DNA from: Bacteroidales bacterium
GTDB lineage: Bacteria; Bacteroidota; Bacteroidia; Bacteroidales; JAOZVK01
Assembly (NCBI GenBank): GCA_029938185.1
Contig: JAOZVK010000001.1
Coordinates: 1-43,990 of the forward strand
DNA length: 43,990 nucleotides
Direction of reading: 5' to 3'
The position numbers and the translations under genes are program-made. The notes beneath the pieces were generated by a model. That model did not search any database. It saw nothing but the letters and a program-made list of their open reading frames with translations, and had not been told where the DNA came from. This document shows, in pieces, positions 1-43,990 of this stretch. Each line of letters starts with the position of its first letter. Positions within the stretch are counted from its first letter, which is position 1.

Positions 1-394
1 ATGACAAAATAATGACGCAAAATAGGGCAGTTATTTGATACCTGTTCCTTAATACTTTTACTAATAATAGTTAGTAATACAGCTAATGGACAAGAAGGTC
101 TTGATTCATTGTTTAAAGAAATAGATAAAGAAAGAGATAAGTGTAGAAAAAAACGGTCAAAAAAAATACCAAAAAAACACAAAATATCTTGATATTATTA
201 TAGATAATGATATTAATAAAATTTACAATTATACTAAAACAAGATTTCTTTATATAGATGGAATTTCTAAATTTAAATTCACTAAAGAACTAAATAAATT
301 GACTGATTTGGAACTATTAGTAATTTTGACTACTTATAAAGTAGCCACATTTAATTTTTTGAAAAATATAGTAATAAAACTTACATTTGCAACG

Positions 395-2060
395 ACCCAG
401 CATCAATGACCGATTTTTCACTGGTGCATAATAGCCCGTAAAGTAGCATGGTCTGAGTATGTTCTGAAAATATTATTGGTGAATTTTTGAGTTTATCCAG
501 CTTAATAAATATCCCGCATGTAAGAATATAAGAGCTTACATACATACTCACGTTGGGTCAATTTTTATTTAAAATTAAATTATCATGGCGAAAAAGCAAA
601 AAAAAAAGTAAGCAAGCAAGATTTTATTTCTATGCCAGTTGTTAATCCTCATGCGGCAGGAATTGATGTTGGCGGGAAATCTCATTTTGTATGTGTATCA
701 CCGAAAAATGTTAAAGAATTTGGAGCATTTACAGACGATTTACATTCTATTGCTAGACACTTAAAAATGCACAAAATACGAAGCGTAGCTTTAGAATCTA
801 CGAGTCCGTATTGGAAGCAATTATTTGTGTTATTGCAAGATTATGATTTTGAAGTAACCTTAGTAAATGCCCGTCATTTAAAAAATGTCAAGGATTTGGA
901 AACGAGAGTTTTCAACCAACAGATGTTCTTGACAGTAAATGGATACAGTTGATGCATAGTATTGGTATTTTATCAAACAGTTTTCAGCCTGATAGTTTTA
1001 CAGAAGAATTGAGAACTTATAGTCGTCAGCGTCAATATTTAGTAAGAAATTCTTCTCGTTATATTGCAAAAATGAAAAAAAGTTTAATTTTGATGAATAT
1101 CAGATTAGACAATGTATTGCGAGACATTACTGGAAAATCCGGACTTGCAGTAATTGAAGCGATTATTTCGGGCGAGAGGAATGCCGATTCATTGTCTTTA
1201 CTTTTTGATTCCCGTGTAAAAGCCAATAAAACGGACATCAAAAAAGCACTCACAGGGAACTGGAAAAAAGAGTATATCTTTGAATTGGATCAAAGCTACG
1301 AGTTCTATAATTTTTATTGGAAAAAAATACAAGAATGTGATGCGGAACTTGACTTTTTATTAGAAAATTATATGACAGACCAAGAAAAAAGAACATCAAA
1401 GTCTCGATTAGAATATTCAAAAAAAAAAAAGAAAAATCACAAAAATGAAACAGATGTAGATGTATTGGCTTATGCTTATCAAATGTCAGGAGGAGTTGAT
1501 TTAAGCGAGATACCTGGAGTTGGAACAGGACTGATTTTAAGTTTAACTTCTGAAATTGGGTTTAATCTAAAAAGCAGTTTTCCAACCTATAAGCATTTTT
1601 GTTCATGGCTTGGTTTTGCTCCTAATAATAAAATTTCGGGAGGAAAGACATTGAGTAGTAAAACCCCAAAGATTCATGGAAATATTAAAAAGGCATTTAT
1701 GGATGCAGCTAATGCTGCCGGAAATTCACAAACACCTTTGGGTGATTTTTTCAGGGGGATTGCCTATCGAAAAGGAAGACCCGTTGCTATTATTGCAACT
1801 GCAAGAAAAATAGCAATTGCCGTATTTGTAATGTTAGACAAAAAAGTTCCTTATCAATATTCGCACAGCCAGAAAAAGCAAGAAAAATTAAGGAAAAATC
1901 AATTAAAAAATTTAAAGAAAAAATTATCGAAACTCAAACTATCTGAAGCAGAACTCGCTGAAATGACAGCAAATTCTACAAGCTAAAGAATTTCAAAAAT
2001 ATTAAGTCGCATTAATTGCCATATTTTTGGCTTAATGGAAAAATTATGTTTAATTGTGAA
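395..2060 (+). mobile_element. IS110-family insertion sequence (boundaries approximate; no terminal inverted repeats identified)
   Basis: Contains the split IS110-type transposase at 632-1986 plus ~240 nt of relatively GC-rich non-coding leader with a hairpin (ATGTAAG..CTTACAT near 518-545). The element ends were not determined. Confidence 0.4.
632..1986 (+). pseudogene. IS110-family (DEDD) transposase split by a frameshift into ORFs 632-952 and 949-1986
   Basis: The N-terminal ORF has MPVVNPHAAGIDVGGKSHFVCV and ALESTS.. motifs (DEDD_Tnp_IS110-like). The expected continuation ..TDVLDSKWIQLMHSIGILSNSF is open in the other frame from 853 onward. The C-terminal ORF has a Transposase_20-like GVGTGLILSLTSEIG segment. 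The frame switch must lie between ~853 and 950, possibly at the A5 run at 881-885. Confidence 0.8.
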
Positions 2061-2102
2061 GGGCAGAGTTTTATGTAAGAAACAAACAGGTGTAAAGAGA
2101 TT

Positions 2103-2300
2103 GTGGATAATAATGAGACAAAAGACGATAAACTTGAATTAAAATATAACTCGTTAAAAGAGTTTTACAAAGAAACAGTCAAATTTATTAACGAACAAGA
2201 CGGAGGCACTATTCCAGACATTGATGAAGAGAAGTATTTAGAGTTTTTCTATATAAATGCTACAGATGAACAAAAATTGTCTGATATTATAATAGAATAA
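2103..2300 (+). CDS. hypothetical small acidic protein (GTG start)
   Basis: ORF only; no recognisable motif. Confidence 0.3.
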   Translation: MDNNETKDDKLELKYNSLKEFYKETVKFINEQDGGTIPDIDEEKYLEFFYINATDEQKLSDIIIE

Positions 2301-2550
2301 CAACCATGTCATTTACATGGTTATCAGTGGTTACCATTATAACTTTACAAAGTGTTGATTCTATACAATGACTTATATAATATAATTTTCATAATTTATT
2401 AAATACCTTTAGACATGATATATAGATGGGGTTTAAATGCAAATATTTTCCTAAAATGCCATAGACAATAATACCTTAGGTAGCATATGCTTCTCAGGTA
2501 AATAGATTATTATCTATGGCAATTGAAAAATTATCTCAATTTTATGTTAT

Positions 2551-2580
2551 GCATAAGCAATATTAAATGGGTAGAAGACC
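2551..2580 (-). repeat. GGTCTTCGACC-family dispersed element (head part)
   Basis: GCATAAGCAATATTAAATGGGTAGAAGACC ends directly against the stop codon (2581-2583) of the minus-strand gene. Confidence 0.6.
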
Positions 2581-4131
2581 TTATTTACTAATCAATTCAA
2601 AATCAGTTCGTCTATTTTGTTTTTTCCCTTTTTCAGTTTTATTATCGGCAATTGGTTTGTCAGGTCCATTTCCGACTATTACAAATCTATTTTTATCAAA
2701 ATCGTGAACTTCAATAAGATAATTTGCAACAGCAGTTGCACGCTTTTTTGATAACTCTTTATTAACGGCTTTACTTCCTACATTATCTGTATTTCCTTCT
2801 ATACGAATACGTGCATTTGCAAAAGATTTTGCAATATCAAGGAATTCATTATCAATTATATATTTCATATTCTCATCAAGTGTTGATGTACCCGAAGCAA
2901 ATGTTATTCTTACACGTTTTGTTGATATTGCTTCAGCATTAGTTACATCTTCGGTTATTTCACTAAACTTAACTGCTCCTTCAGCCTCATGCCCTGCACC
3001 TGTTAAGTTTATTGATGATATTATAGATGAGTTGCCTATAAGTCTCCAATTTTGGATTTTATCTTTGATATAATTTGCTTTTTTATATTTTATATTCATT
3101 TTGTTGTATATCTCTTCTCCTGTTATACCACTATAATCAGAGTTTAATCCATAAAAATTTAGGTTATCGCCATATGTACATAACCTTGTATTATTTATTG
3201 CACCTAAACAAAATTCTTCGCTTTGATTTAAACCTTTTGCTAAAATTTTTGCTGCTTTATTTTTATTTTCATCTGATGAGTTTATTTCAGAAGCTCCAAT
3301 TAACCACCCTTCAACAAGCCCTTTTATTTCTTTTCGATTTTTTTCAAGAAAATTTTTCTTAACAACAAAAACATCTGCAATTATATAAGAAGCTTCTTTT
3401 GTGCTTTGTAATATTTTTGAACCTTTTACTTTTTTTATACAATCGGCATCATCTGGACTCCATACAACAGCAGCATCTACTTGCCCTGTTTTAAACATAT
3501 CTGCTGCATCTATTGCACTTGCTACTTTTACAACTTCAATATCAGAATATTTCATATTAGAAGCATCAAGTAGCCATAATAGAAAAGTATGACTTGGAGT
3601 CATTTCTGCAAATGCTACTTTTAGTCCTTTCAAGTCGCTAACTTTATTAATACCTCTTCTTACAACAATTGCATCTCCACCTCTTGACCAATCAGATTGC
3701 ATAATAACTTGTGGTTCAAAATCTTTAAGTCCATTTACTTCAGTTGTAAAAGCATCAATTGTAGCCCATAGCAGGTCTACTTCATCTGCTTTCCATGCAC
3801 TTCTGGAGGCATTAAAATCATCTAGGACTTTAAATTCAACCATAAATCCATATTTTTTATAAAATCTTGATTGTTTATTTGCATTAAAGCCTTCATTAAA
3901 AAACTGTCCTCCAGCATAACCTCCCCATGTTACCACTCCTATTTTAATTACTTTATCGCCCTTACTTACATTATTGTCTTCTTCTTCTGAATTGTTATCG
4001 GTTGTATTATTTATACTACCATCTGGTATAATATATTTTTTTAATGGTGTATAATACACTAATGCAGCAATGCCTCCAACAACTAATACAACAATTAGAA
4101 GTTTCGAAAATGGTGTTAATTTGTTTTTCAT
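2581..4131 (-). CDS. membrane-anchored fusion of a periplasmic substrate-binding domain (NMT1/TauA/SsuA-like) and an OmpA C-terminal peptidoglycan-binding domain
   Basis: There is an N-terminal TM helix (LLIVVLVVGGIAALVYY). The central region resembles a nitrate/sulfonate-type binding protein (IKIGVVTWGGYAGG.., VDAAVVWSPD). The C-terminus is OmpA-like (IRIEGNTDNVGS...NKELSKKRATAVANYLI...RRTDFELI). Confidence 0.8.
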   Translation of the reverse strand: MKNKLTPFSKLLIVVLVVGGIAALVYYTPLKKYIIPDGSINNTTDNNSEEEDNNVSKGDKVIKIGVVTWGGYAGGQFFNEGFNANKQSRFYKKYGFMVEFKVLDDFNASRSAWKADEVDLLWATIDAFTTEVNGLKDFEPQVIMQSDWSRGGDAIVVRRGINKVSDLKGLKVAFAEMTPSHTFLLWLLDASNMKYSDIEVVKVASAIDAADMFKTGQVDAAVVWSPDDADCIKKVKGSKILQSTKEASYIIADVFVVKKNFLEKNRKEIKGLVEGWLIGASEINSSDENKNKAAKILAKGLNQSEEFCLGAINNTRLCTYGDNLNFYGLNSDYSGITGEEIYNKMNIKYKKANYIKDKIQNWRLIGNSSIISSINLTGAGHEAEGAVKFSEITEDVTNAEAISTKRVRITFASGTSTLDENMKYIIDNEFLDIAKSFANARIRIEGNTDNVGSKAVNKELSKKRATAVANYLIEVHDFDKNRFVIVGNGPDKPIADNKTEKGKKQNRRTDFELISK

Positions 4132-4149
4132 ATGATTTATATTTTTTAT

Positions 4150-4181
4150 GGCTCTTTGAGCCTTTTTATGTTACTTACGCC
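4150..4181 (+). repeat. variant of the GGTCTTCGACC-family element (GGCTCTTTGAGCC TTTTTATGTTACTTACGCC)
   Basis: Same head architecture (short GC hairpin followed by ..TTACTTACGC) as the other copies. Confidence 0.5.
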
Positions 4182-4240
4182 TTAATATACTTAGTTTATA
4201 AACAATTACTTATTTTAATATAATACAAAAATTTAATTTT

Positions 4241-5248
4241 TTAATCAAAAAGATTAGAGTAGTCACTAATATTACCAATATCCTTAGGTACATCTTTAGT
4301 AATATTTTCTTCTTTTTTCAAATCTTTAACTTCAGGTTTTTCGCCAAGAAGGAATGACATTCCTTCACTTTCCATTTTTTCAAGTAAAGCTAAACCTTCT
4401 TGCTCATATACACCATTCTGAAGGTCTACACTATCAATAAAACTGCCCGAAATTTCGATAAACCTTTCCATTTCGCCAATTTTATTGTGAACGTCTTCTA
4501 CAATAGCTTCTGTTGCTAAATCGAATATTTGCTTTTTATCAGGATCTCCACTAATTATATTCATAGCTCTTTTCATAGCTGTATGACCTGCTTTAATAGC
4601 TTTTGCTTCTTGTTTACGCATTCTTACTTCGTTTTCAGTATCTTTAATAAGATAACCCGAGTTTGTATGTATTTTTGACAAGACTCTGTACAAAAGTTCC
4701 ATCTTGTTAAGCAATGCTCTGTATCTTGTATTTGAATCTTTTAGTCTACCATATTGGCGTGTATTTATTGCTACAAGTTCCATATTACCTTTTTTCTTTG
4801 CTTGCTCAGCCATTTTAAGATTTTGTTCCATCTCCTTTTTGTTCTGAGCAATTATTCTGTTCAGCTTCGAAACCTGACCTTTAAGTTTAGCAATATGAGT
4901 ATTCATTTCTTTTAAATTCTTATATAAATAATCAATATAAGATTCTAAAATTTTTATAGGATTAATTTGTACAAAAACTCCTGTAACCCATCTCATTACA
5001 CTTTTGTACATATACCAAATCAGATTACGGAATTTTGGGTCAAGCAATACATAAACCATCACAGCCAATACTGCAAATAATGCAATTGTAGTAATCAGAC
5101 TTGTTAGCAATGATTGTATAAAAGCGAAAATCGCTACATGATAAATTAATAGAACAACTACAATACCTATTAAAAAGATGATACCGGTTGCTCCTTCTGG
5201 TCGCTTCCAAAATGATTTTATTTTTTGTTTTATTTCTCCGTTAAGCAT
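4241..5248 (-). CDS. membrane-anchored coiled-coil protein, PspA/IM30 (ESCRT-III-like) type
   Basis: Two or three N-terminal TM helices are followed by long heptad-like helices (NPIKILESYIDYLYKNLKEMNTHIAKLKGQVSKL..MAEQAKKKGNMELV..). This matches PspA/Vipp1 architecture. The assignment is by pattern only. Confidence 0.5.
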   Translation of the reverse strand: MLNGEIKQKIKSFWKRPEGATGIIFLIGIVVVLLIYHVAIFAFIQSLLTSLITTIALFAVLAVMVYVLLDPKFRNLIWYMYKSVMRWVTGVFVQINPIKILESYIDYLYKNLKEMNTHIAKLKGQVSKLNRIIAQNKKEMEQNLKMAEQAKKKGNMELVAINTRQYGRLKDSNTRYRALLNKMELLYRVLSKIHTNSGYLIKDTENEVRMRKQEAKAIKAGHTAMKRAMNIISGDPDKKQIFDLATEAIVEDVHNKIGEMERFIEISGSFIDSVDLQNGVYEQEGLALLEKMESEGMSFLLGEKPEVKDLKKEENITKDVPKDIGNISDYSNLFD

Positions 5249-5380
5249 AATTTTATTTTTATGTTAGGTTACTAAACTTTAAATGGTACAATTATTTAAT
5301 GATACAATGGTACAAAACTTTGATTAATAATTGATAACCATTTGTTAATGTTAAAACTACATCAGTTTAGAGTATATATA

Positions 5381-5483
5381 TAAGTATTCTTACAAAAGTT
5401 TTTCGACATTTACCTATTCATAATTTACTGATTAATTTGCATTTGTACTAATGCGTAAGCAACTATAAATTAGGTCGAAGACC
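5381..5483 (-). repeat. GGTCTTCGACC-family dispersed element, full-length copy
   Basis: The reverse complement reads GGTCTTCGACCTAATTTATAGTTGCTTACGCATTAGTACAAATGC...GTCGAAAAACTTTTGTAAG. It is about 90 percent identical by eye to the copy at 37415-37522. Its first G completes the TAG stop of the gene ending at 5483. Confidence 0.8.
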
Positions 5484-6190
5484 TAAGGGATTGATTTAAG
5501 TTTTTCTATTTTAGATACTATTTGATTGGCAACAACCATAAAAGTAGTTTTAAAACTACTTTCAGTTTTGCTTATTTTAGACATTGAAGTATTTATATCG
5601 TTTTTAATATTCTGTATTTCTTGTTTACTTTCATTAATTTCGTGAGTAAGTTGTGCTATTTTATTAGCTTTATCTTTTATTTGTTTTTCAATATTTTCAA
5701 TTGATTTTTTCTTTTTATTTACTTGTCCGTCAGTTTGTTTTTTTAGAGCTTCATTAAACTTATCTTTTTCATTAGTAAGTATTTTTAAATAATAGTCCGC
5801 TGTTTCTATTACTTTTTCTTTTGTTAGACCTTTTGTTGATAAGGTTGCCAAAACTGTTTGCATTTTTATAGTTTCTTCCAATGGAATATTTTTCATAGCT
5901 TGGAGAGCTTCAATAAATTCCAAATAATCATCGCCAGGTAAATTTGCATCATAAATAGCTTTTGTCAGAGAATCAAATATTTTTTGATTAAACTCACCTT
6001 TGCTATTTTCTACTTTCGGCTTATTAATTTTTGTTGTTTTCTGCGAATATTGAGTTGTTGTTTTTTTAAGCTCAGGTTTTTTTGGTTCAACTTTGTCTTT
6101 TACTACTTCTTCATTTTTTTTAGTAATTTCTTCAACTTCCTCATCTGAAACGAAAAAGATACTTTTTAATTTATTTAAATCTATTGCCAT
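5483..6190 (-). CDS. hypothetical lysine/glutamate-rich coiled-coil protein
   Basis: Long ORF on the same strand as its neighbours. It has a coiled-coil C-terminus (KQIKDKANKIAQLTHEINESKQEIQNIKNDIN) and no catalytic motif. Confidence 0.55.
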   Translation of the reverse strand: MAIDLNKLKSIFFVSDEEVEEITKKNEEVVKDKVEPKKPELKKTTTQYSQKTTKINKPKVENSKGEFNQKIFDSLTKAIYDANLPGDDYLEFIEALQAMKNIPLEETIKMQTVLATLSTKGLTKEKVIETADYYLKILTNEKDKFNEALKKQTDGQVNKKKKSIENIEKQIKDKANKIAQLTHEINESKQEIQNIKNDINTSMSKISKTESSFKTTFMVVANQIVSKIEKLKSIP

Positions 6191-6493
6191 AATTTTAGTA
6201 TTATTTATATATGCAAATATATAAATGATTTTTATTTATTACCAATTGGTTTATATTAATTTTATAAAAAATTATTTTTGTTTATAATGAATTAGCTTAG
6301 GAAATGACGAATTATAAGGCAAAGCGGTCAGACCGGTGTACTTTTGTCCAACTTTAAACGGGTAGCCTAAACTATGCAATGTATTTTATTGCTTTTTCCC
6401 TTTCATGGCGTTCTTGCTTACGAATGCATTTATACATAGGGCGTTGCCCCATGTTAATGCTTATGCCCATTTAGGGCAAAAAAAACTTGAGAA

Positions 6494-6517
6494 ATAAAAA
6501 AAGGCTCTTCGAGCCTC
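6494..6517 (-). terminator. probable intrinsic terminator after the ftsK-lolA unit
   Basis: The minus strand reads AGGCTCGAAGAGCCT followed by TTTTTTT immediately after the stop at 6523. Confidence 0.55.
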
Positions 6518-6522
6518 CAAAT

Positions 6523-7164
6523 TTACTCGTCTCTCATATCATATACTTCAACATTTTTATATTTATTTTTATCAAAAACAAACATTGATTCTTTAATTTT
6601 AACATTTGGTTTAAATTGAGTTATTTCAATTATATAATCAACTTCTTCTTTTCCAATAGTTTTTATAGTTCTTATTTGTTTATTTTTTTTATCAACAGCA
6701 AGTTTTATAATCGAATATTTTTTAGTTTTAGGTTTTTCTGGAAATAAATTAATAATAGCATAGCCTTTTGCTTCACCTACATATTTATATTTAAATCCTT
6801 TTTCGTATATTGTTAATACTTTTGATGGACTTAATACTGTTTCGTCGTCTTGATCGGGTTCTGTAATATTGATTTCATTTTCTTTTATTAAATGTGTCCA
6901 AACAGTTTTGCCATTTGAAAATATCTCATTTCCCATAAAAAATAATTTGTATTTATTATCTTTTATATAAATTATTCCTTTTGACGTATCTACAGTATTT
7001 TGAATTTTATTATGTAGCATGTAAAGAAATTTTACTTTTATTGCTGCATATGATTTTGTTTTAGCAGAAACTTCATCTAAAATTTTTTTTGCTTTAGGAT
7101 CTCTTTGGGCAAAAACATTGTTTGTTATTGCAAAAATTAATATTATCAAAAATATTCTTTTCAT
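6523..7164 (-). CDS. lolA: LolA-like outer-membrane lipoprotein carrier protein (start moved to the MKRIFLIIL.. codon)
   Basis: Signal peptide MKRIFLIILIFAITNNVFAQ. The body follows the Bacteroidota LolA-like pattern (KAKKILDEVSAKTKSY.., ..VEVYDMRD) and sits directly downstream of ftsK. The ORF extension 7165-7335 is repeat DNA. Confidence 0.75.
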   Translation of the reverse strand: MKRIFLIILIFAITNNVFAQRDPKAKKILDEVSAKTKSYAAIKVKFLYMLHNKIQNTVDTSKGIIYIKDNKYKLFFMGNEIFSNGKTVWTHLIKENEINITEPDQDDETVLSPSKVLTIYEKGFKYKYVGEAKGYAIINLFPEKPKTKKYSIIKLAVDKKNKQIRTIKTIGKEEVDYIIEITQFKPNVKIKESMFVFDKNKYKNVEVYDMRDE

Positions 7165-7222
7165 TTTTTTATAGTTTTTAAATTTGGTATATAAATTAAA
7201 AAGGTCTTTGACCTGGTTTATT

Positions 7223-7348
7223 GGGCTACATGTAAGAAGTTGGACAGTCTTGTTTATCAGGTGTTTCGTAACATGGTAAAAATCAATCCTGTTAATCCTG
7301 TAAATCCTGTCAAAAAATAAAATAATGTCCAACACTATACGTGTAGCC
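7223..7348. repeat. MITE-like element with terminal inverted repeats GGCTACAYGT..GTTGGACA
   Basis: GGGCTACATGTAAGAAGTTGGACA ... TGTCCAACACTATACGTGTAGCC. The core CAATCCTGTTAATCCTGTAAATCCTGTCAAAAAA is nearly identical to the copy at 31407-31533. Confidence 0.8.
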
Positions 7349-7350
7349 GT

Positions 7351-9849
7351 TTATTGTAAAGAGTTTAGATATTGTTCAATTGAATACTCATCAGTATATA
7401 ATACTTGACGTGCTTTACTTCCTTCAAAAGGACCAACTATTCCAGCTGCTTCGAGTTGATCAATTATTCTACCCGCTCTATTATACCCTATTGATAGTTT
7501 TCGTTGAATCATTGAGGTAGAGCCTTGTTGGTGTACAACAATTAATCTTGCAGCATCTTCAAACAGTTCGTCACGTTTTGATAAATCCACAGCTGTTGGG
7601 TCATCAGAATCGCCTGTTTCGTAATCTGGCAATAATAATGCCGAAGGATAAGATTGTTGTTCTCCAATAAATTTTGTTATTTTATCTAATTCAGGTGTAT
7701 CAATAAATGCACATTGTAATCTGATTAAATCACTGCCCTGTGTTATTAACATATCTCCTCTACCAATCAATTGGTTTGCACCTGGACTATCCAGTATTGT
7801 TCTTGAGTCAATCATTGATGCTACTTTAAATGCAATTCTTGTTGGGAAGTTTGCTTTTATAACTCCGGTTATAATGTTGGTTGAAGGTCTTTGTGTTGCT
7901 ACAATCAGGTGTATACCAATAGCTCTTGCAAGTTGAGCAAGTCTTGCAATTGGTAGTTCAACTTCTTTACCTGCTGTCATTATCAAATCTGCAAATTCAT
8001 CAATTACTAAAACAATATAAGGTAGGTATTTGTGCCCTTTTGTAGGATTAAGTTTTCTTGAAATAAATTTTTTATTATATTCTTTAATATTTCTTACATG
8101 AGCATCTTTCAGTAAAGAATATCTATTATCCATCTCAATATTAAGAGATGCCAATGTGTGAACAACTTTTTGATTTTCGGTAATAATTGCCTCTTCAGCA
8201 TCTGGTAATTTTGCTAAATAATGTTTTTCAATTGTCTCATATAAAGTTAGTTCTACTTTTTTGGGGTCAACCAATACAAGTTTAACCTGCGCAGGGTGTT
8301 TTTTGTATAATATTGATGCTAATATTGCATTTAGACCTACTGATTTTCCTTGTCCGGTTGCTCCAGCAACCAATAGGTGAGGCATTTTAGTTAAGTCGGC
8401 AACATACGATTCGTTAGAAATTGTTTTCCCGATAGCAATAGGAATTTCCATTTTTGAGTTTTGAAAACTTGCTGATTTTATAACAGAATGCATCGAAACA
8501 ATTTCGGGTTTTTGATTTGGTACTTCTATTCCTATTGTTCCCCGTCCGGGCATTGGAGCTATAATCCTGATTCCTAATGCAGCCAAGCTAAGAGCAATAT
8601 CATCTTCAAGATTTTTTATTTTAGAAATTCTTACACCAGGTGCTGGAATAATTTCATAAAGAGTAATCGTGGGACCAATAGTAGCTTTTATTTTGGTTAT
8701 TTCAATTTTGTAGTTTTTTAATGTATCTACAATTTTATTTTTATTGCTTATTAGCTCTTCATTAGTTACTTCGGAACTACCAGTTGAGTGATTTTCTAAT
8801 AAATCAATTGGTGGAAATTTATAATTTGATAAATCTAAAGTAGGGTCGTAGTCTTCTAATTGAACTTCTTGATTATCAACTAATATATCTTTATTTTTTT
8901 CAACCTCAAGGGCTAAGTTTCCTGATAGTTTTTCTTCTAACTTTTCTGATGCTACATGAACATCTTTTGTGTTTTCGACTTCAAAACCAAGGTCTGGTTT
9001 TAATACTTCTTCTCCATTATCATGTAATTTATATTCTTTTTTATCAACTTTCTCTAATGGTGCATTGGTGTCCAAATCAATAGGCATTCCTGTTTCTATT
9101 ATAATATCTTCTTCTTTTATTTTTTCTAATTCATCATTTTCATCTTGTTTCTTTATGGCTACTTTTGAGTTGGCAGCATCTATTGCTGGTTTTATTTTTT
9201 TTCTTTCAGTAATATTTTTAACAAATATTTTCACCCAGTATAATGAGTTTTCAAAAGTGAAAATAATAAAGCCAAATAATAATATGATAAGTAAAAAAAC
9301 TGTTCCTGTTTTTCCTACAATAGCGTTTAACCAGTAGTTTACATAATATCCGTATGCTCCTCCCAGTATTAAGTAATTGCTGCTTGATAAAAACGATAGA
9401 GCTATTGAAAACCAAATCATTCCAAACAATGAATATTTTACTGAATTTTCGAAATGTAATAATTTTATATTTATTAGTTTGAAACTTAATAGTACCAATA
9501 TAAAAATAAAAGCAAAAGAAGACACTCCAAACCACTTATATATAAGACTATTTGCTAAAACAGCTCCAATATTTCCTGCCCAGTTATCGGCAATAACATT
9601 GCTGTGAACATACCATGCATCATTTTGTCCCATATTACTTTGGTCAACTTTCCAAGTAAATATATACGAAATGAATGCTAATGTTAAGTAAGCAGCAAAA
9701 AATAGAATAAATACACTTAAAACAAATTTAAATCTTTCATCTTTTATTAAGTTATTTATTTTCTTATTTAATGGTATTGCCTTCTTTTTTCTTCCAGGTT
9801 TTCTTTTTTGGGTCTGTTTTTTTTTAGTTTGTTTTGGCTTTTCTGTCAT
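7351..9849 (-). CDS. ftsK: DNA translocase FtsK/SpoIIIE
   Basis: N-terminal polytopic membrane domain, Walker A VAGATGQGKS, Walker B LVIDEFADL, and a C-terminal gamma winged-helix (STSMIQRKLSIGYNRAGRIIDQLE). Confidence 0.95.
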   Translation of the reverse strand: MTEKPKQTKKKQTQKRKPGRKKKAIPLNKKINNLIKDERFKFVLSVFILFFAAYLTLAFISYIFTWKVDQSNMGQNDAWYVHSNVIADNWAGNIGAVLANSLIYKWFGVSSFAFIFILVLLSFKLINIKLLHFENSVKYSLFGMIWFSIALSFLSSSNYLILGGAYGYYVNYWLNAIVGKTGTVFLLIILLFGFIIFTFENSLYWVKIFVKNITERKKIKPAIDAANSKVAIKKQDENDELEKIKEEDIIIETGMPIDLDTNAPLEKVDKKEYKLHDNGEEVLKPDLGFEVENTKDVHVASEKLEEKLSGNLALEVEKNKDILVDNQEVQLEDYDPTLDLSNYKFPPIDLLENHSTGSSEVTNEELISNKNKIVDTLKNYKIEITKIKATIGPTITLYEIIPAPGVRISKIKNLEDDIALSLAALGIRIIAPMPGRGTIGIEVPNQKPEIVSMHSVIKSASFQNSKMEIPIAIGKTISNESYVADLTKMPHLLVAGATGQGKSVGLNAILASILYKKHPAQVKLVLVDPKKVELTLYETIEKHYLAKLPDAEEAIITENQKVVHTLASLNIEMDNRYSLLKDAHVRNIKEYNKKFISRKLNPTKGHKYLPYIVLVIDEFADLIMTAGKEVELPIARLAQLARAIGIHLIVATQRPSTNIITGVIKANFPTRIAFKVASMIDSRTILDSPGANQLIGRGDMLITQGSDLIRLQCAFIDTPELDKITKFIGEQQSYPSALLLPDYETGDSDDPTAVDLSKRDELFEDAARLIVVHQQGSTSMIQRKLSIGYNRAGRIIDQLEAAGIVGPFEGSKARQVLYTDEYSIEQYLNSLQ

Positions 9850-10089
9850 TTGTGATTATTTGTTTAAATTTTTTGACAAAAGTAATAATTAGAGATTAAA
9901 ATAAAAATTTGTACACAGCACCTTTTTACACTTCTTTTTTTAAATTAACACAATTATAACTGATTTTGAATTGATTAAATGTATTATAATAAATTTGTAT
10001 GTAAAATAAACTTTTAAAAACAATAAATTTTTTAGAACAATTATAGAAACTTCAGTTTCAGTCTTTGTCTGAAAATTCAAAAAAAAACT

Positions 10090-10995
10090 TTAATCCAAAG
10101 TTTTTTTTATATAATCGCTTATTGCTTTTTGGTCATCAGGATTAAACCATACTATTTCTTTATCTCTTTTAAACCATGAAAGTTGTCGTTTTGCATACCT
10201 TCTTGAATTACGCTTTATTAGCTCAATAGCTTTATCTAAATCATGTTCATTGTCCAAATATGCAAAAATTTCTTTGTATCCTACAGTATTTAAGGAATTT
10301 AATTGCTTATGTTTATATAATTTTTTTGCTTCATTAAGTAAACCTGCATCAAACATTAAATCTACCCTTTTATTTATTATATTATATAGCTCTTCTCTAT
10401 TTCTTTGTAAACCAATTTTAATAATATTAAAACTACGTTCTTTTTTTATGCTTGTTCTAAAAGAAGAATATGTTTTTCCTGTCATTAAATAAACCTCTAT
10501 TGCTTTGAGAATACGTTTATGATTTCGGAGGTCTACAACTTTGTAATATTCAGGGTCTAATCTTTTTAAATCGAAACGTAGGCTTTCAATTCCTTCATTA
10601 TTGAACTTTTGAATTAAATCTTCTCTTAATTTACTGTCAATAGTTGGTAGATCGTCAATTCCATTACAAACAGCATCAATATACATACCCGAACCTCCAA
10701 CTAAAAGAGCATTATCTTTTTCTTTAAATATTTTGTCAAGAAGCTCAATTACTTCAAACTCAAACATACTTGCATTATAATAATCGTGTATTGATTTGTT
10801 ATGAATAAAATAATGCTTCACTTTGCTAAGTTGCTCTTCACTTGGAACTGCTGTTCCAATACTTAACTCTTTGTAAACTTGTCTCGAATCTGAAGATAAA
10901 ATATATGTATTTAATAATTTTGCAATATTTATGCTCAAATTTGTTTTACCTATTCCTGTAGGTCCTAATATTACAATTAAATTTTTTGTTTTCAA
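10090..10995 (-). CDS. miaA: tRNA dimethylallyltransferase MiaA (start probably the TTG giving MKTKNLIVILGPTGIGKT)
   Basis: P-loop GPTGIGKT, then ..SSDSRQVYKELSIGTA.., ..GGSGMYIDA.., ..YAKRQLSWF. The ORF extension to 11082 runs into a dispersed repeat. Confidence 0.9.
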   Translation of the reverse strand: MKTKNLIVILGPTGIGKTNLSINIAKLLNTYILSSDSRQVYKELSIGTAVPSEEQLSKVKHYFIHNKSIHDYYNASMFEFEVIELLDKIFKEKDNALLVGGSGMYIDAVCNGIDDLPTIDSKLREDLIQKFNNEGIESLRFDLKRLDPEYYKVVDLRNHKRILKAIEVYLMTGKTYSSFRTSIKKERSFNIIKIGLQRNREELYNIINKRVDLMFDAGLLNEAKKLYKHKQLNSLNTVGYKEIFAYLDNEHDLDKAIELIKRNSRRYAKRQLSWFKRDKEIVWFNPDDQKAISDYIKKTLD

Positions 10996-11040
10996 CAGTT
11001 CTATAATATTTAGGTTTTCAACCTGTTTAATATTTCTATT

Positions 11041-11103
11041 GCCCTCCCCCGCATTTCGCTTTGCTTCATACGGGGCTAACAATAGGTCGTCCCAATGGGA
11101 CTT
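11041..11103 (-). repeat. GC-rich double-hairpin repeat module (GTCCCATTGGGAC .. TTGTTAGCCCCGTATGAAGCAAAGCGAAATGCGGGG)
   Basis: The reverse complement matches 15356-15415 at roughly 90 percent by eye. Confidence 0.7.
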
Positions 11104-11169
11104 ATATTAATACACTAATTATCAAATATTAGGTGTAAACTAATTCATAATTCGTAATTCATAGATTCG

Positions 11170-11817
11170 TCATTTCCTTTCGACTTTCCAATCCGAAGGA
11201 TTTGTTTTCCATTTTTTTAGTACAGCAATATCATTGTCCAATATATAATTGGTTTCAAGTGCATTTTTAATCAAAATATCATAATTTGTAAGTGTTGTTA
11301 ATTTACAATTTGCCTTATCAAAATTTTCTTTTGCAATATCTAAATTATATGAAAAAATAGCCATCATTCCCTCAACTATATATCCATTATCTCGCAAAAT
11401 ATCAACAACTTTCAAACTACTTTTTCCTGTCGAAATTAAATCTTCTATCACCAAAATGGGATCATTTTTATTTACTTGTCCTTCGATTATGTTTTTTCGA
11501 CCATGTTTTTTTGCCTCTGGACGAACATATGCAAACGGTTTCGATAAACTGTCGGCAACCAATGCTCCCCATGCTATACCTCCTGTTGCAACTCCAACTA
11601 CTGTTTTTGCATTTTCAAATTTTTTTGAATGCTCAATAAATTCATTAATCATTAGTTTCCGCAACTTAGGGAATGAAAGTGCAATTCTATTATCGCAGTA
11701 AATTGGTGACTTTATTCCCGAAGCCCATGTAAATGGATTTGTTGGTTGCAATTTTATTGCTTTAATTTGCAATAACTTTTTTGCTATTTCATTTGATAAA
11801 CTTTTTAAACTATTCAT
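11170..11817 (-). CDS. pyrE: orotate phosphoribosyltransferase
   Basis: PRPP-binding loop ILVIEDLISTGKSS, plus FTWASGIKSPIYCDNR typical of PyrE. Confidence 0.9.
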   Translation of the reverse strand: MNSLKSLSNEIAKKLLQIKAIKLQPTNPFTWASGIKSPIYCDNRIALSFPKLRKLMINEFIEHSKKFENAKTVVGVATGGIAWGALVADSLSKPFAYVRPEAKKHGRKNIIEGQVNKNDPILVIEDLISTGKSSLKVVDILRDNGYIVEGMMAIFSYNLDIAKENFDKANCKLTTLTNYDILIKNALETNYILDNDIAVLKKWKTNPSDWKVERK

Positions 11818-11820
11818 TTT

Positions 11821-12417
11821 ATGTATAAAATATATTTTGAAAATAGATATATTGAATTAACGAACAACAAAAATAATAATAAATTTGAATTATATTATTA
11901 TTCAAAAATTAAAAATTTAAAAACTTTTATAAAACAGTTTATAAAAGATGGTAAAACACACAATATTTATATATATCACGAAAATATAGATATATTGGTT
12001 AAAGATTTTTTTGCTTGTTTTTGCTTAGTAGATGCTGCTGGAGGAGTAGTTGAAAATAGTGAAAATAAAATATTGATTATAAACCGTTTGGGTAGATGGG
12101 ATTTGCCTAAAGGCAAAGTTCATAAAAATGAAAATTACAAAACAGCTGCTCTAAGAGAAGTAAACGAAGAGTGTGGAATTAGTAATATGAAAATCATAGA
12201 TAGCATGCCAACAAGCTATCATACATATGCTCGTAGGGGGAAAAATATTTTGAAAAGAATATTTTGGTATAAAATGAAATATGAAGGAAATGAAAAATTA
12301 ATTCCTGAAAAAGAAGAAGGTATTACTGAAGCTATATGGGTAAAAAAAACAAAACTAAATAAGTTTTCTAAAAATACTTACCAAAGTTTAAAAATAGTTT
12401 TTAAAAAAATTAGATAA
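11821..12417 (+). CDS. NUDIX hydrolase
   Basis: Nudix box LPKGKVHKNENYKTAALREVNEECGI (GX5EX7REUXEEXGU). Confidence 0.85.
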   Translation: MYKIYFENRYIELTNNKNNNKFELYYYSKIKNLKTFIKQFIKDGKTHNIYIYHENIDILVKDFFACFCLVDAAGGVVENSENKILIINRLGRWDLPKGKVHKNENYKTAALREVNEECGISNMKIIDSMPTSYHTYARRGKNILKRIFWYKMKYEGNEKLIPEKEEGITEAIWVKKTKLNKFSKNTYQSLKIVFKKIR

Positions 12418-12450
12418 GGTCTTCGACCTATTTTGCTTATTTATAATAAA
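12418..12450 (+). repeat. GGTCTTCGACC-family element (head part)
   Basis: GGTCTTCGACCTATTTTGCTTATTTATAA starts on the base after the TAA stop at 12415-12417. Confidence 0.6.
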
Positions 12451-12515
12451 TACAAAAAGGCAGTTTTAATTTACAGAAAAACAACGTAACTTTGTATAGA
12501 TAGTGCAAGATTGGA

Positions 12516-13268
12516 TAGTCCCTACAAAACAGTGTTGGTATGCTAAATTTTACTATATTTACAAGAATATTTAAAAATTATTTCCGATGCACGAAAAAAA
12601 AAAAATAATTAACATATTTTGTTTAAATCCAAAATGCTCTAATTATAAAAAAAAAAATTGAAGCAATAAAATGTGGAAGCTATGAAACCAAAAATGATGT
12701 TGAACCCCGTCAACGTTTTAAAAGTAAGTCTTGCGCTTGTACTTTTTCAGAAACAGCATTTTCAGACATTCATGGTAAATATGGTTCTTTTAAAGAATAT
12801 TAAATATGTTGTAACTATAATAATTTGACAGGATTTGCTTGATTAACAGGGTATTATAAGCATGTAAATCCCGTCTAAAATACTAAAGAAACTTATGACT
12901 TGTTTCTGTAGTGCTATTGATTTTCCTGTTAAAACTCAAAATACCTCTTATGTAGAACGGCATAATTTAACATTAAGGGACATAAGTAAGTTATCTTGGT
13001 AGAAAAACAATTTCGTACTGAAAAAAAAAGTCTCATTTCAAAAGAATAATGTGGATTAATTTATTTGATTAAAATTACATTAGATTTCATAAAAGTTTAC
13101 GAAGAAAAATATCGAATTTAAGTAAAAAATTTGTGAAAAAATATATTCATAAAACTCCATCTATGGAATTGAAAATTTAAAAAAAAAAATTAAATTGGAA
13201 CTTATTGTTAATTTTATTGTATGTAATGCGTTGATAATTATATTAATACTGTTTTGTTGGGACAGTCG
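12516..13268 (+). mobile_element. decayed, internally deleted IS1-family-like element
   Basis: Imperfect terminal inverted repeats: GTCCCTACAAAACAGT at ~12518 and ACTGTTTTGTTGGGAC at ~13249. There is a zinc-ribbon InsA-like fragment (CLNPKCSNYKKK / IKCGSYETKNDVEPRQRFKSKSCACTFSE, broken at an A-run). An InsB C-terminal-like fragment VERHNLTLRDISKLSW*KNNFVLKKKVSFQK lies at ~12952-13050 and carries an in-frame stop. Confidence 0.5.
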
Positions 13269-13750
13269 GAAAAGGTACAACATTTTATTTTACAATACCA
13301 GATATTAAAATAGAAAAAAAAACAATTTTAAAAATGCAAACAAAAAGAAATATTAGTTATGATTGGCAAAATAATACTGTATTAATAGCTGAAGATGCAG
13401 ATATGAATTTTCTTCTTTTAAAAAGCTTTTTGCTAAAAACGAAGATCAATATCATATGGGCTAATAATGGTAAAATAGCTGTTGATATTTTTTTGGAAAA
13501 TAATAATATTGACTTAATTCTAATGGATATGCAAATGCCAATACTTAATGGCTATGAGGCAACAAAAAAAATTAAGGAAATTGACTCCAAAATACCAATT
13601 ATTGCACAAACAGCATTTGCAATGTCTGGCGAAAAAGAAAAAATACTTGATATTGGTTGTGACGATTATGTTTCTAAACCAATTAATAGAATAGAATTAT
13701 TAAAAAAAATGGACTATTATATAAATAGAAAAATTAATCACAATATATAA
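13268..13750 (+). pseudogene. 3' remnant of a hybrid sensor histidine kinase: end of the HATPase domain plus an intact CheY-like receiver domain (ORF 13334-13750)
   Basis: In frame upstream of the ATG is GKGTTFYFTIPD, the conserved end of an HK ATPase domain. This starts exactly at the right end of the IS1-like element. The receiver motifs are VLIAEDADMN, LILMDMQMPILNG and DYVSKPI. Confidence 0.65.
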
Positions 13751-13768
13751 ACTTTGGATAGGAAATTA

Positions 13769-13906
13769 GGCTACCCGTCAGAAATTGGACAATCTTGTTT
13801 TTCAAGTAGTTCTAATCAATGAATTAAAGTAAAGATTAGCAAAACTTTGCGTCAAACTTTGTGTAACTTTGCGGTTAAAAAGCGGCTAACTTAAAACTGG
13901 TAGCCC
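13769..13906. repeat. MITE-like element related to the GGCTAC..TTGGACA family, with a different core
   Basis: GGCTACCCGTCAGAAATTGGACA ... AACTTAAAACTGGTAGCCC, with an internal triple AACTTTG(C/T)G motif. Confidence 0.6.
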
Positions 13907-14043
13907 AGTTTATTATACATCGTACATAAGCAATATCAAACAAGTCGAGGACTTAATTATTAAAATAAATACAATTAAATTTTAATAATACTATAATAAT
14001 ACAGACTTTTGTATCATATTAAAAACTTAAAAAAAATATAAAA

Positions 14044-14229
14044 ATGGAAGAAAAAAAAGAGTTAAAGTGTTTGGTATGTGATAAAAGTGAGCAAGAAGTA
14101 CCTTTGATTATGCTAACATATAAAGGAAACGAATTGAGAATATGCCCTCAACACATGCCCGTATTAATACATAACCCTCATCAACTAATTGGAAAAGTAG
14201 ATGGTGCAGATGAATTTGTTGCAGGATAA
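14044..14229 (+). CDS. small CxxC...CPxH zinc-ribbon-like protein, function unknown
   Basis: KCLVCDKSEQ ... ICPQHMPVLIH. It is followed by a clean terminator. Confidence 0.5.
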   Translation: MEEKKELKCLVCDKSEQEVPLIMLTYKGNELRICPQHMPVLIHNPHQLIGKVDGADEFVAG

Positions 14230-14257
14230 GTATTAAACATACAAAAGTAAATTATTA

Positions 14258-14284
14258 AATCCGGCTTTTTGTCGGATTTTTTTA
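14258..14284 (+). terminator. intrinsic terminator
   Basis: AATCCGGC-TTTTT-GTCGGATT stem-loop followed by a T-run. Confidence 0.65.
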
Positions 14285-14327
14285 TATACACCATTATCTA
14301 TCGTAAGCAAATTATTCATTAGATACA

Positions 14328-15023
14328 ATGTCTAAAAAACCACCTTTACCAATAATTAAATACTATGACTTAAAAATAATTGACTATTTAGACGCTTTGA
14401 AATTGCAAAAAAAATTATTTCAAAAGTTAATAGATAATAAAAAAAATAATATACCCAACAAAGAATCATATATATTATCATGCGAACATTCACATGTTTA
14501 TACTTTAGGTAAACATGGTAACAAAAATAATCTATTGATTAACAATGAAGTTTTAAAAAAAAATAAAGCTTCATTTTATGATGTAGATAGAGGGGGGGAT
14601 ATTACCTATCATGGACCAGGACAAATTGTAATCTATCCAATTTTTGATTTAACCAACTTTAAAATTGGAATTAAAGAATATGTAAATAAAATAGAACAAT
14701 CTATAATAAATACTGTAGAAATTTATGGAATTAAACCCATTAGAATTAAAAATGCTCCTGGTATTTGGATTAATAACAATAATAAACTTAGAAAAATTTG
14801 TGCAATAGGTATAAAAGCGAGTCATAATATAACAATGCATGGTTTGGCACTAAATGTAAATACTAATCTTGATTATTTTAACAATATAAACCCATGTGGA
14901 TTTATTGACAGAAGTACCAGTTCTCTTCAAAATGAATTAAACAGAAAAATGAATATTGAGAAAATAAAAGCAGAAATATTAGACAATATTGGCTTGATAT
15001 TTAATACAAAAATAATATTTTAG
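14328..15023 (+). CDS. lipB: octanoyltransferase (lipoyl(octanoyl) transferase) LipB
   Basis: HVYTLGKHG, RGGDITYHGPGQIVIYPI and KICAIGIKASHNITMHGLALNV. Confidence 0.9.
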   Translation: MSKKPPLPIIKYYDLKIIDYLDALKLQKKLFQKLIDNKKNNIPNKESYILSCEHSHVYTLGKHGNKNNLLINNEVLKKNKASFYDVDRGGDITYHGPGQIVIYPIFDLTNFKIGIKEYVNKIEQSIINTVEIYGIKPIRIKNAPGIWINNNNKLRKICAIGIKASHNITMHGLALNVNTNLDYFNNINPCGFIDRSTSSLQNELNRKMNIEKIKAEILDNIGLIFNTKIIF

Positions 15024-15046
15024 AATCTTTTTTGGCATTTTTCATT

Positions 15047-15256
15047 TATCGCTTGACACTTTTGGGATTTAAAACCTTATTTTTTTTTGTTTTAACCTTA
15101 GTAGAAATAAAGTTTAATCGTCATTATTAACCTTATTACCTTATTTAAACGATTATAAATAAGGTAATAAGGTTTAAGAAATTTTGGTCATATTTATTTT
15201 CTATTAAGGTTTAAAATAAAAAATAAGGTTTTTAAGAATAAAAAAAGTGTCAACTA
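15047..15256. repeat. long imperfect palindrome (~100-bp arms) built from AACCTTAT(T) motifs
   Basis: Left arm TTGACACTTTT..AAAACCTTATTTTTTT..TTAACCTTATTACCTTATTTA. Centre AACGATT. Right arm is the near reverse complement, ending AAAAAGTGTCAA. Confidence 0.75.
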
Positions 15257-15355
15257 CTTTTTGTAATTTATGAAACTTGCCCATATTTTTTATCACAGAG
15301 TAACACAGAGTGAAATTTCACAGTGTATCACAGAGTTTTAGGTTAGCAATCAAAA

Positions 15356-15415
15356 GTCCGTATGGACGACCTATTGTTAGCCCCGTATGAAGCAAAGCTA
15401 AATGCGGGGAATGCA
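15356..15415 (+). repeat. GC-rich double-hairpin repeat module (second copy)
   Basis: GTCCGTATGGACGACCTATTGTTAGCCCCGTATGAAGCAAAGCTAAATGCGGGG matches the reverse complement of 11041-11103. Confidence 0.7.
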
Positions 15416-15462
15416 AGTGTGTAAATCATAATAATACAATCAAAAAAAGAATAAAACTTGAA

Positions 15463-15565
15463 CTAAGTAGTATAACAAAAGTTTTTCGGCATTTAGGTTT
15501 TTGCAATTAGCTATATAACAGTAGTATGTAAAAACGCGTAAGCCACATTAAATAGGTCGAAGACC
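15463..15565 (-). repeat. GGTCTTCGACC-family element, full-length copy
   Basis: ..CAAAAGTTTTTCGGCATTT...GCGTAAGCCACATTAAATAGGTCGAAGACC. Confidence 0.8.
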
Positions 15566-15577
15566 TTAATTTATTTT

Positions 15578-15680
15578 GTAACTACTATTACAAAAGTTTT
15601 TCGGTATTTGTTTTTGTGCAATTGGCTATATGATAGCAATTAATAAAAATGCGTAAGCCACATTAAATAGGTCGAAGACC
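15578..15680 (-). repeat. GGTCTTCGACC-family element, full-length copy in tandem with the previous one
   Basis: ..CAAAAGTTTTTCGGTATTTGTTTTTGTGCAATTGGCTATATGATAGCAATT..GCGTAAGCCACATTAAATAGGTCGAAGACC, ending 5 nt before the stop of the gene at 15686. Confidence 0.8.
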
Positions 15681-15685
15681 TTATT

Positions 15686-16498
15686 TTATTCATATCTACC
15701 AGATTTTAGTATTCCAATTTCGTTTTTGGAAAGAAATCTCCATTTCCCTCTCGGTAGACTTTTTTTTGTTAATCCTGCAAAATATACTCTATCAAGCCTT
15801 ATTACTTTATAATCAAAATGCTCAAAAATACGTCTTATAATTCTGTTTTTACCAGAATGTATTTCTACACCTATATTACTTTTATCCATTCCTTCGACAT
15901 AGCTTACTGCATCAGGTTTTGCCATTCCATCATCTAACTCTACACCTTCTATTATTGCCGATAAATCTCTTTTTGTTAATACTTTGTCAAGACTTACATG
16001 ATATGTTTTCTTTTTATTATATTTAGGATGGGTTAATTTTCCTGTTATATCACCATCATTAGTAAATAAAAGTAAACCTGTTGTGTTTCTATCTAACCTA
16101 CCTACAGGATAAACTCTTTCTTCGCAAGCATTTTTTATCAAGTCAATAACTTTTTTCTTGGCATAAGGATCGCTTAATGTTGTGATAAAATCTTTTGGTT
16201 TATTTAGTAATATGTATTGTTTTTTTTCAGCCGACATTTTTTTTCCTTTGACTTTAACAATATCCGATGATTTAACTTTCGTTCCTAATTCTTTTACTGT
16301 TTTATTATTAACAGTAACATTTCCAGCAACAATATGTTTATCAGCCTCTCTTCTTGAACACAAACCAGCATTTGCAATAAATTTATTCAAGCGAATATCT
16401 ATTTGCTCAACTTCTTCTTTTATTTTAGTATTTTTAAATTTATTTTGTTTATTTGCCTCTATTTTTTTTTCAATTCTACTTTTATATTTTTTTTGCAT
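15686..16498 (-). CDS. rluB: RsuA/RluB-family 23S/16S rRNA pseudouridine synthase with N-terminal S4 domain
   Basis: S4 domain IRLNKFIANAGLCSRREADKHIVAGNVTVN. Catalytic motif VYPVGRLDRNTTGLLLFTNDG. Confidence 0.85.
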   Translation of the reverse strand: MQKKYKSRIEKKIEANKQNKFKNTKIKEEVEQIDIRLNKFIANAGLCSRREADKHIVAGNVTVNNKTVKELGTKVKSSDIVKVKGKKMSAEKKQYILLNKPKDFITTLSDPYAKKKVIDLIKNACEERVYPVGRLDRNTTGLLLFTNDGDITGKLTHPKYNKKKTYHVSLDKVLTKRDLSAIIEGVELDDGMAKPDAVSYVEGMDKSNIGVEIHSGKNRIIRRIFEHFDYKVIRLDRVYFAGLTKKSLPRGKWRFLSKNEIGILKSGRYE

Positions 16499-16521
16499 AT
16501 CCTAATTGTTTTTAAAACTAA

Positions 16522-16622
16522 GGTCTTTGACCTATTTATTGTTGCTTACGTATTTTTTTAATGCTTTAATAATGTGCGATTTAATAAAATATTGAAAAAC
16601 TTTTGTTAGACTACTTATAATC
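16522..16622 (+). repeat. GGTCTTCGACC-family element
   Basis: GGTCTTTGACCTATTTATTGTTGCTTACG...GAAAAACTTTTGTTAGACTACTTATAA. Confidence 0.75.
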
Positions 16623-16680
16623 AAGTGTCGCAAAAAATTTTATGCGAAAGTAGCGTAAAAAGGTTCGAAGAGCCAAAATA

Positions 16681-16711
16681 AAAAATGAAGCCTAAAAAAA
16701 GTGGCTTCATT
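16681..16711 (-). terminator. probable intrinsic terminator downstream of infB
   Basis: The minus strand reads TGAAGCC-ACTTTTTTTA-GGCTTCA followed by TTTTTTATTTT. Confidence 0.5.
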
Positions 16712-16751
16712 TAGACTCTTTGAGCCTTTTTATATTGCTTTCACCTAATTA

Positions 16752-16856
16752 AGTCTTCGACATATTTAATGTGGCTTATACATTTTTATAAATTGCTATT
16801 ATGTAGCCAATTATACAAAAATAAATGCCGAAAAACTTTTGTTTGGGTACTTAGTT
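16752..16856 (+). repeat. GGTCTTCGACC-family element
   Basis: AGTCTTCGACATATTTAATGTGGCTTATACATTTTTATAAATTGCTATTATGTAGCCAATTATACAAAAATAAATGCCGAAAAACTTTTGT.. Confidence 0.8.
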
Positions 16857-16879
16857 TAATAATTGTAAAAGTAAAAATT

Positions 16880-16911
16880 GTACCTGAGCTACACTAAATA
16901 GGTCGAAGACC
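16880..16911 (-). repeat. GGTCTTCGACC-family element (head part)
   Basis: CTACACTAAATAGGTCGAAGACC, 7 nt before the infB stop codon. Confidence 0.6.
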
Positions 16912-16918
16912 TTAATAT

Positions 16919-19900
16919 TTATGATAAAATTTGTCTTACTTCAGTTTCCTGAAAACTTTCAACCATATCACCAACTTTAATATCATTAAATCTTTCTATG
17001 TTCAAACCGCATTCAAATCCTTTCGAAACATCTTTAACATCGTCTTTAAATCTCTTTAATGAACCCAGTTCTCCAGTATAAATAACTATTCCATCTCTGA
17101 TAACCCGAACTTTATTTTTTCTAAATATTTTACCCTCTTTAACCATACATCCTCCAATGGTTCCAACTTTGGTAATTTTAAAGATTTCTCTAATTTCGGC
17201 AGTACCATTAATTTTTTCTTTAATTATTGGACTAAGCATTCCCTCCATTGCACTTTTTATCTCATTAATGGCATCGTATATAATAGAATATTGCTGAATA
17301 TCAATCTGTTCTTTTTCAGCCAATTTTCTTGCACTATGCGATGGTCTAACCTGAAATCCTATTATTATAGCATTAGATGCAGTCGCTAGTGTAACATCTG
17401 ATTCTGCAATTTGACCTACAGCTTTATGAATAATATTAATTTGAATTTCATCTTTTGATAATCTTATTAAAGCATCTGATAAAGCCTCAACCGAACCATC
17501 AACATCACCTTTTACAATAATATTTAATTCTTTGAAGTTTCCGATTGCAATACGTCTACCTATTTCATCAAGTGTAATATGTTTATGTGCTCTTAAACCT
17601 TGTTCTCTTAATACTTGTTCTCTTTTGTTTGCTATATCTCTTGCTTCACGTTCACTATTTACAACATTTAGTTTATCTCCAGCTTGAGGTGCTCCGTTCA
17701 ACCCAAGTATTAGTGCAGGGTATGATGGTCCAGCTATTTCAATACGCTGATTTCTCTCGTTAAACATAGCTTTTATTTTACCGCTAAAAGCTCCAGCTAA
17801 TACAACATCTCCTACTTTTAGTGTTCCAGCTTTTACAAGTACCTTAGCTAAATAGCCTCTACCTTTATCCAAAGATGATTCTAAAACTGTTCCAATTGCA
17901 TTTTTGTTTGGATTGGCTTTAAGTTCAAGCATCTCTGCTTCAAGTAAAACTAATTCAAGTAGTTCTTCTATATTTATACCTTGTTTAGCTGATATATCTT
18001 TAGATTGGTATTTCCCTCCCCATGATTCAACTAGATAATTCATGTTGGCTAATTCTTCTTTTATTTTATCAGGGTTTGCTCCTTCTTTATCTATTTTATT
18101 GATTGCAAATACAATTGGAACATTAGCAGCTTGAGCGTGATTAATAGCTTCAATTGTTTGAGGCATAACACTATCATCAGCAGATACAACAACAATTACA
18201 ACATCGGTAATTTTAGCTCCTCTTGCACGCATTGCAGTAAATGCTTCATGTCCTGGAGTATCTAAAAATGTTATTTTTTGCCCATTTTTCAATTTAAGAT
18301 TGTAAGCTCCAATATGTTGTGTAATACCACCAGCTTCTCCTGCAATAACATTTGTATTTCTAATATAATCAAGCAAAGATGTTTTTCCATGATCAACATG
18401 CCCCATAACTGTTACAATTGGAGCTCTGTTTTTTAAATCGGATTCTTTATCTTGTTCTTCTTCAACTGTTTTTTGAACATCAACGCTTACAAACTCAACC
18501 TTATAACCAAATTCTTCAGCAACTAATACAATTGTATCAGCATCAAGACGTTGGTTTATCGAAACAAGTAAACCTAAGTTCATACATGTCGAAATAACAT
18601 TATTAACAGGAACACTCATCATTCCAGCTAAATCGTTTACTGAAACAAACTCAGTAACTTTAAGAATTGTTTTTTCTTTTTCAATTTTGTCAAGCTCTTT
18701 TTGATGCTTTTTCTCAATTTCAACTCTTTTTTCTTTTCTATGCCTTACACCTTTGTTTTTCTTTTTTGATGTTAATCTGGCAAGAGTTTCTTTGATTTGT
18801 TTTTGAACATCTTTTTCGTCTACTTCTTTTTTCTGAACCCTAAGATTCTTTTTGGCAAATCTACCCCTTGTTAGTCTTATTTTTTTTCTAGGAGTTTTTA
18901 ACTCAATTTTTTTAGGAGTTTTTGTTCCTTCTGTTTTAGTTACAGTTTTCTTTTCGGTAGTTTGTTGTTTAGCTAAGTTTATTGGTGCTTTTTTTATTCG
19001 TTTTCGTCTCTTTTTTCTACGCCTAACAACTTTATTTTTATCAGCAGGTGTAGATTGTTTCTTTTTTTCTTGTTGAGTAGGTAATTCTATTTTTCCAACA
19101 ACGGTTGGTCCTGTAAGTTTCTTTACTTTTGTTTGAAAAATCGTTTCTTTTTTTAAAGTTTCCGCTTCTTTTTCAACAACTTGCATATTCTTATTTACTT
19201 TCCCACCTTCTTTTTGTTGTTCTTTTTTTATTATATGATCGTTTATACTTTTTTTCTTTTCTTGCTTTTGTTGTTGTTGTTTATCTTTATTATGAATAGA
19301 TTCAATTTTTGCTTTCAAGTTTACTCTTCTTTCTTCTTCTTTCTCTTTTTGAGTTTTCTTTTTTGGTCTTGTTCTTTGGTTTATTGATTTTAAATCAATT
19401 TTACCAATTACCTTAAAATCCTTTGCAGATTTTTTATCATCATCATTGTCAGAAACAGATTTTTTAATAGTTTTTGACACATTTATTTCATCTTTACTTA
19501 TTTCATCTTTACTTATTTGATCTTTCTTTGTCTGCTCTTTTTGTGTTTCATCAGTTTTTGCTTCCTCAACTTTTGTTTCCTCAACTTTTACTTCCTCTTT
19601 TTTCAGCGTTTCTTTTTTCTTTAGCTTTATTTTTTCTTCTTTTTTATTTTCAATTGTTTTTTTCTCAACTTTAGGAAGTTCATTTGGTTCTTCGATTACA
19701 TTAATTTCTTTTTTAGAAACATCTTCCTTTACCAAATTGTTTTTCTTTTCTTCAACTGGTTTATCCAATTTATCAATTACTACTTTCTCTGAGATAGTTT
19801 CCAAATTGCTTGTATCCTTCTTGACTTTTTCTTTATTTTCAAGTTCGTTAAGATTAATTTTTCCGACTATTTTGAATTTATTATCCTTAACAATACTGTT

Positions 19901-20242
19901 GCTAACTTCTTTGGTTTCTTTTAAAGTATGGCTTGTATCCTTAACTAAAATAACATTTTCTTCATCAGATTCTTTATTCTCTACCTTGTCAGATAAATTA
20001 TTTACCGAAAGAGTTTCTTTTTTTTCTCTATTTTTAAGTAAACCTAATTTCTTAGATTCTTTTTTCAGGTAAATCTCTGAACTATATTCTTTTACCAAAA
20101 CCGCATAACATTCTGGCGTAACTTTAGTATTAGGGTTTGAGTTAATATCAAATCCTTTTTTTTTCAAAAATTCAATTATTGTTGAAATTCCAACATTAAA
20201 TTCTCTTGCTATTTTACTAAGTCTTTTAGTTTTTATTGCCAT
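16919..20242 (-). CDS. infB: translation initiation factor IF-2
   Basis: GTPase motifs [17 protein letters not shown] and NKID. It has a long K/E-rich low-complexity N-terminal region, and the C-terminal domains end ..VESFQETEV. Confidence 0.97.
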
Positions 20243-20446
20243 ATTTTGACTTTAATCAATTTTTTTGCACATTCATTACCAAAAATAATTATTTTGGAAC
20301 AACTATTGTAATTTTGAATGTGTTCTTGTAGTTATAATACTTATTTTCTAAAATTATAATTTTAAGGTTTTTTAAACCTACTAAATGCTACTTATGCATT
20401 TTATCAATTTTCTAATAATATAATAATTAAACAAAACATAAATTAT

Positions 20447-20552
20447 GGTCTTCGACCTATTTTAATTGTGGCTTATGAATTTTTGTAAACTATTTGTCAT
20501 ATAACTAATTGTATGACAATAAATACTTTTTTTTTGTAAAACTACTTATAAT
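20447..20552 (+). repeat. GGTCTTCGACC-family element in the nusA-infB spacer
   Basis: GGTCTTCGACCTATTTTAATTGTGGCTTATG..TTGTCATATAACTAATTGTATGACAA..TTTTGTAAAACTACTTATAAT. The central hairpin has a different sequence but the same position as in other copies. Confidence 0.8.
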
Positions 20553-20682
20553 ATTTTGTTATTAGATTACTATATTATCATCTTTTTGAATTGTAAAATA
20601 ATGTTATATAAAATATTAAGCCGATTTTATTTTTTAAAACTATTTTTTAAAAATTTCTACAAATTAATAACTAAATTATCTT

Positions 20683-21918
20683 TTATTCAAATTCTAACTT
20701 AAATATATTTAATATTTCATTAATTGTTTCTACTTCAAGGTCTGTTCTTTTTTCTAATTCTTCAGCTGATAAACTTAAAACACTTTTTGCAGTATCACAA
20801 CCAATATTTTTTAGTTCGTTAAGTACCCATTCATCAATTTCGTCCGAAAATTCATCAATATCAATGTCTTCTTCGTCTTCATCAACATCTCTATAAACAT
20901 CTATTTCGTATCCAGTTAGAAGCCCTGCAAGTTTAATATTTAATCCTCCTTTACCAATTGCCTTTGAGACTTGTTCTGGTTTTAAATACACTTCGGCTCT
21001 GCTGTCTTCTTCTAATATTTTTATTTGATTTATTTTTGCAGGATTTAGTGCTCTTGTAATGTATAATTCTGTATTATTAGTGAAATTTATTACATCAATA
21101 TTTTCATTTCTCAGCTCTCTTACTATTCCATGAATTCTTGATCCTTTCACACCAACGCATGCTCCAACAGGATCAACCCTGTCATCGTATGATTCTACAG
21201 CAACTTTTGCTCTTTCTCCTGCCACTCTAACAATTTTTTTGATAATAATAAGTCCATCATATATTTCAGGTACTTCGAGTTCAAATAATCTTTCGAGAAA
21301 TAGGGGCGAAATTCTTGATAGAATTATATAGGGGTTATTATTTCTAATATCTACTCTTACTACAACAGCTCTTATTGAATCTCCTTTTCTAAAATAATCA
21401 GTCGGTATTTGTTCTTGTTTTGGTAATACTAATTCGTTTCCTTCATCGTCAAGAATAAGAAGTTCTTTTTTCCAGATTTGATATACTTCACCTGCAACTA
21501 TATTGCCTACTTTGCCTTTATATTTAGAGTAAATATTATCTTTTTCAAGTTCTAATATTTGAGCTGTTAGATTTTGTCTTAATGATAATATTGCTCTTCT
21601 TCCAAAGTCTTTTAATTTTACTTCATCAGTTACTTCTTCTCCAACTTCGTAGTCTTCATCTATTTTTCTTGCTTCTGATAAACTAATTTCCAAATATGAT
21701 TCTTTTACACTACCGTCTTTAACAACAGTTCTATTTCTCCAAATCTCAAAATCACCTTTATCTATATTAATTATTATATCAAAGTGTTCTATTGTATTGT
21801 ATTTTTTTAACAATAAATTTTTGAATGCATCTTCTAAAACAAGCATCATTGTTGCTCTGTCAATGTTTTTATGTTCTTTAAATTCAGAAAAAGTATCTAT
21901 AAGATTTAAATTATTCAT
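20683..21918 (-). CDS. nusA: transcription termination/antitermination factor NusA
   Basis: S1 and KH domain pattern (GACVGVKGSRIHGIVRELRNENIDV, AIGKGGLNIKLA), upstream of infB. Confidence 0.95.
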   Translation of the reverse strand: MNNLNLIDTFSEFKEHKNIDRATMMLVLEDAFKNLLLKKYNTIEHFDIIINIDKGDFEIWRNRTVVKDGSVKESYLEISLSEARKIDEDYEVGEEVTDEVKLKDFGRRAILSLRQNLTAQILELEKDNIYSKYKGKVGNIVAGEVYQIWKKELLILDDEGNELVLPKQEQIPTDYFRKGDSIRAVVVRVDIRNNNPYIILSRISPLFLERLFELEVPEIYDGLIIIKKIVRVAGERAKVAVESYDDRVDPVGACVGVKGSRIHGIVRELRNENIDVINFTNNTELYITRALNPAKINQIKILEEDSRAEVYLKPEQVSKAIGKGGLNIKLAGLLTGYEIDVYRDVDEDEEDIDIDEFSDEIDEWVLNELKNIGCDTAKSVLSLSAEELEKRTDLEVETINEILNIFKLEFE

Positions 21919-21973
21919 TGTTAAGTTTTATTTTAAACTTTGTACAAAGTTTATTGTTAATAAACTATTTTAA

Positions 21974-22000
21974 GGTTTTTGACCTATTTAATGTTGTTTA
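21974..22000 (+). repeat. GGTCTTCGACC-family element (degenerate head) in the rimP-nusA spacer
   Basis: GGTTTTTGACCTATTTAATGTTGTTTA. Confidence 0.5.
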
Positions 22001-22031
22001 TATTCTATGCAAAATAAAAAAACAAAAAAAT

Positions 22032-22511
22032 TTATTTTTGTTTTTTTCCAAAAAAATTCATTGAATTTGTTATTGATTTCACTTCGTCAATATTAAATTC
22101 AAATATTTCTTTTATAATTACTGATTTTTTACCTTTTTGCTTCTCTTTTTTTTCAATTTCAACTTTAATTTGGTTATTATTTATATCAAGTAGTTTTCCA
22201 GTTTGTTTTTTTCCATTAATATCTGTAATATCTATTTCTTTGTTGATATTTTTTTGATATTGTTGATGCACTTTAAAAGGCGTTCCTAAACCTGCCGACG
22301 ATACTTCTAGTGAAAAGTCTTCAACATCTCTATCAAGTGTATTTTCTATATGTCTACTTACATTTATACAATCTCTTATTGTAATTCCATCGTAACCATC
22401 TAATTTAACAAATATTTTATTTGTAGGTTTAATAGATACATCTACAATAAAAAAACTTGATTCTTTTATTTTTTCAGTAACTAATTCTTCTATATATTTT
22501 TTATTAATCAT
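22032..22511 (-). CDS. rimP: ribosome maturation factor RimP (start placed at MINKKYIEELV..)
   Basis: Position upstream of nusA. RimP-like pattern: ..FIVDVSIKPTNKIFVKLDGYDGITIRDCINVSRHIE..LEVSSAGLGTPF. Confidence 0.85.
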   Translation of the reverse strand: MINKKYIEELVTEKIKESSFFIVDVSIKPTNKIFVKLDGYDGITIRDCINVSRHIENTLDRDVEDFSLEVSSAGLGTPFKVHQQYQKNINKEIDITDINGKKQTGKLLDINNNQIKVEIEKKEKQKGKKSVIIKEIFEFNIDEVKSITNSMNFFGKKQK

Positions 22512-22903
22512 TCTAAATAAAATCAATAAAATAGGGGACTCCCTGTCCCCTTTTTTCATAATAAATCCTTCTCTACTTATTAAGCCGCAAATTTATAAAT
22601 AATATTTTATTATTCAAAATTACATGATAGATTTACTTTTGTTAATAAAAAAATATTATAAAATATCAATATTTTAATATTCTATTTATACTAAATTATT
22701 ATAAGTATTGCATTGCTAATTATACAATATTTTAGTATTTGCTATTATCATAATAAATTTTATATTTTATATATTATTATTACTATCAGTGTTATAACTC
22801 AAAATATGCATATTAAAATTAATAATTTATATATATTTATATGCATTTTTATATAAAATTATCGTTACGTATAAAAAGTTTTATTTTATTATTATTTATG
22901 ATG

Positions 22904-22911
22904 TATATTTG
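22904..22911 (+). promoter_or_regulatory. possible Bacteroidota-type -7 promoter box for pyrC
   Basis: TATATTTG matches TAnnTTTG about 27 nt before the ATG at 22938. No clear -33 TTTG was seen. Confidence 0.3.
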
Positions 22912-22937
22912 AGAAATTTTAAATTATAATTTGATTT

Positions 22938-24296
22938 ATGTTAAATAAAAAATTGTTAATACAAAATGCTTTAGTTGTAAATGAAGGCAAATCATTTAAA
23001 GGCTCTGTTCTTATAGAAAATGATATTATTATTGATATTTTTGATTCGGATGAAAAAAATTTTTATAGTATAGATAATATTGATATAATAGATGGTAGTA
23101 ATAAAGTATTAATTCCAGGAATTATAGATGACCAGGTACATTTTAGAGAGCCCGGTTTAAGCTACAAGGCTGATATATACACAGAATCGAAAGCTGCTAT
23201 TGCTGGTGGGATTACTTCGTATATGGAAATGCCTAATACTAACCCCCAAACGACAAGTCAAACTGAACTTGAAAAAAAATATAAACTTGCTTCTGAAAAA
23301 TCGCTTGCAAACTATTCTTTTTATTTAGGTGCTACAAATACCAATATTGATGAGTTGCTCAAAACAAACCTTAACAATGTGTGTGGTATTAAAGTTTTTA
23401 TGGGTTCGTCTACAGGAAATATGTTGGTTGATGATATAAATACTTTAACTGATATTTTTTCAAAATCAAAAGCTCTTATTGCAGTACATTGCGAAGATGA
23501 GTCAATTATTAAAAGTAATACCATTAAATATAAACAGATATATGGTGAAGATGTTCCTATAGAAATGCATCCTAAAATAAGGAGTGAAGAGGCTTGTTAC
23601 AGTTCATCAAAATTTGCCGTTGAATTAGCTAAAAAGTATAATACAAGACTTCATATTTTACATTTGAGTACATCGAAAGAGTTAGAACTTTTTAGTAATA
23701 AATTACCTGTTGAAGAAAAACGTATTACTGCTGAGGTTTGTGTGCATCATTTGTGGTTTGACGAAAATGATTATAAGAAACACAAAACTAAAATAAAATG
23801 GAATCCTGCTGTAAAAAGCTCAAATGATAGAAAAAAATTGTTCGAAGCATTAAAAAATAATACTCTTGATGTAATTGCAACCGATCATGCTCCGCATACT
23901 GAAGATGAAAAAAATAATACATATTTTAAAGCTCCATCAGGAGGACCTCTTGTTCAGCATTCGCTTGTGGCTATGCTTGAGTTTTATCATAAAGGAGAAA
24001 TATCGCTTGAACAAATTGTTGAAAAAATGTCTCATGCACCTGCCAAAATGTTTAGTATAAAGAATAGAGGATTTATACGAAAGAACTATAAAGCTGACTT
24101 GGTTTTACTTGATTTAGATTCTAAATGGGAAGTAAATAAGAAAAATATTTTATACAAATGCAATTGGTCTCCTTTTGAAGCTTATTTGTTTAAATCTAAA
24201 GTTTTATACACAATAGTTAATGGTAATATTGTGTATAATAAAGGTGTGTTTTTTGAACAAAATAAAGGAGAAAGATTAATATTTGATAGAGATTAA
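22938..24296 (+). CDS. pyrC: dihydroorotase (class I amidohydrolase type)
   Basis: IPGIIDDQVHFREPG metal-binding motif, VIATDHAPH, and overall amidohydrolase layout. Confidence 0.85.
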   Translation: MLNKKLLIQNALVVNEGKSFKGSVLIENDIIIDIFDSDEKNFYSIDNIDIIDGSNKVLIPGIIDDQVHFREPGLSYKADIYTESKAAIAGGITSYMEMPNTNPQTTSQTELEKKYKLASEKSLANYSFYLGATNTNIDELLKTNLNNVCGIKVFMGSSTGNMLVDDINTLTDIFSKSKALIAVHCEDESIIKSNTIKYKQIYGEDVPIEMHPKIRSEEACYSSSKFAVELAKKYNTRLHILHLSTSKELELFSNKLPVEEKRITAEVCVHHLWFDENDYKKHKTKIKWNPAVKSSNDRKKLFEALKNNTLDVIATDHAPHTEDEKNNTYFKAPSGGPLVQHSLVAMLEFYHKGEISLEQIVEKMSHAPAKMFSIKNRGFIRKNYKADLVLLDLDSKWEVNKKNILYKCNWSPFEAYLFKSKVLYTIVNGNIVYNKGVFFEQNKGERLIFDRD

Positions 24297-24353
24297 TTTT
24301 ATGGAGTTAAAAGTTAAAAACTAAAAGATAGTAACAATTCAAAAACTAAGAAA

Positions 24354-27300
24354 ATGACAAAAAAAGAAATAAAATCCCTTTGGAAAACGGAACATAAAGA
24401 ATATTCTAAACATGAAATAGGTTCGGGAGTTCAAAATTTTGTGAACGAAATATTAATGTCAAATGATTTTTTTAATCTAAAAAAAGGGAAATTATCAGAT
24501 AAGGAAAGTGAACGAAAAAATGAATTTTTGCTGGAAAAAACAAAAAAACAAAAAAGAGCTGATATAATTATTTATGTTGATAATGAAATTATTATTCCGG
24601 TTGAAGTTGAAAAATATAAAAATATAAATGCCGGTCGTCAACAAATTTTCAACTATCAAAAAGCATGGAATAAAAAATACGGAATACTTACAGATGGCTA
24701 CACATGGATTTTTTATAACAATAAAATAGAAATAAAAACATTTACTCTTGATTTTATCATTGAAAAAACTGAATTGTTTTTGCAATTTTGGGAAGAATAT
24801 ACTCAAACAGAAAATTATTACCTTCAATTTTTTGAACGAGTATTAGAAACCAAAGAACAAGAGCAGATTTTAGATATTGACCAAAACAGAAAAGATTTTT
24901 TTGATGATATTACAAAATTAATAGTAAGCTTTGCAAAAAAGTTAAACCTAAAAGGTTATTTTAACGAATTACCGGAAATAGAAAAAGAAAAAAAATCAAT
25001 CGAAATAACTTATGCTTATTTTATTCAATTTATACTTTATAAAACTCTCGCTGATAATGATTTTGATAACTTTGGCAATGATTTTAAAGAACGTTTAGAT
25101 AGAATTACAAATAATCTGAAAAATAAAACTTATGGAGATATACTTTCTGTAATAAAATCAATAAGCATAATAATTTCCAAAAATATTTATAAACCATTTG
25201 TCAAAGAACAAGAAATAATAAACAATACACTTGAAGAACTTTTAATAAAATCTCAAAATGACATAAAAGATATTTCTGTGTGGTTAGATATTTTTGTGTT
25301 CATAAAAAGATATAATTTTGCAAATGTCCAAAATGAAATTTTTGGATATATATATGAAAATTATTTAAAACAACTGTATGAAAATCAGAATAAAGGACAG
25401 TATTTTACTCCACCAGAAGTGGTCGATTTTATGTTGGAAGAAGTCGGTTATTCAAAAGAAAAACTTAAACATAAAAAAAATGATGAAATATCAATAATTG
25501 ACCCATCATGTGGCAGTGGAACATTTCTTTACAGTGCCGTAAGAAATGTTATAAATAGTAAAGAAAATAATAAAAATCTTGCAGATTTAATATCTGACAA
25601 TATTTTCGGACTTGATATAGAAGAGTTTCCGTTATACCTTGCAGAAATGAGTATAATAATGCGAATGTTACCACTGATAATTAACCAAAAATATAATAAT
25701 CCGATTGACAAAAAAATTAAAATATTTAAAACGAAAGACAGTATTTCTGAATTTCAAAATGTAGCACTCAAAAATACATTAACAGATATAAAACAAGAAT
25801 ACGAGAGGAATAAACAACAACTAAGTTTATTTACAAATGAATTAAATCTTGGTTATACAAGTTATATCAGAGACGAAGACGATTTACAAGGCATGAAAAA
25901 AAGTTTGGAAAATCAAGCAGTGCCGAAGATAGACAGAACACGTTTTGATTTTGTAGTAGGAAATCCGCCGTATATCGGTTATAATCAATGTGCAAGACAA
26001 GATATTCAATTTTTCGTTTGGTTACGTGAAAAAAAAGTAAAATTAAATAATGTTTACGGCGTAAATTTACACAGTGTTCCAAACCGTCCAAAGCGTTATC
26101 GTCCAAATCCAAATTTATATGCCTTTTTTACTGCACTCGGAATTGCTTTGCTAAAAGATAAAGGACAATTTGCTTATATTATTCCTCAAACAATACTTTT
26201 TGCCGGCGATTTAGATACCTTACGTTATCATCTTGCAAAATTTCTAACAATTCGTAAAATAATTATTTCTACAAGTAATATGTTTATTGACAGGGGAGTA
26301 AAACAAAATAAAGCTGTCGCAACTTCAAGTTTAATGCTGTTCGTAGAAAAAATACCACCTGCAAAATTACATGAAGTTGAAATAATTTATTACAAACCCA
26401 CTAACAATGACGTAAAAACAGTTATAGAAAATCTAAAAAATAATAAGCATACGGTTAAAAATAAGATACTTCAAAATAAACTTTTAAAAAATACAACAAA
26501 CTGGAATTTTATAATTCACCCGACAAATGAAATTGAATTTTTAATGAATTATAAAAGAAAATTTGAAGACCTATCTATTTATTACTTACATGAATTAGCG
26601 AAAATTCAATTTAATTCAATTTTTTATTTCGACAGCGGATACGGAATTGATGAACAACAAAAATTACAAAAAAAACCGAATACTGAATATTATTTTTTCC
26701 CAAAACTTCCAATAAAAAATTATACAATAACAGAAAATCGTGGTTTCTGGAAAAATGAACGAAAAAATAAAGAAGATATACAATTTATAAAACTACGACA
26801 AGCAAATCAAAAGTATAATTTATTAGACAGCACTTATAAAATACTTTGGTCATACAGCAATCCTAAACGATTTTATTTTACTGATAAAAAAGTAATTTGG
26901 CCTCGAAATCAAATAAATGCAATAGGTTCTGAAAACTTAAACGAGATTTACTTTTTATTTGCAATTTTAAATTCGCCCGTAACTGATTTTGTTTTAAAGC
27001 GACTACTAAAATCCGAGCATGAAAAGAATTTGCAAATTTCAACAAGCTCTGTAAAAGAATTTATAAAATTACCCAAAATAACTGATTTTAATAAGAACAT
27101 AAAAGAAAAAATAATCAAACTTACCGAAGAATTTATTAAAACAGAAAGTTTTAAACTTACTGATTTTATAAATTTAGATAATTTTCTCATACAAAAATTT
27201 GATAATGTATTTATAAGAGACAAAGAATTGATAATAACAAAGAATGAAAAAGAATATAATTTTTTAATGCAAGATAAATTTGATATAATTTCAAAACAAA

Positions 27301-27476
27301 TAGAAGAAATAAAAACACTTTCAGATTTAAAAAATTTACAAATAATTGATTATCTGCAACAAGCAAAAATTAAAGAAAATATTGATAATCTAATATTTGC
27401 ACTTTATTTTAATATAAAAGACGATGAAAATTTAATCGAAAATAAAAAGAAGCACAAACTTTACAAACTCCTTTAA
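24354..27476 (+). CDS. fused type IIG restriction endonuclease / N6-adenine DNA methyltransferase with C-terminal specificity region
   Basis: SAM motif I IIDPSCGSGTFL. Catalytic motif IV VVGNPPYIG. The N-terminal ~150 aa hold a candidate PD-(D/E)xK nuclease signature (RADIIIYVDNEIIIPVEVEKYK). The single polypeptide is 1040 aa. Confidence 0.8.
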   Translation: MTKKEIKSLWKTEHKEYSKHEIGSGVQNFVNEILMSNDFFNLKKGKLSDKESERKNEFLLEKTKKQKRADIIIYVDNEIIIPVEVEKYKNINAGRQQIFNYQKAWNKKYGILTDGYTWIFYNNKIEIKTFTLDFIIEKTELFLQFWEEYTQTENYYLQFFERVLETKEQEQILDIDQNRKDFFDDITKLIVSFAKKLNLKGYFNELPEIEKEKKSIEITYAYFIQFILYKTLADNDFDNFGNDFKERLDRITNNLKNKTYGDILSVIKSISIIISKNIYKPFVKEQEIINNTLEELLIKSQNDIKDISVWLDIFVFIKRYNFANVQNEIFGYIYENYLKQLYENQNKGQYFTPPEVVDFMLEEVGYSKEKLKHKKNDEISIIDPSCGSGTFLYSAVRNVINSKENNKNLADLISDNIFGLDIEEFPLYLAEMSIIMRMLPLIINQKYNNPIDKKIKIFKTKDSISEFQNVALKNTLTDIKQEYERNKQQLSLFTNELNLGYTSYIRDEDDLQGMKKSLENQAVPKIDRTRFDFVVGNPPYIGYNQCARQDIQFFVWLREKKVKLNNVYGVNLHSVPNRPKRYRPNPNLYAFFTALGIALLKDKGQFAYIIPQTILFAGDLDTLRYHLAKFLTIRKIIISTSNMFIDRGVKQNKAVATSSLMLFVEKIPPAKLHEVEIIYYKPTNNDVKTVIENLKNNKHTVKNKILQNKLLKNTTNWNFIIHPTNEIEFLMNYKRKFEDLSIYYLHELAKIQFNSIFYFDSGYGIDEQQKLQKKPNTEYYFFPKLPIKNYTITENRGFWKNERKNKEDIQFIKLRQANQKYNLLDSTYKILWSYSNPKRFYFTDKKVIWPRNQINAIGSENLNEIYFLFAILNSPVTDFVLKRLLKSEHEKNLQISTSSVKEFIKLPKITDFNKNIKEKIIKLTEEFIKTESFKLTDFINLDNFLIQKFDNVFIRDKELIITKNEKEYNFLMQDKFDIISKQIEEIKTLSDLKNLQIIDYLQQAKIKENIDNLIFALYFNIKDDENLIENKKKHKLYKLL

Positions 27477-27534
27477 ATGAAGATAAAGTTGCTATCATTG
27501 GCTAAATGCTATTGGTAGCCATATTTGTTAAAAA

Positions 27535-27647
27535 CTAAAATTCTGGCATTTGTTTTTGCACAATTAACTGTATGGTAGCGATTTGCAAAAATATATATAA
27601 GCCACATTAAATATCAAGCGAAAACAACATTAAACAGGTCGAAGACC
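27535..27647 (-). repeat. GGTCTTCGACC-family element with partly duplicated head
   Basis: ..GCATTTGTTTTTGCACAATTAACTGTATGGTAGCGATT..TATAAGCCACATTAAATATCAAGCGAAAACAACATTAAACAGGTCGAAGACC. Confidence 0.7.
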
Positions 27648-27663
27648 TTTAAATACATAAACT

Positions 27664-29484
27664 GTGAAAAAATTTATACTCTTATTAGTAATATCTGTAA
27701 TTTCAATTGTTATTACAAGTGCACAAAATTATACATCAGATAGTCAGCTTGCACAAAACTATTTTAAAGCAAAACAATATGATAAGGCATCAGTATTGTA
27801 CGAAAAATTATACAAAAAAACTAGTTCAAAATTTTATTTTAAATATTTGCTCGAAAGTTTAATTGAGCTTAACGAGTTTTCTAATGCTGAAAAAATGATA
27901 AAAAAGAAGCTTAGAGGAAGAAATATTGATATAACATATTATGTTGATTTGGGTTATTTATATAAAAAGCAAAATAAGCCTGAAAAGGCTACATCTCAAT
28001 TTGAGAAAGCATTAAAAAAATTCCCAAATGATCAATATAAAATAAGAAGATTGGCAAATGCATTTATTTCTAAAAAGGAATATGATTATGCCGAAAAGGT
28101 TTATTTAAAAGCCCAAGAAAATACAAGCTATACTTTTCTTTTTGATTTGGCTAATTTATATACACTTCAACGAAAATATCAGCAAATGATTGATATTTAT
28201 CTTGATTTATTAAATAAAAATGAAAAAAATCTTAAAACAGTTCAAAATAGACTAAGATATTGGATTAATAATGATTTTGATGATAGTTTTAAATCAATAC
28301 TTAGAAAAAGTCTATTAAGGCGTATACAAAAATTATTGAAAAATGATATTTTTGAAAAAATGCTGATTTGGTTATATATTCAAGAAAAGGATTTCAAAAA
28401 TGCATTTCGTCAAGCAAAAGCTATTGATAAAAGAAATAATGAGTTGGGACATAGAGTGGTAGCAATTGGTAATTTGGCTCGTTCCAATAATGATTTAGAT
28501 GTTTCGTACAAAGCATACAAGTATGTTGCAGATAAAGGTCGAGGGAGTATGTATTATTATGAATCTAAGTCGGGTATGTTGAGTGTTTTGTATAAAAAAG
28601 TTAATTTAAGACAAATAAGAACCGAACAGGAAATATCAAATTTAGAAAAACAATACTTAACAACAATAAACGAACTCGGTCGCTCAACTCAAACTATAAA
28701 CCTGATAAGAGACTTGGCACACCTTCAAGCATTTTATTTAAATAAAGCTTCTGATGCCATAAGTCTACTTAATAGTGCTTTAAGTATTGGGAACTTACCT
28801 TCAAATCTTAAAGGTATTGTAAAAATTGAATTAGGTGATATTTTGTTATTAACTGGTGATATTTATGAAGCTACATTTGCATATGCTCAAGCTGAAAAAG
28901 CAAACAAATCAAATAGTATTGGTTATGAAGCAAGATTCAAAAAAGCAAAATTAGCTTATTTTGATGGTAAGTTCAAATGGTCTTTAGCTCAACTTATAGT
29001 ACTGAAATCTAATACATCTAAACTTATTGCAAATGATGCTTTTCAACTGTCAATGTTTATTAAAAAAAATATAGAACAAGATTCAAATACAACAGCAATG
29101 AAAATATTTGCAAGAGCCGATTTATATAGTAATCAAAATAACGATTCTCTTGCATTGATAACATATGATACAATAATTAATGAGTTTAGTGGACAGGAAA
29201 TTACTGCAAATGTGTATTTTAATAAAGCAAAAATTAAACTAAAAAATGGTGATTTCAATACAGCCGTAAAGTATTTTAAAGAAGTAGTTTCAAAATATTC
29301 GTATGATTTGTTGGCTGATGATGCAATGTATTCATTGGCACAAATATATGATTATAATTTGAAAGATAAGAATAAGGCAAAGCAAGCATACAAAAATATT
29401 ATTTTAAACTATAAGGGGAGTATATTTACAGTTGAGGCTCAAAAAAGATTTAGAATATTAAGGGGTGATAATATTGAGCAATAG
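27664..29484 (+). CDS. secreted tetratricopeptide-repeat protein (GTG start)
   Basis: Signal peptide MKKFILLLVISVISIVITSAQ, followed by repeated A..Y/F..A..L TPR-like 34-mers throughout. Confidence 0.75.
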   Translation: MKKFILLLVISVISIVITSAQNYTSDSQLAQNYFKAKQYDKASVLYEKLYKKTSSKFYFKYLLESLIELNEFSNAEKMIKKKLRGRNIDITYYVDLGYLYKKQNKPEKATSQFEKALKKFPNDQYKIRRLANAFISKKEYDYAEKVYLKAQENTSYTFLFDLANLYTLQRKYQQMIDIYLDLLNKNEKNLKTVQNRLRYWINNDFDDSFKSILRKSLLRRIQKLLKNDIFEKMLIWLYIQEKDFKNAFRQAKAIDKRNNELGHRVVAIGNLARSNNDLDVSYKAYKYVADKGRGSMYYYESKSGMLSVLYKKVNLRQIRTEQEISNLEKQYLTTINELGRSTQTINLIRDLAHLQAFYLNKASDAISLLNSALSIGNLPSNLKGIVKIELGDILLLTGDIYEATFAYAQAEKANKSNSIGYEARFKKAKLAYFDGKFKWSLAQLIVLKSNTSKLIANDAFQLSMFIKKNIEQDSNTTAMKIFARADLYSNQNNDSLALITYDTIINEFSGQEITANVYFNKAKIKLKNGDFNTAVKYFKEVVSKYSYDLLADDAMYSLAQIYDYNLKDKNKAKQAYKNIILNYKGSIFTVEAQKRFRILRGDNIEQ

Positions 29485-29525
29485 TTTAGCTTTTCTATCT
29501 TTTATTTTGTTTACGCATGATATAA

Positions 29526-29638
29526 GGTCTACGACCTATTTAATAACATAATTGCTTGACATATAATCAACTGTATTTCAAAAAACAATCTCATTATAAA
29601 ATTGGTAATAACTTTTGTATGGGTGCTTATAATGAGCT
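29526..29638 (+). repeat. GGTCTTCGACC-family element (diverged)
   Basis: GGTCTACGACCTATTTAATAACATAATTGCTTGACATATAATC...AACTTTTGTATGGGTGCTTATAATG. Confidence 0.65.
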
Positions 29639-29662
29639 GTATTTTAGTAGTATTTAAATAAA

Positions 29663-29955
29663 TTCAGACTTCCTGACATAAGTAGGTAATTGTATAAAAT
29701 CGACACTTTGTAAAGTTGTAACTTATTGTAATTCTGGCGTAAACAAAATTGTTAATTGTCCATTATTCATTGTTAATTACTTAGGAGTATTTTATAATGA
29801 CACGACAATCAACAATTCAAAATATTTAATCATCTGATAATAAATACAAACATCAAATATATGTTCTTAAAAAAGTGTCGGTTTAAAATTCTTCTGTTCT
29901 CAATAATTCATCTTAACGATCAATTGATTAAGCTTGTTGGTCAGGAAGTCTGAAA
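29663..29955. repeat. ~290-bp element with three nested inverted-repeat pairs
   Basis: TTCAGACTTCCTGAC (29663) pairs with GTCAGGAAGTCTGAA (29941). CGACACTTTG (~29701) pairs with AAAGTGTCGG (~29873). AATTGTTAATTGTC pairs with GACAATCAACAATT near the centre. Confidence 0.75.
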
Positions 29956-30081
29956 TTTGAAGCTTGTTTTTATAATTTCATAAATATGAAAATTTTAAAA
30001 TTTAAAAATACCAATAAGTTTATGATAAGAATTAAGTATATTTGTGCGTTCTAAAAAAACAAATTATAAAAAAAATAATTT

Positions 30082-31407
30082 ATGAAGAAAATAATCATAT
30101 ATGTTTTCCTTTTATTTTTCACAATCATAGAAATAAATATAGTTGCACAAAATCAACTAAAAAAACAAACTCCCAAAACTGCCTGTCTAAAAAATATTTC
30201 GATATATAGGGAATTTCAGAAAATAAAGCTATATAACAGAGCTGCTGTTGCTTGGGAAAGTGTTTATACGGAATGTCCTAAAATAAAAAAATATATTTAT
30301 ACTGATGGAGTAAAGATATATAGAAAATTAATTGATAAAGAAAAAAACACAATAAAAAAAGAAAAACTAATAAACAAGTTGTTAGAAATATACGATAATC
30401 GTATAAAGTATTTTGGTGACGAAGGATTTGTAATAGGAAAAAAAGGTTTAGATTTAATAAGATATAGAAAAAAAGATATTGATATTGCATATAAATATCT
30501 TTCTAAATCAATCGAACTAAGAAAGGAAAATGCAGGGGCTGGTGTTGTTTTGGCACATATGCAAATTACAATGAAATTTTATAAGGAGGATAAAAAAAAT
30601 AGTTCCGAAGCAATAAATAATTATATAAATTCATATGATATTATAAGATCACAAATTGTTAAAAATAAGAATAAATTATATATAAAAAAGTTATTAAAAG
30701 TTAAATATAAAATTAATAAATCATTTAAAAGCAGTAATATATATAAAACAAATTTATATAGCGAAATGCTTAAAAATAGATATAAAGAAAACTTTAACGA
30801 TTATAAAAAAATATCATTAATTCAAAATATACTTGAGAGTACAAATAAAATTGAAACAGAATTATACAAAAATGTTTCCTTGCGATTATATGAATACTCC
30901 AAACAAGCTTACTCGTCATACAAAATAGCAAGATATTATATGGTAAATAAAAATTATGTTGAAGCTGTTAAATATCTTGATAAATCAATTGAAACAGAGA
31001 TTAATAGCAAGCGAAAATCTAAATATTATTATGATTTAGCATTAATAAATTTATCTGGCTTAAATAATATTCCCAAAGCAAAAATGCTTGTATCAAAATC
31101 TATCGGCTTAAATAAAAAATATGGAAAAGCATATATTTTACTTGGCGATATATATGTAGCAGCAAGCAGTATATATGGTAATAACAATTTTGAACAAAGG
31201 GCAATGTATTGGTTAGCAGTTGATAAATATAAAATAGCCAAATCAATTGATAAAAAATATACAAAAATTGCTAATAAAAAAATATACCAATACAAGGATT
31301 ATTTTCCTGCCAAAAATGATATATTTTTCAATGGTTATAAAGCTGGTGATAAATATCATATAAAAAGTTGGATAAATGAAACTACCAAAATTAGAGCGAG
31401 AACTTAG
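30082..31407 (+). CDS. secreted helical-repeat (TPR-like) protein, function unknown
   Basis: Signal peptide MKKIIIYVFLLFFTIIEINIVAQ. Helical repeat pattern (YSSYKIARYYMVNKNYVEAVKYLDKSIE..). Confidence 0.65.
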   Translation: MKKIIIYVFLLFFTIIEINIVAQNQLKKQTPKTACLKNISIYREFQKIKLYNRAAVAWESVYTECPKIKKYIYTDGVKIYRKLIDKEKNTIKKEKLINKLLEIYDNRIKYFGDEGFVIGKKGLDLIRYRKKDIDIAYKYLSKSIELRKENAGAGVVLAHMQITMKFYKEDKKNSSEAINNYINSYDIIRSQIVKNKNKLYIKKLLKVKYKINKSFKSSNIYKTNLYSEMLKNRYKENFNDYKKISLIQNILESTNKIETELYKNVSLRLYEYSKQAYSSYKIARYYMVNKNYVEAVKYLDKSIETEINSKRKSKYYYDLALINLSGLNNIPKAKMLVSKSIGLNKKYGKAYILLGDIYVAASSIYGNNNFEQRAMYWLAVDKYKIAKSIDKKYTKIANKKIYQYKDYFPAKNDIFFNGYKAGDKYHIKSWINETTKIRART

Positions 31408-31533
31408 GGCTATCCGCGTAAAGTTGGACAGTGTTGTTTATCAGGTATTTTGTAACAGGATAAAAATCAATCCTGTTAATCCTGTAAATCCTGTCAAAAA
31501 AATAAAATAATGTCCAATACCAAACGTGTAGCC
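31407..31533. repeat. MITE-like element with GGCTAC..TTGGACA terminal inverted repeats (second copy)
   Basis: GGGCTATCCGCGTAAAGTTGGACA...CAATCCTGTTAATCCTGTAAATCCTGTCAAAAAA...TGTCCAATACCAAACGTGTAGCC. It begins on the last base of the TAG stop at 31405-31407. Confidence 0.8.
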
Positions 31534-31679
31534 TAACTTAGCATAGCGAAGCTGCAAAAAAAATTGCTTAATTATTACTTTTAATAAGTCTGATAGTCTT
31601 CAGTCTACAGCAATGAAGACTGAATTTAAGAAAGTTGTATACTTGATTATAAATTGCTTAAACAAACAAAAATAAAATT

Positions 31680-33191
31680 ATGGAAAATCCTTTTGCAGAT
31701 TATGGTTCAATAGTTTTTGGTGACAGATTTATCGGAAGAAAAGAAGAGATAAAGGCTGTTCAAAACAGAATTTTCGGAAAAGCATATGGAAATCTTGCAA
31801 TACAGGGATTACCGAGAATTGGAAAATCAAGTCTTGCGTGGAAAGCAATTCTGGAATATAATGATGAATTTGAAAAAAAACAATTACTTACTATATTGGT
31901 AGAAGTTGGAGAAATAAAAACTACAACTGAATTTTTTAATACAATATTAAGAGAACTTAATAAGACGCTTTCAAAAAAAGGAATAAATGAGTTTAAAGAT
32001 TTGTATACTCAAATTTTACAAAGTCAAAGCCCTACCGAAAAAAGAATGTTAATCAAAGATTATTTTGAATTTATTAAAAATAAAGGCTTTCGAGTAATTT
32101 ATATATTAGATGAATTTGATAGTGTTAGAAATTATTTTGATGCCCACGATTTTCAACTATTAAGAGCATTATCATACAGTCCTAAAACAAAAATATGTAT
32201 TGTAACTATTTCACGACGAAGACTATCCGAAATTGAAGAAAAAGGTGGAGGTGGTTCTAATTTTTATCAAACTTTTAGTGATATTTATCTTGGTATGTAT
32301 AATGACAATGATTTGTCAGAATATTGGGAAAAGTTTTTTAACAGTCGTATTCATATTTCTAAAGAAGGGAAACAAAAGATTTATGAATTTGCAGGTCGGC
32401 ATCCATTTTTATTAGATTTATTCAATTATCATCTTTATAATAATTTAACAGACAACATAATACAATCAATTGACAAAACAAGAGAAAATATAAAATTAAC
32501 TATACTAAACAACTACAAAACTATTTTAGATTTACTGAAAGAAGAAAAATTAGATACAAAGTTATTTCAAATTATTGTTGGTCCAGTTTATAATATTACT
32601 GTCACAGATGCTGAAAAGTTGGAGCGATATAATTTGGTAGTTAAAAGCGAAAGTAAAACAATAGATATAGGAAACAGGACAAAAGGATATGATGCATTCT
32701 CACAGGATTTTGAAAATTTCCTAATAATGAAAAAAAGAGAAATGCCTATTTGGGATTTATGGAGTGAAACCGAAATAAAACTAAGACAAATTGTTTTAAA
32801 ATGGTTAGTTGAAAAATATGGCAGAAACTGGATTCCAAAGTTTAGAAAATTACAAAATAAGGAAAAGCTAATCGCATCGTTTGAAAATATGCAATTACGA
32901 GAAAAAAAGAGCTTTCCTGACACATATTCAGAAAATTTATTAGATTTTACATATCCGGCAGAACTTTTTGATAAGTTTATGCGAGTTGAATGGAAATGGT
33001 TTAAAGAAATATTTGGAAAAGATATGCAACATTGGAAACATAAATTTGAAGTTCTTGCAAGAATACGAAACCCATTAGCTCATAATAAAGAAAACATACT
33101 TAAAGACTTTGAGAAAAATCAAGCAAAAGCATATTGTGAAGAAGTGATTAGTAAGATAGATGCATGGCAAAAAAGACAAGAAATAATATAA
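31680..33191 (+). CDS. P-loop ATPase (archaeal-ATPase/ATPase_2-like) fused to a C-terminal Swt1-type HEPN domain
   Basis: FIGRKEEIKAV.. lead-in. Walker A GLPRIGKSSL. Walker B VIYILDEFDS. C-terminal module ETEIKLRQIVLKWLVEKYGRNW ... LARIRNPLAHNKE, with the Rx4H HEPN motif at 33066-33083. Confidence 0.75.
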   Translation: MENPFADYGSIVFGDRFIGRKEEIKAVQNRIFGKAYGNLAIQGLPRIGKSSLAWKAILEYNDEFEKKQLLTILVEVGEIKTTTEFFNTILRELNKTLSKKGINEFKDLYTQILQSQSPTEKRMLIKDYFEFIKNKGFRVIYILDEFDSVRNYFDAHDFQLLRALSYSPKTKICIVTISRRRLSEIEEKGGGGSNFYQTFSDIYLGMYNDNDLSEYWEKFFNSRIHISKEGKQKIYEFAGRHPFLLDLFNYHLYNNLTDNIIQSIDKTRENIKLTILNNYKTILDLLKEEKLDTKLFQIIVGPVYNITVTDAEKLERYNLVVKSESKTIDIGNRTKGYDAFSQDFENFLIMKKREMPIWDLWSETEIKLRQIVLKWLVEKYGRNWIPKFRKLQNKEKLIASFENMQLREKKSFPDTYSENLLDFTYPAELFDKFMRVEWKWFKEIFGKDMQHWKHKFEVLARIRNPLAHNKENILKDFEKNQAKAYCEEVISKIDAWQKRQEII

Positions 33192-33260
33192 GGTCTTCGA
33201 TTTGTTTATAGTTACTTACGCATGATATATAATTAACTGCAATTCAGAAAATAAGCTCTA
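33192..33260 (+). repeat. GGTCTTCGACC-family element (diverged)
   Basis: GGTCTTCGATTTGTTTATAGTTACTTACGCATGATAT.. starts on the base after the TAA stop at 33189-33191. Confidence 0.6.
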
Positions 33261-33329
33261 TATAAAAATTACAACCTAATTTTATATAGTTAATTTTTGA
33301 AATATGAAACATAACACATTTTTCGATTT

Positions 33330-34187
33330 ATGATAAGCGAACAAAAGAAAGAAAACTGGACTCTTGTAATAAAACCAAAACGTCATTTGTTTGATGTCAA
33401 TCTAAAAGAGCTATGGAAGTACAGAGATTTGATTATACTTTTTGTAAGAAGAGATTTTGTTTCAAAGTACAAGCAAACAATTTTGGGACCTCTATGGTTT
33501 ATAATTCAACCTCTTTTGACAACAATAATGTTTACTGTTGTTTTTGGTCATATTGCTGGAATATCAACTAATGGCTTACCTCAAGTTTTGTTTTATATGT
33601 CGGGGATAGTTAGTTGGAACTATTTTTCTACATGTATTAATTCTACTTCAAATACATTTTTACAAAATGCTCACATATTCGGCAAGGTTTATTTTCCCAG
33701 ACTTACAGTTCCTATTTCGATTGTTATTTCAAATTTAATACAATTTGTTATTCAGTTTGTTTTTCTTTTGTTTTTTATGCTTTATTTTTGGATAAGTGGA
33801 GCTAATTTCACACCCAATATTTATATTCTCCTAATTCCTTTTTTATTAATCTTGATGGCTGGATTAGGACTTGGTTTTGGAATTGTAATATCTTCTTTAA
33901 CAACAAAATATAGAGATTTAACAAATCTTGTTTCGTTTGGAATACAACTTTGGATGTATGCTACTCCAGTTATTTATCCTCTTTCCGAAATACCTGAAAA
34001 ATATAGTTTAATAATAATTGCAAATCCTGTTTCGGCAATAGTTGAAACTTTTAGATATAGTTTGCTTGGAGGTTCCGAACCAAGTTTATATAACCTTCTA
34101 TACAGTTTTGTTTTTATGATTGTAATTCTTAGTATCGGTATTTTAATGTTCAATAGAATTGAGAAAAGTTTTATGGATACTGTTTAG
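33330..34187 (+). CDS. ABC-2 type transporter permease (Wzm/TagG/KpsM-like polysaccharide exporter)
   Basis: ELWKYRDLIILFVRRDFVSKYKQTILGPLWFIIQPLL signature followed by six hydrophobic segments. No cognate ATPase gene follows. Confidence 0.8.
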   Translation: MISEQKKENWTLVIKPKRHLFDVNLKELWKYRDLIILFVRRDFVSKYKQTILGPLWFIIQPLLTTIMFTVVFGHIAGISTNGLPQVLFYMSGIVSWNYFSTCINSTSNTFLQNAHIFGKVYFPRLTVPISIVISNLIQFVIQFVFLLFFMLYFWISGANFTPNIYILLIPFLLILMAGLGLGFGIVISSLTTKYRDLTNLVSFGIQLWMYATPVIYPLSEIPEKYSLIIIANPVSAIVETFRYSLLGGSEPSLYNLLYSFVFMIVILSIGILMFNRIEKSFMDTV

Positions 34188-34255
34188 TGAACGCTTGTTA
34201 TTTTATGATTAAAATAAAGATCAAAAACTTATCTATTTATAAATAAAATAGAAAT

Positions 34256-34678
34256 TTGAAAAAAGAAATGAAAACATTAAAAGACATAGAAAAAAACCTT
34301 TCAGAAAAAGAAAAATATGAACTTACTGAAATAGTAAAACGAATAAAAGCAACTTGTCAGATACGAATGATAATACTTTTTGGTTCGCATGCAAGAGGCG
34401 AACAAGTTGATATTTCGCAATATTCCGAAGGCAAAAAAAGTGATTACGATATTCTGGTTGTTCCAATGTCTTGTACGAAAAAATTACTCAAAAAAGTAAA
34501 ACTATTGCTTAAAAATCTTTTTCATGATATTAACAAAACTGTCAGTTGTTTGGTTGTACCGATTGATAAACTAAACAGTTTATTACTTGAAGGTCAGTAT
34601 TTTTATACAGAAATAAAAAATGAAGGTATTTATCTGTATAAACTGGAAATATTGAATTGGAAAATAGTATTTATATAA
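34256..34678 (+). CDS. minimal nucleotidyltransferase (MNT/MntA-type antitoxin); start TTG 34256 or ATG 34268
   Basis: LFGSHARGEQ ... SDYDILVV (GSxxRG ... DxD pol-beta NTase motif). Confidence 0.75.
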   Translation: MKKEMKTLKDIEKNLSEKEKYELTEIVKRIKATCQIRMIILFGSHARGEQVDISQYSEGKKSDYDILVVPMSCTKKLLKKVKLLLKNLFHDINKTVSCLVVPIDKLNSLLLEGQYFYTEIKNEGIYLYKLEILNWKIVFI

Positions 34679-35121
34679 GTCCAAAACGAGAAAGAGAAAT
34701 TGCTGAAGAATATTATGAATTATGGTTTGGTCAGGCAAATGATTTTATGATGTGTCAGTTCGATGATATTAAAGCTAACAGGATTAGATTAGCAGCTTTT
34801 CATCTACAGCAATGTGCCGAAAGTTGTTATAAATGTGTAGAACTGGTGCTAACACGTTACTGTCCCAAAGAACATCTATTAACGGAGCTGAAAAAGAGAG
34901 TTATAAAACTAAATTCTGAATTTGAAATACCATTTCCAAGCGAAACTTCTGAACAAATTGTGTTGTTTAATCATTTGGATTTTGCCTATACTGGTGCAAG
35001 ATATAATAAAGATTATACAGTAACAATCAAACAATTAGACTATTGGCAAAAAGAAAATAAAAAACTTATGGATATTACTGAAAAAATCTGTACTATGCAT
35101 ATTGAAAAATTGGCTCTCTAA
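34657..35121 (+). CDS. HEPN-domain protein (HepT-type toxin partner of the MNT)
   Basis: Overlaps the NTase ORF by 22 nt. Helical protein with AAFHLQQCAESCYK and DFAYTGARYNKDY, typical of HEPN proteins paired with MNTs. Confidence 0.65.
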   Translation: MENSIYISPKREREIAEEYYELWFGQANDFMMCQFDDIKANRIRLAAFHLQQCAESCYKCVELVLTRYCPKEHLLTELKKRVIKLNSEFEIPFPSETSEQIVLFNHLDFAYTGARYNKDYTVTIKQLDYWQKENKKLMDITEKICTMHIEKLAL

Positions 35122-35224
35122 GCATTTTAATATTTCATACACATAAATATTTTTACAATACTTGATTATAAGTTGATTAAATAGGTCAAAGGCATTATAT
35201 ATAAATTAAAAAAATAAAATTAAT

Positions 35225-36661
35225 ATGAAAAAAGAAAATTTAAAAAATCAGGAAGAAGACAAAACTTTGCTTGAAGGAAGTGAAAATTTGACAGATAAAA
35301 ATAATAATGAAATTGTAGAGGAAGAAAAAAAAACTTTGAAAGACAAGATTATTAATCAAAAAACAGCCTTGCTTGTTGCCGGTGGCGGATTGATTGCAGG
35401 GACTGGATTTGCAGCAGGAACAAAGCAAAATGATGAAATACTTATTGATACCGACAATGACAACATTGCTGATGCTGTTTTGATAGACGAAAACGAAGAT
35501 GGTATTTATAACACTGAAACCGAAATTGAGGAGATAGAGGAAGTTGAGGAAGTTGAAACCGAACCCGAAATTGAAACAAACAGCGAAAACTCAAATAGTC
35601 ATACTTTTAATACAGATACAGCACCTCACACAAGTGAAGGAACGGTTACTGATGATATGTCGTTTTCGGAAGCATTTGGGGCGGCAAGAACTGAGCTTGG
35701 TGCCGGTGGTGTATTTGAGTGGGACGGTCAAGCTTACAGCACTTTTTATGCTGAAGAAGTTGACGAAAACATGAATCCAACAGTTGATTATACAACTACA
35801 AACGACCCTGAATATATTAATAATAACAATTCTGAAAATGATAATGAAAATACCGAAATAAATAACAATACAGATAATGACACAGATATAGATGATAACA
35901 CAGAATTAGAAGATGATACATTTGATGTTGAAAATATAGATGAAATAATTGACAACAGTGTTGTAGATACAGGAACGGTGGAATACGATGGTGAAGTGTC
36001 GAATGATATTCCTGATGATGTTTCTAATACCGAACTTGATAATCACAATAACGAATTTTCCAGTTCAAATGATAATTTTGACGATGAAGGTGGTGATGAC
36101 ATAAATCTAACATTTAACTTTACAAACAATACTGAAAATAACAATACTGAAAATAATAATATTGTAAATAACAATACTGAAAATAATAATATTGTAAATA
36201 ATAATATTGAAAATAATGATATTGAAAATAATGATGTTATAATTATTGATAATGAAAACACTGAAATAAATAATAATACTGTTGAAATTGAAAACACAGA
36301 AATAAACAACAATACTACTGAAAACTCAGATAATAATACAAGTAATGAAACAGATACAGACGATATTGTGGACTTAGATAATGATGTAGAGTTAGATGGT
36401 GATTTAGAAATAGGTGATGGTGCAGAATTAGATGATGATGTAGAGTTAGATGGTGATTTAGGATTAGATGATGATGTAGTTGAAGTTGAAGACATTGATG
36501 AAATAATCGGCAACGGTGTTGTAGATACAGGAACAGTGGAATATGACGGTGAAGTATCAAATGATGTTACTGATGATGTGCCAGATACCGAACTTGATAA
36601 TCACAACGACGACCTTGCAGCTTTAGATGATGATTTTGATGATATGAACGACTGGGCATAA
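35225..36661 (+). CDS. extremely acidic D/E/N-rich repeat protein with one predicted TM segment
   Basis: TM-like TALLVAGGGLIAGTGFAAGT. Conserved-looking block DDMSFSEAFGAARTELGAGGVFEWDGQAYSTFYAEE. A ~47-aa unit is duplicated (..IDEII.N.VVDTGTVEYDGEVSND..D.ELDNHN..) and there are N/E/I microsatellite-like tracts. Confidence 0.7.
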   Translation: MKKENLKNQEEDKTLLEGSENLTDKNNNEIVEEEKKTLKDKIINQKTALLVAGGGLIAGTGFAAGTKQNDEILIDTDNDNIADAVLIDENEDGIYNTETEIEEIEEVEEVETEPEIETNSENSNSHTFNTDTAPHTSEGTVTDDMSFSEAFGAARTELGAGGVFEWDGQAYSTFYAEEVDENMNPTVDYTTTNDPEYINNNNSENDNENTEINNNTDNDTDIDDNTELEDDTFDVENIDEIIDNSVVDTGTVEYDGEVSNDIPDDVSNTELDNHNNEFSSSNDNFDDEGGDDINLTFNFTNNTENNNTENNNIVNNNTENNNIVNNNIENNDIENNDVIIIDNENTEINNNTVEIENTEINNNTTENSDNNTSNETDTDDIVDLDNDVELDGDLEIGDGAELDDDVELDGDLGLDDDVVEVEDIDEIIGNGVVDTGTVEYDGEVSNDVTDDVPDTELDNHNDDLAALDDDFDDMNDWA

Positions 36662-36665
36662 ATTA

Positions 36666-36698
36666 AACTTTGACAAAGTTTAAAACTTTGTCAAAGTT
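36666..36698. repeat. REP-like 33-nt palindrome
   Basis: AACTTTGACAAAGTT-TAA-AACTTTGTCAAAGTT. Confidence 0.9.
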
Positions 36699-36856
36699 GG
36701 AGTTACATAGTTTAACAATGTAAATTTATAACCGTTTGCAATATAATATTACATTATAATGGTCTCATAAATTATTATAGCATTCATAAAGTCTCGGTGT
36801 AGTTAATAAAAAAACTATGCAGTTAAAAAAAGAGCCACACCAAGACATTTCTTACA

Positions 36857-36888
36857 AGTTTGACAAAGTTCAAAACTTTGTCAAACTT
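36857..36888. repeat. REP-like palindrome (slightly degenerate)
   Basis: AGTTTGACAAAGTT-CAAA-ACTTTGTCAAACT. It supplies the spurious TTG start at 36860. Confidence 0.85.
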
Positions 36889-36910
36889 AAATAAACAAAA
36901 TCAAAAAATT

Positions 36911-37414
36911 ATGAAAGTAAAATGTTCAAAATGTGGTAGTATTTTGTTAATTGCCGAAAACAAATTACCAAAAAATAAAAAAAAGGCAATGGTAAAATGT
37001 AAAAAATGTAACCATTCAATTGTATTTACAATTCCTAATGCCGGTGAGCCAGAAGGTGAAAAAACTGAAATTGGCGATGCTAATGAACTAAAAATTCAAA
37101 ATGTAAAACTTATTGAAACAAAAACCGGTAAAGAATATATCTTAAAAATTGGAAAAAATATTATTGGAAGAAAAACAGATATTTCTATTGAGGGAGATAA
37201 ATACATTAGCCGTTTACATTGCCTTGTGGAAATGAAAAAACAAACTTGGGGCATCGAACTCACAATAAGCGATGATGGAACAGAAACAGGAAAGCCGAGC
37301 ACAAATGGAACTTTTTATAAAGATGAAAAAATATCAAAATTTGATAAAATTGTGCTAAAAAATGGTGACAAAATACGTGTAGGACGCACCGATTTAACTG
37401 TAAAATTTTATTAA
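36911..37414 (+). CDS. MJ0042-type zinc-ribbon plus FHA domain protein
   Basis: MKVKCSKCGSILL..VKCKKCNHSIVF zinc ribbon. FHA signature IGRKTDISIEGDKYISRLHC...STNGTFYKDEKI...LKNGDKIRVG. Confidence 0.85.
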   Translation: MKVKCSKCGSILLIAENKLPKNKKKAMVKCKKCNHSIVFTIPNAGEPEGEKTEIGDANELKIQNVKLIETKTGKEYILKIGKNIIGRKTDISIEGDKYISRLHCLVEMKKQTWGIELTISDDGTETGKPSTNGTFYKDEKISKFDKIVLKNGDKIRVGRTDLTVKFY

Positions 37415-37522
37415 GGTCTTCTATCTATTTATAGTTGCTTACGCATTAGTACAAAGACAATTTAATCAGGAAATTATGAATAAGTAAATGTCGAAAAAAT
37501 TTTGTAACAGTACTTAATTGAA
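37415..37522 (+). repeat. GGTCTTCGACC-family element, full-length
   Basis: GGTCTTCTATCTATTTATAGTTGCTTACGCATTAGTACAAAGAC...GTCGAAAAAATTTTGTAACAGTACTTAATTG starts on the base after the TAA stop at 37412-37414. Confidence 0.8.
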
Positions 37523-37533
37523 CAATTAAAATC

Positions 37534-37683
37534 GGGGCTAACAATAGTATCATCTTTACGGATAGCCTACTGTCGGCGTGGCTCAAAGCCACACCGACAG
37601 TTTTAGGACAAGACAGTAAGAGAACAAACAGGTGAAAAACACCTGCCGAGCGCAATGAAGTATTCAACTTTATGTGGGTAGCC
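37534..37683 (-). repeat. composite GC-rich repeat with two hairpins, ending ..AACTTTATGTGGGTAGCC
   Basis: Hairpin CTGTCGGCGTGGC-TCAAA-GCCACACCGACAG (37570-37600). Hairpin CAGGTG-AAAAA-CACCTG. The tail GAGCGCAATGAAGTATTCAACTTTATGTGGGTAGCC recurs at 42148-42205 and 43875-43931. Confidence 0.75.
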
Positions 37684-37733
37684 AAACAGGCTATGCTATT
37701 ATTAACATTGTGAAAACTTTTAAATAATTTAAA

Positions 37734-38495
37734 ATGAATATGAGAAAAATCTTATTAATACTTTTTTTTACTATTTTTTTGCAACAAACTAATGCACAAA
37801 AAAAATATGTTTTAATAGCAGGAGTTGCAGATTATAAAGATGATAGGCTGGATTTGCACTATTGCGACGACGATGCATACCGTTTTTATGCATATATGAA
37901 AAGTACAAAAGGTGGAAGTGTGCAGGACAATAATATTGCTATACTGGTAGACGAGGCTGCAACACGTAAAAATATTTTAATGACTATGCATAAAATTTTT
38001 TCTAAAGCAGGAAAAAATGATATGCTTATTTTTTATTTTTCGGGACATGGCGGAAAAGGCTATTTTTGCCCATACGAAACAAGTAAAAACCCTAAAAGTT
38101 TGTTGTTACACAACGATATAAAAAAAATATTCAAAAAACATCCTGCAAAAAGCAAAATTGTATTTGGTGATGCATGCCATTCGGGTAGTATTTTTGAAGG
38201 TACAAGCCACACTGTACCAAATGGAACCGCTGTAAAAACAAATGTTGTAATATTAATGTCATCAAAATATAGCGAAACCTCACAAGAAAATAAAAAACTC
38301 AGACAAGGTACTTTTTCTTATTATCTTTTGCGTGGATTACAAGGTAAAGCAGATAGAAATAAAGATAAAAACATAACTTTACAAGAACTTTTTCCATATA
38401 TTAAAGCAAATGTTCTTAACTTTACAAAAAATAGGCAAACACCATTTATTGAAGGTAAAGCACCTGCAAATATGATAATTGGTAGATTAAAATAA
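37734..38495 (+). CDS. caspase-like (peptidase C14) protease with N-terminal signal peptide
   Basis: Signal peptide MNMRKILLILFFTIFLQQTNAQ. Catalytic His motif FYFSGHGG and Cys motif GDACHSG in the canonical order. Confidence 0.85.
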   Translation: MNMRKILLILFFTIFLQQTNAQKKYVLIAGVADYKDDRLDLHYCDDDAYRFYAYMKSTKGGSVQDNNIAILVDEAATRKNILMTMHKIFSKAGKNDMLIFYFSGHGGKGYFCPYETSKNPKSLLLHNDIKKIFKKHPAKSKIVFGDACHSGSIFEGTSHTVPNGTAVKTNVVILMSSKYSETSQENKKLRQGTFSYYLLRGLQGKADRNKDKNITLQELFPYIKANVLNFTKNRQTPFIEGKAPANMIIGRLK

Positions 38496-38526
38496 CTTTG
38501 ACAAAGTTCCAAACTTTGTCAAAGTT
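38494..38526. repeat. REP-like 33-nt palindrome overlapping the caspase stop codon
   Basis: AACTTTGACAAAGTT-CCA-AACTTTGTCAAAGTT. Its first two bases are the AA of the TAA at 38493-38495. Confidence 0.9.
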
Positions 38527-38565
38527 AAAAGTTAAAAAGTTGAAAAATCAATAAAAATAAAAATT

Positions 38566-38724
38566 ATGTTAGCACTAAAAGGAATATACGAAAATGGAAC
38601 AATAAAATTTGATAAACCAATAAATATAAAAAAAGCTGTAAAAGTTATTGTTATATTTATTGATGAAGAAATACAACTAAACTATCAAACAGTTGATACC
38701 AATAAAGAACATATTGCAAAATAA
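38566..38724 (+). CDS. small DUF104/AF2212-like antitoxin-type protein (52 aa), not in the supplied ORF track
   Basis: MLALKGIYENGTIKFDKPINIKKAVKVIVIFIDEE resembles the IYENGV.KP...L.EG..V.I pattern of small antitoxin-like proteins. No toxin partner is adjacent. Confidence 0.45.
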   Translation: MLALKGIYENGTIKFDKPINIKKAVKVIVIFIDEEIQLNYQTVDTNKEHIAK

Positions 38725-38845
38725 CCGGAAACATTTTTATACTCCGATTGAAACAAAAAAGTAACATTTAATACAATATACAATTTGTAAGTTTGTACAA
38801 GCTTTTCAGATAAAACAAAAGTCAAAAATATTTAATTTAATAATT

Positions 38846-40144
38846 ATGATTAACGATAAAGTGTTAAACTACAAAATTACTGTCTCGATAGGTAAAGGCG
38901 GTATGGCAGAGGTATTTAAAGCCGAACATCAAACTTTTGAGGATAGAAAAGTGGCAATAAAAATTCTCGACCCTGTGCTTGCTCGTAAAGAAAATATTGC
39001 GACACGATTTGTGAACGAAGCCAAAATTATGGCTAAATTGGAGCATCAGAATATTGTAAAAGTGGTTGATTTTGAGAAACGCACAGATATGCTCGCCATA
39101 ATAATGGAACTTCTCGAAGGAAAAAGCCTGACAGGATATATAAAACAAAAAGGAAAACTGCAAAAACAAGAAGCCATAGAAATTTTCAAACAAGCTTTGA
39201 GTGCTTTTGAATTTGCCCACAAACACAATGTAGTTCACCGTGATGTAAAACCCTCAAATATTTTTATAGAGACCCAAAAAGGCAATAATGTTAAAATACT
39301 TGATTTTGGTATAGCAAAACTATTAGAAAGCAATGCAAACGACACAAACACAGGTGCACAAATGGGAACACCTGTTTATATGAGTCCCGAACAAGTAAGA
39401 GACAGCAAAAATATTGACAGCCGAAGTGATATATACTCTTTGGGCGTAGTATTGTATTATATGCTTGCCGGAAAACCACCTTATGACAGTACAAGTCTCT
39501 CGAATTTTGATATTTACACAAAAATTGTAAATGAGCCGGTACCTGAACTGAGCACTCACCCCGAAATTAACAAAATAATAAAAAAAGCAACCGCCAAAAA
39601 ACCTGCTGATAGATACCAAACATGCAATGAGTTTGAAAAAGCACTCGAAGTAAACTTTGACAAAGTTCCAAACTTTGTCAAAGTTGAAACAAACAACGAA
39701 GATGAAACCCTAATAGACAACGAACAAAAAAACTTTGACAAAGTTCCAAACTTTGTCAAAGTTGAACCAAACGAAGATGTAACCCTAATAGACGACCCCG
39801 AAACTGAACTTTGGGACAAAATAAAAAACAAAACAGATATACAACTGTTTAAAAACTATTTGCAAAAATACCCAAATGGAAGATATAAAGAACAGGCAAG
39901 TAAAATAATTGATGCTAAAAACTTTGAAAAACAAAAAAACTTTGACAAAGTTCCAAACTTTGTCAAAGTTGAAACAAACAACGAAGATGAAACCTTAATT
40001 GACGACCCCGAAACCGAACTTTGGGACAAAATAAAAAACAAAACAGACATACAACTATTTAAAAACTACTTGCAAAAATACACAAATGGAAGATATAAAA
40101 AACTGGCAAGTAAAATAATTGATGCTAAAAACTTTGAAAAATAA
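38846..40144 (+). CDS. Hanks-type Ser/Thr protein kinase followed by 70-aa tandem repeats, terminated by a TAA inside a repeat
   Basis: GKGGMAEVF, VAIKIL, HRDVKPSNIF, DFGIAK and GTPVYMSPE. From 39653 the repeat units begin. The stop at 40142-40144 is CAA in the paralogous repeat copies. Confidence 0.9.
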   Translation: MINDKVLNYKITVSIGKGGMAEVFKAEHQTFEDRKVAIKILDPVLARKENIATRFVNEAKIMAKLEHQNIVKVVDFEKRTDMLAIIMELLEGKSLTGYIKQKGKLQKQEAIEIFKQALSAFEFAHKHNVVHRDVKPSNIFIETQKGNNVKILDFGIAKLLESNANDTNTGAQMGTPVYMSPEQVRDSKNIDSRSDIYSLGVVLYYMLAGKPPYDSTSLSNFDIYTKIVNEPVPELSTHPEINKIIKKATAKKPADRYQTCNEFEKALEVNFDKVPNFVKVETNNEDETLIDNEQKNFDKVPNFVKVEPNEDVTLIDDPETELWDKIKNKTDIQLFKNYLQKYPNGRYKEQASKIIDAKNFEKQKNFDKVPNFVKVETNNEDETLIDDPETELWDKIKNKTDIQLFKNYLQKYTNGRYKKLASKIIDAKNFEK

Positions 40145-40526
40145 AAAAACTTTGACAAAGTTCCAAACTTTGTCAAAGTTGAGACAAGCAACAATGATGA
40201 AACCTTAATTGATGACCCCGAAACCGAACTTTGGGAACAAATTAAAAATAAAAACGATATACAACTATTTAAAAACTATTTACAAAAATACCCAAATGGA
40301 AGATATAAAGAACAGGCAAGTAAAATAATTGATGCTAAAAACTTTGAAAAACAAAAAAACTTTGACAAAGTTCCAAACTTTGTCAAAGTTGAGACAAGCA
40401 ACAATGATGAAACCTTAATTGATGACCCCGAAACCGAACTTTGGGAACAAATTAAAAATAAAAACGATATACAACTATTTAAAAACTACTTGCAAAAATA
40501 CCCAAATGGTAGATATAAAAAACTGG
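39653..40526 (+). repeat. coding tandem repeat, 210-bp unit (one partial, three full, one partial), each unit starting with the REP-like palindrome
   Basis: Palindromes at 39653, 39731, 39938, 40148 and 40358. Spacing is exactly 210 bp for the last three. The unit encodes NFDKVPNFVKVE..ETLIDDPETELW..IKNK.DIQLFKNYLQKYPNGRYK..A.KIIDAKNFEKQK. Confidence 0.9.
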
Positions 40527-41308
40527 CAATAATTGAACAACCATCTGAGAATATAAAAAACTATACAGAAACTGTAAAAAGTGTAAGTTTTGATATGAAA
40601 GCTGTAGAAGGCGGAACATTCCAAATGGGAAGTAACGAAAACAGTGATGAAAAACCAATACACAGCGTAACAGTCCACAGTTATAATATGGGTAAATACG
40701 AAGTAACACAAAAACTATGGAAAGCAGTAATGGACAACAACCCAAGCCATTTTAAAGGAGACAATAGACCTGTTGAACAAGTTAGCTGGGATGATATACA
40801 AAAGTTTCTTAAAAAGCTAAACAAAATGACTAGTAAAAACTATCGCTTGCCCACAGAAACAGAATGGGAATATGCAGCCAGTGGAGGTAGCAAAATCCAA
40901 TCAACAATAGGTCGCATTTTGGAATGGAGGGAACATGTAGCTAGGGGTAGCACACACCAACAAAAATGGGCAGGTACAAATAGAAAAAGCTTGCTTGGCT
41001 CGTATGCTTGGTATAGCGACAACAGTGGCAGTAAAACACACAATGTAGGAACAAAACGTCCAAATAAACTTGGAATATACGATATGAGCGGAAACGTATG
41101 GGAATGGTGTCAAGACCATTGGCACAGTAATTACAACGGTGCACCAACAAATGGAAGAGCATGGACAAGTGGTAGTAGTTCGCGCCGTGTTATTCGTGGC
41201 GGCAGTTGGTATTACAACGCCAGTGGTTGTCGTGTGGCTTATCGGTACAGCTACAGTCAGGGCGAGCGTGCCTACAACTTGGGCTTTCGCCTTGTGTTTG
41301 TCCCGTAG
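40490..41308 (+). CDS. FGE-sulfatase (SUMF1/formylglycine-generating-enzyme-like) domain; same frame as the kinase ORF and open back to 40145
   Basis: GGTFQMGS..., YNMGKYEVTQKLW, RLPTETEWEYAASGG, GIYDMSGNVWEWCQD, RVIRGGSW and NLGFRLV. Confidence 0.85.
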   Translation: MQKYPNGRYKKLAIIEQPSENIKNYTETVKSVSFDMKAVEGGTFQMGSNENSDEKPIHSVTVHSYNMGKYEVTQKLWKAVMDNNPSHFKGDNRPVEQVSWDDIQKFLKKLNKMTSKNYRLPTETEWEYAASGGSKIQSTIGRILEWREHVARGSTHQQKWAGTNRKSLLGSYAWYSDNSGSKTHNVGTKRPNKLGIYDMSGNVWEWCQDHWHSNYNGAPTNGRAWTSGSSSRRVIRGGSWYYNASGCRVAYRYSYSQGERAYNLGFRLVFVP

Positions 41309-41334
41309 TTTAATGAATGCTTTTCTGGAAGCTC

Positions 41335-41352
41335 AACTTTGACAAAGTTCAA
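41335..41352. repeat. half REP-like palindrome (left arm only) just upstream of the RAYT-like gene
   Basis: AACTTTGACAAAGTTCAA with no matching right arm. Confidence 0.7.
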
Positions 41353-41386
41353 ACCTAAAATTTAAACCAACAAACTAAATTATAAG

Positions 41387-42004
41387 ATGAAATATTATAC
41401 AGAACAATTAGAACCCGATAAATATTATCACATTTATAATCATGCAGTAGGAAAACTGAATTTATTTATAAACAATGATAATTATGATTTTTTTCTTAAA
41501 AAATATTCACAACATATTTCACCTGTTGCCGATACTTTTGCTTATTGTTTAATGCCAAATCATTTTCATTTTGCTGTGCGTATAAAATCTGGTTCGAGTA
41601 TTTCAAGTTTGACAAAGTTTCAAAACTTTGTCAAAGTTCGCCATCGCAGTATAGAATTTTTTGTCAGTAAACAATTTTCTAATTTATTCAGCTCATATTC
41701 TCAGTCGTTCAACAAACAACAAAACCGAAGGGGTAGCCTGTTTGAGCGTCCTTTTAAAAGATTACATATAATTGACGATAAATATTTTCGTTCAATAATA
41801 CATTATATTCATTATAACCCTGTTCATCACGGTTTTGTTGATGATTTACGCAATTGGAAATATTCATCTTTCGAGAGTTTTTTTTCAGATAAAGCAACTC
41901 AACTAAAACGTGAAGAAGTAATAAATTGGTTCGATAATAAAGAAAATTTTTATGAATTTCATAAAAAAGAAATAGATGAAAAATTGATATTAGAGCTTGA
42001 ATAA
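41387..42004 (+). CDS. Y1 HUH transposase, IS200-like / REP-associated tyrosine transposase (RAYT) type, carrying an in-frame palindrome insertion
   Basis: YHIYNHAVGKLNLF, HUH motif MPNHFHFAV, GSLFERPFKR and catalytic-Tyr region HYIHYNPVHHGFV. Confidence 0.75.
   Translation: MKYYTEQLEPDKYYHIYNHAVGKLNLFINNDNYDFFLKKYSQHISPVADTFAYCLMPNHFHFAVRIKSGSSISSLTKFQNFVKVRHRSIEFFVSKQFSNLFSSYSQSFNKQQNRRGSLFERPFKRLHIIDDKYFRSIIHYIHYNPVHHGFVDDLRNWKYSSFESFFSDKATQLKREEVINWFDNKENFYEFHKKEIDEKLILELE
41606..41638. repeat. REP-like palindrome inside the RAYT-like coding sequence
   Basis: AGTTTGACAAAGTT-TCAAA-ACTTTGTCAAAGTT, translated as SLTKFQNFVKV between the HUH motif and the Tyr motif. Confidence 0.9.
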
Positions 42005-42038
42005 ATTTTTATTTAACTTAATAATCAACCTAATAATC

Positions 42039-42071
42039 AACTTTGACAAAGTTTAAAACTTTGTCAAAGTT
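42039..42071. repeat. REP-like 33-nt palindrome downstream of the RAYT-like gene
   Basis: AACTTTGACAAAGTT-TAA-AACTTTGTCAAAGTT. Confidence 0.9.
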
Positions 42072-42147
42072 TAAACAGACAAACTAAATATTAACTGTAT
42101 TTTGCTAAATCTAAATCAAATATTGGCTCAGAGAATAAGCAGTCAGA

Positions 42148-42205
42148 GGCAGGTGAAAAAATACCTACAGAGCGCAGTGATGTATTCAACTTTATGTGGA
42201 TAGCC
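42148..42205 (+). repeat. GC-rich repeat tail module (CAGGTG hairpin plus ..AACTTTATGTGGATAGCC)
   Basis: GGCAGGTGAAAAAATACCTACAGAGCGCAGTGATGTATTCAACTTTATGTGGATAGCC matches 37628-37683 and 43875-43931. Confidence 0.7.
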
Positions 42206-42348
42206 TTTTCAATTAATAAGTAGATAGCTATATAAAAATGTCACTTTTATTATTAATATTATTCTGTTTATCAGGTGTAAGCAAACTTTTAACTTTTATC
42301 TTTTAACTGTTCACTTACTTAGGTACAACTTTAATATGCCATAAAAAA

Positions 42349-43320
42349 ATGAATAACGAAATACTAATATACAAAACCGAAGACGGTAAAATAAAAATAG
42401 AAACTCATTTTGAAAATGAAACTGTTTGGCTAAATATAGAGCAAATAGCAGAGTTATTTCAAAAATCACGCTCTACTATAAATGAGCATATTCTTAATAT
42501 TTATAAAGAAGGTGAGCTTGAACAAGAAGAAACAAAGAGAAAAATCGGAATTTCCGATTTTTCTACTAAACCCACAAATTTCTATAATCTTGATGTTGTA
42601 ATTTCTGTAGGTTACCGAGTTAAATCGCAAATAGGTGTTCATTTTAGAAAATGGGCTACTAGCATAATCAAAGAATACATGATAAAAGGCTTTGCCATGA
42701 ATGACGAATTATTAAAACAAGCTGGCGGAGGCAATTATTTTGATGAACTATTGGCTCGTATTAGAGATATTCGTTCTTCTGAAAAAGTTTTTTGGCGTAA
42801 AGTCTTGGATATATATGCTACAAGCATAGATTATGACCCCAAATCAGAACATTCGATATTGTTCTTTAAAACAGTTCAAAACAAAATGCACTGGGCATCG
42901 CATGGCGAAACTGCTGCCGAAACCATATATCGTCGTGTTAATTCAGAAGAAAAAAATTTAGGATTGACAAATTTTAAAAAAGAAATTCCAACACAAAAAG
43001 AAACTGAAATAGCTAAGAATTACTTAGTAGAAAATGAATTGAATATGCTTAACCGAATGGTAACGGCCTATCTTGAAGTTGCAGAAATTCAAGCACTAAA
43101 TCAAATACCAATGTACATGGGTGATTGGATTAAACAATTGGACTCTTTTCTAACAATGACAGGAAAAGAGGTACTGCAACATTCCGGTACAGTAAGTCAT
43201 AAACAAGCAATTGAAAAAGCTCATACAGAATATAATAGGTACAAGGAGAAGGTAAAAAACAGAATATCTCAAGTTGAAAAGGATTTTATGAAACAAATTG
43301 AAAACAAAACGAAAAGATAA
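42349..43320 (+). CDS. RhuM-family (virulence protein RhuM-like) protein
   Basis: ETVWLNIEQIAELFQKSRSTINEHILNIY, YNLDVVISVGYRVKS and FRKWATSIIKEYMIKGF, typical of the RhuM family. Confidence 0.75.
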   Translation: MNNEILIYKTEDGKIKIETHFENETVWLNIEQIAELFQKSRSTINEHILNIYKEGELEQEETKRKIGISDFSTKPTNFYNLDVVISVGYRVKSQIGVHFRKWATSIIKEYMIKGFAMNDELLKQAGGGNYFDELLARIRDIRSSEKVFWRKVLDIYATSIDYDPKSEHSILFFKTVQNKMHWASHGETAAETIYRRVNSEEKNLGLTNFKKEIPTQKETEIAKNYLVENELNMLNRMVTAYLEVAEIQALNQIPMYMGDWIKQLDSFLTMTGKEVLQHSGTVSHKQAIEKAHTEYNRYKEKVKNRISQVEKDFMKQIENKTKR

Positions 43321-43587
43321 AAAAAATAAACGAATTGACTGCTTGTTCTCTTGCACAGAGCAACGCCTTAAACAAGTAATGTTGTTGCATATTGATAAAG
43401 ATAATTTTTTCAATAAAATGATAGATTATCAAATAAGCGAATTAAAACTTGGCTTATACAATATTGAAACAATTTGAGGAAAATCAAAAAAAATGTTGTG
43501 GTTTGAAACATGTCACATATTCTTACTTATATTCGTTGCATGTTGTTATATTTTAAAAATTGTAATGAAAATCAATAACATAACTGC

Positions 43588-43631
43588 CTACTGTCGGCGT
43601 GGCTTCAATGCCACACCGACAGTTTTAAACA
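43588..43631 (+). repeat. GC-rich hairpin module (second copy)
   Basis: CTGTCGGCGTGGC-TTCAAT-GCCACACCGACAG, with the same stem (including one C/A mismatch) as 37570-37600. Confidence 0.75.
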
Positions 43632-43701
43632 GGCAAAATGTAACAAACCAGTACAACTTTTTGAAATTTCCGAAATACTAAAAAAATGAAGCTACAAATA
43701 A

Positions 43702-43869
43702 AACAACCTTCAAATATCAGCTCTTTTTGAACGAGATAAGTCTGTTATTTCAAGGCATATAAATAATGTTTTTAAAGAACAGGAATTAGAAGGAAATTCA
43801 ACTGTTGCAAAATATGCAACAGTTCAAAAAGAGGGCGAAAAAAAAATTATCAGAAATATTGATTTTTGG
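43702..43869 (+). pseudogene. N-terminal fragment of a second RhuM-like gene, with no start codon, truncated by a repeat
   Basis: The open frame NNLQISALFERDKSVISRHINNVFKEQELEGNSTVAKYATVQKEGEKKIIRNIDFW parallels residues ~28-85 of the gene at 42349. Homology stops where the repeat at 43875 begins. Confidence 0.45.
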
Positions 43870-43874
43870 TCAGC

Positions 43875-43931
43875 GGCAGGTGAATACACCTGCCGAGCGC
43901 AGTAAACTATCCAACTTTACGTGGGTAGCCC
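43875..43931 (+). repeat. GC-rich repeat tail module (third copy)
   Basis: GGCAGGTGAATACACCTGCCGAGCGCAGTAAACTATCCAACTTTACGTGGGTAGCCC. Confidence 0.7.
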
Positions 43932-43990
43932 ACAAGCCATCGCCGTCAGGCTAACACATAACTATCTATTATTTAACATATAACATTGTT

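Follow-up and report, generated by a model that had tools for sequence, protein, structure and literature searches.

How a short repeated sequence can come to stand, to the single base, at the ends of genes is the question raised by a 43,990-nt stretch of DNA (the window) from a low-GC uncultured Bacteroidales bacterium, in which about 19 copies of one hairpin-bearing head are found. For REP- and MITE-like repeats it has long been an open question whether single-base placement relative to translation stops is achieved by targeting or by selection alone. If the stop rule described below were to hold genome-wide, this family would offer a clean natural case for that question, and would show whether a 5-bp post-stop hairpin alters mRNA fate in Bacteroidota. 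To our knowledge, repeat elements of this kind have hardly been described in that phylum. There is a practical side as well: small repeats fill about one-fifth of the non-coding DNA and break assemblies, and their rules therefore matter when gene ends, start codons and operons are to be annotated correctly.

We consider it probable, at roughly 60%, that the copies form a non-coding, non-autonomous MITE/REP-like repeat family of an uncultured Bacteroidales lineage that is mobile now or was so recently. The family is new, it belongs to a known kind, and its rule on position at stop codons is unusually strict.

Make-up and census of the repeat

The head consists of [A/T]TAA, a 5-bp hairpin (AGGTC-TTC-GACCT) and ATTTAATGTKGCTTACGCA. 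Eight heads extend through a centre into a tail that reads CGAAAAACTTTTGT(N5-6)TACT. The core of a full copy measures 95-103 nt and has TA at either side, and all eight full copies can be read as TA/A...T/TA (slashes mark junctions); a short flank, [A/T]TA, is conserved 5' of every head. Terminal inverted repeats were not found, the first 45 nt scoring 7-10 against the reverse complement of the last 45 nt, where shuffles average 7-8.

With at most one mismatch, GGTCTTCGACC is present 11 times in the window against 0.08 expected, and nhmmer profiles recover six strong and two weaker full copies, one truncated copy and about ten solo or short heads (Table 1). Pattern count and profiles together bear out the dispersed element of about 105 bp, present in both orientations, that a first-pass annotation of this DNA had proposed, and every position it had listed is occupied: those at 4150, 16662 and 6503 by a variant hairpin (GGCTCTTYGAGCC followed by a T-run), and that at 35183 by a mini copy. 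All 19 heads lie in non-coding DNA, which makes up 21.7% of the window. Relative to gene and skew direction, orientation is balanced at 10:10. The two most similar copies, at 5377 and 37408, are 91% identical. At <300 bp the element is of MITE size; it is also non-coding, multi-copy and mostly intergenic.

Table 1. Copies, heads and derivatives of the repeat in the window
Feature	Position	Strand	Context
Full copy, tandem pair member 1	15577..15688	-	nhmmer E=4e-30; flanks TA/AGGTC...TAGT/TA; head 5 nt past rluB-like stop (15686)
Full copy, tandem pair member 2	15458..15574	-	nhmmer E=1e-31; direct repeat, period 115
Full copy	5377..5492	-	TAG of gene 5483..6190 shares G (or AG) with element
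Full copy	37408..37522	+	TAA of FHA gene 36860..37414 directly adjoins GGTC
Full copy	16515..16623	+	Opposed to flanking genes; head 23 nt upstream of rluB-like start codon
Full copy	16743..16859	+	In 420-nt infB/rluB-like spacer; tail-to-tail with solo head at 16918
Full copy, diverged (weaker)	20439..20550	+	nusA-infB spacer; strongest central hairpin; folding z=-3.6
Full copy, weaker, nested in older head	29525..29627	+	nhmmer span 29522-29634
Old degraded head, 5' half	29485..29524	+	1-3 nt past TAG of gene 27664..29484; 3' half from 29628
Truncated copy: head, then 5'-truncated copy without clear tail	27545..27649	-	nhmmer; head 16 nt upstream of gene 27664 start
Solo head	2545..2587	-	TAA of OmpA-family gene 2581..4131 adjoins GGTC
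Solo head	12414..12447	+	TAA of NUDIX gene 11821..12417 adjoins GGTC
Solo head and beginning of centre	33188..33260	+	TAA of ATPase gene 31680..33191 adjoins GGTC; two G.U pairs in stem
Solo head	16860..16918	-	7 nt past infB stop (16919)
Solo head	21970..22007	+	In rimP-nusA spacer
Solo head, compensated stem AAGTC/GACTT	13885..13961	-	
Solo head	7198..7235	+	ftsK-lolA spacer; upstream of true lolA start (7164), 38 nt away
Solo head, compensated stem AGGTT/AACCT	11005..11041	+	About 17 nt upstream of likely miaA start
Degraded head, 6-bp stem AGGTTT/AAACCT	20363..20401	+	
Mini copy, about 25 nt	35172..35197	-	Both termini kept (head start and ..AACT); TA flanks
Variant head, GGCTCTTTGAGCC + TTTTTATGTTACTTACGCC	4150..4184	+	
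Two inverted variant heads flanking canonical terminator hairpin	16643..16745	none	

Position at stop codons

Four heads follow a TAA directly, with a TAA/GGTC junction at 2581, 12417, 33191 and 37414, and at 5483 a TAG stop overlaps the element, the G being common to both. The first-pass claim that the element starts at, or shares bases with, the stop codons of these five genes is correct in each case. Three further heads lie 3-7 nt past a stop, including the two near-stop cases that had been noted before, at 15686 (5 nt) and 16919 (7 nt); the old degraded head 1-3 nt downstream of the stop at 29484 was absent from the earlier list. All eight stop-proximal heads point in the gene's own direction, all eight co-oriented terminal heads are within 7 nt of the stop, and none of the window copies has its tail abutting a stop. 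The probability of the observed stop abutment is 1.5e-10 for random placement within non-coding DNA; if every insertion needs TAA, the four TAA cases have a probability of 9e-4, and five cases one of 6e-5. Targeting of TA or TAA does not by itself account for eight of eight heads within 7 nt of a stop, nor for tails that never adjoin one.

Two explanations had been offered for this pattern. The first, a TAA-containing target or end, is essentially right: the nested insertion described below amounts to the core plus one TA, and since the core starts with A, a TA target becomes TAA. The second, replacement of the 3' ends of genes, is mostly unsupported, as the native TAA of IF-2 is identical in an element-free relative. 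On comparison of C-termini with homologues, IF-2 is not truncated, and only the protein encoded at 5483..6190 is shorter, by 2-6 residues, which it may have lost from its C-terminus.

Insertion, spacer growth and decay

The copy at 29525..29627 interrupts an older head. Its removal together with one TA gives back GATATATAAT, and the restored head reads CGCATGATATATAAT, exactly as does the solo head at 33188. What is inserted, as a single block, is the complete unit with its head, and the sequence grows by the core and one TA. A duplication of TA is read from this one nested case, which an element carrying one TA and inserting without duplication fits equally well.

Insertions of the element have inflated the intergenic spacers of the source genome in comparison with its relatives. 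In relatives the rimP-nusA spacer measures 12-25 nt and the nusA-infB spacer 80-95 nt; here the two reach 113 nt and 440 nt. Copies also decay or are deleted to solo heads and to mini copies of about 25-30 nt that keep both termini; TA-flanked mini copies with both ends are found at 35172-35197 of the window and at 3380-3411 of a related locus, L018. Presence/absence polymorphism was not seen among four assemblies of the source organism; in view of this, and of an identity of only 91% between the two closest copies, the family may or may not be active at present. All assemblies of the source organism break at the right end of the window.

Hairpins and folding

The head hairpin spans 13 nt, with 5 bp and a 3-nt loop. 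In the alignment it is 95.8% paired, with double-sided changes at all five pairs, and none of 500 shuffles scored as high; six G.U cells are present, on the head strand. Between subfamilies, compensatory changes preserve this 5' hairpin, whichever way the copy is oriented. The first-pass annotation had suggested structural rather than sequence conservation and had placed it in a central hairpin. The covariation is clear in the 5' head; for the central stem it is at best weak, with 67% pairing among eight copies and a competing long-range helix that fits better, at 90%.

The energy of the head stem is -2 to -5 kcal/mol, and the tract 3' of it is UAUUUAAU. Folded as RNA, whole copies do no better than shuffles, save one. 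A lenient terminator pattern scan of the two strands flagged 24 sites, heads included, against 6.3 +/- 3.0 expected.

The repeat in related genomes

L010 and L018 (34-36% GC organism) carry full copies whose head and tail are the same, and L011 and L007 carry heads; the element is absent from six other relatives examined (L009, L012-L015, L019). A metagenome scan returned four matches, of which two are real heads (L007, L005) and two are chance matches in DNA of 55% GC.

Stop abutment extends to a second genus, where it is seen at infB (L010, L011) and at lolA and one further, unnamed ORF (L018, L010). In L007 a head lies 4 nt from the pyk stop, and L018 carries a mini copy at the ftsK-lolA site, in the place and orientation of the window head at 7198..7235. 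The infB gene end is occupied in the source genome and in two other genomes. The infB genes of L010 and L011 are 92.7% identical, and the stems of the heads at their stops differ (GGTC/GACC versus GCAC/GTGC), with only about 54% likeness in the sequence past the head; the GCAC subfamily is found elsewhere in the L010 organism. Judged from these alignments, the two heads are probably independent hits on one site.

Origin and possible function

As a MITE/REP-like family, the repeat might work as follows. The hairpin would be a cis signal on one strand, as single-stranded DNA or RNA, read by the mobilising enzyme, and TA would be the insertion target. With A as the first base of the core, entry into the TA of a TAA or TAG stop would rebuild the stop and leave the protein intact, and such rebuilding, together with preference or selection, would bring heads exactly to stops, always in the gene's direction. 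In the transcript, a head at a stop would form the very start of the 3' UTR, where it may serve as a weak hairpin barrier, a terminator or a processing site. Tentatively, one may go further and suppose an active, directional homing of the element, or of just its head, to the stop, which the element's first base completes. Some mechanism, or else strong selection, would then link it to the point at which translation or transcription of the gene ends, and separate subfamilies would have hit the same stop independently in related genomes. If true, the repeat would be a mobile element that seeks out stop codons and has no inverted repeats, and it may have been exapted as a lineage-wide 'post-stop' module.

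Alternatively, the occupation of the same gene ends by heads across genera could be due to selection on a function of the host. The head would then be primarily a gene-end signal of the host, a short hairpin and a U-rich conserved single-stranded tract right after the stop. It could be a minimal (bidirectional) intrinsic terminator, block 3' exonucleases, be cut by an RNase or slow the terminating ribosome, and the 100-nt repeats would be secondary duplications of it. The lenient terminator scan does flag heads, on either strand; solo heads remain at stops once the rest of the copy has decayed; the infB and lolA-region gene ends are occupied across genera; and three stop-abutting copies have G.U pairs on the mRNA-sense strand. 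There are also precedents: in E. coli, a REP that lies no more than about 15 nt from a stop codon influences both translation and the fate of the mRNA, and ERIC elements work through RNase E in a way that depends on their orientation (PMC2229807). We nevertheless think a primary host signal unlikely. The stem is weak and whole copies fold like shuffles, and past infB in L010 the head has a canonical long-stem terminator behind it, as is also present inside 16643-16745, so that the head is not needed for termination. Half of the heads are antisense to the operon, yet their hairpin is equally kept, compensated variants included; the head travels with the unit in the nested insertion; and six related genomes lack the element.

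Two other accounts concern the nature of the unit itself. Mobilisation as single-stranded DNA by an HUH/Y1 enzyme, REP-RAYT or IS200/IS605-like, would make the 5' hairpin the recognition site, place insertion 3' of (W)TA without duplication, and assign the right end ...CTTA to the element. The asymmetric ends without inverted repeats agree with this, as do the conserved flank 5' of every head, the nested insertion (a core plus one TA without duplication fits equally well) and a hairpin covariation that is strand-specific, G.T-tolerant and found in copies of both orientations. It is rather improbable all the same, because the hairpin is at one end only and adjoins the junction instead of sitting 10-20 nt inside, the GTAG/CGTC tag is absent, copies run with and against the likely direction of replication equally often (10 against 10), and no Y1 transposase is found among the window ORFs. 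Very improbable, in our view, is that the copies are small regulatory RNA genes or cis-regulatory leaders, each with its own promoter. The conserved block of 35 nt, which includes the covarying hairpin, would suit such a role, as would a sigma-70-like TTGAAA-N18-TATAAT match in one tail, but sigma-70-like matches are not enriched (127 versus 119 expected) and, by inspection, the Bacteroidota-type promoter (TTTG / TAnnTTTG) is absent in either orientation. Rfam gives no match at any threshold, folding is like that of shuffles, and the tandem, nested and truncated arrangements are typical of repeats.

Comparison with known repeat families

The ERIC/IRU (RU-1) elements of Yersinia and other enterobacteria are A+T-rich, non-coding and about 100-130 bp long, with a terminal TA; they are intergenic and co-transcribed with their neighbours, and what they do to the upstream mRNA varies with their orientation and with whether the ribosome gets to a nearby stop (PMC2229807). 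The present repeat shares with them the length of about 100 nt, the A+T-rich, non-coding, intergenic character and the TA at its ends. ERIC, however, is a long imperfect palindrome built from inverted ends, whereas here there are no inverted repeats and the 5-bp hairpin is at one end; the two have no sequence similarity and belong to different phyla. We know of no description of strict zero-distance stop abutment as a feature of ERIC.

Correia/NEMIS of Neisseria and RUP of pneumococcus (about 105-155 bp) have TA targets and TA termini, a high copy number and deletion derivatives, and their insertion near genes affects transcripts (PMC2229807). Size class, TA termini, abundance and deletion derivatives are all found here too; the clear terminal inverted repeats of both families, which in RUP match an IS630-family element, are not.

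REPs are palindromes of 20-40 nt with a GTAG or CGTC tag (PMC3733652). REP/BIME sequences resemble our repeat in being extragenic, very abundant, clustered in both orientations and often placed right after stops, in a hairpin kept by compensatory change and in the single-strand handling that is thought to occur. Our repeat differs in its unit of about 100 nt, with a 13-nt hairpin after [A/T]TAA, a long conserved unpaired tract and a distinct tail, and no RAYT gene of the kind that accompanies REPs was found among the window ORFs. The mini elements derived from IS200/IS605 (PATEs) likewise have asymmetric ends, depend on a hairpin and insert 3' of a short conserved flank, but their subterminal hairpins at both ends and strong replication-strand bias are not seen here.

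Database searches and candidate mobilisers

At gathering thresholds Rfam gave no match in the window and four related loci, with only chance hairpins at E up to 10, and no tRNA or tmRNA link to the element was found. A scan of viral sequences returned chance matches only, and a literature search with the motif string only unrelated primers. Among the matches listed for a gapped head...tail pattern in genome contigs there was nothing beyond one chance match, located in the dnaA region of an actinobacterium. Promoter readings (Bacteroidota -33/-7 motifs and the sigma-70-like tail match) were inspected and gave no consistent match, and a resemblance to dif/Xer sites and to the T-arm was weighed by eye and dropped.

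No transposase with matching ends is encoded within the window. The sole transposase is IS110-type, and we rejected its element as the mobiliser because the repeat has no part in its left end (about 219-222) or in the contexts of its insertions. Two short repeat-like strings are present in the 5' region of this IS110 element.

Copies and anatomy of the element

The dispersed repeat of the window, a non-coding sequence of ~100 nt, is best explained as a small mobile element, non-autonomous and MITE- or REP-like in class. The motif GGTCTTCGACC at no more than one mismatch occurs 11 times in the window, against 0.08 expected. Profile searches recover copies in both orientations. Eight of them are full (six strong, two diverged) and one is truncated; in addition there are about ten heads (the 5' hairpin end) that are either solo, without centre and tail, or part of mini copies, remnants of ~25-30 nt that keep both termini. 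This confirms the abundant element in both orientations that the first-pass annotation had proposed by eye. Three of the positions it listed (4150, 16662 and 6503) belong instead to a sister family of hairpins in which a T-run comes after GGCTCTTYGAGCC. Every copy found falls in non-coding DNA.

The head is the conserved unit: [A/T]TAA leads into the hairpin AGGTC-TTC-GACCT, whose stem has 5 bp and whose loop has 3 nt, and ATTTAATGTKGCTTACGCA comes after it. In full copies the head is followed by a centre that varies and by a tail, CGAAAAACTTTTGT-N5-6-TACT; the tail was not found without the rest of the element when searched for alone. Counted from the first base of AGGTC to the last of TACT, the core is 95-103 nt long, and in each of the eight full copies it is flanked by TA dinucleotides; the most similar pair is 91% identical. 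No terminal inverted repeats were found, end-to-end alignment scores being equal to shuffle scores, and no Rfam family matched the element.

Folding

Conserved structure had been proposed for a central hairpin, where only 67% of cells are paired across eight copies; clear covariation was found instead in the head stem. Multiple alignment of 24 heads (18 from the window and six from other genomes) gave 95.8% pairing and double-sided changes at all five pairs, values matched by none of 500 shuffles. Compensated stems include GCAC/GTGC, AGGTT/AACCT, AAGTC/GACTT and GAGTC/GACTC, and six stem cells hold a G.U on the head strand that would be A.C on the opposite strand. The stem is weak (-2 to -5 kcal/mol), and in all but one case the fold of a whole copy is no better than that of shuffled sequence. 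The central hairpin has a possible competitor, a helix in which GTGGCT of the head would pair with AGCCA of the centre; over the same eight sequences it shows 90% pairing and a single covarying pair.

Position relative to genes

The abutment of stop codons that the first-pass annotation described is borne out. The head follows TAA with zero gap at 2581, 12417, 33191 and 37414, has bases in common with the TAG stop at 5483, and begins 3-7 nt past the stop at 29484, 15686 and 16919, the last two of which had been listed as near-abutments. All eight gene-end heads run in the direction of the gene, and every tail in the window is at least 69 nt away from the nearest gene end. For five of 19 heads to abut a stop exactly, the probability is 1.5e-10 under random non-coding placement; if TAA is assumed to be required, p is 9e-4 (four cases) or 6e-5 (five cases).

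The remaining heads are oriented against neighbouring genes, and most lie 16-55 nt ahead of a start codon, as measured from revised starts of lolA (7164) and miaA (about 10995). In relatives the operon-internal spacers that hold them measure only 12-95 nt, so this position needs no special explanation.

Evidence for movement

Past the stop at 29484, an old head (TAG followed by TTTAGCTTTTCTATCT...TTTACGCATGATA) is interrupted by a complete copy at 29525-29627. When this copy is excised together with one TA, CGCATGATATATAAT reappears, exactly as it reads in the uninterrupted solo head at 33188, and the old head then runs on as TAATGAGCTG. The head therefore belongs to the inserted unit, and each insertion contributes the core and one TA; this TA may be duplicated or carried by the element, and the nested case fits either. 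Mini copies consisting of the two termini between TAs are present at 35172-35197 and in L018, a locus from another genome. The rimP-nusA spacer is 113 nt here against 12-25 nt in relatives, and the nusA-infB spacer 440 nt against 80-95 nt; element insertions account for this inflation.

Effect on proteins

It had also been suggested that the element replaces the 3' ends of genes. Comparison with orthologues argues against this for IF-2, which ends at one position in the window, in the related loci L010 and L011 and in the element-free locus L009; as L009 infB also keeps its TAA, the stop is native. Compared with its homologues, the protein of 5483..6190 stops 2-6 residues early, and removing the element would lengthen its frame by six codons, so a small truncation is possible but unproven here. 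The remaining abutted proteins have complete Pfam domains.

Occurrence in other genomes

The comparison covered 44 kb of host sequence plus about 23 kb from relatives that carry the element. One organism of 34-36% GC from the same metagenome project (loci L010 and L018) has full copies that share their head and tail with those of the window. In this organism the element abuts the stops of infB (TAA followed by GGTCTTCGACC), lolA (TAA then GATCTTCGACC, a full copy) and one further ORF (TAA then GGTTTTTGATC), and a mini copy occupies the ftsK-lolA spacer in the place and orientation of the window head at 7203. L011 is closely related to L010 (92.7% identity in infB; 76% for synonymous-like third positions), and its infB stop reads TAA followed by GCACTTCGTGC, a hairpin subfamily other than that of L010 but also found elsewhere in the L010 organism. 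The DNA past the infB-stop head is about 54% alike between the two. This looks like independent occupation, or replacement, at one and the same stop codon rather than simple inheritance.

On the JGI contig L007, a head lies 4 nt past the pyruvate kinase stop. No heads were found in six other relatives, one of them of 27% GC, and the viral contigs searched gave chance matches only. L012 (ENA ERZ27248460, 27% GC) also has long spacers, for example 700 nt past ftsK, but without heads; they may hold a different repeat family.

Interpretation

In the mechanism we propose, the element would enter at TA, with the core starting with A, and insertion into the TA of a stop codon would regenerate the stop. 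The strict direction (eight heads and no tails at stops) and the clustering within 7 nt are not explained by a TA target and stop regeneration. The preference could reflect targeting linked to gene ends, or selection, for instance if the head is useful or harmless as the start of a 3'-UTR and the tail harmful beside a gene.

The head may also have a function for the host, as weak terminator, exonuclease barrier or RNase site; the parallel with REP and ERIC (PMC2229807) and the head's terminator-like pattern make this plausible, but the stem is weak and proper terminators come after some heads. Covariation between subfamilies and equal retention in copies antisense to the local operon point to a hairpin that would help the element itself to propagate, as a signal recognised on one strand, and not to a site-by-site role.

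The repeat differs from a canonical MITE in having no terminal inverted repeats, from REP in tag and palindrome, and from IS200/IS605 derivatives in the two-hairpin arrangement and strand bias. We therefore file it as a new variant among small non-autonomous bacterial repeats; as far as the literature was searched, no sequence relative is described.

Genomic setting and other repeats

The source bacterium is uncultured, and the window, one entire contig of 43,990 bp, has ~28% GC and 21.7% non-coding DNA, which is high for a bacterium. Its genes are ordinary chromosomal ones (rimP-nusA-infB, ftsK-lolA, miaA, a rluB-like gene and others). IF-2 and FtsK share 55-75% identity with proteins from Bacteroidales/Marinifilaceae-like MAGs, and the closest relative found reaches no more than about 70% identity. 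The same organism (99.98% identity) is present as short fragments in GCA_029940435.1, GCA_029935775.1 and GCA_029935755.1.

Other features of the window
Feature	Coordinates	Remarks
IS110-family transposase, two ORFs	632-952, 949-1986	region 219-2100
IS110 5' untranslated part	322-362	TTTTGACTACTTATAA and GTAGCCACATTTAAT, resembling the end of the repeat tail and, in reverse complement, the 3' part of the head
Sister hairpins	4150-4184(+), 6500-6518(-), 16643-16745	last: long palindrome, two sister heads flanking a canonical terminator stem
86-nt repeat (92% identical)	7237-7322, 31421-31506	core AATCCTGT(T/A)AATCCTGT; first adjoins head in ftsK-lolA spacer, second 14 nt past stop of 30082..31407
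Skew and orientation switch	22560-22940 (approximate)	between rimP and amidohydrolase gene
MmeI/Eco57I-type restriction-modification gene	24354-27476
Conflict-type cluster	34256-41308	nucleotidyltransferase/HEPN pair, zinc-ribbon-FHA protein, caspase-like peptidase, Ser/Thr kinase, FGE-sulfatase-domain protein
Low-complexity Asn/Asp-rich repeat protein	35225-36661	within conflict-type cluster
33-nt perfect palindrome AACTTTGACAAAGTTCCAAACTTTGTCAAAGTT	36666-42092	nine sites; several in C-terminal part of Ser/Thr kinase ORF 38846-40144
210-nt tandem repeat	39770-40489	3 copies, 91-92%; holds several 33-nt palindromes
49-nt repeat AAAAACACCTGCCGAGCGCAATGAAG... (86-88% identical)	37635-37683, 42157-42205, 43882-43930	upstream of caspase-like and RhuM genes, and near contig end

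One sister hairpin, 7 nt past the stop of lolA, appears to be a true small terminator. At the GC skew sign change, genes leftward are all on the minus strand and genes rightward all on the plus strand, as would be expected at a replication origin or other strand switch; dnaA is absent there. A 98% identical IS110 copy lies in a different, paralogous context on the Logan contig L023, and the left end of the IS110 element is likely to be at 219-222, where identity with that contig starts. All assemblies of the window organism break at the identical right end of the window, near the last 49-nt repeat.

Follow-up and report, generated by a model that had tools for sequence, protein, structure and literature searches.

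An intact ATPase-HEPN gene that has lost its operon partner: a predicted NTP-switched RNase with a candidate immune or stress function in a Bacteroidales contig

The window analyzed in this work, a stretch of 43,990 nt of contig JAOZVK010000001.1 from a Bacteroidales bacterium, carries at 31680..33191, on the + strand, an intact open reading frame (ORF) of 503 residues that starts with ATG and ends with TAA, exactly where a preliminary description, made from the sequence alone, had placed it. That description located the gene between a type IIG restriction-modification (RM) gene and an MNT/HEPN pair. Both neighbors are indeed present, but neither is directly adjacent to the ORF: the Eco57I/MmeI-type IIG RM gene (24354-27476), which is the nearest RM gene, lies about 4.2 kb upstream, with two TPR genes in between, and an ABC-2 permease gene separates the ORF from the MNT and HEPN (PF05168) genes at 34256-35121. 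The RM and MNT/HEPN genes are, moreover, interleaved in the window with housekeeping-type genes. The occurrence of a TPR gene upstream of the ORF both here and in a 66% identical relative was considered as a sign of synteny, a notion that was rejected because these TPR genes show no similarity.

The gene had also been described as bracketed by mobile repeats. The repeats are real, although not all of them speak of mobility. A MITE-like element of 127 nt (31407..31533) is recognizable, as claimed, from its terminal inverted repeats (GGGCTA..TAGCC and TTGGACA..TGTCCAA) and from another copy, about 90% identical, around 7223-7349; it folds with -36 kcal/mol, and it fills the space where relatives of the window gene carry the partner gene described below. 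The hairpin reported near 31604-31632 exists too, but about 10 nt away from that position: AGTCTTCA-N11-TGAAGACT, with an 8-bp stem (-11 kcal/mol), is unique in the window and occupies 31595..31621 (+ strand) in the 5' leader. Finally, the dispersed element noted at 33192 corresponds to a REP-like element (TAAGGTCTTCGA..., 33182..33234; repeat families D11 and D13-D16, inverted pairs I8 and I25), which overlaps the stop codon. Since at least 13 copies of it are found across the 44-kb contig beside many unrelated genes, including nusA and rimP, it is not a mark of gene mobility. The GC content of the gene equals that of its flanks, and the arguments for mobility or for a genomic island are weak. 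Scanning the window and the 5' intergenic region against Rfam yielded nothing at gathering thresholds, the matches at E<1 being at chance level, only one-mismatch versions of the Bacteroidetes-type promoter TAnnTTTG were found upstream of the ORF, and the scan for sigma-70 promoters and terminators gave results no better than those of shuffled sequences.

The encoded protein is composed of an NTPase core, a helical lid, a winged helix and a HEPN domain, an organization supported by full-length homologs, by an AF2 model (mean pLDDT 87.9) and by the dN/dS values given below. The four motifs highlighted beforehand are all found: FIGR, as part of RFIGR (aa 16-20), Walker A GLPRIGKSS (aa 43-51, nt 31806-31832), Walker B (Y)ILDEFD (aa 141-147, nt 32100-32120) and RNPLAH (aa 463-468, nt 33066-33083). 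Their conservation was scored on an alignment of 45 full-length homologs with 36-90% identity, in which G48, K49, D144-E145-F146-D147, N464, P465, A467 and H468 are invariant and R463 nearly so, which argues that these motifs are not due to chance. Both Walker motifs are intact in the window protein, as they are in most of 73 family members (Walker A in 70, Walker B in 69).

The P-loop NTPase core spans aa 1-205 (31680..32294, + strand), as judged from Pfam (AAA_22, AAA_16 and ATPase_2), the invariant columns, an NRC NB-ARC profile match and Foldseek, and it contains, in addition, N-terminal NPFADYG/RFIGR motifs and a TISRRR segment (nt 32205-22). It is followed by a helical lid (aa 206-290; 32295..32549, + strand), delimited from the AF2 secondary structure, whose GxP-like motif AGRHPFLLD (nt 32391-32417) has a nearly invariant H241 and an invariant P242 and D246 among the 45 homologs. 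The next 50 residues (aa 291-340; 32550..32699, + strand) form a winged-helix domain, with helices at 292-299 and 308-316 and strands at 320-329 and 333-339 (AF2 DSSP), placed where PAB2304, ORC and the STAND NODs have theirs according to the Foldseek matches. The Pfam matches of the N-terminus have E values around 1e-5. ATPase_2 (PF01637), the commonest Pfam match in the family (33/45 homologs at E<1e-3, best 7e-7), gives 23.9 bits (E 4.3e-5) on the window protein and does not reach its gathering cut-off of 33.2 bits. Profiles for nSTAND2, NB-ARC and NACHT also match some of the 45 family members; nSTAND2 (PF20702) does so in 12 of them at E<1e-3 and scores 12.3 bits (E 0.1) on the window protein, under the cut-off of 24 bits. 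Indeed, the window protein alone falls under the Pfam thresholds for every domain. At the structural level, the best Foldseek matches of aa 1-340 are PAB2304 (2qen, E 2.7e-9) and SSO1545 (2fna, E 2.4e-8), with a TM on target of 0.61-0.63 and a sequence identity of 16-17%, followed by ORC/Cdc6, NRC4 and Avs4 (8dgf). Searches of PDB sequences with the whole protein matched only its N-terminus, to Cdc6 (E 0.022) and, with a profile, to the NB-ARC of NRC3/NRC2 (E 1e-4). The archaeal-ATPase/STAND-like nature originally attributed to this region is thus supported by both profiles and structures, and the window protein is a relative of ATPase_2, not a curated member of this Pfam family. PAB2304 and SSO1545 share with it the layout of P-loop, lid and winged helix; they differ in having neither an effector domain nor a known function.

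The 2004 definition of STAND proteins attributed to Leipe et al. is said to comprise a Walker A of the form GxxxxGK[ST], a Walker B of the form hhhhD[DE], a GxP helical domain, a winged helix and a C-terminal repeat sensor. GLPRIGKSS and YILDEFD agree with the P-loop signatures, and AGRHPFLLD, together with the AF2 model, accounts for the helical GxP domain and the winged helix. The STAND NODs of the plant proteins NRC4 and NRC3 and of Avs4 do match structurally, the matches to Avs4 and the NRC proteins being significant, although ATPase_2 and ORC/Cdc6 match better. The large C-terminal repeat sensor (TPR, WD40, LRR) is absent from the window protein, which ends in a 160-aa HEPN, and no recognizable sensor domain was found in it.

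This all-alpha C-terminal domain (aa 341-503; 32700..33188, + strand), with a conserved E365/R369 in its first long helix, had been proposed to be a HEPN of the Swt1 type (PF18731; Anantharaman et al. 2013, Biol Direct 8:15). On the window protein alone the HEPN_Swt1 profile gives only 15.1 bits (E=0.029, aa 368-473), with a gathering cut-off of 27.5 bits. However, 27 of the 45 homologs match it at E<1e-3 (best E 6.6e-8), two relatives pass the cut-off (P0181, 39.2 bits; P0144, 28.1 bits), and the HEPN domain of a relative matches the PADLOC candidate PDC-M34B (E 4.5e-10). Because of these matches and of the conserved R-x4-H, present here as R463-N-P-L-A-H468 and in agreement with the R-x4-6-H expected for HEPN domains, the C-terminal 160 aa can be assigned by profile to the Swt1-type HEPNs at the family level, and the proposal holds at that level. 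Structural comparisons were less informative. A separate model of the domain was all-alpha and of good quality (pLDDT 90.6), but Foldseek gave no significant match in PDB or BFVD (best PDB E 0.75): the HepT toxins 6m6w, 8yuf and 8xdj showed, at E>2, a TM of 0.30-0.35, and E was 1.2 for a phage protein annotated as "HEPN domain-containing". A C-terminal profile found no match among PDB sequences and, in a set of 5.8 billion proteins, the profile of the C-terminal alignment retrieved only fragments of the same family. One could conceive that the domain is a non-catalytic helical module for binding RNA or a ligand, and the protein an NTP-dependent regulator, a possibility that would suit the lack of a significant match to solved HEPN RNases, the loss of the R/H motif in two relatives (L049 and L062) and the view that the eukaryotic Swt1 HEPN is inactive (PMC3710099). 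Against it, bacterial Swt1-type HEPNs are classed as catalytically active in the same catalog (PMC3710099), R[NT]PxAH is found in 68 of the 73 family members and R-x4-H is intact in the window protein, so that we hold a non-catalytic domain to be very improbable and a predicted RNase the better description.

The preliminary description regarded the gene as a stand-alone, single-gene system. This notion is not supported by the related loci: in 69 out of 86 of them the gene takes the second place in an operon of two genes. The partner encoded upstream is a protein of 1300-1800 aa that combines a cold-shock domain (CSD), TPRs and a paralogous, Walker-intact STAND-like ATPase with a winged helix (Pfam content: CSD, TPR and nSTAND1/ATPase_2/AAA_16). 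In most loci this large gene is on the same strand, with an overlap or gap of -179 to +21 nt. A set of 57 partners forms a single homologous cluster, to which profile searches added further partners; all 57 have a Walker A, and between their ATPase region and the N-terminal part of the HEPN proteins there are matches with E values down to about 1e-10. Versions in which the partner and the ATPase-HEPN protein are fused also exist (L080, L082 and P0268), and the PADLOC model CSD_V matches the partner of relatives, only at the level of the domain. The two-gene operon is therefore the ancestral and usual form of the family, and the window copy is a derived orphan whose partner has been lost.

Within the clade of the window gene, the partner can be found intact (L096 and L008), truncated, with an in-frame TGA (L094), reduced to fragments (L093) or to short relics of 24-40 aa (L002 and L098), or absent, as happens in the window and in other members. 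The tree first suggested a single ancestral loss, but this was ruled out because L096, with its intact partner, and the relics in L093, L094, L002 and L098 lie inside the clade; the partner has been lost repeatedly and independently in this group of Bacteroidota. No protein-level signal of it is left upstream of the window ORF. At the nucleotide level, the segment 31620..31679 (+ strand) offers a weak hint of a remnant of the lost partner gene's 3' terminus, as the last 45-90 nt before the ATG align with the 3' ends of the L093 and L094 partners with a z of 2.6-3.0, a score reached by 4-12 of 1000 shuffles.

Given this decay, the window gene might be seen as a non-functional leftover of a vanishing two-gene system, itself on its way to being lost, and the truncation, in-frame TGA and fragments of the partner in relatives, as well as the MITE-like insertion at the former partner site, would fit such a scenario. 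The selection data make it hardly credible. The ORF is intact, with all its catalytic motifs, in every orphan lineage; dN/dS is 0.07 versus a 90% identical relative (dS 0.74) and 0.07-0.19 overall (dS 0.7-3.4), with all three regions of the protein constrained, which largely refutes the idea. The orphan gene is under strong purifying selection. A second alternative is that the system still has two components, with the partner or a functional substitute at another place in the genome and a window gene that is inert by itself. The paralogy of the two ATPases, whose genes nearly always share an operon or are fused, suggests an obligate hetero-oligomer, and the window is only a 44-kb contig, part of the genome. 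Nevertheless, in close relatives the truncated partners and the relics are found immediately upstream of the gene, which indicates in-place decay and not relocation, no homolog of the partner was found in the window nor in flanks of up to 10 kb at the other orphan loci, and the lack of a partner is maintained in lineages separated by dS >1. We therefore consider a hidden partner doubtful, and an intact gene that has outlived its partner the preferred reading.

The uncharacterized family comprises about 580 clusters at 50% identity, with a patchy distribution that takes in at least 10 phyla, among them Bacteroidota, Chloroflexota, Latescibacterota and Poribacteria. It is rare: with the patterns used, 87 matches were obtained among 185,579 species genomes, most Bacteroidota lack it, and collections of plasmids and phages yielded no homologs. 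The orphan genes are found at different loci in different lineages, and the gene has no universally syntenic core position. The orphan copies reside mostly among housekeeping-type genes (RnfC, PspA, thioredoxin/M24 peptidase, MFS, PNP, ABC). Relatives, for their part, are often accompanied by genes of a different kind: WYL regulators, RecD/PIF1-like helicases, PDC-M16A, AriA/PtuA-like ATPases, mad genes, AbiLi and NsnB appear as neighbors, and the Phaeodactylibacter copy (L008) is surrounded by IS elements, DUF4365 and a type I RM system. In addition, in some relatives the C-terminal domain on the same NTPase module is swapped for a Ser/Thr kinase or a CSD. Both the defence-type neighbors and these swaps favor a role in conflict. 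The comparison with PADLOC-DB suggested in the preliminary description went the other way, as none of its 5027 models (v2.0.0) matched the window protein at E<=1.

These data raise the possibility that, after the loss of its sensor partner, the gene was domesticated as a housekeeping or stress RNase for endogenous RNA turnover, no longer taking part in defence. Such a co-option would agree with the strong purifying selection in the absence of the partner, the genomic surroundings of the orphans, the conserved position of the gene in the P0020 and P0021 genomes, the GC content and the lack of matches to known defence models. It would be less easily reconciled with orphan loci that differ by lineage, with the absence from most Bacteroidota, with a partner loss that is recurrent and not one ancient shift, and with the fact that the window gene has the RM gene and the MNT/HEPN pair a few kb away. 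On balance, domestication appears possible but not likely. The reading that we prefer, to which we assign a probability of roughly 55%, is that of an intact, selected, NTP-switched predicted HEPN RNase, orphaned from a two-gene system and with a candidate immune or stress function; as far as can be judged from sequence and genomic context, a role in defence or abortive infection is plausible.

A mechanism for such an RNase can be envisaged. Nucleotide binding or exchange would drive the oligomerization of the NTPase module. In the two-gene form this would presumably be a hetero-oligomerization, which the partner would nucleate once its CSD/TPR region has detected a signal in the form of RNA or protein, whereas the orphan form would rely on homo-oligomerization. 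In either case, oligomerization would bring the HEPN domains together so that, in the manner of other HEPN RNases, they form a composite active site, which could cleave cellular or invader RNA and lead to growth or infection arrest.

Several known systems offer points of comparison. In the anticodon nucleases PrrC and RloC, which are latent until triggered and act by abortive infection, an N-terminal P-loop NTPase regulates a C-terminal HEPN-type RNase within one polypeptide. PrrC, however, has an ABC-type ATPase and is embedded in a type Ic RM (prr) locus, whereas the window protein has no ABC_tran match and its nearest RM gene is of type IIG, across two TPR genes. The Avs/AVAST proteins (e.g., Avs4, 8dgf) likewise join a STAND-like NOD to a nuclease-type effector, and their activation is expected to involve oligomerization. 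In Avs, one and the same chain has its effector at the N-terminus and, at the C-terminus, a large TPR sensor to which phage proteins bind; in contrast, the window protein has a C-terminal effector and no in-protein sensor, the TPR/CSD region being on a separate and, here, deleted partner, and it matches none of the PADLOC Avs models. With the Swt1-like HEPNs (PF18731) the likeness consists of family-level profile membership and the conserved R-x4-H. The earlier catalog of Anantharaman et al. (PMC3710099) described Swt1-type HEPN domains combined with STAND ATPases, TPRs and S1/cold-shock OB-folds, that is, the same domain vocabulary as that of the two-gene system considered here; the bacterial STAND-HEPN example in its text, though, has an N-terminal HEPN in one polypeptide, while here the HEPN is found at the C-terminus and another protein bears the CSD/TPR region.

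A close precedent is the nSTAND2 system of Kaur, Iyer, Burroughs and Aravind (2021, eLife 10:e70394; PMC8195603), a two-STAND operon with a C-terminal HEPN effector predicted, by computation only, to be a counter-invader system. It resembles the present family in its two-gene organization, in the paralogous STAND-type NTPase plus winged helix of both proteins, in a second protein that ends in a HEPN RNase at a position where the effector varies, and in the existence of copies without the first gene. The differences are also clear. Their HEPN-bearing NTPase has eroded NTP-binding motifs, whereas Walker A and B are conserved here; their TPRs lie between the winged helix and the HEPN, which here directly follows the winged helix; and their partner is a short "??+STAND+wHTH" protein, while ours has 1300-1800 aa, CSD and TPRs, and nSTAND1 instead of nSTAND2. 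Their members are mostly proteobacterial and of 530-636 aa, in contrast to the Bacteroidota, Chloroflexota, Latescibacterota and others found here. Their upstream STAND+wHTH gene has no counterpart in the window, although the wider family has its partner in most loci. Judged by its domains and motifs, the window gene is a variant of these computationally predicted STAND-HEPN systems. A 2026 STAND census (PMC13581612) distinguishes 589 clades.

A bolder proposal can be advanced tentatively: that the ATPase-wHTH-HEPN protein, of about 500 aa, is an autonomous, minimal NOD-effector without a repeat sensor, and its parent two-gene module a previously unrecognized anti-phage system. If so, the recurrent loss of the partner, with the effector kept under strong purifying selection, would show how evolution can repeatedly turn one half of a two-component immune sensor/effector pair into an NTP-gated RNase that is self-sufficient or serves a new purpose. 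Were the family indeed a defence system, it would add an architecture in which two paralogous STAND-like ATPases, both with intact Walker motifs, bear different appendages, an RNA-binding CSD with a TPR sensor region in one case and an exchangeable C-terminus (HEPN, kinase or CSD) in the other, and it would do so in phyla poorly covered by defence catalogs (Bacteroidota, Chloroflexota, Latescibacterota and Poribacteria). For annotation, the generic "ATP-binding protein" would be better replaced by "ATPase-HEPN, second component of a CSD-TPR-STAND operon". Finally, the orphan clade provides a natural experiment on whether, once the sensor of a STAND pair is gone, the remaining effector can still function or be put to a new use, and in this way bears on the evolution of NLR-like helper/sensor pairs.

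The ATPase-HEPN gene of the window (31680-33191, + strand; an ATG start and 503 codons plus TAA) is best described as one component, orphaned but still under constraint, of an uncharacterised two-gene module (CSD-TPR-STAND/STAND-HEPN). A search through 5.8 billion proteins gave 437 matches, the best 120 of which were nearly all full-length, with about 500 residues, and included one identical protein and one, 90% identical, from a Bacteroidota MAG; public names in the family are 'hypothetical' or 'ATP-binding protein'. The open reading frame and all the motifs quoted in the preliminary description are present at the sequence level, namely RFIGR (aa 16-20), the Walker A GLPRIGKSS (aa 43-51), the Walker B YILDEFD (aa 141-147) and the R-x4-H motif RNPLAH (aa 463-468). 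The motifs are real and conserved: in an alignment of 45 homologues (36-90% identity), the G-K of Walker A, the DEFD of Walker B and residues N464, P465, A467 and H468 were invariant and R463 was nearly so. Against Pfam, the window protein yielded only sub-threshold matches (AAA_22, AAA_16 and ATPase_2, at ~1e-5), with the nSTAND2 profile failing at E 0.1. When the 45 homologues were scanned one by one, ATPase_2 was found in 33, AAA_22 in 25, AAA_16 in 23 and nSTAND2 in 12, with NB-ARC, NACHT or nSTAND1 in a few, and the family profile matched, in the PDB, the NB-ARC domain of plant NRC3/NRC2 (E 1e-4). An AlphaFold2 model built from the alignment (mean pLDDT 87.9) displayed a Rossmann-like P-loop core (aa 1-205), a helical lid (aa 206-290), which carries a GxP-like motif, AGRHPFLLD, with P242 invariant in the 45-sequence alignment, a winged helix (aa 291-340) and an all-alpha C-terminal domain (aa 341-503). 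In a Foldseek search of the PDB, the best matches to aa 1-340 were the archaeal ATPase_2 proteins PAB2304 (2qen, E 2.7e-9) and SSO1545 (2fna), followed by ORC/Cdc6 and, lower down, by the NODs of NRC4, NRC3 and Avs4.

The C-terminal domain, modelled separately (pLDDT 90.6), had no significant structural neighbour in the PDB or BFVD, HEPN toxins appearing only at TM 0.30-0.35, and its assignment as a HEPN domain thus rests on profile matches and the motif. HEPN_Swt1 matched the window protein alone below threshold (aa 368-473, E 0.029). The lack of any HEPN hit, which the preliminary description had named as evidence against its reading, did not materialise: HEPN_Swt1 was detected in 27 of the 45 homologues scanned individually (best E 6.6e-8). 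Two longer relatives scored above its curated cut-off (39.2 and 28.1 bits vs 27.5), the HEPN domain of one relative matched the PADLOC candidate PDC-M34B (E 4.5e-10), and the R-x4-H motif is kept in 68 of 73 family members; on these sequence-level grounds the identity as HEPN is proposed. Both domain calls of the preliminary description, ATPase and HEPN, were thus right, as judged from Pfam across the 45 homologues and from the conserved motifs.

The notion of a single-gene system took a different turn when 80 loci were taken from species-representative genomes and their ORFs were called. Most of them contain a large gene (1300-1800 aa) on the same strand, immediately 5' of the ATPase-HEPN gene, the two overlapping or sitting no more than ~20 nt apart. 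One homologous cluster holds 57 of the upstream proteins, and a profile made from them recovered further copies that were split, IS-interrupted, short (~520 aa) or fused to the HEPN protein (L080, 1998 aa; L082, 2408 aa; P0268, 2297 aa). Across 86 loci, the partner was present in 69, absent in 13, with 4 loci at contig ends; the single-gene arrangement is a derived state. The partner combines TPRs with a cold-shock domain and carries, at its C-terminus, an nSTAND1/ATPase_2/AAA_16 P-loop module. Since its Walker A (GQKRSGKS, 57/57) and Walker B (hhIDEF, 56/57) are intact and its ATPase region shows homology to the N-terminal part of the HEPN proteins (best E ~1e-10), the operon encodes two paralogous NTPases, both apparently active.

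No partner homologue was found among the ORFs of the window, nor by a six-frame search of 27.4-31.7 kb, and the closest relatives of the window copy form a series of partner decay states. The partner is intact in L096 (1532 aa; HEPN protein 56% identical) and in the Phaeodactylibacter locus L008 (1566 aa; 51%), split by an IS3-type insertion in L007, cut down to profile positions 916-1550 and interrupted by an in-frame TGA in L094 (76%), and left as two fragments (positions 1406-1550) in L093 (90%). In L002 (66%) and L098 (49%), relics of 24-40 aa from its extreme C-terminus (E 1e-5 and 1e-9) lie directly 5' of the start codon, and no remnant was detected in the window, L001, L005, L009, L012, L089, L091 or L097. 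The truncated L094 gene, lacking its N-terminal part, spans nt 408-2393 with the TGA at nt 1029, and its public gene call runs through this codon as a single 648-aa product. L007 (5231-6366), with its IS3-family insertion, comes from the Phaeodactylibacter xiamenensis genome, and L008 is a metagenomic contig encoding an identical HEPN protein; the Phaeodactylibacter locus also contains DUF4365, further transposase fragments, a type I RM system and a Macro-domain gene. On a neighbour-joining tree, which carries no support values, the partner states are interleaved, and loss is, therefore, recurrent; the unequal sizes of the relics argue independently for separate loss events. In the window, 272 nt separate the ORF from the TPR gene upstream of it, a space that contains a MITE-like element of 127 nt and a hairpin that is unique, and the last ~60 nt before the ATG bear a weak likeness to the partner 3' ends of L093 and L094 (z ~2.6-3.0).

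A decaying pseudogene is excluded by the pairwise dN/dS of 0.07-0.19 among six orphan-clade genes (Nei-Gojobori; 0.07 at dS 0.74 for the window vs L093), together with the observation that every orphan copy is uninterrupted and retains all catalytic motifs. Constraint acts on all three segments, ATPase, lid/wHTH and HEPN.

The preliminary description had also invoked bracketing mobile repeats and defence-type neighbours. The order in the window is nusA/rimP, an amidohydrolase, a type IIG RM gene (24354-27476), two TPR proteins, the ORF, an ABC-2 permease, an MNT + HEPN pair (34256-35121), an acidic repeat protein and an FHA protein; the RM and MNT/HEPN genes are indeed nearby, but ordinary genes (the two TPR genes and the permease) intervene. 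Repeats do exist, but the argument for mobility is weak: the one at the stop codon is contig-wide, the GC content of the ORF (~27%) equals that of its surroundings, and neither the 72,556 plasmid records nor the 50,697 phage records searched contained a homologue. The MITE-like element occurs twice (31407-31533 and ~7223-7349, ~90% identical, the latter overlapping the 5' end of a mechanically called ORF at 6523-7335, - strand), with terminal inverted repeats GGGCTA..TAGCC and TTGGACA..TGTCCAA, an internal triplet AATCCTGT(T/A)A and a long hairpin fold (-36 kcal/mol). The stop-codon repeat belongs to a dispersed, REP-like family of at least 13 copies in both orientations (for instance at 2562, 5465, 12404, 15547, 15662, 16893, 20433, 21960, 27629, 29512, 33178, 35176 and 37401), with the core TAAGGTCTTCGACCTATTTA and some copies reaching ~50-110 nt; they typically begin at or overlap the stop codon of the adjacent gene, and the element may be a terminator or REP-type repeat. 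A palindromic motif, AACTTTGACAAAGTT(C/T)(C/A)AAACTTTGTCAAAGTT, is present in 9-11 copies within 5.5 kb (11 sites in 36662-42107), both intergenic and within three 210-nt tandem repeats of a coding region (39770-40489), as well as inside the ORF at 38846-40144, and looks like an operator or a repeat-protein feature. The acidic protein (35225-36661, + strand; 478 aa) is extremely acidic and Asn-rich, has 15-nt and 18-nt tandem repeats and two 214-nt direct repeats, and gave no PADLOC match. An 832-aa protein (7351-9849, - strand) matches the PADLOC SspH C-terminal region (E 2.6e-54), mad8 and HerA models, and is probably an FtsK/HerA-type translocase.

With 581 clusters at E<=1e-30 in a set of 1.84 billion representatives, the family is rare, and its phyletic spread is patchy, covering Bacteroidota, Chloroflexota, Latescibacterota, Poribacteria, Cyanobacteria, Acidobacteriota, Proteobacteria, Bacillota, Nitrospirota and one archaeal MAG. 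Orphan loci elsewhere differ in their neighbours (RnfC; PspA/CesT; thioredoxin and M24 peptidase; MFS; ABC ATPase and PNP), while P0020 and P0021 have one locus in common. Recurrent among 133 immediate neighbours of the module, with family counts that overlap on some proteins, were WYL regulators (7-9), RecD/PIF1-like helicases also matching PDC-S68 (5), PDC-M16A (4) and AriA/PtuA-like ATPases (3), along with mad2, mad3, mad8, AbiLi and NsnB. A WYL + WCX protein (~367 aa) is encoded directly 3' of the two-gene module in L025, L045, L067, L079, L081, L083 and L085, at ~11.5-13.0 kb in each of these Bacteroidales-type loci, and by analogy with other defence systems may be a dedicated transcriptional regulator. 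The NTPase-wHTH module also occurs with other C-termini, namely a Ser/Thr kinase, a CSD or a longer HEPN-containing region, the kinase or cold-shock domain taking the place of HEPN in P0253, P0264 and P0244. C-terminal domain swapping thus occurs within the family, and conflict systems typically vary at the effector position.

The active sites of HEPN RNases form at dimer interfaces. By analogy with STAND/AAA+ switches and HEPN RNases, nucleotide-dependent oligomerisation of the NTPase modules would juxtapose the HEPN domains and switch on RNA cleavage. In the two-gene form, the sensing would probably fall to the CSD/TPR region of the partner, whose paralogous ATPase would probably be the nucleator; in the orphan, activation would need to be either homotypic or brought about by the winged helix and lid. 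PrrC and RloC follow the same logic, an NTPase regulating a C-terminal HEPN domain, but use ABC ATPases, and Avs proteins have the NOD fold in common with the window protein, but their effectors are N-terminal and their TPR sensors lie in cis. Logic and domain order are the same in the mainly proteobacterial nSTAND2-HEPN counter-invader system predicted by Kaur et al. (PMC8195603), in which, however, the effector-bearing STAND is inactive (its Walker motifs are intact here), TPRs precede HEPN and the partner is short rather than 1300-1800 aa. Combinations of Swt1-type HEPN with STAND, TPR and S1 domains were catalogued by Anantharaman et al. 2013 (PMC3710099), although the bacterial STAND-HEPN example in their text has an N-terminal HEPN domain, unlike the C-terminal one here. 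The PADLOC comparison suggested in the preliminary description returned no model for the window protein in PADLOC-DB v2. The two-gene module is a variation on computationally predicted STAND-HEPN conflict systems, new in this form, and a defence function for the orphan is plausible, at roughly even odds. The main interest lies in the unnamed two-gene family itself and in the recurrent loss of its sensor-like partner while the effector is kept.

Follow-up and report, generated by a model that had tools for sequence, protein, structure and literature searches.

Knowledge of REP elements and RAYT proteins comes almost wholly from Proteobacteria, in which REPs are as a rule species-specific and have a GTAG guide; in the TnpAREP of E. 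coli, the Trp residue of the W-Q motif is linked to the recognition of GTAG. The E. coli REPtron is reportedly described also in work of 2012 by Ton-Hoang and by Messing. REPINs, which Bertels and Rainey are said to have introduced in 2011 as REP doublets forming hairpins, are far larger than the compact 33-nt unit described here. Rickettsia palindromic elements, reportedly characterized by Ogata in 2000 as in-frame palindromic repeats in functional ORFs, are likewise much longer than this 33-nt element.

The E. coli REPtron comprises TnpAREP (YafM, PDB 4ER8) with REP/BIME (Corneloup 2021, PMC8266576). Within the TnpAY1 classification, subclass 2.4 (Quentin et al. 2018, PMC6006769) is equivalent to RAYT Group 4 (Bertels et al. 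2017, PMC5581495), and subclass 2.6, equivalent to RAYT Group 5, is found mostly in Bacteroidetes and is characterized by "atypical secondary structures" (PMC6006769). RAYTs in Bacteroidetes and REPs inside RAYT genes have been published (Quentin 2018, PMC6006769), and REPs in ORFs have also been described (Di Nocera et al. 2013, PMC3733652). Our literature search for RAYT/REP in Flavobacteria and Bacteroidota returned only the study of Quentin 2018 and a generic REP-finder paper, a search with the strings of the palindrome and five sister types yielded nothing relevant, and we found no description of a REP type that is rich in AT, lacks GTAG and forms a "palindrome of palindromes", nor of its phylum-wide conservation.

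Here we analyse a stretch of 43,990 nt (hereafter the window), in which copies of a 33-nt palindrome are clustered around the gene of a presumably domesticated, RAYT-like transposase. We consider it probable (roughly 0.78) that the locus is a REPtron of a Bacteroidota RAYT/TnpAREP clade, with the 33-nt palindrome as its presumed substrate.

Copies of the palindrome in the window

The palindrome has the layout AACTTTGACAAAGTT-N3/4-AACTTTGTCAAAGTT and occurs as ten full copies and one half copy between positions 36666 and 42071. An exact search of the window detects eight perfect 33-mers (starting at 36666, 38494, 39653, 39731, 39938, 40148, 40358 and 42039), with none expected from 100 shuffles. 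A relaxed search, in which each 15-mer arm could have up to 2 mismatches, yields three further sites, namely 36856-36888, 41605-41638 and a lone arm at 41335-41349, and brings the number of arms in the window to 21, versus 0.58 expected. With the same threshold, no arm was found in the 43,990-nt window outside 36666-42071, as an earlier note on this DNA had claimed. Two of the starts given there (36857 and 41606) are corrected to 36856 and 41605, and its loop of 3-5 nt to one of 3-4 nt.

Several copies abut genes without being part of them. The full hairpin at 36666..36698 begins 4 nt past the stop of the ORF at 35225-36661, and the copy at 36856..36888 lies 23 nt 5' of the likely ATG (36912) of a zinc-ribbon/FHA gene; the latter carries one change in each arm (C3G / G31C), and the two changes are compensatory, so that the 15-bp stem is kept. 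The first two bases of the copy at 38494..38526 finish the TAA stop of a caspase-domain gene (37734-38495). Nevertheless, extragenic copies are in the minority in the window: six of the 11 are embedded in ORFs and in frame, one in the RAYT gene and five, as units of a coding tandem repeat, in a gene encoding a kinase/FGE protein. The earlier note had overlooked both the in-frame location and the tandem repeat.

The kinase/FGE host gene (38846..41308, forward strand) encodes a Ser/Thr kinase domain, a repeat linker and an FGE-sulfatase domain in one reading frame, which is interrupted by a single TAA codon at 40142-40144. Elsewhere, one assembly has TAA at this position and another has CAA, but the latter is at a contig start inside the repeat. 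The linker corresponds to a coding tandem-repeat region (39652..40529, forward strand) with a 78-nt period repeated 1.9 times followed by a 210-nt period repeated 3.9 times (93% matches). Directly behind the kinase domain, the copy at 39653..39685 is translated in frame as NFDKVPNFVKV; its 78-nt-period duplicate at 39731..39763 and the copy at 39938..39970, which is located within the 210-nt unit, are also in frame. The copies at 40148..40180 (just past the TAA) and 40358..40390, both within the 210-nt unit, are in the frame of the other copies of the array. The 210-nt array breaks short-read assemblies, with contigs of other samples starting inside it.

A single REP insertion was multiplied to five by tandem duplication, with a 78-nt and then a 210-nt unit. 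Since the five copies are units of one coding tandem repeat, the window contains about seven independent sites; the count of 11 clustered copies in the earlier note, confirmed as ten full copies and one half copy, is inflated by one tandem duplication.

All five copies between 39653 and 40390 encode one and the same peptide within a 70-aa tandem protein repeat, which could suggest that the repeat is primarily the coding motif NFDKVPNFVKV of a repeat protein and that the DNA palindrome is incidental. We regard this as extremely unlikely and rejected it, because some copies are non-coding and others are read in a different frame: the same DNA is present at the non-coding sites 36666, 36856 and 42039, the RAYT (SLTKFQNFVKV) and other genomes (TLTKFxTLSK) use another frame, and the DNA of the palindrome is conserved where the neighbouring coding DNA is not.

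Folding of the element

As single-stranded DNA, the full copies are predicted to fold into 15-bp hairpins with energies of -14.0 to -15.0 kcal/mol (z from -6 to -8.7) and the RAYT-internal copy into a hairpin of -11.5 kcal/mol, while the half copy at 41335-41349 yields no significant fold. With 33 nt and a 15-bp stem, the element falls within the range of REPs (20-40 nt, stable hairpin). The earlier note called the palindrome unusually long and perfect; REPs that are perfect palindromes have been published before (PMC8266576, PMC6006769). The 5' GT[AG]G of canonical REPs is absent from the foot of the hairpin, the element starting instead with AAC, and in the flanks of 106 non-redundant copies we found no conserved guide or target motif (at most 0.16 bit of information). 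Rfam searches of the whole window detected no family at the gathering score, and scans of the REP region by E-value detected nothing but spurious matches of miRNA type to the hairpin. We also considered a role as terminator and rejected it, as the REPs were flagged solely on the strand opposite to the genes.

The RAYT-like gene and its product

The gene at 41387..42004 (forward strand) encodes a protein of 205 aa with an HUH motif (PNHFHFAV; H59 and H61) and a Tyr motif (YIHYNPV; catalytic Y140); H59, H61 and Y140 are all invariant across 24 aligned homologues. In a sequence alignment to 4ER8 both motifs match and F119 aligns to W94. The Trp residue of the W-Q motif is replaced by Phe in 24/24 aligned homologues, and therefore recognition must differ from that in E. 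coli TnpAREP. The AlphaFold model (pLDDT 92.8) has as its best Foldseek match in the PDB 4er8_A, i.e. E. coli TnpAREP (E 2.2e-8, TM 0.72), versus E values of at least 1.3e-3 and TM of about 0.55 for the TnpA proteins of IS608, IS200 and ISDra2. The model thus supports the assignment of the ORF as RAYT-like rather than as IS200 TnpA, and the two motifs together with the best fold match agree with the earlier identification of an HUH/Tyr transposase of RAYT type.

At the level of profiles, the NCBIfam family REP_Tyr_transpos (NF047646) matches with E 2.5e-17, but its 63.1 bits are below the cut-off of 80, and the match to Pfam Y1_Tnp (PF01797) is weak (16.9 bits, below the cut-off of 23). Some homologues bear the JGI label "REP element-mobilizing transposase RayT", and PGAP calls a homologue of 43% identity a "hypothetical protein", in line with the previous remark that such an arrangement is not a standard annotation in this background.

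The gene is bracketed, as had been noted before, by the lone 15-nt arm (half palindrome) at 41335..41349, 37 nt 5' of the start codon, and by the full hairpin at 42039..42071, 34 nt 3' of the stop codon. This combination of a half copy upstream and a full copy downstream supports the description of the locus as REPtron-like. Hairpins on either side of the gene and the weak Y1_Tnp match could also indicate the transposase of an autonomous insertion sequence of IS200/IS605 type, whose ends would be the flanking palindromes. Such an origin is very unlikely and can be regarded as largely refuted: the best fold match is TnpAREP and not IS200/IS608 TnpA, the flanking hairpins are in sequence the same as the dispersed solo copies, with no distinct left and right ends, and the upstream element is merely a half copy. 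Furthermore, the window contains a single RAYT gene and no tnpB ORF near it, and the family is missing in phage and viral collections and all but missing in plasmids. Searches of viral contigs and phage records detected neither palindrome nor protein, and the only plasmid match, which is also the one annotated isolate hit, is a distant homologue (43% identity) on a megaplasmid of Aureibacter, with the Tyr motif YIHQNP, which is similar to subclass 2.6. This homologue was considered as a cultured model and rejected, because the 33-nt hairpins are absent. By these matches, the RAYT appears to be carried chromosomally, not by phages or plasmids, with one gene in the 44-kb window.

A copy inside the RAYT gene

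The copy at 41605..41638 has one mismatch and a 4-nt loop and is the most degenerate of all copies. It is translated in frame as S74-V84 (SLTKFQNFVKV), and in the AlphaFold model this segment is placed between the HUH strand and helix alphaC, i.e. in the beta3/alphaC loop. Homologues carry internal copies at the matching position (median +227 nt), 42 of 49 in one shared reading phase. The internal copies are similar to those that flank the gene at the same locus, with a median internal-to-flanking identity of 0.76 within a locus versus 0.50 between loci. That the internal beta3/alphaC copy is a conserved functional part of the system rather than an accident that is tolerated, in a phylum-wide clade with a GTAG-less 33-nt mini-REPIN, is a tentative suggestion that we regard as possible but rather doubtful. 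If it were true, the internal copy could serve as an autoregulatory site or as a protected master copy in concerted evolution with the copies on either side of the gene, and recognition of the hairpin would be unlike the guide-tetranucleotide mechanism of the characterized TnpAREP and IS200 enzymes.

Distribution among Bacteroidota

The exact 33-mer is present in many genera and families of Bacteroidota, and it adjoins RAYT homologues at ten loci (L016, L017, L027, L043, L056, L101, L109, L135, L138 and L140), three of which (L027, L043 and L056) also have lone arms 5' of the RAYT gene. That homologous RAYT genes of other Bacteroidota have the same palindrome at their flanks strengthens the REPtron-like layout proposed in the earlier note. 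In a family-wide survey of 80 metagenomic RAYT-homologue loci with flanks of 300 nt, a hairpin was found within 300 nt upstream in 58/76 loci, downstream in 50/77 and internally in 55/80, and 74 of the 80 loci have a similar hairpin in at least one of these positions. As hairpins occur in 10.8% of 300-nt background windows, the enrichment beside the RAYT gene across the 80 loci is about 6-7-fold, which bears out the proposed clustering of the palindrome near RAYT genes. Away from RAYT genes, copies of a locus' own type are thinly spread, with 11 in 312 kb or roughly one in every 28 kb.

The identity of RAYTs and that of REP arms are correlated (Spearman 0.21, Mantel p 0.003), with REP identity climbing from 0.57 to 0.89 with RAYT similarity. 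The co-evolution is loose, however, because identical 33-mers accompany RAYTs that are only 50-66% identical.

The occurrence of an identical 33-mer in so many genera and families would also be expected if the palindrome were mainly a cis-element of the host (an operator, a hairpin at transcript ends or for mRNA stability, or a supercoiling site) and its association with RAYTs were secondary. Such a role agrees with the location of copies in other genomes, which are mostly intergenic and often at gene ends, with the lone arms directly 5' of RAYT genes, and with the nested symmetry of the element, in which either 15-nt arm forms a near-perfect palindrome of its own, reminiscent of a dimer operator (5.6/7 self-pairs versus 2.0 in shuffles). 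It also agrees with two orthologous TPR-SpoIIE genes, in which the REP arms are conserved above the coding background (30/30 arm bases are the same, against 84% identity over the whole alignment). On the other hand, it accounts poorly for the enrichment of hairpins at RAYT genes and the co-variation of REP type with the RAYT, for copies in unrelated proteins that use both stop-free reading frames, and for the lack of a T-run after copies on the strand of the adjacent genes. The pair of compensatory changes in the copy at 36856 points the same way, as the long hairpin is kept and the palindrome within the arm is disrupted. We therefore consider a predominant host function unlikely, but a role in the host is compatible with spread driven by RAYTs.

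Proposed mechanism and significance

If the locus is a REPtron, the RAYT would bind the folded hairpin on single-stranded DNA, e.g. at replication forks, by analogy to the TnpAREP proteins of E. coli, S. maltophilia and Marinomonas, and cleavage and rejoining through a Tyr-DNA intermediate would follow. The binding and cutting of the 33-nt hairpin by the RAYT, the cleavage site and any host benefit are inferences. Copies would be seeded and maintained preferentially near the RAYT's own gene. The element comprises 11 codons, and two of the three frames on each strand are stop-free; therefore insertions in surface loops and linkers are tolerated. One such insertion is that in the RAYT's own beta3/alphaC loop, and another that in the Ser/Thr-kinase/FGE linker, which ordinary tandem duplication then multiplied to five. 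The latter provides a concrete case of a DNA repeat turned into protein sequence, in which an 11-codon insert is tolerated in a linker and then amplified in tandem.

The clade departs from the proteobacterial pattern in four respects: the lack of a guide motif, the nested two-fold symmetry, the unusual sequence conservation across Bacteroidota genera and families, and the enzyme-internal copy, which is built into the coding sequence of most family members. The 205-aa protein and a 33-nt oligonucleotide would make a compact and experimentally easy pair for studying guide-free substrate choice by Y1 HUH enzymes.

Comparison with known systems

The locus shares with the E. coli REPtron a protein with HUH and a single catalytic Tyr, for which TnpAREP is the closest solved fold, a gene flanked by a short hairpin with further copies scattered over the chromosome, and an apparently chromosomal location, here with one gene in the 44-kb window. 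It differs in that the Bacteroidota hairpin has no 5' GTAG guide and the equivalent of Trp94 is Phe, in that the stem is a perfect 15 bp without a bulge and each arm is itself palindromic, and in the presence of one in-frame copy inside the window's RAYT gene.

Among the TnpAY1 proteins, subclass 2.4 resembles the family in the hypervariable insertion between beta3 (HUH) and alphaC with in-frame REP copies, in the HuH motif NH[IFV]H (NHFH here), in its presence in Bacteroidetes and in length (mean of about 194 aa, 205 aa here). However, its published motifs are WQ and YIxNNP as opposed to F-x and YIH[YF]NP, and the REPs published for it are rich in GC and have a foot, or a double foot, of GT[AG]G, in contrast to the GTAG-less element; none of the REPs in Table S1 of Quentin 2018 contains AAAGTT, AAGGTTT or AAGGGTT, which are typical of the Bacteroidota family. 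With subclass 2.6 the family has in common the phylum (Bacteroidetes, for most of the subclass), REPs without the canonical GTAG, and a conserved Ser-containing segment behind the Tyr motif (WKYSSFESF here), but the REPs listed for that subclass (e.g. GCTGGCGCGAGC...) are GC-rich and unrelated, and its insertion is between alphaC and beta4 rather than between beta3 and alphaC.

As in REPINs, two inverted imperfect short palindromes make one long hairpin, and positions that are unpaired within one arm are complementary between the arms, but here the spacer measures just 3 nt and the complete unit 33 nt. As in intragenic REPs and Rickettsia palindromic elements, the element is inserted in frame in ORFs and its ends give stop codons, whereas the inserted unit has here been further amplified in a coding tandem repeat. 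The locus represents a Bacteroidota variant, little described so far, of the proteobacterial REP/RAYT systems rather than a new kind of system.

Palindrome copies in the window and their gene context

The exact query, AACTTTGACAAAGTT-N(2-6)-AACTTTGTCAAAGTT, matches the window eight times (at 36666, 38494, 39653, 39731, 39938, 40148, 40358 and 42039) and its shuffled versions not once. A relaxed search with up to two mismatches per 15-nt arm recovers 21 arms against 0.58 expected and adds three sites: a REP variant at 36856-36888, a copy internal to the RAYT gene at 41605-41638, with a single G·G mismatch and a 4-nt loop, and a lone arm at 41335-41349. Even at this tolerance the window contains no arm outside 36666-42071, which bears out the clustering described in the earlier note. 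In this DNA of 25-30% G+C, the full copies are predicted to fold as ssDNA into hairpins of 15 bp with a 3-nt loop (-14.0 to -15.0 kcal/mol, z -6.0 to -8.7); the copy at 41605 has a folding energy of -11.5 kcal/mol, and the half copy at 41335 shows no significant fold.

According to ORF calls and Pfam matches, REP 36666 lies 4 nt past the stop codon of an acidic repeat protein gene, REP 36856 lies 23 nt 5' of the probable ATG (36912) of a zinc-ribbon/FHA gene, REP 38494 contributes the final two bases of the TAA stop of a caspase-domain gene, and the RAYT gene is bracketed by the half copy, 37 nt 5' of its start, and by REP 42039, 34 nt 3' of its stop. Less probably, the palindrome is a host cis-element, i.e. 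an operator or a transcript-end hairpin, a role that could coexist with RAYT-driven spread. Its high degree of conservation and its dyad-symmetric arms agree with such a role. Against it, the gene strand shows no T-run, and REP 36856 carries a compensatory exchange, C3G in the first arm being paired by G31C in the second, with the 15-bp stem intact.

The six remaining copies lie within reading frames, five in the Ser/Thr-kinase/FGE gene and the sixth in the RAYT gene. The five (39653-40390) read as NFDKVPNFVKV in the linker between the Ser/Thr kinase domain (from 38846) and the FGE-sulfatase domain (to 41308). This linker is built as a tandem array, in which a 78-nt period repeated 1.9 times is followed by a 210-nt period repeated 3.9 times (93% matches), so that one insertion and ordinary tandem duplication account for 5 of the 11 copies. 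The count of 11 made previously thus stands as ten full copies and one half copy, but corresponds to about seven independent REP sites. Both ORFs, kinase and FGE, lie in the same frame (38846-41308), which a single TAA at 40142-40144 interrupts. Three contigs that belong to the same organism but come from other assemblies, L097, L098 and L099 (GCA_029940435.1, GCA_029935775.1, SRR21545381), were compared against 39792-43990 of the window: TAA is also present in L098, and L097, from another sample, has CAA, read from a contig start within the 210-nt repeat. The TAA could be a pseudogene mutation, a polymorphism or an assembly ambiguity. All three contigs start inside the 210-nt array, indicating that the repeats fragment short-read assemblies, and one of them terminates exactly at the window end.

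Architecture of the REP unit

Among 33 distinct arms, internal complementarity amounts to 5.6 of 7 possible pairs, as compared with 2.0 in shuffles, and 64% of the arms (0.2% of shuffles) have at least six internal pairs, from which the structure a-b-a'-loop-a-b'-a' follows. The unit is two inverted imperfect 15-nt palindromes that form one long hairpin, with the arm consensus A-R-M-Y-Y-Y-N-N-N-R-R-R-K-T-T. Lone arms are rare (16/224) and are found mostly just 5' of RAYT genes, as at 41335. A 114-nt-period array 5' of the RAYT gene in an Aequorivita bin (L043:880-1320) carries one lone arm (AACTTTGTCAAAGTT) per unit.

The RAYT protein

The 205-aa protein retains the HUH and Tyr motifs PNHFHFAV and YIHYNPV, both invariant across 24 homologues, and scores below the cut-offs of both NCBIfam REP_Tyr_transpos (E 2.5e-17, 63 bits against 80) and Pfam Y1_Tnp (16.9 bits against 23). 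E. coli TnpAREP (4ER8) is its sole significant sequence match in the PDB, with the Tyr motifs aligned and F119 opposite W94. In an alignment-based AlphaFold model of high confidence (pLDDT 92.8, pTM 0.89), the nearest structural neighbour is 4er8_A (E 2.2e-8, TM 0.72); the TnpAs of IS608, IS200 and ISDra2 are far more distant (E at least 1.3e-3, TM about 0.55), which places the transposase on the RAYT side rather than with IS200/IS605 TnpA, in agreement with the initial assignment. The copy at 41605 encodes S74-V84 (SLTKFQNFVKV), immediately past the HUH strand, and in the model these residues correspond to a short helix (76-85) between beta3 (59-66) and alphaC (89-112). The gene is present once in the window, with no tnpB nearby. 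A classical IS200/IS605 element was rejected on the basis of the fold, the identical sequence of flanking and solo hairpins, the single copy in the window and the lack of a nearby tnpB.

Homologues number more than 3,000, essentially all in metagenome bins of Bacteroidota. Some carry the JGI label "REP element-mobilizing transposase RayT", and PGAP labels a 43%-identical protein from Aureibacter "hypothetical".

Layout at homologous loci

We analyzed 80 metagenomic loci encoding RAYT homologues of 43-67% identity, counting hairpins whose stem had 12 bp or more and no more than two mismatches. A hairpin occurs within 300 nt upstream of the gene in 58/76 loci, within 300 nt downstream in 50/77, internally in 55/80, and in at least one of these positions in 74/80, against a background of 10.8% of 300-nt windows at distances above 600 nt from the RAYT gene. 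The REPtron layout proposed from the window alone is thereby supported, as is clustering of such hairpins near RAYT genes in other genomes. The commonest form is 15 bp + 3 nt + 15 bp, i.e. 33 nt. Internal copies have a median position of +227 nt, and 42 of 49 share a single reading phase, coding for x-L-x-G/K-F-x-N/T-L-x-G/K-L.

The hairpin sequence varies by locus (AGACCTGACAGGTTT, AACTTTCCAAAAGTT, AAACCTCCAAGGTTT, AACCCTTCAAGGGTT and others). Internal and flanking copies have a median identity of 0.76 within a locus and 0.50 across loci, and 37% of within-locus pairs reach at least 85% identity, versus 3% between loci. REP-arm identity correlates with RAYT identity (Spearman 0.21, Mantel p 0.003), rising from 0.57 to 0.89 with growing RAYT similarity. 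Beyond 600 nt from the RAYT gene, few own-type copies occur (11 in 312 kb). Both the enrichment at RAYT genes and the covariation with RAYT argue against a host operator or transcript-end hairpin.

The palindrome in other genomes

When one genome per species was scanned, the exact 33-mer turned up in at least 96 stretches. Among the matches listed, the hosts include Flavobacterium, Aequorivita, Moheibacter, Capnocytophaga, Spirosoma, Runella, Saprospiraceae, Draconibacterium and Bacteroidales bins, a RAYT homologue adjoins the palindrome in 5/96 stretches, and most copies are intergenic, with few in frame within real proteins: a TPR-SpoIIE linker (L011, L013), a histidine-kinase ATPase domain (L051) and a Type ISP restriction enzyme (L081). 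The use of differing reading frames inside proteins is a further point against the cis-element. A coding motif as the origin of the repeat was rejected, given that some copies are non-coding and others are read in different frames. The TPR-SpoIIE phosphatase genes (L011:1100-1620, L013:1290-1810) are orthologs from two Bacteroidota bins in which the REP occupies equivalent codons; the arms are identical at 30/30 positions and the loop alone differs, in an overall alignment of 84% identity, which points to constraint on, or homogenisation of, the DNA itself. In a Saprospiraceae bin (GL114; L045, L072, L080) the palindrome is embedded in a longer repeat whose flanks are identical (cgttttcagcac ... 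atagctaaaata), so that in some genomes it travels within a larger element.

Neither viral contigs nor phage records contain the family, and it is all but missing from plasmids, which fits a vertically inherited, domesticated enzyme, as RAYTs have been described (PMC5581495).

Other repeats and neighborhood of the window

A second repeat family, "TAAGGTCTTCGACCTATTTAATGTTGCTTA" (about 30-47 nt each), occurs on both strands, typically directly past gene ends, at 2539, 12404, 13912, 15524, 15639, 16519, 16749, 16870, 20433, 21960, 27606, 29512, 33178 and 37401; it contains a small hairpin, AGGTC-TTC-GACCT, and is unrelated to the RAYT palindrome. A 49-nt repeat, ACCTGCCGAGCGCA..GTATTCAACTTTATGTGG.TAGCC, is found at 37635-37683, 42157-42205 and 43882-43930 (86-88% identical), and two intergenic regions (37568-37605, 43588-43625) contain a GC-rich 13-bp hairpin, CCTAC-TGTCGGCGTGGC-loop-GCCACACCGACA-G; neither the repeat nor the hairpin has an Rfam match, even at E<=1. 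The two copies of an 86-nt direct repeat (family D14; 7237-7322 and 31421-31506) are 92% identical and lie 24 kb apart. The ORF at 35225-36661 (478 aa) is extremely Asn/Asp/Glu-rich, with 15-, 18-, 36- and 45-nt tandem repeats and no Pfam match. Signalling and conflict-type genes abound in the region 34657-43320 (HEPN, zinc-ribbon/FHA, caspase (Peptidase_C14), Ser/Thr kinase-FGE, RhuM).

Comparison with known REP systems

The best supported reading is that the RAYT/REP pair operates as described for TnpAREP, which binds hairpins on ssDNA and performs Tyr-mediated cleavage and strand transfer (PMC8266576). The enzyme would bind the folded hairpin on ssDNA, and its Tyr would carry out cleavage and strand transfer at a putative cut site. 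Features that this clade brings in addition are the local seeding of REPs around the RAYT gene, the tolerance of 11-codon in-frame insertions, and the evolution in concert of internal and flanking copies. A benefit to the host, if any, is presumptive.

The unit resembles a miniature REPIN, in that an inverted pair of palindromes makes a long hairpin. Canonical REPs, in contrast, are defined by a GT[AG]G guide, which this family lacks, as 106 non-redundant copies have no conserved flank motif (at most 0.16 bit per position). Throughout the RAYT clade, Phe takes the place of the W-Q Trp that has been linked to GTAG recognition (PMC6006769), consistent with the absent guide. The AT-rich, GTAG-less, nested-palindrome REP type was not found in the RAYT/REP literature (Quentin 2018; Di Nocera 2013; Corneloup 2021), and neither were the identity of the palindrome across genera and families of Bacteroidota, the near-constant upstream/internal/downstream triad in a fixed reading phase, the F-for-W signature, or a REP amplified within a coding tandem repeat; the characteristic strings of the family occur in no REP of Table S1. 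The general phenomena behind the arrangement in the window, a REPtron with REPs inside ORFs, are already described: RAYT subclasses 1.2, 2.4 and 2.6 are published for Bacteroidetes, the hairpins of subclass 2.6 being called "atypical" (Quentin 2018, PMC6006769), as are REPs that lie within ORFs or furnish stop codons (Di Nocera 2013, PMC3733652) and perfect-palindrome REPs that the cognate TnpAREP processes (Corneloup 2021).

Follow-up and report, generated by a model that had tools for sequence, protein, structure and literature searches.

In the mycobacterial/actinobacterial fhaA-fhaB-pstP-...-pknA-pknB operon, a Hanks kinase of the receptor type, whose sensor is extracytoplasmic, is encoded together with a PP2C phosphatase and two FHA proteins, one of which is membrane-anchored, and pThr sites recruit the FHA proteins. 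PMC6213207 pairs the kinase PknB with the FHA protein Rv0019c. The PpkA/PppA/Fha1 pathway of the P. aeruginosa T6SS is similar: its kinase is a membrane protein with a periplasmic domain, accompanied by a PP2C and by an FHA scaffold that is phosphorylated on Thr (PMC6213207). NTP-dependent conflict systems (VMAP/MoxR-vWA, iSTAND, GAP1) also draw on caspase-like peptidases, FGE/FGS C-type-lectin domains, kinases and sometimes FHA domains; what defines them is an NTPase core together with vWA or EAD adaptors, and their FGS domain serves as effector/sensor at the C-terminus of the vWA or STAND protein (Kaur et al. 2020, PMC7159879). Finally, in the cyanobacterial STK-CLec proteins, which are targets of diversity-generating retroelements (DGRs; Vallota-Eastman et al. 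2020, PMC7517822), an N-terminal Hanks kinase is fused to FGE/CLec at the C-terminus.

The DNA analyzed here (the window) is a 43,990-nucleotide stretch of a contig from a Bacteroidales bacterium. Its region at 35.2-41.3 kb probably represents one arm of a Ser/Thr phospho-signalling operon that is conserved in Bacteroidota and associated with the envelope. In full, this operon comprises six genes, encoding an FHA-TM-zinc-ribbon protein, an acidic single-pass membrane protein, a zinc-ribbon-FHA protein, a PP2C phosphatase, an orthocaspase-like protease with a signal peptide, and a receptor-type Hanks kinase. No description of it was found in the literature searched. Its likeness to the mycobacterial operon is one of architecture, with no orthology demonstrated: the zinc-ribbon-FHA protein matches the NCBIfam FhaB/FipA (Rv0019c) model weakly (5.9e-8, far below cutoff), the phylum is another, and the Bacteroidota operon lacks a PASTA sensor, rodA and pbpA while adding an exported caspase-like protease, an unannotated acidic membrane protein and zinc ribbons on the FHA proteins. 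Unlike in the P. aeruginosa pathway, no T6SS genes lie near any operon locus, the sensor domains differ, and the accessory periplasmic protein is a C14 protease. In P. aeruginosa the accessory proteins are the periplasmic TagQRST, which feed PpkA.

Gene content and conservation of the operon

The window contains the following features (positions in the window).

35225..36661, +: acidic single-pass membrane protein, 478 aa, a conserved module member
36911..37414, +: zinc-ribbon (MJ0042-type CxxC...CxxC)-linker-FHA protein, 167 aa (Pfam, NCBIfam)
37734..38495, +: exported C14 (metacaspase/orthocaspase-like) protease, 251-253 aa, with signal peptide (Peptidase_C14)
38566..38724, +: 52-aa ORF, weakly AF2212/DUF104-like (PF01954, sub-threshold)
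38846..40144, +: Hanks Ser/Thr kinase domain (residues 1-270) and repeat linker (Pfam Pkinase)
39723..40529, +: tandem array of ~4 x 210 bp (70 aa), 3.9 copies (TRF)
40145..41308, +: continuation of the kinase frame, with two further repeat units and an FGE-sulfatase/C-type-lectin-fold domain (~40595-41296)
41387..42004, +: REP-associated tyrosine transposase, RAYT (NCBIfam REP_Tyr_transpos)
42349..43320, +: RhuM-family protein (Pfam Virulence_RhuM, 2.1e-101; PADLOC PDC-S05)
36669, 36859, 38497, 39656, 39734, 39941, 40151, 40361, 41609 and 42042: ten full copies of a REP-type palindrome (pattern search)
41338: REP half copy

The copy in this genome is rearranged, with the order acidic protein, zinc-ribbon-FHA, caspase, kinase-FGE, which is also seen in the related loci L002 and L003.

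Pfam searches confirmed the four domains named in the sequence-only reading: FHA (4.4e-12, with Zn_ribbon_4 at 5.7e-7, both on 36860-37414), Peptidase_C14 (5.1e-20), Pkinase (4.7e-58) and FGE-sulfatase (9.1e-52, in ORF 40490-41308). The zinc ribbon scored above the cutoff of NCBIfam MJ0042_CXXC (TIGR02098), and the domain content given earlier for the FHA protein thus stands, with its start moved from 36860, a TTG that falls within a palindrome, to ATG 36911. Alignment A2 shows four invariant Cys residues, an invariant K51-T52 in the linker, and the FHA residues G86-R87, S130 and N132-G133-T134. The intact His/Cys dyad and signal peptide ascribed to the caspase were likewise upheld: His103/Cys146 (SGHG, DACHSG) is invariant in 25 homologues and the N-terminal hydrophobic leader is conserved family-wide (alignment A1). 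The best solved relatives of this protein are metacaspases (E=2e-9).

The acidic protein consists of an N-terminal tail with EDKTLLE, a hydrophobic segment, a core that is invariant in alignment A3 (F-x-EAF-xx-AR-x-E-x-G-x-GG-x-F-x-W), DxDxDG-like acidic repeats and a conserved C-terminus, DDFDDMNDWA; R155 is the sole K/R within residues 68-478. It had no family match in Pfam, NCBIfam or PADLOC, and its family comprises at least 1203 clusters at 50% identity. The core is modelled by AF2 with a pLDDT of 86-94, and no fold match to this model was found in the PDB. Homologues adjoin the zinc-ribbon-FHA gene in L002-L015, L017, L072, L076, L086-89, L185 and L187-189, which makes this protein, first described as a mere neighbour of the cluster, a conserved member of the module.

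The 22 loci in which co-conservation was counted have a caspase of 48% identity or more and flanks of 5 kb or more. PP2C was found in 20/22, FHA-TM-ZnR in 21/22 and the acidic protein in 18/22, with zinc-ribbon-FHA and the kinase each in 16 of the 22, while none of these partners accompanied the caspase in ~50 loci with 38-45% caspases (Saprospiraceae and others). The six-gene operon recurs around close orthologues of the caspase in both Bacteroidales and Cytophagales, among them orthologues from cultured Spirosoma, Larkinella and Flammeovirga; it is complete and Pfam-labelled in L086, L088, L089, L185 and L187, and complete also in Spirosoma spitsbergense DSM 19989, a Bernardetiaceae MAG and Flammeovirga agarivorans. 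That the genes read as a same-strand cluster work together is therefore strongly supported, but as part of a six-gene operon and not as a stand-alone module of four. Co-conservation with PP2C and a second FHA protein also lends strong support to the earlier pairing of kinase and FHA protein as writer and reader. Against the signalling-operon reading, the distribution of the operon across Bacteroidota is patchy, its PP2C and second FHA gene are absent from the window, and L083, the nearest relative on a long contig (80% caspase), has its caspase on its own beside a PDDEXK_9 gene.

The kinase gene, the REP palindromes and the state of this copy

The kinase translation contains the motifs VAIK, HRDVKPSN, DFG and SPE. 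The kinase and FGE ORFs lie in one frame, separated by a single TAA (40142-40144) that a single C->T change (CAA->TAA) accounts for at the start of repeat unit 3. A Hanks kinase joined by 70-aa repeats to an FGE-sulfatase domain and broken by a premature stop, as first proposed, is hence what the gene encodes. The tandem array (TRF score 1330, 93% matches; 91% column identity in unit alignment A4) has in each unit a REP palindrome (NFDKVPNFVKVE), a Thr motif, N-[NE]-D-E-T-L-I-D, and a hairpin-like W..I....D...F..YL..YP.G.Y; the W/YP motif is single-copy in L002, L003 and L010.

The earlier impression of a palindrome-rich cluster proved correct: all ten full copies of TTGACAAAGTT..AACTTTGTCAA lie within 36.6-42.1 kb, against 0 expected from shuffles, and none was found elsewhere in the 44-kb window. 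The RAYT gene (2.5e-17; 63 bits against a cutoff of 80) has its own in-frame REP at 41609-41634, and REP palindromes of this neighbouring RAYT have spread into this copy of the operon. In-frame palindrome insertions are known, e.g. the Rickettsia palindromic elements. As in REP/RAYT and Rickettsia palindromic systems, short palindromes cluster beside a RAYT gene, with copies in frame within coding genes; unlike in REP/RAYT systems, the in-ORF palindrome of the window stands at the head of a 210-bp unit whose tandem duplication multiplies a putative phospho-acceptor motif. REP 38497-38523 precedes the 52-aa ORF, which has no counterpart between the caspase and kinase genes of L002 and L003. The DUF104-like assignment of this ORF was retained as a weak likeness to PF01954 (AF2212-like/DUF104; E=0.012, 16.4 bits against a cutoff of 21.6), but its place in the cluster was not: the ORF is a lineage-specific insert outside the conserved module.

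Most of the kinases examined have the Thr motif, then a single TM helix, then a variable C-terminal domain; those with no TM or several are found in L002, L003, L006, L069 and L072. The C-terminal sensor is swappable between lineages (Pfam: FGE, WG_beta_rep, YceI, TPR and FKBP_C, with TPR and FKBP together), and FGE/C-type-lectin-fold sensors occur in the window, L003, L004, L006 and L017. In the kinase-FGE protein of the window no transmembrane segment was found, as no hydrophobic window reached 1.6. The lack of a TM helix here and in L006, and the presence of two in L003, count against envelope-associated signalling; because of them, the sensor in this sub-lineage may be cytoplasmic, apart from the exported caspase.

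With no TM segment and a nonsense codon in a REP-seeded array, the kinase-FGE gene of the window is a pseudogene or a split gene, unless the array has been assembled wrongly. It is possible, though less likely than the signalling-operon reading, that the cluster of this genome is a decaying remnant, in which REP/RAYT activity duplicated the kinase linker, the TM helix disappeared, the nonsense codon separated FGE from the kinase, and the genes for PP2C and the second FHA protein were lost; such a locus would have ceased to signal. The single C->T change, the missing TM segment (compared with TM-bearing kinases in L004, L017 and most other relatives), the REP copies (five inside the kinase-FGE ORF, one inside RAYT), the inserted 52-aa ORF with a 320-bp spacer, and the absence of a PP2C anywhere in the 44-kb contig all fit such decay. 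However, the zinc-ribbon-FHA, caspase and acidic proteins are full length with every invariant residue, the kinase domain is intact, the repeats are in frame, which suggests selection on a read-through product, and L006 (80% identical) is also TM-less, yet uninterrupted. The array moreover exceeds short-read length, and two independent assemblies, L081 and L082, stop inside it at 39758; the stop and the copy number may therefore be assembly artefacts. As for the missing genes, L003 shares the gene order of the window and continues with RhuM/Fic, PP2C and FHA-TM-ZnR. The RhuM gene of the window matches in position the RhuM-N/Fic gene that stands between kinase-FGE and PP2C in L003, and the contig ends 670 bp past RhuM, exactly where L003 goes on with PP2C and FHA. 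The missing PP2C and second FHA genes thus probably lie past the contig end.

Conflict and hypermutation as alternative readings

The sequence-only reading had proposed a conflict or programmed-cell-death module, i.e., one in which an invader molecule sensed by FGE sets off a relay through kinase and FHA, at whose end the caspase kills the cell or aborts the infection. Caspase and FGS/FGE domains do recur in predicted conflict systems (PMC7159879; PMC10907252), the FGE domain is TvpA-like, sensor domains are swapped between lineages, and the surroundings of the cluster in the window include MNT/HEPN, a type IIG RM gene, RhuM (PDC-S05) and RAYT. The chromosomal stretch that had been called an accessory arm, however, also bears ftsK, lolA, miaA, infB, nusA and rimP. 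In all long contigs examined the homologous operons are flanked by housekeeping genes (purL/ccm, nuo, coaX/lptC, topA/dapF, prmC/moaC), with no defence or mobile neighbours in any of them, a context that the sequence-only reading had itself named as one that would refute it. The kinase matches the PADLOC PD-T4-6 and mad6 models and the caspase a PADLOC caspase model, but the PD-T4-6 models score M. tuberculosis PknB above the kinase of the window; the kinase matches are therefore generic. The caspase falls below the NCBIfam caspase_w_EACC1 cutoff (83.5 against 140), and its predicted signal peptide, found in all orthologues, would place cytoplasmic targets out of reach. Most module kinases have non-FGE sensors, and neither an NTPase, vWA, EAD nor any other defining core or adaptor of the cited systems was found by Pfam, PADLOC or NCBIfam. 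We consider a conflict or cell-death function improbable.

The best PDB match of the FGE domain is T. denticola TvpA (1.7e-45), a DGR variable protein, and in an alignment with S. coelicolor FGE the first catalytic Cys is replaced by Tyr. Because of this likeness and the missing Cys, the domain is predicted to be a binding domain and no enzyme, in agreement with the ligand-sensor role first suggested for the fold. The last ~50 codons of the domain have an A content of 0.10-0.22, a GC of 0.53 and 80% NNY codons in a genome of 28% GC, a composition shared by L003 and L004 and resembling that of a DGR variable region (VR); DGRs commonly target STK-CLec and orthocaspase-CLec proteins (PMC7517822). 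That the kinase-FGE protein is a remote DGR target, its FGE/CLec C-terminus hypermutated to retune ligand recognition, is nevertheless the least probable reading, and a very unlikely one, as no template repeat or reverse transcriptase was found in the window or any related locus, nor an RT near the closest multi-contig FGE homologue, the next homologue, at 62% identity, leaves no near-identical alleles for A-specific variation, and the composition could reflect the conserved, Gly/Arg/Trp/Tyr/Ser-rich end of the fold. In cyanobacterial orthocaspase-CLec proteins the caspase is fused to CLec; here it is separate and exported.

Proposed course of signalling

The phospho-signalling reading of the cluster is supported, and the residues for catalysis and for binding of phospho-Thr are intact. 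A Thr motif, DDKT-L-I-D, is common to the kinase linker, the N-terminal tail of the acidic protein and the zinc-ribbon-FHA linker, where its K51-T52 is invariant; it is 4.6-fold enriched in module proteins relative to other ORFs of the same loci, a figure to be read against a pattern set post hoc and an acidic composition that inflates its frequency. In the signalling operon, a ligand on the sensor domain would control the kinase, which would phosphorylate the DDKT motifs in its own linker, in the acidic protein tail and in the zinc-ribbon-FHA linker. Both FHA proteins would dock on these pThr sites, zinc-ribbon-FHA possibly binding its own linker in a GarA-like manner, and PP2C would reset the system. 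The role of the caspase in the operon is a matter of pure inference; the periplasmic protease might act on an extracytoplasmic partner, as an input or output step, with the nearly K/R-free ectodomain of the acidic protein and its one invariant Arg as a candidate. The genes at 36860-41308 are real and belong together, in an uncharacterised signalling operon of which this copy has a disrupted kinase gene.

A six-gene operon in Bacteroidota

The window originates from a Bacteroidia MAG of ~28% GC, and its contig was taken whole (43,990 bp). Each of the domains named in the sequence-only reading of the cluster (FHA, zinc ribbon, C14 caspase, Hanks kinase and FGE-sulfatase) was confirmed by Pfam. 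The features of the cluster are as follows:

35225-36661, acidic membrane protein (core at about 35640-35790)
36860-37414, FHA protein with MJ0042-type zinc ribbon (Pfam; FHA 4.4e-12)
37734-38495, Peptidase_C14, the caspase (Pfam, 5.1e-20)
38846-40144, Pkinase (Pfam, 4.7e-58)
40490-41308, FGE-sulfatase (Pfam)
41387-42004, REP-associated tyrosine transposase, RAYT (NCBIfam REP_Tyr_transpos, 2.5e-17; 63 bits, below the 80-bit cutoff)

The FHA gene was listed from a TTG lying inside a palindrome; its true start is ATG 36911. A tiny DUF104-like gene had also been proposed: a 52-aa ORF is present, but its AF2212-like/DUF104 match is below threshold and the ORF is missing from the equivalent position in the closest relatives. 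Rfam gave no match, either over the window as a whole or in the 37.4-37.7 kb spacer scanned permissively, and a sigma-70 promoter/terminator scan was uninformative, the sole "terminators" reported being REP palindromes. The spacer between the FHA and caspase genes includes a ~104-bp stretch (37414-37516) with 89% identity to an intergenic sequence on the opposite strand (5381-5484), the two copies lying 32 kb apart and having no Rfam match, as well as a 15-bp GC-rich hairpin (37569-37601). At the other end of the contig, an IS110-family transposase (632-1986) consists of two overlapping ORFs (DEDD_Tnp_IS110, 632-952; Transposase_20, 949-1986), which suggests a frameshift.

One genome per GTDB species was scanned with a caspase profile, and the 80 loci obtained were then searched for the other proteins of the window. 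Loci with a caspase at least 48% identical almost always carried the same companions: PP2C, a ~210-aa FHA-TM-zinc-ribbon protein, a homologue of the acidic protein, a zinc-ribbon-FHA protein and a Hanks kinase. None of these companion genes was found at ~50 loci with 38-45% identical caspases (Saprospiraceae and others). The co-conservation in related genomes, on which the sequence-only reading had been made to depend, is therefore clear. The exception to this linkage is L083, an 80%-identical relative in which the caspase stands alone and adjoins a PDDEXK_9 gene.

The complete operon, with its genes in the sequence caspase, PP2C, FHA, acidic, zinc-ribbon-FHA and kinase, was found in the Pfam-labelled long contigs L086, L088, L089 and L187, with one variant gene order in L185. 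All six genes are also present in the cultured strain Spirosoma spitsbergense DSM 19989, in Larkinella rosea and in a Bernardetiaceae MAG; Flammeovirga agarivorans carries the six in an expanded form, and a Bacteroidaceae MAG has a smaller set, made up of the acidic protein, FHA and PP2C genes. The operon is widespread but patchy in Bacteroidota and occurs in cultured strains. We found no description of it in the searchable literature. In the Bacteroidaceae MAG and F. agarivorans, an AhpC/TSA-redoxin (thioredoxin-like) gene directly adjoins the acidic-protein/FHA/PP2C genes (L188, 11012-11518; L189, 8933-10030).

The order acidic protein, zinc-ribbon-FHA, caspase, kinase is common to the window and to the related loci L002 and L003. 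Beyond the kinase-FGE gene, L003 continues with a RhuM-N/Fic fusion, PP2C and the FHA-TM-zinc-ribbon gene, and the window with RAYT and RhuM, after which the contig ends 670 bp later, at the point where L003 has PP2C. PP2C was not detected anywhere in the window by tblastn; it is present in 20 of the 22 related loci (caspase at least 48% identical, at least 5 kb of flank). Given the L003 layout and the position of the contig end, the two missing genes may lie just beyond that end or may have been lost. The copy of the operon in the window is incomplete and possibly damaged. Four genomes have a RhuM-family gene within the operon or at its border (window, 42349-43320; L003, 11348-12331, between kinase-FGE and PP2C; L008, 8897-9928; L009, 5224-6195), a recurrence that could reflect an insertion hotspot or a functional association.

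The acidic membrane protein has no Pfam, NCBIfam or PADLOC family, and ten diverse members likewise lack a Pfam domain, in a family of at least 1203 clusters at 50% identity. Its members share the invariant core F-x-EAF-xx-AR-x-E-x-G-x-GG-x-F-x-W-x-G-xx-Y-x-T, and this core of ~55 aa is predicted to fold as a helix plus hairpin (pLDDT 86-94), with no Foldseek match in the PDB at E<=0.001. Beyond the membrane segment extends a long region almost without Lys or Arg. The invariant core Arg (R155) is the only basic residue among residues 68-478 of the window protein, and the equivalent Arg is the only one, or nearly so, in L008, L086 and L088.

The caspase has a hydrophobic N-terminal leader, and its His (SGHG; H103) and Cys (DACHSG; C146) are invariant across 25 homologues, which bears out the signal peptide and catalytic dyad previously ascribed to it and, together with the Peptidase_C14 match, places it among the C14 caspases/metacaspases. 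Its nearest solved relatives are metacaspases. The 253-aa form had no exact database match; the deposited protein begins at codon 3, and that form was found in just two short contigs, both from the same strain.

The kinase, its linker and the FGE domain

The translated kinase contains the catalytic motifs VAIK, HRDVKPSN, DFG and SPE, from which, along with the Pkinase match, a catalytically competent Hanks-type domain is predicted. Most related kinases comprise a catalytic domain, a short linker with a Thr motif (DDDKTLIDIP, ADDKTIID, NDETVIDE and similar), one hydrophobic helix and a variable C-terminal domain, assigned by Pfam to FGE, WG_beta_rep, YceI, TPR or TPR+FKBP_C. The Thr motif recurs in the acidic protein, in the N-terminal tail that precedes its hydrophobic segment (EDKTLLE in the window), and in the linker of the zinc-ribbon-FHA protein; K51-T52 of that linker is invariant across Bacteroidales and Cytophagales. 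Matches to a regular expression describing the motif were 4.6-fold commoner in the module proteins than in other ORFs of the same loci, a ratio to be read with the pattern having been defined after the sequences were seen and acidic composition raising its frequency. The FHA phospho-Thr-binding residues are kept (G86-R87, S130 and N132-G133 are invariant in the zinc-ribbon-FHA alignment), and the S-R-x-H pattern is present as SRLH in the window protein. Both halves of the kinase and FHA writer/reader pair proposed earlier thus appear intact; no PP2C was found in the window.

The kinase and FGE ORFs share a single frame, broken only by the premature stop noted earlier (TAA, 40142-40144), and read-through yields 820 aa. 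In this product no hydrophobic 19-mer scored >=1.6, so that the receptor topology, with a TM segment between kinase and sensor, is not seen in the window. Most orthologous kinases have one TM segment (L004 and L017 included), L003 has two and L006 none. Since the segment is absent from both the window kinase and that of L006, the sensor domain may be cytoplasmic in the sub-lineage of the window.

The palindrome saturation described from the sequence was borne out by ten copies and one half site of TTGACAAAGTT(n)AACTTTGTCAA, all at 36.6-42.1 kb, against an expectation of zero. Clustered short palindromes thus lie beside a RAYT-type IS200-like Y1 transposase, in a REP/RAYT arrangement, and one copy lies within the RAYT gene itself (41609-41634). 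Five are in frame inside the kinase ORF (39656-40387), encoding NFDKVPNFVKVE; the L006 kinase, 80% identical, has a related sequence, NFAKVQNFGKVE, in the corresponding place of its linker, likewise encoded by a palindrome. The 70-aa repeats reported in the linker correspond to a 210-bp tandem unit present in 3.9 copies (Tandem Repeats Finder, 39723-40529), each headed by a REP copy. In a four-unit alignment every unit contains the REP palindrome, the Thr motif and a W/YP hairpin-like motif, and the stop arises from one C->T substitution (CAA->TAA) in the first codon of unit 3. Because every unit has a REP and the relatives have a single W/YP motif, REP appears to have seeded a duplication that multiplied a putative phospho-acceptor site. 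In two further assemblies of this strain, the sequence agrees with the window at 100% identity and stops at 39758, inside the second REP, so the array copy number and the TAA come from the window assembly alone. With the domains, shared frame, tandem array, caspase dyad and palindromes all found, the original observation was confirmed.

When the FGE domain of the window is aligned with the FGE of S. coelicolor, LCHDSYC of the latter corresponds to YYNASGC, with the first catalytic Cys replaced by Tyr; among the orthologues, the catalytic pair (C-x4-C) occurs only in L003. A formylglycine-generating enzyme (FGE/SUMF1) was rejected on the missing Cys, and the domain is, judged from this substitution, a predicted binding module. 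Among solved structures, the closest to it is Treponema denticola TvpA, a variable protein of a diversity-generating retroelement (DGR; E=1.7e-45). The last ~50 codons (41150-41305) have an A content of 0.10-0.22, a GC content of 0.53 and 80% NNY codons, and the same A-poor/NNY pattern occurs in L003 (10859-11058) and L004 (7310-7509); the genomes concerned have 25-28% GC. At its 3' end, the FGE gene resembles a DGR variable region. No template repeat of 40900-41340 was found in the window, nor any DGR template repeat in L003, L004, L006 or L017. A fully degenerate template-repeat pattern, badly designed, hit nothing but poly-A stretches in viral contigs, and the loci that it gave (L090-L169) were discarded. 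Reverse transcriptase genes were absent from the window ORFs, from the related loci and from the vicinity of the nearest multi-contig FGE homologue. No near-identical FGE alleles were found, the next homologue being 62% identical. The idea that the domain is a DGR target is a low-probability lead.

Genomic context and the defence reading

The sequence-only reading had presented the cluster as a candidate phospho-signalling or cell-death conflict module. In the window, the housekeeping genes ftsK, lolA, miaA, infB, nusA and rimP are accompanied by accessory genes: RAYT, RhuM and, upstream of the operon, the following:

24354-27476, type IIG (Eco57I/MmeI-like) restriction-modification gene
31680-33191, AAA/STAND-like ATPase
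34256-35121, MNT/HEPN pair

Genes for TPR proteins and an ABC-2 permease are interspersed among these upstream genes, which are not conserved beside the operon in other genomes. Housekeeping genes surround the operon in all the long contigs examined, with no defence or mobile neighbours; a consistent context of this kind was what the sequence-only reading had itself named as refuting its proposal, and it speaks against the conflict reading. The flanks include purL and ccm genes; TonB receptors and a PNP/CSD pair; the nuo operon, cstA and sua5; mnmA, coaX and lptC; dapF, htrA, rpoD, gap and topA; and peptidase U32, prmC and moaC. The upstream PNP_UDP_1-CSD synteny is confined to L086 and L088 among the loci, so the chromosomal position of the operon is not constant.

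Systems combining a caspase with FGS, sometimes with kinase/FHA, have as their defining feature an NTPase core of the MoxR-vWA, iSTAND or GAP1 kind, with EAD adaptors (PMC7159879). No NTPase core (MoxR AAA+, STAND or GAP1 GTPase) with a vWA/EAD adaptor was found at 35.2-43.3 kb; between the AAA-like ORF and the cluster lie the ABC-2 and MNT/HEPN genes, and the related operons do not have this ORF. Membership in the VMAP/iSTAND/GAP1 conflict systems was rejected for want of this core. The window kinase matches the PADLOC models PD-T4-6 (278 bits) and mad6. The M. tuberculosis PknB kinase domain (hand-typed query sequence) scored 594 bits on the PD-T4-6 model set, and the L086 kinase, in a housekeeping context, scored like that of the window. 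The PknB score shows that the PD-T4-6 models do not discriminate: by HMM match alone any Hanks kinase will be flagged as PD-T4-6, a single-gene kinase defence, even the essential PknB, so membership was not adopted on these non-specific matches, which are not to be trusted. The caspase matches the NCBIfam "caspase, EACC1-associated" model below its cutoff. Without NTPase cores, with generic PADLOC matches, a sub-cutoff EACC1 match and housekeeping flanks, a role of the cluster in defence or cell death is unlikely. Domain content of caspase, FGE and kinase is by itself no basis for a defence call.

A candidate phospho-relay at the envelope

We propose that the operon encodes an envelope-associated Ser/Thr phospho-relay. 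The sensor domain would control the kinase, which would phosphorylate the DDKT threonines of its own linker, of the acidic protein tail and of the zinc-ribbon-FHA linker. Both FHA proteins would dock on the pThr sites, and PP2C would reset the system. Mycobacterial GarA is an FHA protein that binds its own phosphorylated region, and the zinc-ribbon-FHA protein could bind its phosphorylated linker in the same manner. The exported orthocaspase-like protease would act on an extracytoplasmic partner. Other metacaspases and orthocaspases are Arg/Lys-specific; if this enzyme is too, a candidate substrate would be the acidic ectodomain with its single Arg.

A more elaborate scheme, which we consider very improbable, is trans-envelope surveillance, in which a swappable sensor (TvpA-like in the window lineage, possibly retroelement-diversified) would recognize foreign surface or periplasmic ligands, and pThr/FHA signalling would license the periplasmic caspase-like protease to cleave the single-Arg acidic protein, thereby remodelling or destroying the envelope. 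If true, this would constitute receptor-kinase immunity with a caspase executioner outside the cytoplasm.

The proposed phospho-relay has its nearest characterised counterparts in the mycobacterial PknB/PstP/FhaA/FhaB operon and in the PpkA/PppA/Fha1 pathway of Pseudomonas (PMC6213207). The kinase/PP2C/FHA operon type is known, and the exported caspase and the unannotated acidic membrane protein are the additions here. Much work has been done on operons of this type in Actinobacteria and in the control of the Pseudomonas T6SS; to our knowledge, almost nothing is known about those of Bacteroidota. The present analysis defines a recurring six-gene operon in which a shared candidate phospho-acceptor motif ties a receptor kinase to two partners, a caspase-like protease that is exported and a large unannotated family of acidic membrane proteins. 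As the operon is present in the cultured S. spitsbergense DSM 19989, L. rosea and F. agarivorans, the roles of the periplasmic caspase and of the DDKT-L-I-D motif are directly testable. The interest lies less in the window locus than in the operon family and in the link between a periplasmic caspase and Ser/Thr signalling.

Follow-up and report, generated by a model that had tools for sequence, protein, structure and literature searches.

A single in-frame stop codon, TAA at 40142-40144, interrupts what would otherwise be one continuous gene for a Hanks-type Ser/Thr kinase joined through linker repeats to an FGE-fold domain, and we consider it probable that this stop arose by a recent, genuine CAA-to-TAA nonsense mutation, leaving a 432-aa soluble kinase and an FGE remnant that is most likely untranslated. 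The window analysed here, to which all coordinates refer unless another contig is named, is a stretch of 43,990 nt that makes up the entire contig C665 in a 5.7-Mb draft genome (697 contigs, 27.7% GC), and the parts of the gene lie on its plus strand. The stop is present in the sequence and is reproduced in a second assembly, the frame and the domain downstream of it are intact, and the homologues are uninterrupted. It resembles the commonplace kind of recent truncation or pseudogene and calls for no new mechanism, and the window gene would be one more disrupted member of a large kinase-FGE/CLec paralogue family in an uncultured, AT-rich member of the Bacteroidota.

The upstream ORF (38846-40144, 432 aa, ATG start), a gene call on record, encodes the kinase and linker repeats and ends with the TAA where repeat unit 2 meets unit 3, while the in-frame continuation (40145-41308, 387 codons) carries repeat units 3 and 4 and then the FGE-fold domain, without any stop before the terminal TAG at 41306-41308. 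The first-pass annotation had placed the ORFs at 38846-40144 and 40490-41308 in one frame with this TAA as the single interruption, and our reading agrees. Counting stops over 38846-41308 gave two in frame 1 (the premature TAA and the terminal TAG), 53 in frame 2 and 99 in frame 3, and none of 20,000 shuffles of the 150 codons 3' of the stop (40145-40594) yielded an open frame; the openness of the downstream frame is far beyond chance. With Gln at the TAA, the product (P0001) is 820 aa long and has the architecture Pkinase plus FGE-sulfatase. The positions homologous to 40142 in the neighbouring units, 39932 and 40352, both carry C (codons CAA at 39932-39934 and 40352-40354), as had been noted earlier, and when the two homologous junctions of a paralogue on contig C53 are counted with those of the window, the codon is CAA at five of six and TAA solely at 40142. 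Comparison of the 2-to-3 junction with the 3-to-4 junction revealed T at 40142 against C at 40352 as the sole difference over 174 nt. The starts available in frame 3' of the stop are a TTG at 40490 (116 codons on), from which the 272-aa ORF on record begins, and an ATG at 40595 (151 codons on). Both split products, of 432 and 272 aa, are on record in a collection of ~15 billion proteins that has no entry for the intact 820-aa product; for annotation purposes, these two gene calls are two pieces of one gene.

The proposal that one CAA-to-TAA change split an 820-aa kinase-repeat-FGE fusion is further supported by intact homologues that share this architecture. Fusions of Pkinase and FGE-sulfatase are common among the homologues, and several matches (e.g. 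P0019, P0101 and P0104) bear the NCBI name 'bifunctional serine/threonine-protein kinase/formylglycine-generating enzyme family protein', such that the kinase-FGE architecture is already known. The closest database protein, P0004 (653 aa, ENA contig L011), is 77% identical in the kinase, is an uninterrupted fusion and holds one copy of the ..DDPETELWDKIKNKTDIQ.F.KYLQKY.NGKYK.. unit. Because the architecture is common and P0004 is a continuous fusion, a fused ancestor is well supported. The window gene resembles the bifunctional family in its N-terminal Hanks kinase with all catalytic motifs, its C-terminal FGE-sulfatase and its low-complexity or helical-repeat linker with a ..YLQKYPNGKYK.. motif; it differs in being broken by the TAA, which makes it a disrupted member whose two domains no longer share one uninterrupted frame, and in holding five in-frame copies of a 33-nt genomic palindrome. 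Relative to P0004, with its one linker repeat unit, the window gene has 3.9.

The kinase domain (PF00069, residues 9-259, 38870-39622, E 4.7e-58) retains all of its motifs, namely VAIK (residue 36), HRD (131), DFG (153) and SPE (180). Its dN/dS is 0.10 against the paralogue on C546 and 0.17 against the paralogue on C53, values that reflect purifying selection on the domain, and because of this history the 432-aa product may have kept its kinase activity although it is without its sensor. The FGE-sulfatase domain (PF03781, 40595-41296, E 3.1e-51) is matched over profile positions 5-254 of 255, and here the earlier label needs to be divided: the full-length FGE-sulfatase fold stands, whereas identity as a true FGE is doubtful. 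The best solved relative of this C-terminal domain is Treponema denticola TvpA (2y3c, E 2e-45), followed by PvdO (4e-23), and true FGEs match it at ~1e-16 only. The 'FGE' domain is thus probably a TvpA-like ligand-binding module.

Two further features set the window protein apart from its relatives. It has no hydrophobic segment (highest 19-residue Kyte-Doolittle mean 0.86), whereas its closest relatives P0004, P0016, P0020, P0042, P0032 and P0062 (the last on C546) have a transmembrane helix that separates the kinase from the C-terminal domain, with scores of 2.5-3.2; helix-free fusions are also known (P0060, P0063 and P0083), so that the helix is typical of the closest relatives and not universal. 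At the site of the relatives' helix (KK.LL.PII...FIWQP) the window reads KKLAII (40517-40534), and the alignment of KKLAII/EQPSENIKNYTETV with KK.LL.PII[helix]WQP...YTETV of P0020 suggests that the core of the helix was deleted in the window gene. The second feature is a 60-nt insertion in the FGE domain (40892-40951; 20 aa, KIQSTIGRILEWREHVARGS) relative to all aligned homologues, with 7-nt direct repeats GGTAGCA at 40886 and 40946. We rejected this insertion as a mobile repeat, as it has no second copy in the genome.

The linker in which the stop lies is a tandem array. A 78-nt repeat of 1.9 copies (39652-39797) holds the first two hairpin-encoded NFDKVPNFVKV segments, and a 210-nt (70-aa) in-frame repeat identified with Tandem Repeats Finder extends over 3.9 copies with 93% match (39723-40529). 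Each 210-nt unit starts with the hairpin-encoded peptide NFDKVPNFVKV, and an acidic linker and a helical motif that is BamD/YbgF-like (..LFKNYLQKYPNGRYK..) follow. Identity between units is 87-93%, with variants distributed among them in a mosaic pattern; units 3 and 4 agree completely over 136 nt past the junction, units 1 and 3 have tails that match exactly over 110 nt, and 143 nt (39704-39846) recur identically in the C53 paralogue, which is laid out as kinase, three hairpin peptides, one repeat unit and then a membrane region. The pairing of kinase head with repeat tail at 39704-39846, in the window as against C53, rests on read-pair evidence, and two public assemblies break there. A protein search with the repeat region alone in a 5.8-billion-cluster set found no protein with the array, the best match being the one unit in P0004.

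The palindrome within each unit is a perfect hairpin of 33 nt with a 15-bp stem and a CCA loop, and the copy at 40148-40180 starts 4 nt past the stop. Identical in-frame copies start at 39653, 39731, 39938 and 40358, and the genome holds 35 copies in all, 26 of them outside long frames; elsewhere in the window they occur at 36666-36698, 38494-38526, 42039-42071 and other positions. A scan of GTDB species genomes for the exact 33-nt hairpin (AACTTTGACAAAGTT-NNN-AACTTTGTCAAAGTT) returned 90 stretches (loci L012-L101) in hosts that include Flavobacterium, Aequorivita, Moheibacter, Capnocytophaga, Spirosoma, Runella, Pedobacter, Saprospiraceae, Draconibacterium and other Bacteroidota. Letter-for-letter conservation of a 30-base palindrome over several classes is unusual for a REP-like element, and an Rfam search of the hairpin gave sub-threshold chance matches only and no family.

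Bringing these comparisons together, we propose the following history. The ancestor would have been a P0004-like protein of kinase, linker unit, transmembrane helix and FGE-fold domain; in this lineage the genomic palindrome would have entered the linker, the linker unit would have multiplied to about four copies that exchanged sequence with one another, and the transmembrane helix would have been lost. The latest step would then be a C-to-T transition converting a Gln codon, CAA, to TAA at a 210-nt unit boundary, such that translation would stop after the kinase and two repeat units to give the 432-aa soluble kinase, and the remaining 387 codons, with two repeat units and the TvpA-like domain, would most likely go untranslated as a young, undecayed remnant. 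C-to-T is the expected mutational direction in an AT-rich (27.7% GC) genome. The change appears recent and decay minimal because PF03781 is still matched at 5-254 of 255 and no further stop has arisen in the 150 codons that follow the TAA. From this we infer a silent downstream part and a recent change that is either neutral or a loss of function, within a large and fast-turning-over paralogue family.

Gene death by nonsense mutation is ordinary in this genome: its paralogue families are large, with no fewer than 17 matches to kinase domains and 18 to FGE domains, and at least five other genes are broken by one in-frame stop that falls either inside a domain or between domains that belong to a single architecture. 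These single-stop genes encode a kinase on C607, an MCP on C345, a C10 protease with I69 propeptide on C390, a WG-repeat protein on C202 and an AAA_31 ATPase on C690, the last interrupted by TGA. The window gene is like ordinary bacterial nonsense pseudogenes, with at least five comparable cases in the same genome, in that one transition makes the stop and the downstream frame is intact, and it differs from them in that the stop is flanked, within a tandem repeat, by sister units that are possible repair templates. The C607 gene (minus strand, stop at oriented position 919) joins a kinase to an AAA_16 STAND-like ATPase, and its TAA falls between HRD and DFG (..HRDINCNNI*IDKQDNTNIIDFG..). Of the explanations that the first-pass annotation had offered, recent pseudogenisation fits best.

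Other assemblies of the locus were recovered by exact-protein look-up of neighbouring genes, a route by which a doubtful stop codon in a draft can be compared with other public assemblies without reads. One contig (L182; GCA_029935775.1, JAPOGV010009997.1, 3,667 nt) corresponds to window 39792-43458 at 99.95% identity and likewise reads TAA at the site, preceded by 350 nt of units 1-2; it differs from the window at two positions only, with C for T at 40213 and 40423. From the same assembly, a contig corresponding to window 36398-39758 (L185) matches with 0 mismatches. A contig from a further assembly (L183; GCA_029940435.1, 3,863 nt) corresponds to window 40128-43990 and reads C at 40142 and at 40213. 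The differences between assemblies are confined to 40213 and 40423 (T,T in the window; C,C in L182; C,T in L183) and to 40142, where two assemblies have T and one has C, the latter at a non-diagnostic contig end. Positions 40213 and 40423 are homologous synonymous sites in units 3 and 4, and the differences there reflect either ongoing gene conversion in the array or assembler noise among repeat copies.

The contig ends bear on how the C in L183 is to be read. Its CAA lies at base 15 of the contig, within a 55-mer common to all CAA junctions, and the contig's first 55 nt are precisely the final 55-mer of the 110-nt segment common to the CAA junctions; similarly, 39758 is the last position of both L185 and L186 and 39792 the first of L182, each 54 nt inside an end of the 143-nt stretch shared with C53. 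Such breakpoints are the signature of k=55 de Bruijn assembly. Since L183 starts with a shared 55-mer, which is an expected k=55 start point, its first 55 nt are silent on the tail that precedes unit 3, and we rejected its CAA as proof of an intact allele because this contig end is non-diagnostic. A CAA allele at 40142 is nonetheless possible.

Searches more widely afield brought up no further copy of the site. Among 40 genomes of the same order no orthologue was found, the best match being 46% identical and all matches belonging to other families. An exact-pattern scan of JGI metagenome contigs for the junction with either base gave no match, a protein-based scan of metagenome contigs gave nothing above 52% identity, and the 5.8-billion-cluster protein set held no orthologue or near-identical locus.

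The first alternative to a simple nonsense mutation is that the stop is a reversible on/off state, set by gene conversion or unequal crossing-over of the 210-nt units, in a population with both kinase-only and kinase-FGE forms. Repeat units that are 87-93% identical with exact stretches of 110-136 nt would suit RecA-dependent exchange, and the mosaic unit variants are consistent with such exchange in the past. The three assemblies differ inside the array only (40142, 40213 and 40423) while the 3.4 kb upstream (36398-39758) is identical, and L183 reads CAA ahead of a unit-3-type head. Against this, the C in L183 stands 15 nt from a contig end, in the 55-mer of all CAA junctions where a k=55 start point is expected, the off form is a point mutation and not a change in repeat number, and there is no sign that switching is frequent or selected. 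The on/off variant that the first-pass annotation had raised keeps a single hint, the CAA of L183, whose position at the extreme end of a contig makes it non-diagnostic, and we consider it unlikely. The site may still be polymorphic and the stop could be reversible by repeat recombination, because the sister units carry CAA and recombination with them could remove it; if so, the locus would offer a small example of repeat-templated switching in a putative conflict/signalling kinase. A stronger version, in which TAA and CAA form a standing reversible polymorphism that toggles, via unit gene conversion, a cytosolic conflict-system kinase between forms without and with a lectin-like (formerly DGR-diversified) sensor, strikes us as more doubtful again, although if true it would be a repeat-templated on/off switch built on a nonsense codon instead of a frameshift.

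It is also conceivable that assembly or sequencing produced the T as an artefact, or that it belongs to a minor strain and entered the consensus of a hard repeat, the real gene being intact. The draft is fragmented into 697 contigs, the exact repeats of the array exceed common k-mer sizes, the assemblies disagree at the repeat-copy variants 40213 and 40423, and L183 has C. The number and order of units are only weakly secured by short reads, because of the exact array repeats of 136 and 110 nt and the 143 nt shared with C53. Yet no other copy in the genome has T at the homologous junction, and for that reason a mix-up of repeat copies, or mis-threading among them, cannot create the T at 40142; by our own reasoning, any consistent path through the variants should keep the T junction in frame, with the kinase before it and the FGE domain after it. 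A random consensus error or assembler artefact at this position is likewise unlikely, because a second assembly with another contig structure and other repeat variants, possibly built from overlapping reads, has the same TAA with unit-2 context upstream. The absence of the 820-aa product from the ~15 billion proteins that include both split products also speaks against an artefact. An error as the cause of the stop, which had been among the possibilities raised at the outset, is in our assessment quite improbable in the face of an assembly (L182) that shares the TAA and differs at two other repeat positions.

Natural fission of the gene into two separate functional proteins, the second made from TTG 40490 or ATG 40595, seems to us very unlikely, even though the downstream domain is undamaged, the Pfam domain starts right at ATG 40595, stand-alone FGE-domain proteins of ~260-290 aa occur in relatives, and one distant relative (G036) has its kinase and FGE parts in separate, overlapping frames. 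The 116-151 codons between the stop and these starts are repeat sequence near-identical to translated units, the closest homologue P0004 is a continuous fusion, and an internally started FGE protein would be without the signal peptide or membrane anchor of the genome's stand-alone FGE protein (C162). Promoter scans between the stop and TTG 40490/ATG 40595 found no convincing Bacteroidota- or sigma-70-type site 3' of the stop, the sigma-70 scan being ill-suited to Bacteroidota, and an internal promoter or start was rejected as unsupported on this basis.

Least credible of all is programmed read-through or recoding of the TAA, perhaps stimulated by the 15-bp hairpin 4 nt on, with an 820-aa protein as a minor product: a stable hairpin does lie directly 3' of the stop, with A as the next base, and the downstream frame is fully open, but the hairpin also follows CAA in every other unit and so did not evolve for the stop, no UUA anticodon occurs among the 32 tRNAs found, TAA ends 1,443 of 1,983 (73%) frames of at least 300 codons, tight TAA..ATG gene junctions are common, the TAA in the C607 kinase would need a hydrophobic residue and not Gln, and a conserved orthologous stop is not known, the 40 same-order genomes having given no orthologue. 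Codon reassignment was rejected on similar grounds (no suppressor tRNA, TAA as the main stop, and different residues needed at the two kinase TAAs), and the earlier suggestion of a read-through site found no support.

Returning to the gene that a recent nonsense mutation would have truncated, its FGE domain ends in an A-poor, G+C-rich tail (41160-41308; 149 nt, GC 54%, A 16%) that encodes ..RGGSWYYNASGCRVAYRYSYSQGERAYNLGFRL.., compared with 38% GC and 42% A in the remainder of the domain and 28% GC in the genome. By composition and position, this tail looks like a fossil or orphan DGR variable region. TvpA (PDB 2y3c) is a non-enzymatic, FGE-type C-type-lectin-fold DGR target, and the C-terminal domain of the window gene belongs to the TvpA/CLec type on which DGRs act; besides being the best solved match, TvpA shares with the window a ..RGGSW...C....R......LGFRL tail that in TvpA is the variable region, and the window tail is A-poor and G+C-rich as a variable region is. 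The difference from TvpA is that the assembly holds no template repeat for the window tail, and that the DGR on C162 targets other genes, on C162 and C97.

This C162 DGR is complete, with an FGE-fold target gene, an accessory ORF, a reverse transcriptase (797-1807, minus strand) and a 132-nt template repeat (template repeat ~638-790; variable region ~2409-2560), and 17 of 17 mismatches between its template repeat and variable region fall at template adenines. A second, remote variable region of the same DGR is located on C97. The only reverse transcriptase of the genome is the one on C162, and the window tail has no cognate template repeat there or elsewhere in the assembly; an adenine-tolerant search of the whole assembly for a template repeat of the window tail returned the region itself only. 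We rejected the tail as a target of the genome's DGR, as its mismatches to the C162 template repeat involve all four bases.

The neighbourhood of the gene includes a zinc-ribbon-FHA protein (36860-37414), a caspase-like protease (37734-38495), a gene resembling REP-associated tyrosine transposases, and RhuM. Kinase-, caspase- and STAND-linked CLec/FGE 'sensor' proteins have been described in putative conflict systems of multicellular bacteria (PMC10907252; Kaur, Burroughs, Iyer and Aravind, PMC7159879), and the window gene resembles them in having an FGE-type CLec fused to a kinase, beside a caspase-like protease and a zinc-ribbon-FHA protein and with a DGR in the genome. It differs from them in that this copy is truncated and no DGR lies at the locus. 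By analogy, the setting matches the kinase/caspase/FHA plus CLec class of putative conflict systems of PMC10907252. The transposase-like gene is an ORF of 205 aa (41387-42004) that scores 63 bits against the NCBIfam model for REP-associated tyrosine transposase, below its cutoff of 80 bits, and this ORF itself contains an in-frame copy of the hairpin at 41605-41638.

Follow-up and report, generated by a model that had tools for sequence, protein, structure and literature searches.

How does one short palindrome come to be read in frame both within a protein kinase gene and within the transposase gene that may mobilise it? The question is raised by a Bacteroidales stretch of 43,990 nucleotides (the window), in which a 33-nt palindrome recurs inside coding sequences as well as between genes. 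The palindrome is, with high probability, a REP of a REP/RAYT system (REPtron) in an uncultured low-GC member of the Bacteroidota, and its in-frame copies are most likely tolerated insertions.

The palindrome has the form AACTTTGACAAAGTT-NNN-AACTTTGTCAAAGTT and is present in ten full copies and one decayed copy in the 44-kb window. With up to two mismatches allowed on both strands, the 15-nt arm AACTTTGACAAAGTT gave 42 matches, against 0.62 expected and a maximum of 3 in shuffled sequences, and the core CTTTGWCAAAG gave 18 matches against 0.03 expected. The arm matches resolve into the ten full palindromes and one single arm and span positions 36666-42071; the 11 copies are thus confined to 5.4 kb, with one RAYT, of the 44 kb of the source genome that was covered. 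The stem is a perfect, AT-rich 15-bp helix, and each arm is itself a 7+1+7 palindrome, the two arms being near-identical direct repeats 18 nt apart. Apart from the loop, whose sequence is unconstrained across copies, the two strands of the element read the same, and as a DNA hairpin the element is predicted to be stable (-13.7 kcal/mol, z = -7.3). Its 33 nt correspond to 11 codons, which are stop-free in two of the three frames on either strand, the third containing a TGA.

Copies in the window are placed between genes, at a stop codon, upstream of a gene and inside two ORFs. The first, a perfect copy with loop TAA (36666-36698; no strand is assigned to this or the next two), is intergenic and lies 5 nt past the stop of the ORF at 35225-36661. 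The second (36856-36888, loop CAA, one mismatch per arm) is found upstream of an FHA/zinc-ribbon gene, and the third (38494-38526, loop CCA) overlaps the TAA stop (38493-38495) of a caspase-domain gene (37734-38495). This overlap had been pointed out in a first-pass annotation of the DNA, as had a spurious TTG start at 36860, and both were recovered: the TTG opens an ORF (36860-37414) from inside the second REP. The Pfam zinc-ribbon and FHA matches begin at ATG 36911, which is likely the true start of that gene.

No conserved GT[AG]G-type foot was found in the flanks of 10 window and 70 metagenome copies. MITEs consist of terminal inverted repeats around a non-coding core and are accompanied by target-site duplication; this identity was rejected, as the element consists of nothing but a 33-nt hairpin and no duplicated flanks were seen in the same 80 copies. 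A role as intrinsic terminator was likewise rejected, since the REPs are terminator-like on the minus strand only, because of lysine-codon A-runs, and none is so on the coding strand. At gathering thresholds Rfam gave no match anywhere in the window, and at E-values up to 1 it gave none in 37400-37760. No tRNA or tmRNA was found in the window, and an explanation by integration site was therefore dropped. The motif might instead be a transcription-factor operator, i.e., two dyad-symmetric 15-mers 18 bp apart, rather than a mobile element. The dyad symmetry of each arm and the copies upstream of the FHA and RAYT genes would suit an operator, but the majority of copies are situated within ORFs or immediately after stop codons, the loops are unconstrained, and the palindrome is systematically associated with RAYT genes and changes in sequence with the genome, which makes this function very improbable.

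Five copies share one plus-strand reading frame. It begins with a Ser/Thr kinase ORF (38846-40144, 432 aa, Pkinase at residues 9-259), terminated by an in-frame TAA (40142-40144) where the other repeat units have CAA; the rest of the frame (40145-41308) carries an FGE-sulfatase domain and has no start codon until TTG 40490. The first-pass annotation had taken this as a single kinase/FGE reading frame whose five copies are all read NFDKVPNFVKV. That reading of the copies holds, but the frame is broken by the TAA: copies 1 (39653-39685) and 2 (39731-39763), in the kinase linker, and copy 3 (39938-39970), which opens a 210-nt unit, precede it, and copies 4 (40148-40180) and 5 (40358-40390) lie beyond it, in the same frame, where their translation is doubtful. 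The TAA was also found in an independent assembly (L002). Another contig (L001) begins within the repeat with CAA; the unit in question is not assignable, so a polymorphism at the TAA is not decided by it.

The peptide has been amplified as part of a 70-aa repeat, as had been proposed: a tandem array at 39723-40529 (plus strand) has a period of 210 nt, 3.9 copies and 93% matches, and a 78-nt tandem unit is also present in the kinase repeat region. Each 210-nt unit is composed of a REP and a helical module, W-x-x-I...YL-x-x-YP-x-G, of which orthologues have one copy. The five copies are identical, loop CCA included, and between the tandem units the REP columns are invariant, while 25 of the 177 other columns vary (p = 0.010, Fisher test). 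The five copies are one insertion that was multiplied by 78- and 210-nt tandem duplication, not five events, because they have homologous flanks in common within the tandem units. The three peptides of the kinase ORF (residues 270-280, 296-306 and 365-375) fall in disordered linkers with a predicted pLDDT of 26-40 (segments 273-316 and 368-390 are below 50).

Comparison of the kinase with its orthologues bears on how the element arrived. One orthologue (L085) has a different palindrome in the same linker, and in another (L084) a single arm (AAGTTTGTCAAAG) stands at the second REP, where the sequence is shorter by exactly 18 nt (one arm plus loop). The latter difference fits in-situ duplication or deletion of the 15-nt palindrome as well as it fits insertion of a whole element. 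Full palindromes could accordingly arise in place, by tandem duplication (slippage with an 18-nt period) of a 15-nt self-palindromic half-site, and not as 33-nt insertions. The self-palindromic, directly repeated arms agree with such an origin, as do the single arm of L084, a degenerate third arm 18 nt upstream of each kinase copy, and runs of arm-like units at one of the RAYT loci described below (L053). However, deletion of an arm between direct repeats explains L084 equally well. Moreover, the exact 33-mer occurs in 69 metagenome contigs, mostly with differing flanks and in about 60 unrelated sequence contexts, and 33-nt palindromes flank the RAYT gene in 51 of 64 homologous loci; a dispersal process is therefore needed, and formation in place is improbable. 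At least six of the metagenome copies lie in frame within Pfam-supported genes, namely RM enzymes, a GH106 and an aminotransferase.

A candidate for the dispersing enzyme is encoded at 41387-42004 (plus strand, 205 aa). By sequence and predicted structure this ORF is a RAYT, a Y1 HUH nuclease with HUH residues H59/H61, a Tyr motif YIHYNP (Y140) and a C-terminal W-K-Y-S-S-F motif. It matches NCBIfam REP_Tyr_transpos (NF047646) over the whole profile (positions 6-146, E 2.5e-17), with a score of 63 bits that is below the curated equivalog cut-off of 80 bits and climbs to 69.5 bits once 11 aa of insert are removed; the match to Pfam Y1_Tnp is weak (E 0.007). The best PDB match of its AF2 model (pLDDT 93.3) is E. 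coli TnpAREP bound to REP (4ER8_A, E 5.8e-8, TM 0.73), followed by IS200/IS608 transposases. H59-F-H61 and Y140 are invariant in the homologue alignment, and the protein thus has the HUH motif and the catalytic Tyr of a REPtron nuclease, in which the Tyr is carried on a C-terminal helix. The gene is also bracketed by palindromes that are dispersed elsewhere. A decayed REP, with its first arm intact and its second degenerate, lies with a 29-nt tail directly upstream of the start (41335-41385, plus strand), and a perfect REP (42039-42071, loop TAA) follows 35 nt past the stop with a conserved tail (together 42039-42094, plus strand), in which the 29-nt tail recurs at 83% identity. The GT[AG]G foot typical of REPtrons is missing, and so are the equivalents of W94/Q95, the WQ residues linked to GTAG recognition, LFERPF standing in their place.

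The RAYT ORF itself holds a further copy (41605-41638, plus strand), located between H59-F-H61 and Y140 and read SLTKFQNFVKV (residues 74-84), as first described. The loop of 5 nt given for it needs correction: with 15-nt arms the spacer is 4 nt (41620-23, TCAA), compared with 3 nt elsewhere, and the element is 34 nt long. Its peptide is modelled as a peripheral short helix (pLDDT 86-92) that follows the HUH strand and leads up to the long helix 89-112.

RAYT homologues are also encoded in complete genomes, among them Ekhidna NZ_OZ243102, Bernardetia NZ_CP170094 and Bacteroidales OY760906. In the homologue alignment the segment after the HUH strand is hypervariable. At 28 of 65 parsed homologous loci, which are phylogenetically non-independent, it contains a hairpin of about 33 nt in one and the same position, past the HUH strand and ahead of the following helix (stem of at least 13 bp within the variable segment; 2.9% in control windows). 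The hairpin varies in sequence between genomes and usually agrees with the REPs flanking its own gene: for 20 of the 28 the same arm recurs, mostly less than 150 nt from the ORF ends (cross-locus control, 12%), and in L156, for example, REPs centred on GCC/GGC occur within the RAYT gene as well as downstream of it. Loci L038 and L039 differ by a compensatory pair of changes (CCTGACAGG/CCTGTCAGG vs CCAGACAGG/CCTGTCTGG). Covariation statistics on the internal hairpins would be circular, since these were selected for pairing. One codon phase is shared by 20 of the 28 hairpins, which agrees better with one ancient acquisition than with recurrent independent insertions.

These regularities may indicate that the internal REP is maintained as a functional cis-element, either an autoregulatory hairpin bound by RAYT in mRNA or ssDNA, or a protected 'master copy' through which REP and RAYT would be inherited together. 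Near-perfect stems of 13-18 bp in the same loop and in a dominant phase across genera, their co-variation with flanking REPs, the compensatory change in L038/L039, and the invariance of the REP columns in the kinase units all speak for a function. Yet the hairpin is absent from that position in 37 of the 65 homologues, 29 of which nevertheless have flanking REPs, and in L155, the closest RAYT homologue (79% identity), one arm of the internal copy shows decay. The same co-variation would also result, without any function, if a repeat family evolved in concert, and the non-independence of the loci weakens the pattern further. A maintained cis-element is hence possible but unlikely, and the RAYT-encoded REP peptide is most likely a tolerated passenger.

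Could the segments instead be ancestral coding sequence, i.e., an NF-x-K-V repeat under protein-level selection whose DNA palindromy is incidental? The confidently modelled helix of the RAYT peptide and the codon-phase bias among homologues could be taken in this sense, but the same DNA stands at non-coding positions and in two reading frames (NFDKV.., TLTKF..), the peptide is absent from orthologues, including RAYT homologues with minimal linkers, and perfect 15-bp stems are unexpected under peptide selection. Ancestral coding is already contradicted by these data and is scarcely credible. The insertion reading of the first-pass annotation withstood the comparison with orthologues: RAYT homologues carry another palindrome or none, matching their own flanking REPs, and the kinase orthologues carry one arm only or a different palindrome in the same linker. 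Sequence comparison thus supports a dispersed REP-type element over ancestral coding sequence. Structure prediction, a further check that had been suggested, places the inserted peptides at sites that are tolerant of insertion in the models, namely the disordered kinase linkers and the peripheral helix after the RAYT HUH strand.

By analogy with known systems, we infer that REP mobility is RAYT-mediated: the RAYT would recognise the 33-nt hairpin on single-stranded DNA and copy it to new sites, most of them presumably intergenic and near gene ends. As the element amounts to 11 codons and two of its frames are stop-free, an insertion in a tolerant stretch would leave a working ORF and so escape purifying selection. 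In the kinase, a single insertion lies in the disordered linker past the kinase domain and was multiplied afterwards by the tandem duplications of 78 and 210 nt. In the RAYT, the internal copy is a clade-wide feature: many homologues have it in one and the same hypervariable loop, where it tracks the flanking REPs. The match between internal and flanking copies would be explained if REPs had re-inserted repeatedly or if the local REP pool had acted on the internal copy by gene conversion.

With E. coli TnpAREP (RayT/YafM, 4ER8) the system shares the HUH/Tyr fold, a gene bracketed by short palindromes with dispersed copies, and the co-variation of REP and RAYT between genomes. It differs in its REP, which has a perfect AT-rich 15-bp stem with arms that are each palindromic and lacks the GT[AG]G foot, a bulge and REPIN/BIME pairing, and in its RAYT, which has LFERPF instead of WQ and scores below the NCBIfam equivalog cut-off. 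The TnpA of IS200/IS605 has the same Y1 HUH fold and recognises hairpins on single-stranded DNA; here, by contrast, the gene occurs once in the window, hairpins are dispersed without it, and IS-like ends carrying guide sequences for the cleavage site were not identified.

The first-pass annotation had drawn a parallel to the palindromic elements of Rickettsia (RPEs). RPE-1 elements, at about 100-150 bp, are longer than the 33-nt REP, and no dedicated transposase is known for RPEs. The parallel is fair as regards behaviour, i.e., a palindromic repeat in frame in ORFs whose protein is apparently functional, but RPEs are an analogue and not the same family, given that the two are unrelated in sequence and in size and belong to hosts of different phyla. 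Intragenic GTAG/CGTC REPs in ORFs of other genes have already been described (Di Nocera et al. 2013, PMC3733652, where the RPEs of Ogata et al. 2000 are cited). Like the present copies, these are short palindromic repeats in frame in functional-looking genes, often in linkers, with REP ends also supplying stop codons; the elements here differ in being 33 nt long, RAYT-associated and secondarily amplified inside a 70-aa tandem repeat.

A nearer precedent than RPEs is the in-frame REPs inside tnpAREP, between HuH and Y, which Quentin et al. (2018, PMC6006769) described as unique to subclass 2.4. In this subclass (RAYT group 4), as here, a REP lies within the transposase gene with the frame kept, in a beta3-alphaC loop of hypervariable length and sequence that is peripheral in the model; an in-frame variable insertion at this loop, often a REP, is what the hairpins of the 28 loci represent. 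Subclass 2.4 is defined by NH[IFV]H, WQ, YIxNNP and no C-terminal Ser-motif extension (PMC6006769, Table 1), and its REPs have a GTAG or 'double foot'; compared by motif descriptions, NHFH fits, but L-F-E, YIH[YF]NP, a W-x-[YH]-S-S-[FY] extension and REPs without GTAG foot do not. Subclass 2.6 (RAYT group 5), mostly from Bacteroidetes, has atypical REPs, a Ser motif and NH[LIV]H / YIH[QN]NP (PMC6006769). It resembles the present system in its Bacteroidota host, the lack of GT[AG]G, the Ser motif after the core, an HuH-Y distance of about 80 aa and a W/Q region that is not conserved. On the same motif-level comparison, it differs from NHFH (NHIH in some homologues) and YIH[YF]NP here, and its listed REPs, short GC-rich hairpins with a GCTRG-type foot, are unlike those of this system, which are absent from the REP lists in the supplement of PMC6006769; an in-gene REP is not reported there for subclass 2.6. 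A bolder proposal is that a large Bacteroidota RAYT clade, not recognisably within the published subclasses, pairs with a GTAG-less REP of two tandem self-palindromic 15-mers and retains within the RAYT reading frame a cognate copy that has a function, be it in autoregulation or as a heritable template, and that co-evolves with the genomic REP pool; we regard this as distinctly unlikely.

The in-frame mobile palindrome in the kinase and in its own RAYT gene is real, yet the phenomenon was already published for other REP/RAYT systems; what is added is a case with a RAYT lacking WQ and REPs lacking the GTAG foot, and not a new kind of system. The occurrence of in-frame REPs within their own RAYT gene is thereby extended to a second, motif-distinct RAYT clade widespread in Bacteroidota, for which the 65 loci show the internal copy tracking the flanking REPs. 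In annotations, the palindromes also give rise to false start codons, extended N-termini and hypervariable 'insertion domains', and assemblies break at the tandem repeats (e.g., L001-L003). The system may serve for studying the co-evolution of REP and RAYT specificities without a GTAG guide, and the question of whether intragenic REPs are neutral.

The mobile palindrome of the window (REP) consists of the unit AACTTTGACAAAGTT-NNN-AACTTTGTCAAAGTT, in which a perfect 15-bp stem encloses a 3-nt loop; folded as single-stranded DNA, it reaches -13.7 kcal/mol (z = -7.3 against shuffles). Over both strands of the window, the arm with at most two mismatches was found 42 times versus 0.62 expected, and the core CTTTGWCAAAG 18 times versus 0.03 expected. 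These matches resolve into ten full copies plus a decayed one, confined to 36666-42071, with none in the remaining 38 kb. A single arm is a 7+1+7 palindrome in itself, so that the REP can also be read as two tandem 15-mers with 18-nt spacing. One copy (36666) lies 5 bases past a stop codon, and another (36856) upstream of the FHA gene. As recognized in the first-pass annotation, the latter creates a spurious TTG start at 36860, which opens a mechanical ORF, the Pfam domains of the FHA gene starting at ATG 36911, and a third copy (38494) overlaps a stop codon, namely the TAA of the caspase-domain gene.

The remaining copies are located in the kinase/FGE frame and around the ORF at 41387-42004, which is a RAYT (REP-associated HUH/Tyr transposase-like gene). 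Its Pfam Y1_Tnp match is weak (E 0.007), and NCBIfam REP_Tyr_transpos matches end to end (E 2.5e-17) with 63 bits, below the cut-off of 80 bits, rising to 69.5 bits once the 11 REP-encoded residues are removed. AlphaFold2, given 30 homologues, yields a model (mean pLDDT 93.3) whose top PDB match is 4ER8_A, the E. coli TnpAREP with a REP hairpin bound (E 5.8e-8, TM 0.73), followed by the IS200, IS608, and ISDra2 transposases. The gene is both bracketed by and contains its cognate palindrome: a decayed copy lies immediately upstream (41335), one lies downstream (42039), and one lies within (41605), the last being 34 nt long with a 4-nt spacer, not the 5-nt loop originally assigned to it. The 29 nt that follow the decayed upstream copy (41357-41385) and the downstream copy (42066-42094) are 83% identical, so RAYT is flanked by direct repeats of REP plus tail, ~55 nt each. 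In the model, the REP-encoded residues 74-84 make up a short helix (76-85) that follows the HUH strand (59-66), precedes a long helix (89-112), and falls within the internal block of lowest confidence (pLDDT 86).

A search returned 3125 RAYT homologues, of which the closest share 52-79% identity with the window RAYT and come mostly from Bacteroidota. When 30 were aligned, the sole hypervariable stretch was the palindrome-bearing one of the window RAYT, and its peptides resemble translated palindromes that differ from genome to genome. From 80 genomic loci fetched, 65 were parsed; a hairpin with a stem of at least 13 bp occupies the variable segment in 28 of the 65 (exactly 33 nt in 17 of these), versus 2.9% of control windows of equal size placed elsewhere in the same stop-to-stop ORFs. 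Hairpin sequences vary by locus (e.g., AACCTTCAAGGTT, CCCTGACAGGG, CTTTCGGAAAG, AACTTTTCCAAAGTT), and the internal arm recurs within its own locus in 20/28 cases, mostly no more than 150 nt from an ORF end, versus 12% for recurrence in other loci. Gene-flanking palindromes are present in 51/64 loci, 22 having flanking and internal copies and 29 flanking copies only. Internal and flanking copies co-vary, e.g., a GCC/GGC center is common to the internal and downstream copies of L156, versus GAC/GTC in the window. In the closest homologue (L155, 79% identity), the second arm of the internal copy is decaying, and the peptide is entirely absent from minimal-linker homologues such as L076. One codon phase is common to 20 of the 28 internal hairpins, which suggests early acquisition and subsequent concerted evolution rather than many independent hits, although the loci are phylogenetically non-independent. 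In the internal segment of L048, two REPs form a nested hairpin of 69 nt (33-bp stem) within the RAYT coding sequence, read IPDRVPLPDRVPNPVGEQDPVRD, so the RAYT loop can accommodate several REP units in frame. Upstream of RAYT in L155 (400-500), an inverted pair of another REP type, AGACCTGTCAGGTTT ... AAACCTGACAGGTCT, ~50 nt apart, has a REPIN-like arrangement.

Five copies (39653, 39731, 39938, 40148, 40358) share the kinase/FGE frame (Ser/Thr kinase ORF 38846-40144, FGE-sulfatase remainder 40145-41308), as had been claimed, but TAA 40142-40144, where other repeat units read CAA, interrupts this frame and the intact ORF holds only three of them. The kinase ORF stops at 432 aa, and the first start codon of the FGE part is TTG 40490. 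The same TAA occurs in an independent assembly (L002); contig L001 begins within the repeat and is uninformative. The kinase-FGE gene may be decaying or split. All five copies have homologous flanks inside 78-nt and 210-nt tandem units and represent one insertion plus duplications. Over four 210-nt units, 0/33 REP columns are variable versus 25/177 others (one-sided Fisher p = 0.010), a mild hint of homogenization or constraint.

In the nearest kinase orthologue (P0121 in L084, 77% identity), the helical module is single-copy, and the site of the second REP holds one arm only, AAGTTTGTCAAAG, read KFVKE, and lacks exactly 18 nt relative to the window. The same linker in P0134 (L085, 70% identity) carries a different palindrome, AAACCGTCAAGGTTT-TAAC-AACCTTGACGGTTT, read NRQGFNNLDGL; linkers of remoter homologues are unalignable. 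Taken with the RAYT homologues that lack the peptide, these orthologues support the reading of the palindromes as insertions. Structure prediction agrees: in the 432-aa model the kinase domain and helical modules fold confidently, and the stretches with pLDDT <50 (273-316 and 368-390) span most of the REP peptides (270-280, 296-306, 365-375), the first residues of the first and third lying just outside. P0134 also contains an in-frame GC-rich hairpin (L085 1110-1135), GAGACGCAC-GGTC-GTGCGTCTC, read ETHGRASQ, a second REP type translated within the same gene. P0121 has a transmembrane segment between repeat module and FGE domain that the window protein lacks. At 39919-39937, and at the equivalent site before each later kinase copy, a third, degenerate arm, AAACTTTGAAAAAC, is found 18 nt upstream of the REP; with the two REP arms it forms an 18-nt periodic triplet, read NFEKQK-NFDKVP-NFVKVE, which suggests that slippage can add or remove arms.

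Across many samples, 69 metagenome contigs contain the exact 33-mer, whatever its loop; flanks are mostly unique and loops unconstrained. No fewer than six copies lie in frame deep within Pfam-supported genes: between domains of an Eco57I/MmeI-type restriction-modification enzyme and of a GH106 rhamnosidase, and in two Type ISP enzymes, a Type III restriction subunit, and a class-III aminotransferase. Copies are read in both of the frames that are free of stops (NFDKVxNFVKV and TLTKFxTLSK). The palindrome is dispersed and survives in frame at tolerant positions.

Other repeats also occur in the window. A GC-rich hairpin, GCCTACTGTCGGCGTGGCT-loop-GCCACACCGACAGTTTTA, at 37565-37605 and 43586-43627, has no relation to the AT-rich REP; it recalls the REPs, likewise GC-rich, that are listed for RAYT subclass 2.6 of Bacteroidetes. 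A 49-nt repeat (..CACCTGCCGAGCGCAATGAAGTATTCAACTTTATGTGGGTAGCC) at 37635-37683, 42157-42205, and 43882-43930 (copies 86-88% identical; no Rfam match) is preceded each time by a small CAGGTG/CACCTG hairpin, and between two of the copies lie the RhuM gene (42349-43320) and, near 43700-43870, a RhuM-like fragment. ORF 35225-36661 encodes 478 highly acidic, low-complexity, N/E/D/T-rich residues with 15-nt and 18-nt tandem repeats and has no Pfam match. With a zinc-ribbon/FHA protein and a secreted caspase-domain protein (36911-38495), the Ser/Thr kinase-FGE fusion (38846-41308), and RhuM, the surroundings of RAYT look like a signaling or conflict-system island.

By analogy with TnpAREP and IS200/IS605 enzymes, RAYT would use the single-stranded hairpin as its substrate and spread it. 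The REP equals 11 codons with two open frames on either strand, which accounts for the survival of some intragenic insertions; one of these, in the kinase gene, was then amplified by tandem duplication. Room is left for in-situ arm gain or loss by slippage, given the 18 nt missing from L084 and the degenerate third arm.

The palindrome observation is real, and in-frame REPs were already known from prior reports. In-frame intragenic REPs, whose ends provide stop codons, were described in many species by Di Nocera et al. 2013 (PMC3733652), who also recall the Rickettsia RPEs to which the first-pass annotation had likened these copies. REPs within tnpAREP genes were called unique to subclass 2.4 (RAYT group 4) by Quentin et al. 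2018 (PMC6006769); they keep the frame and sit in the beta3-alphaC loop, between HuH and Y, where a homology model places them at the periphery. By its motifs (L-F-E, YIH[YF]NP, W-x-[YH]-S-S), the window RAYT departs from the subclass 2.4 signature (WQ, YIxNNP, no Ser-motif extension). Its host, its Ser motif, and the absence of GTAG from its REPs recall Bacteroidetes subclass 2.6, but the hairpins listed as REPs of that subclass are GC-rich and have a GCTRG foot, and PMC6006769 reports none of its REPs inside the gene. The added value is modest: in a RAYT lineage whose REPs are atypical, the internal REP is a clade-wide feature and co-varies with the flanking copies.
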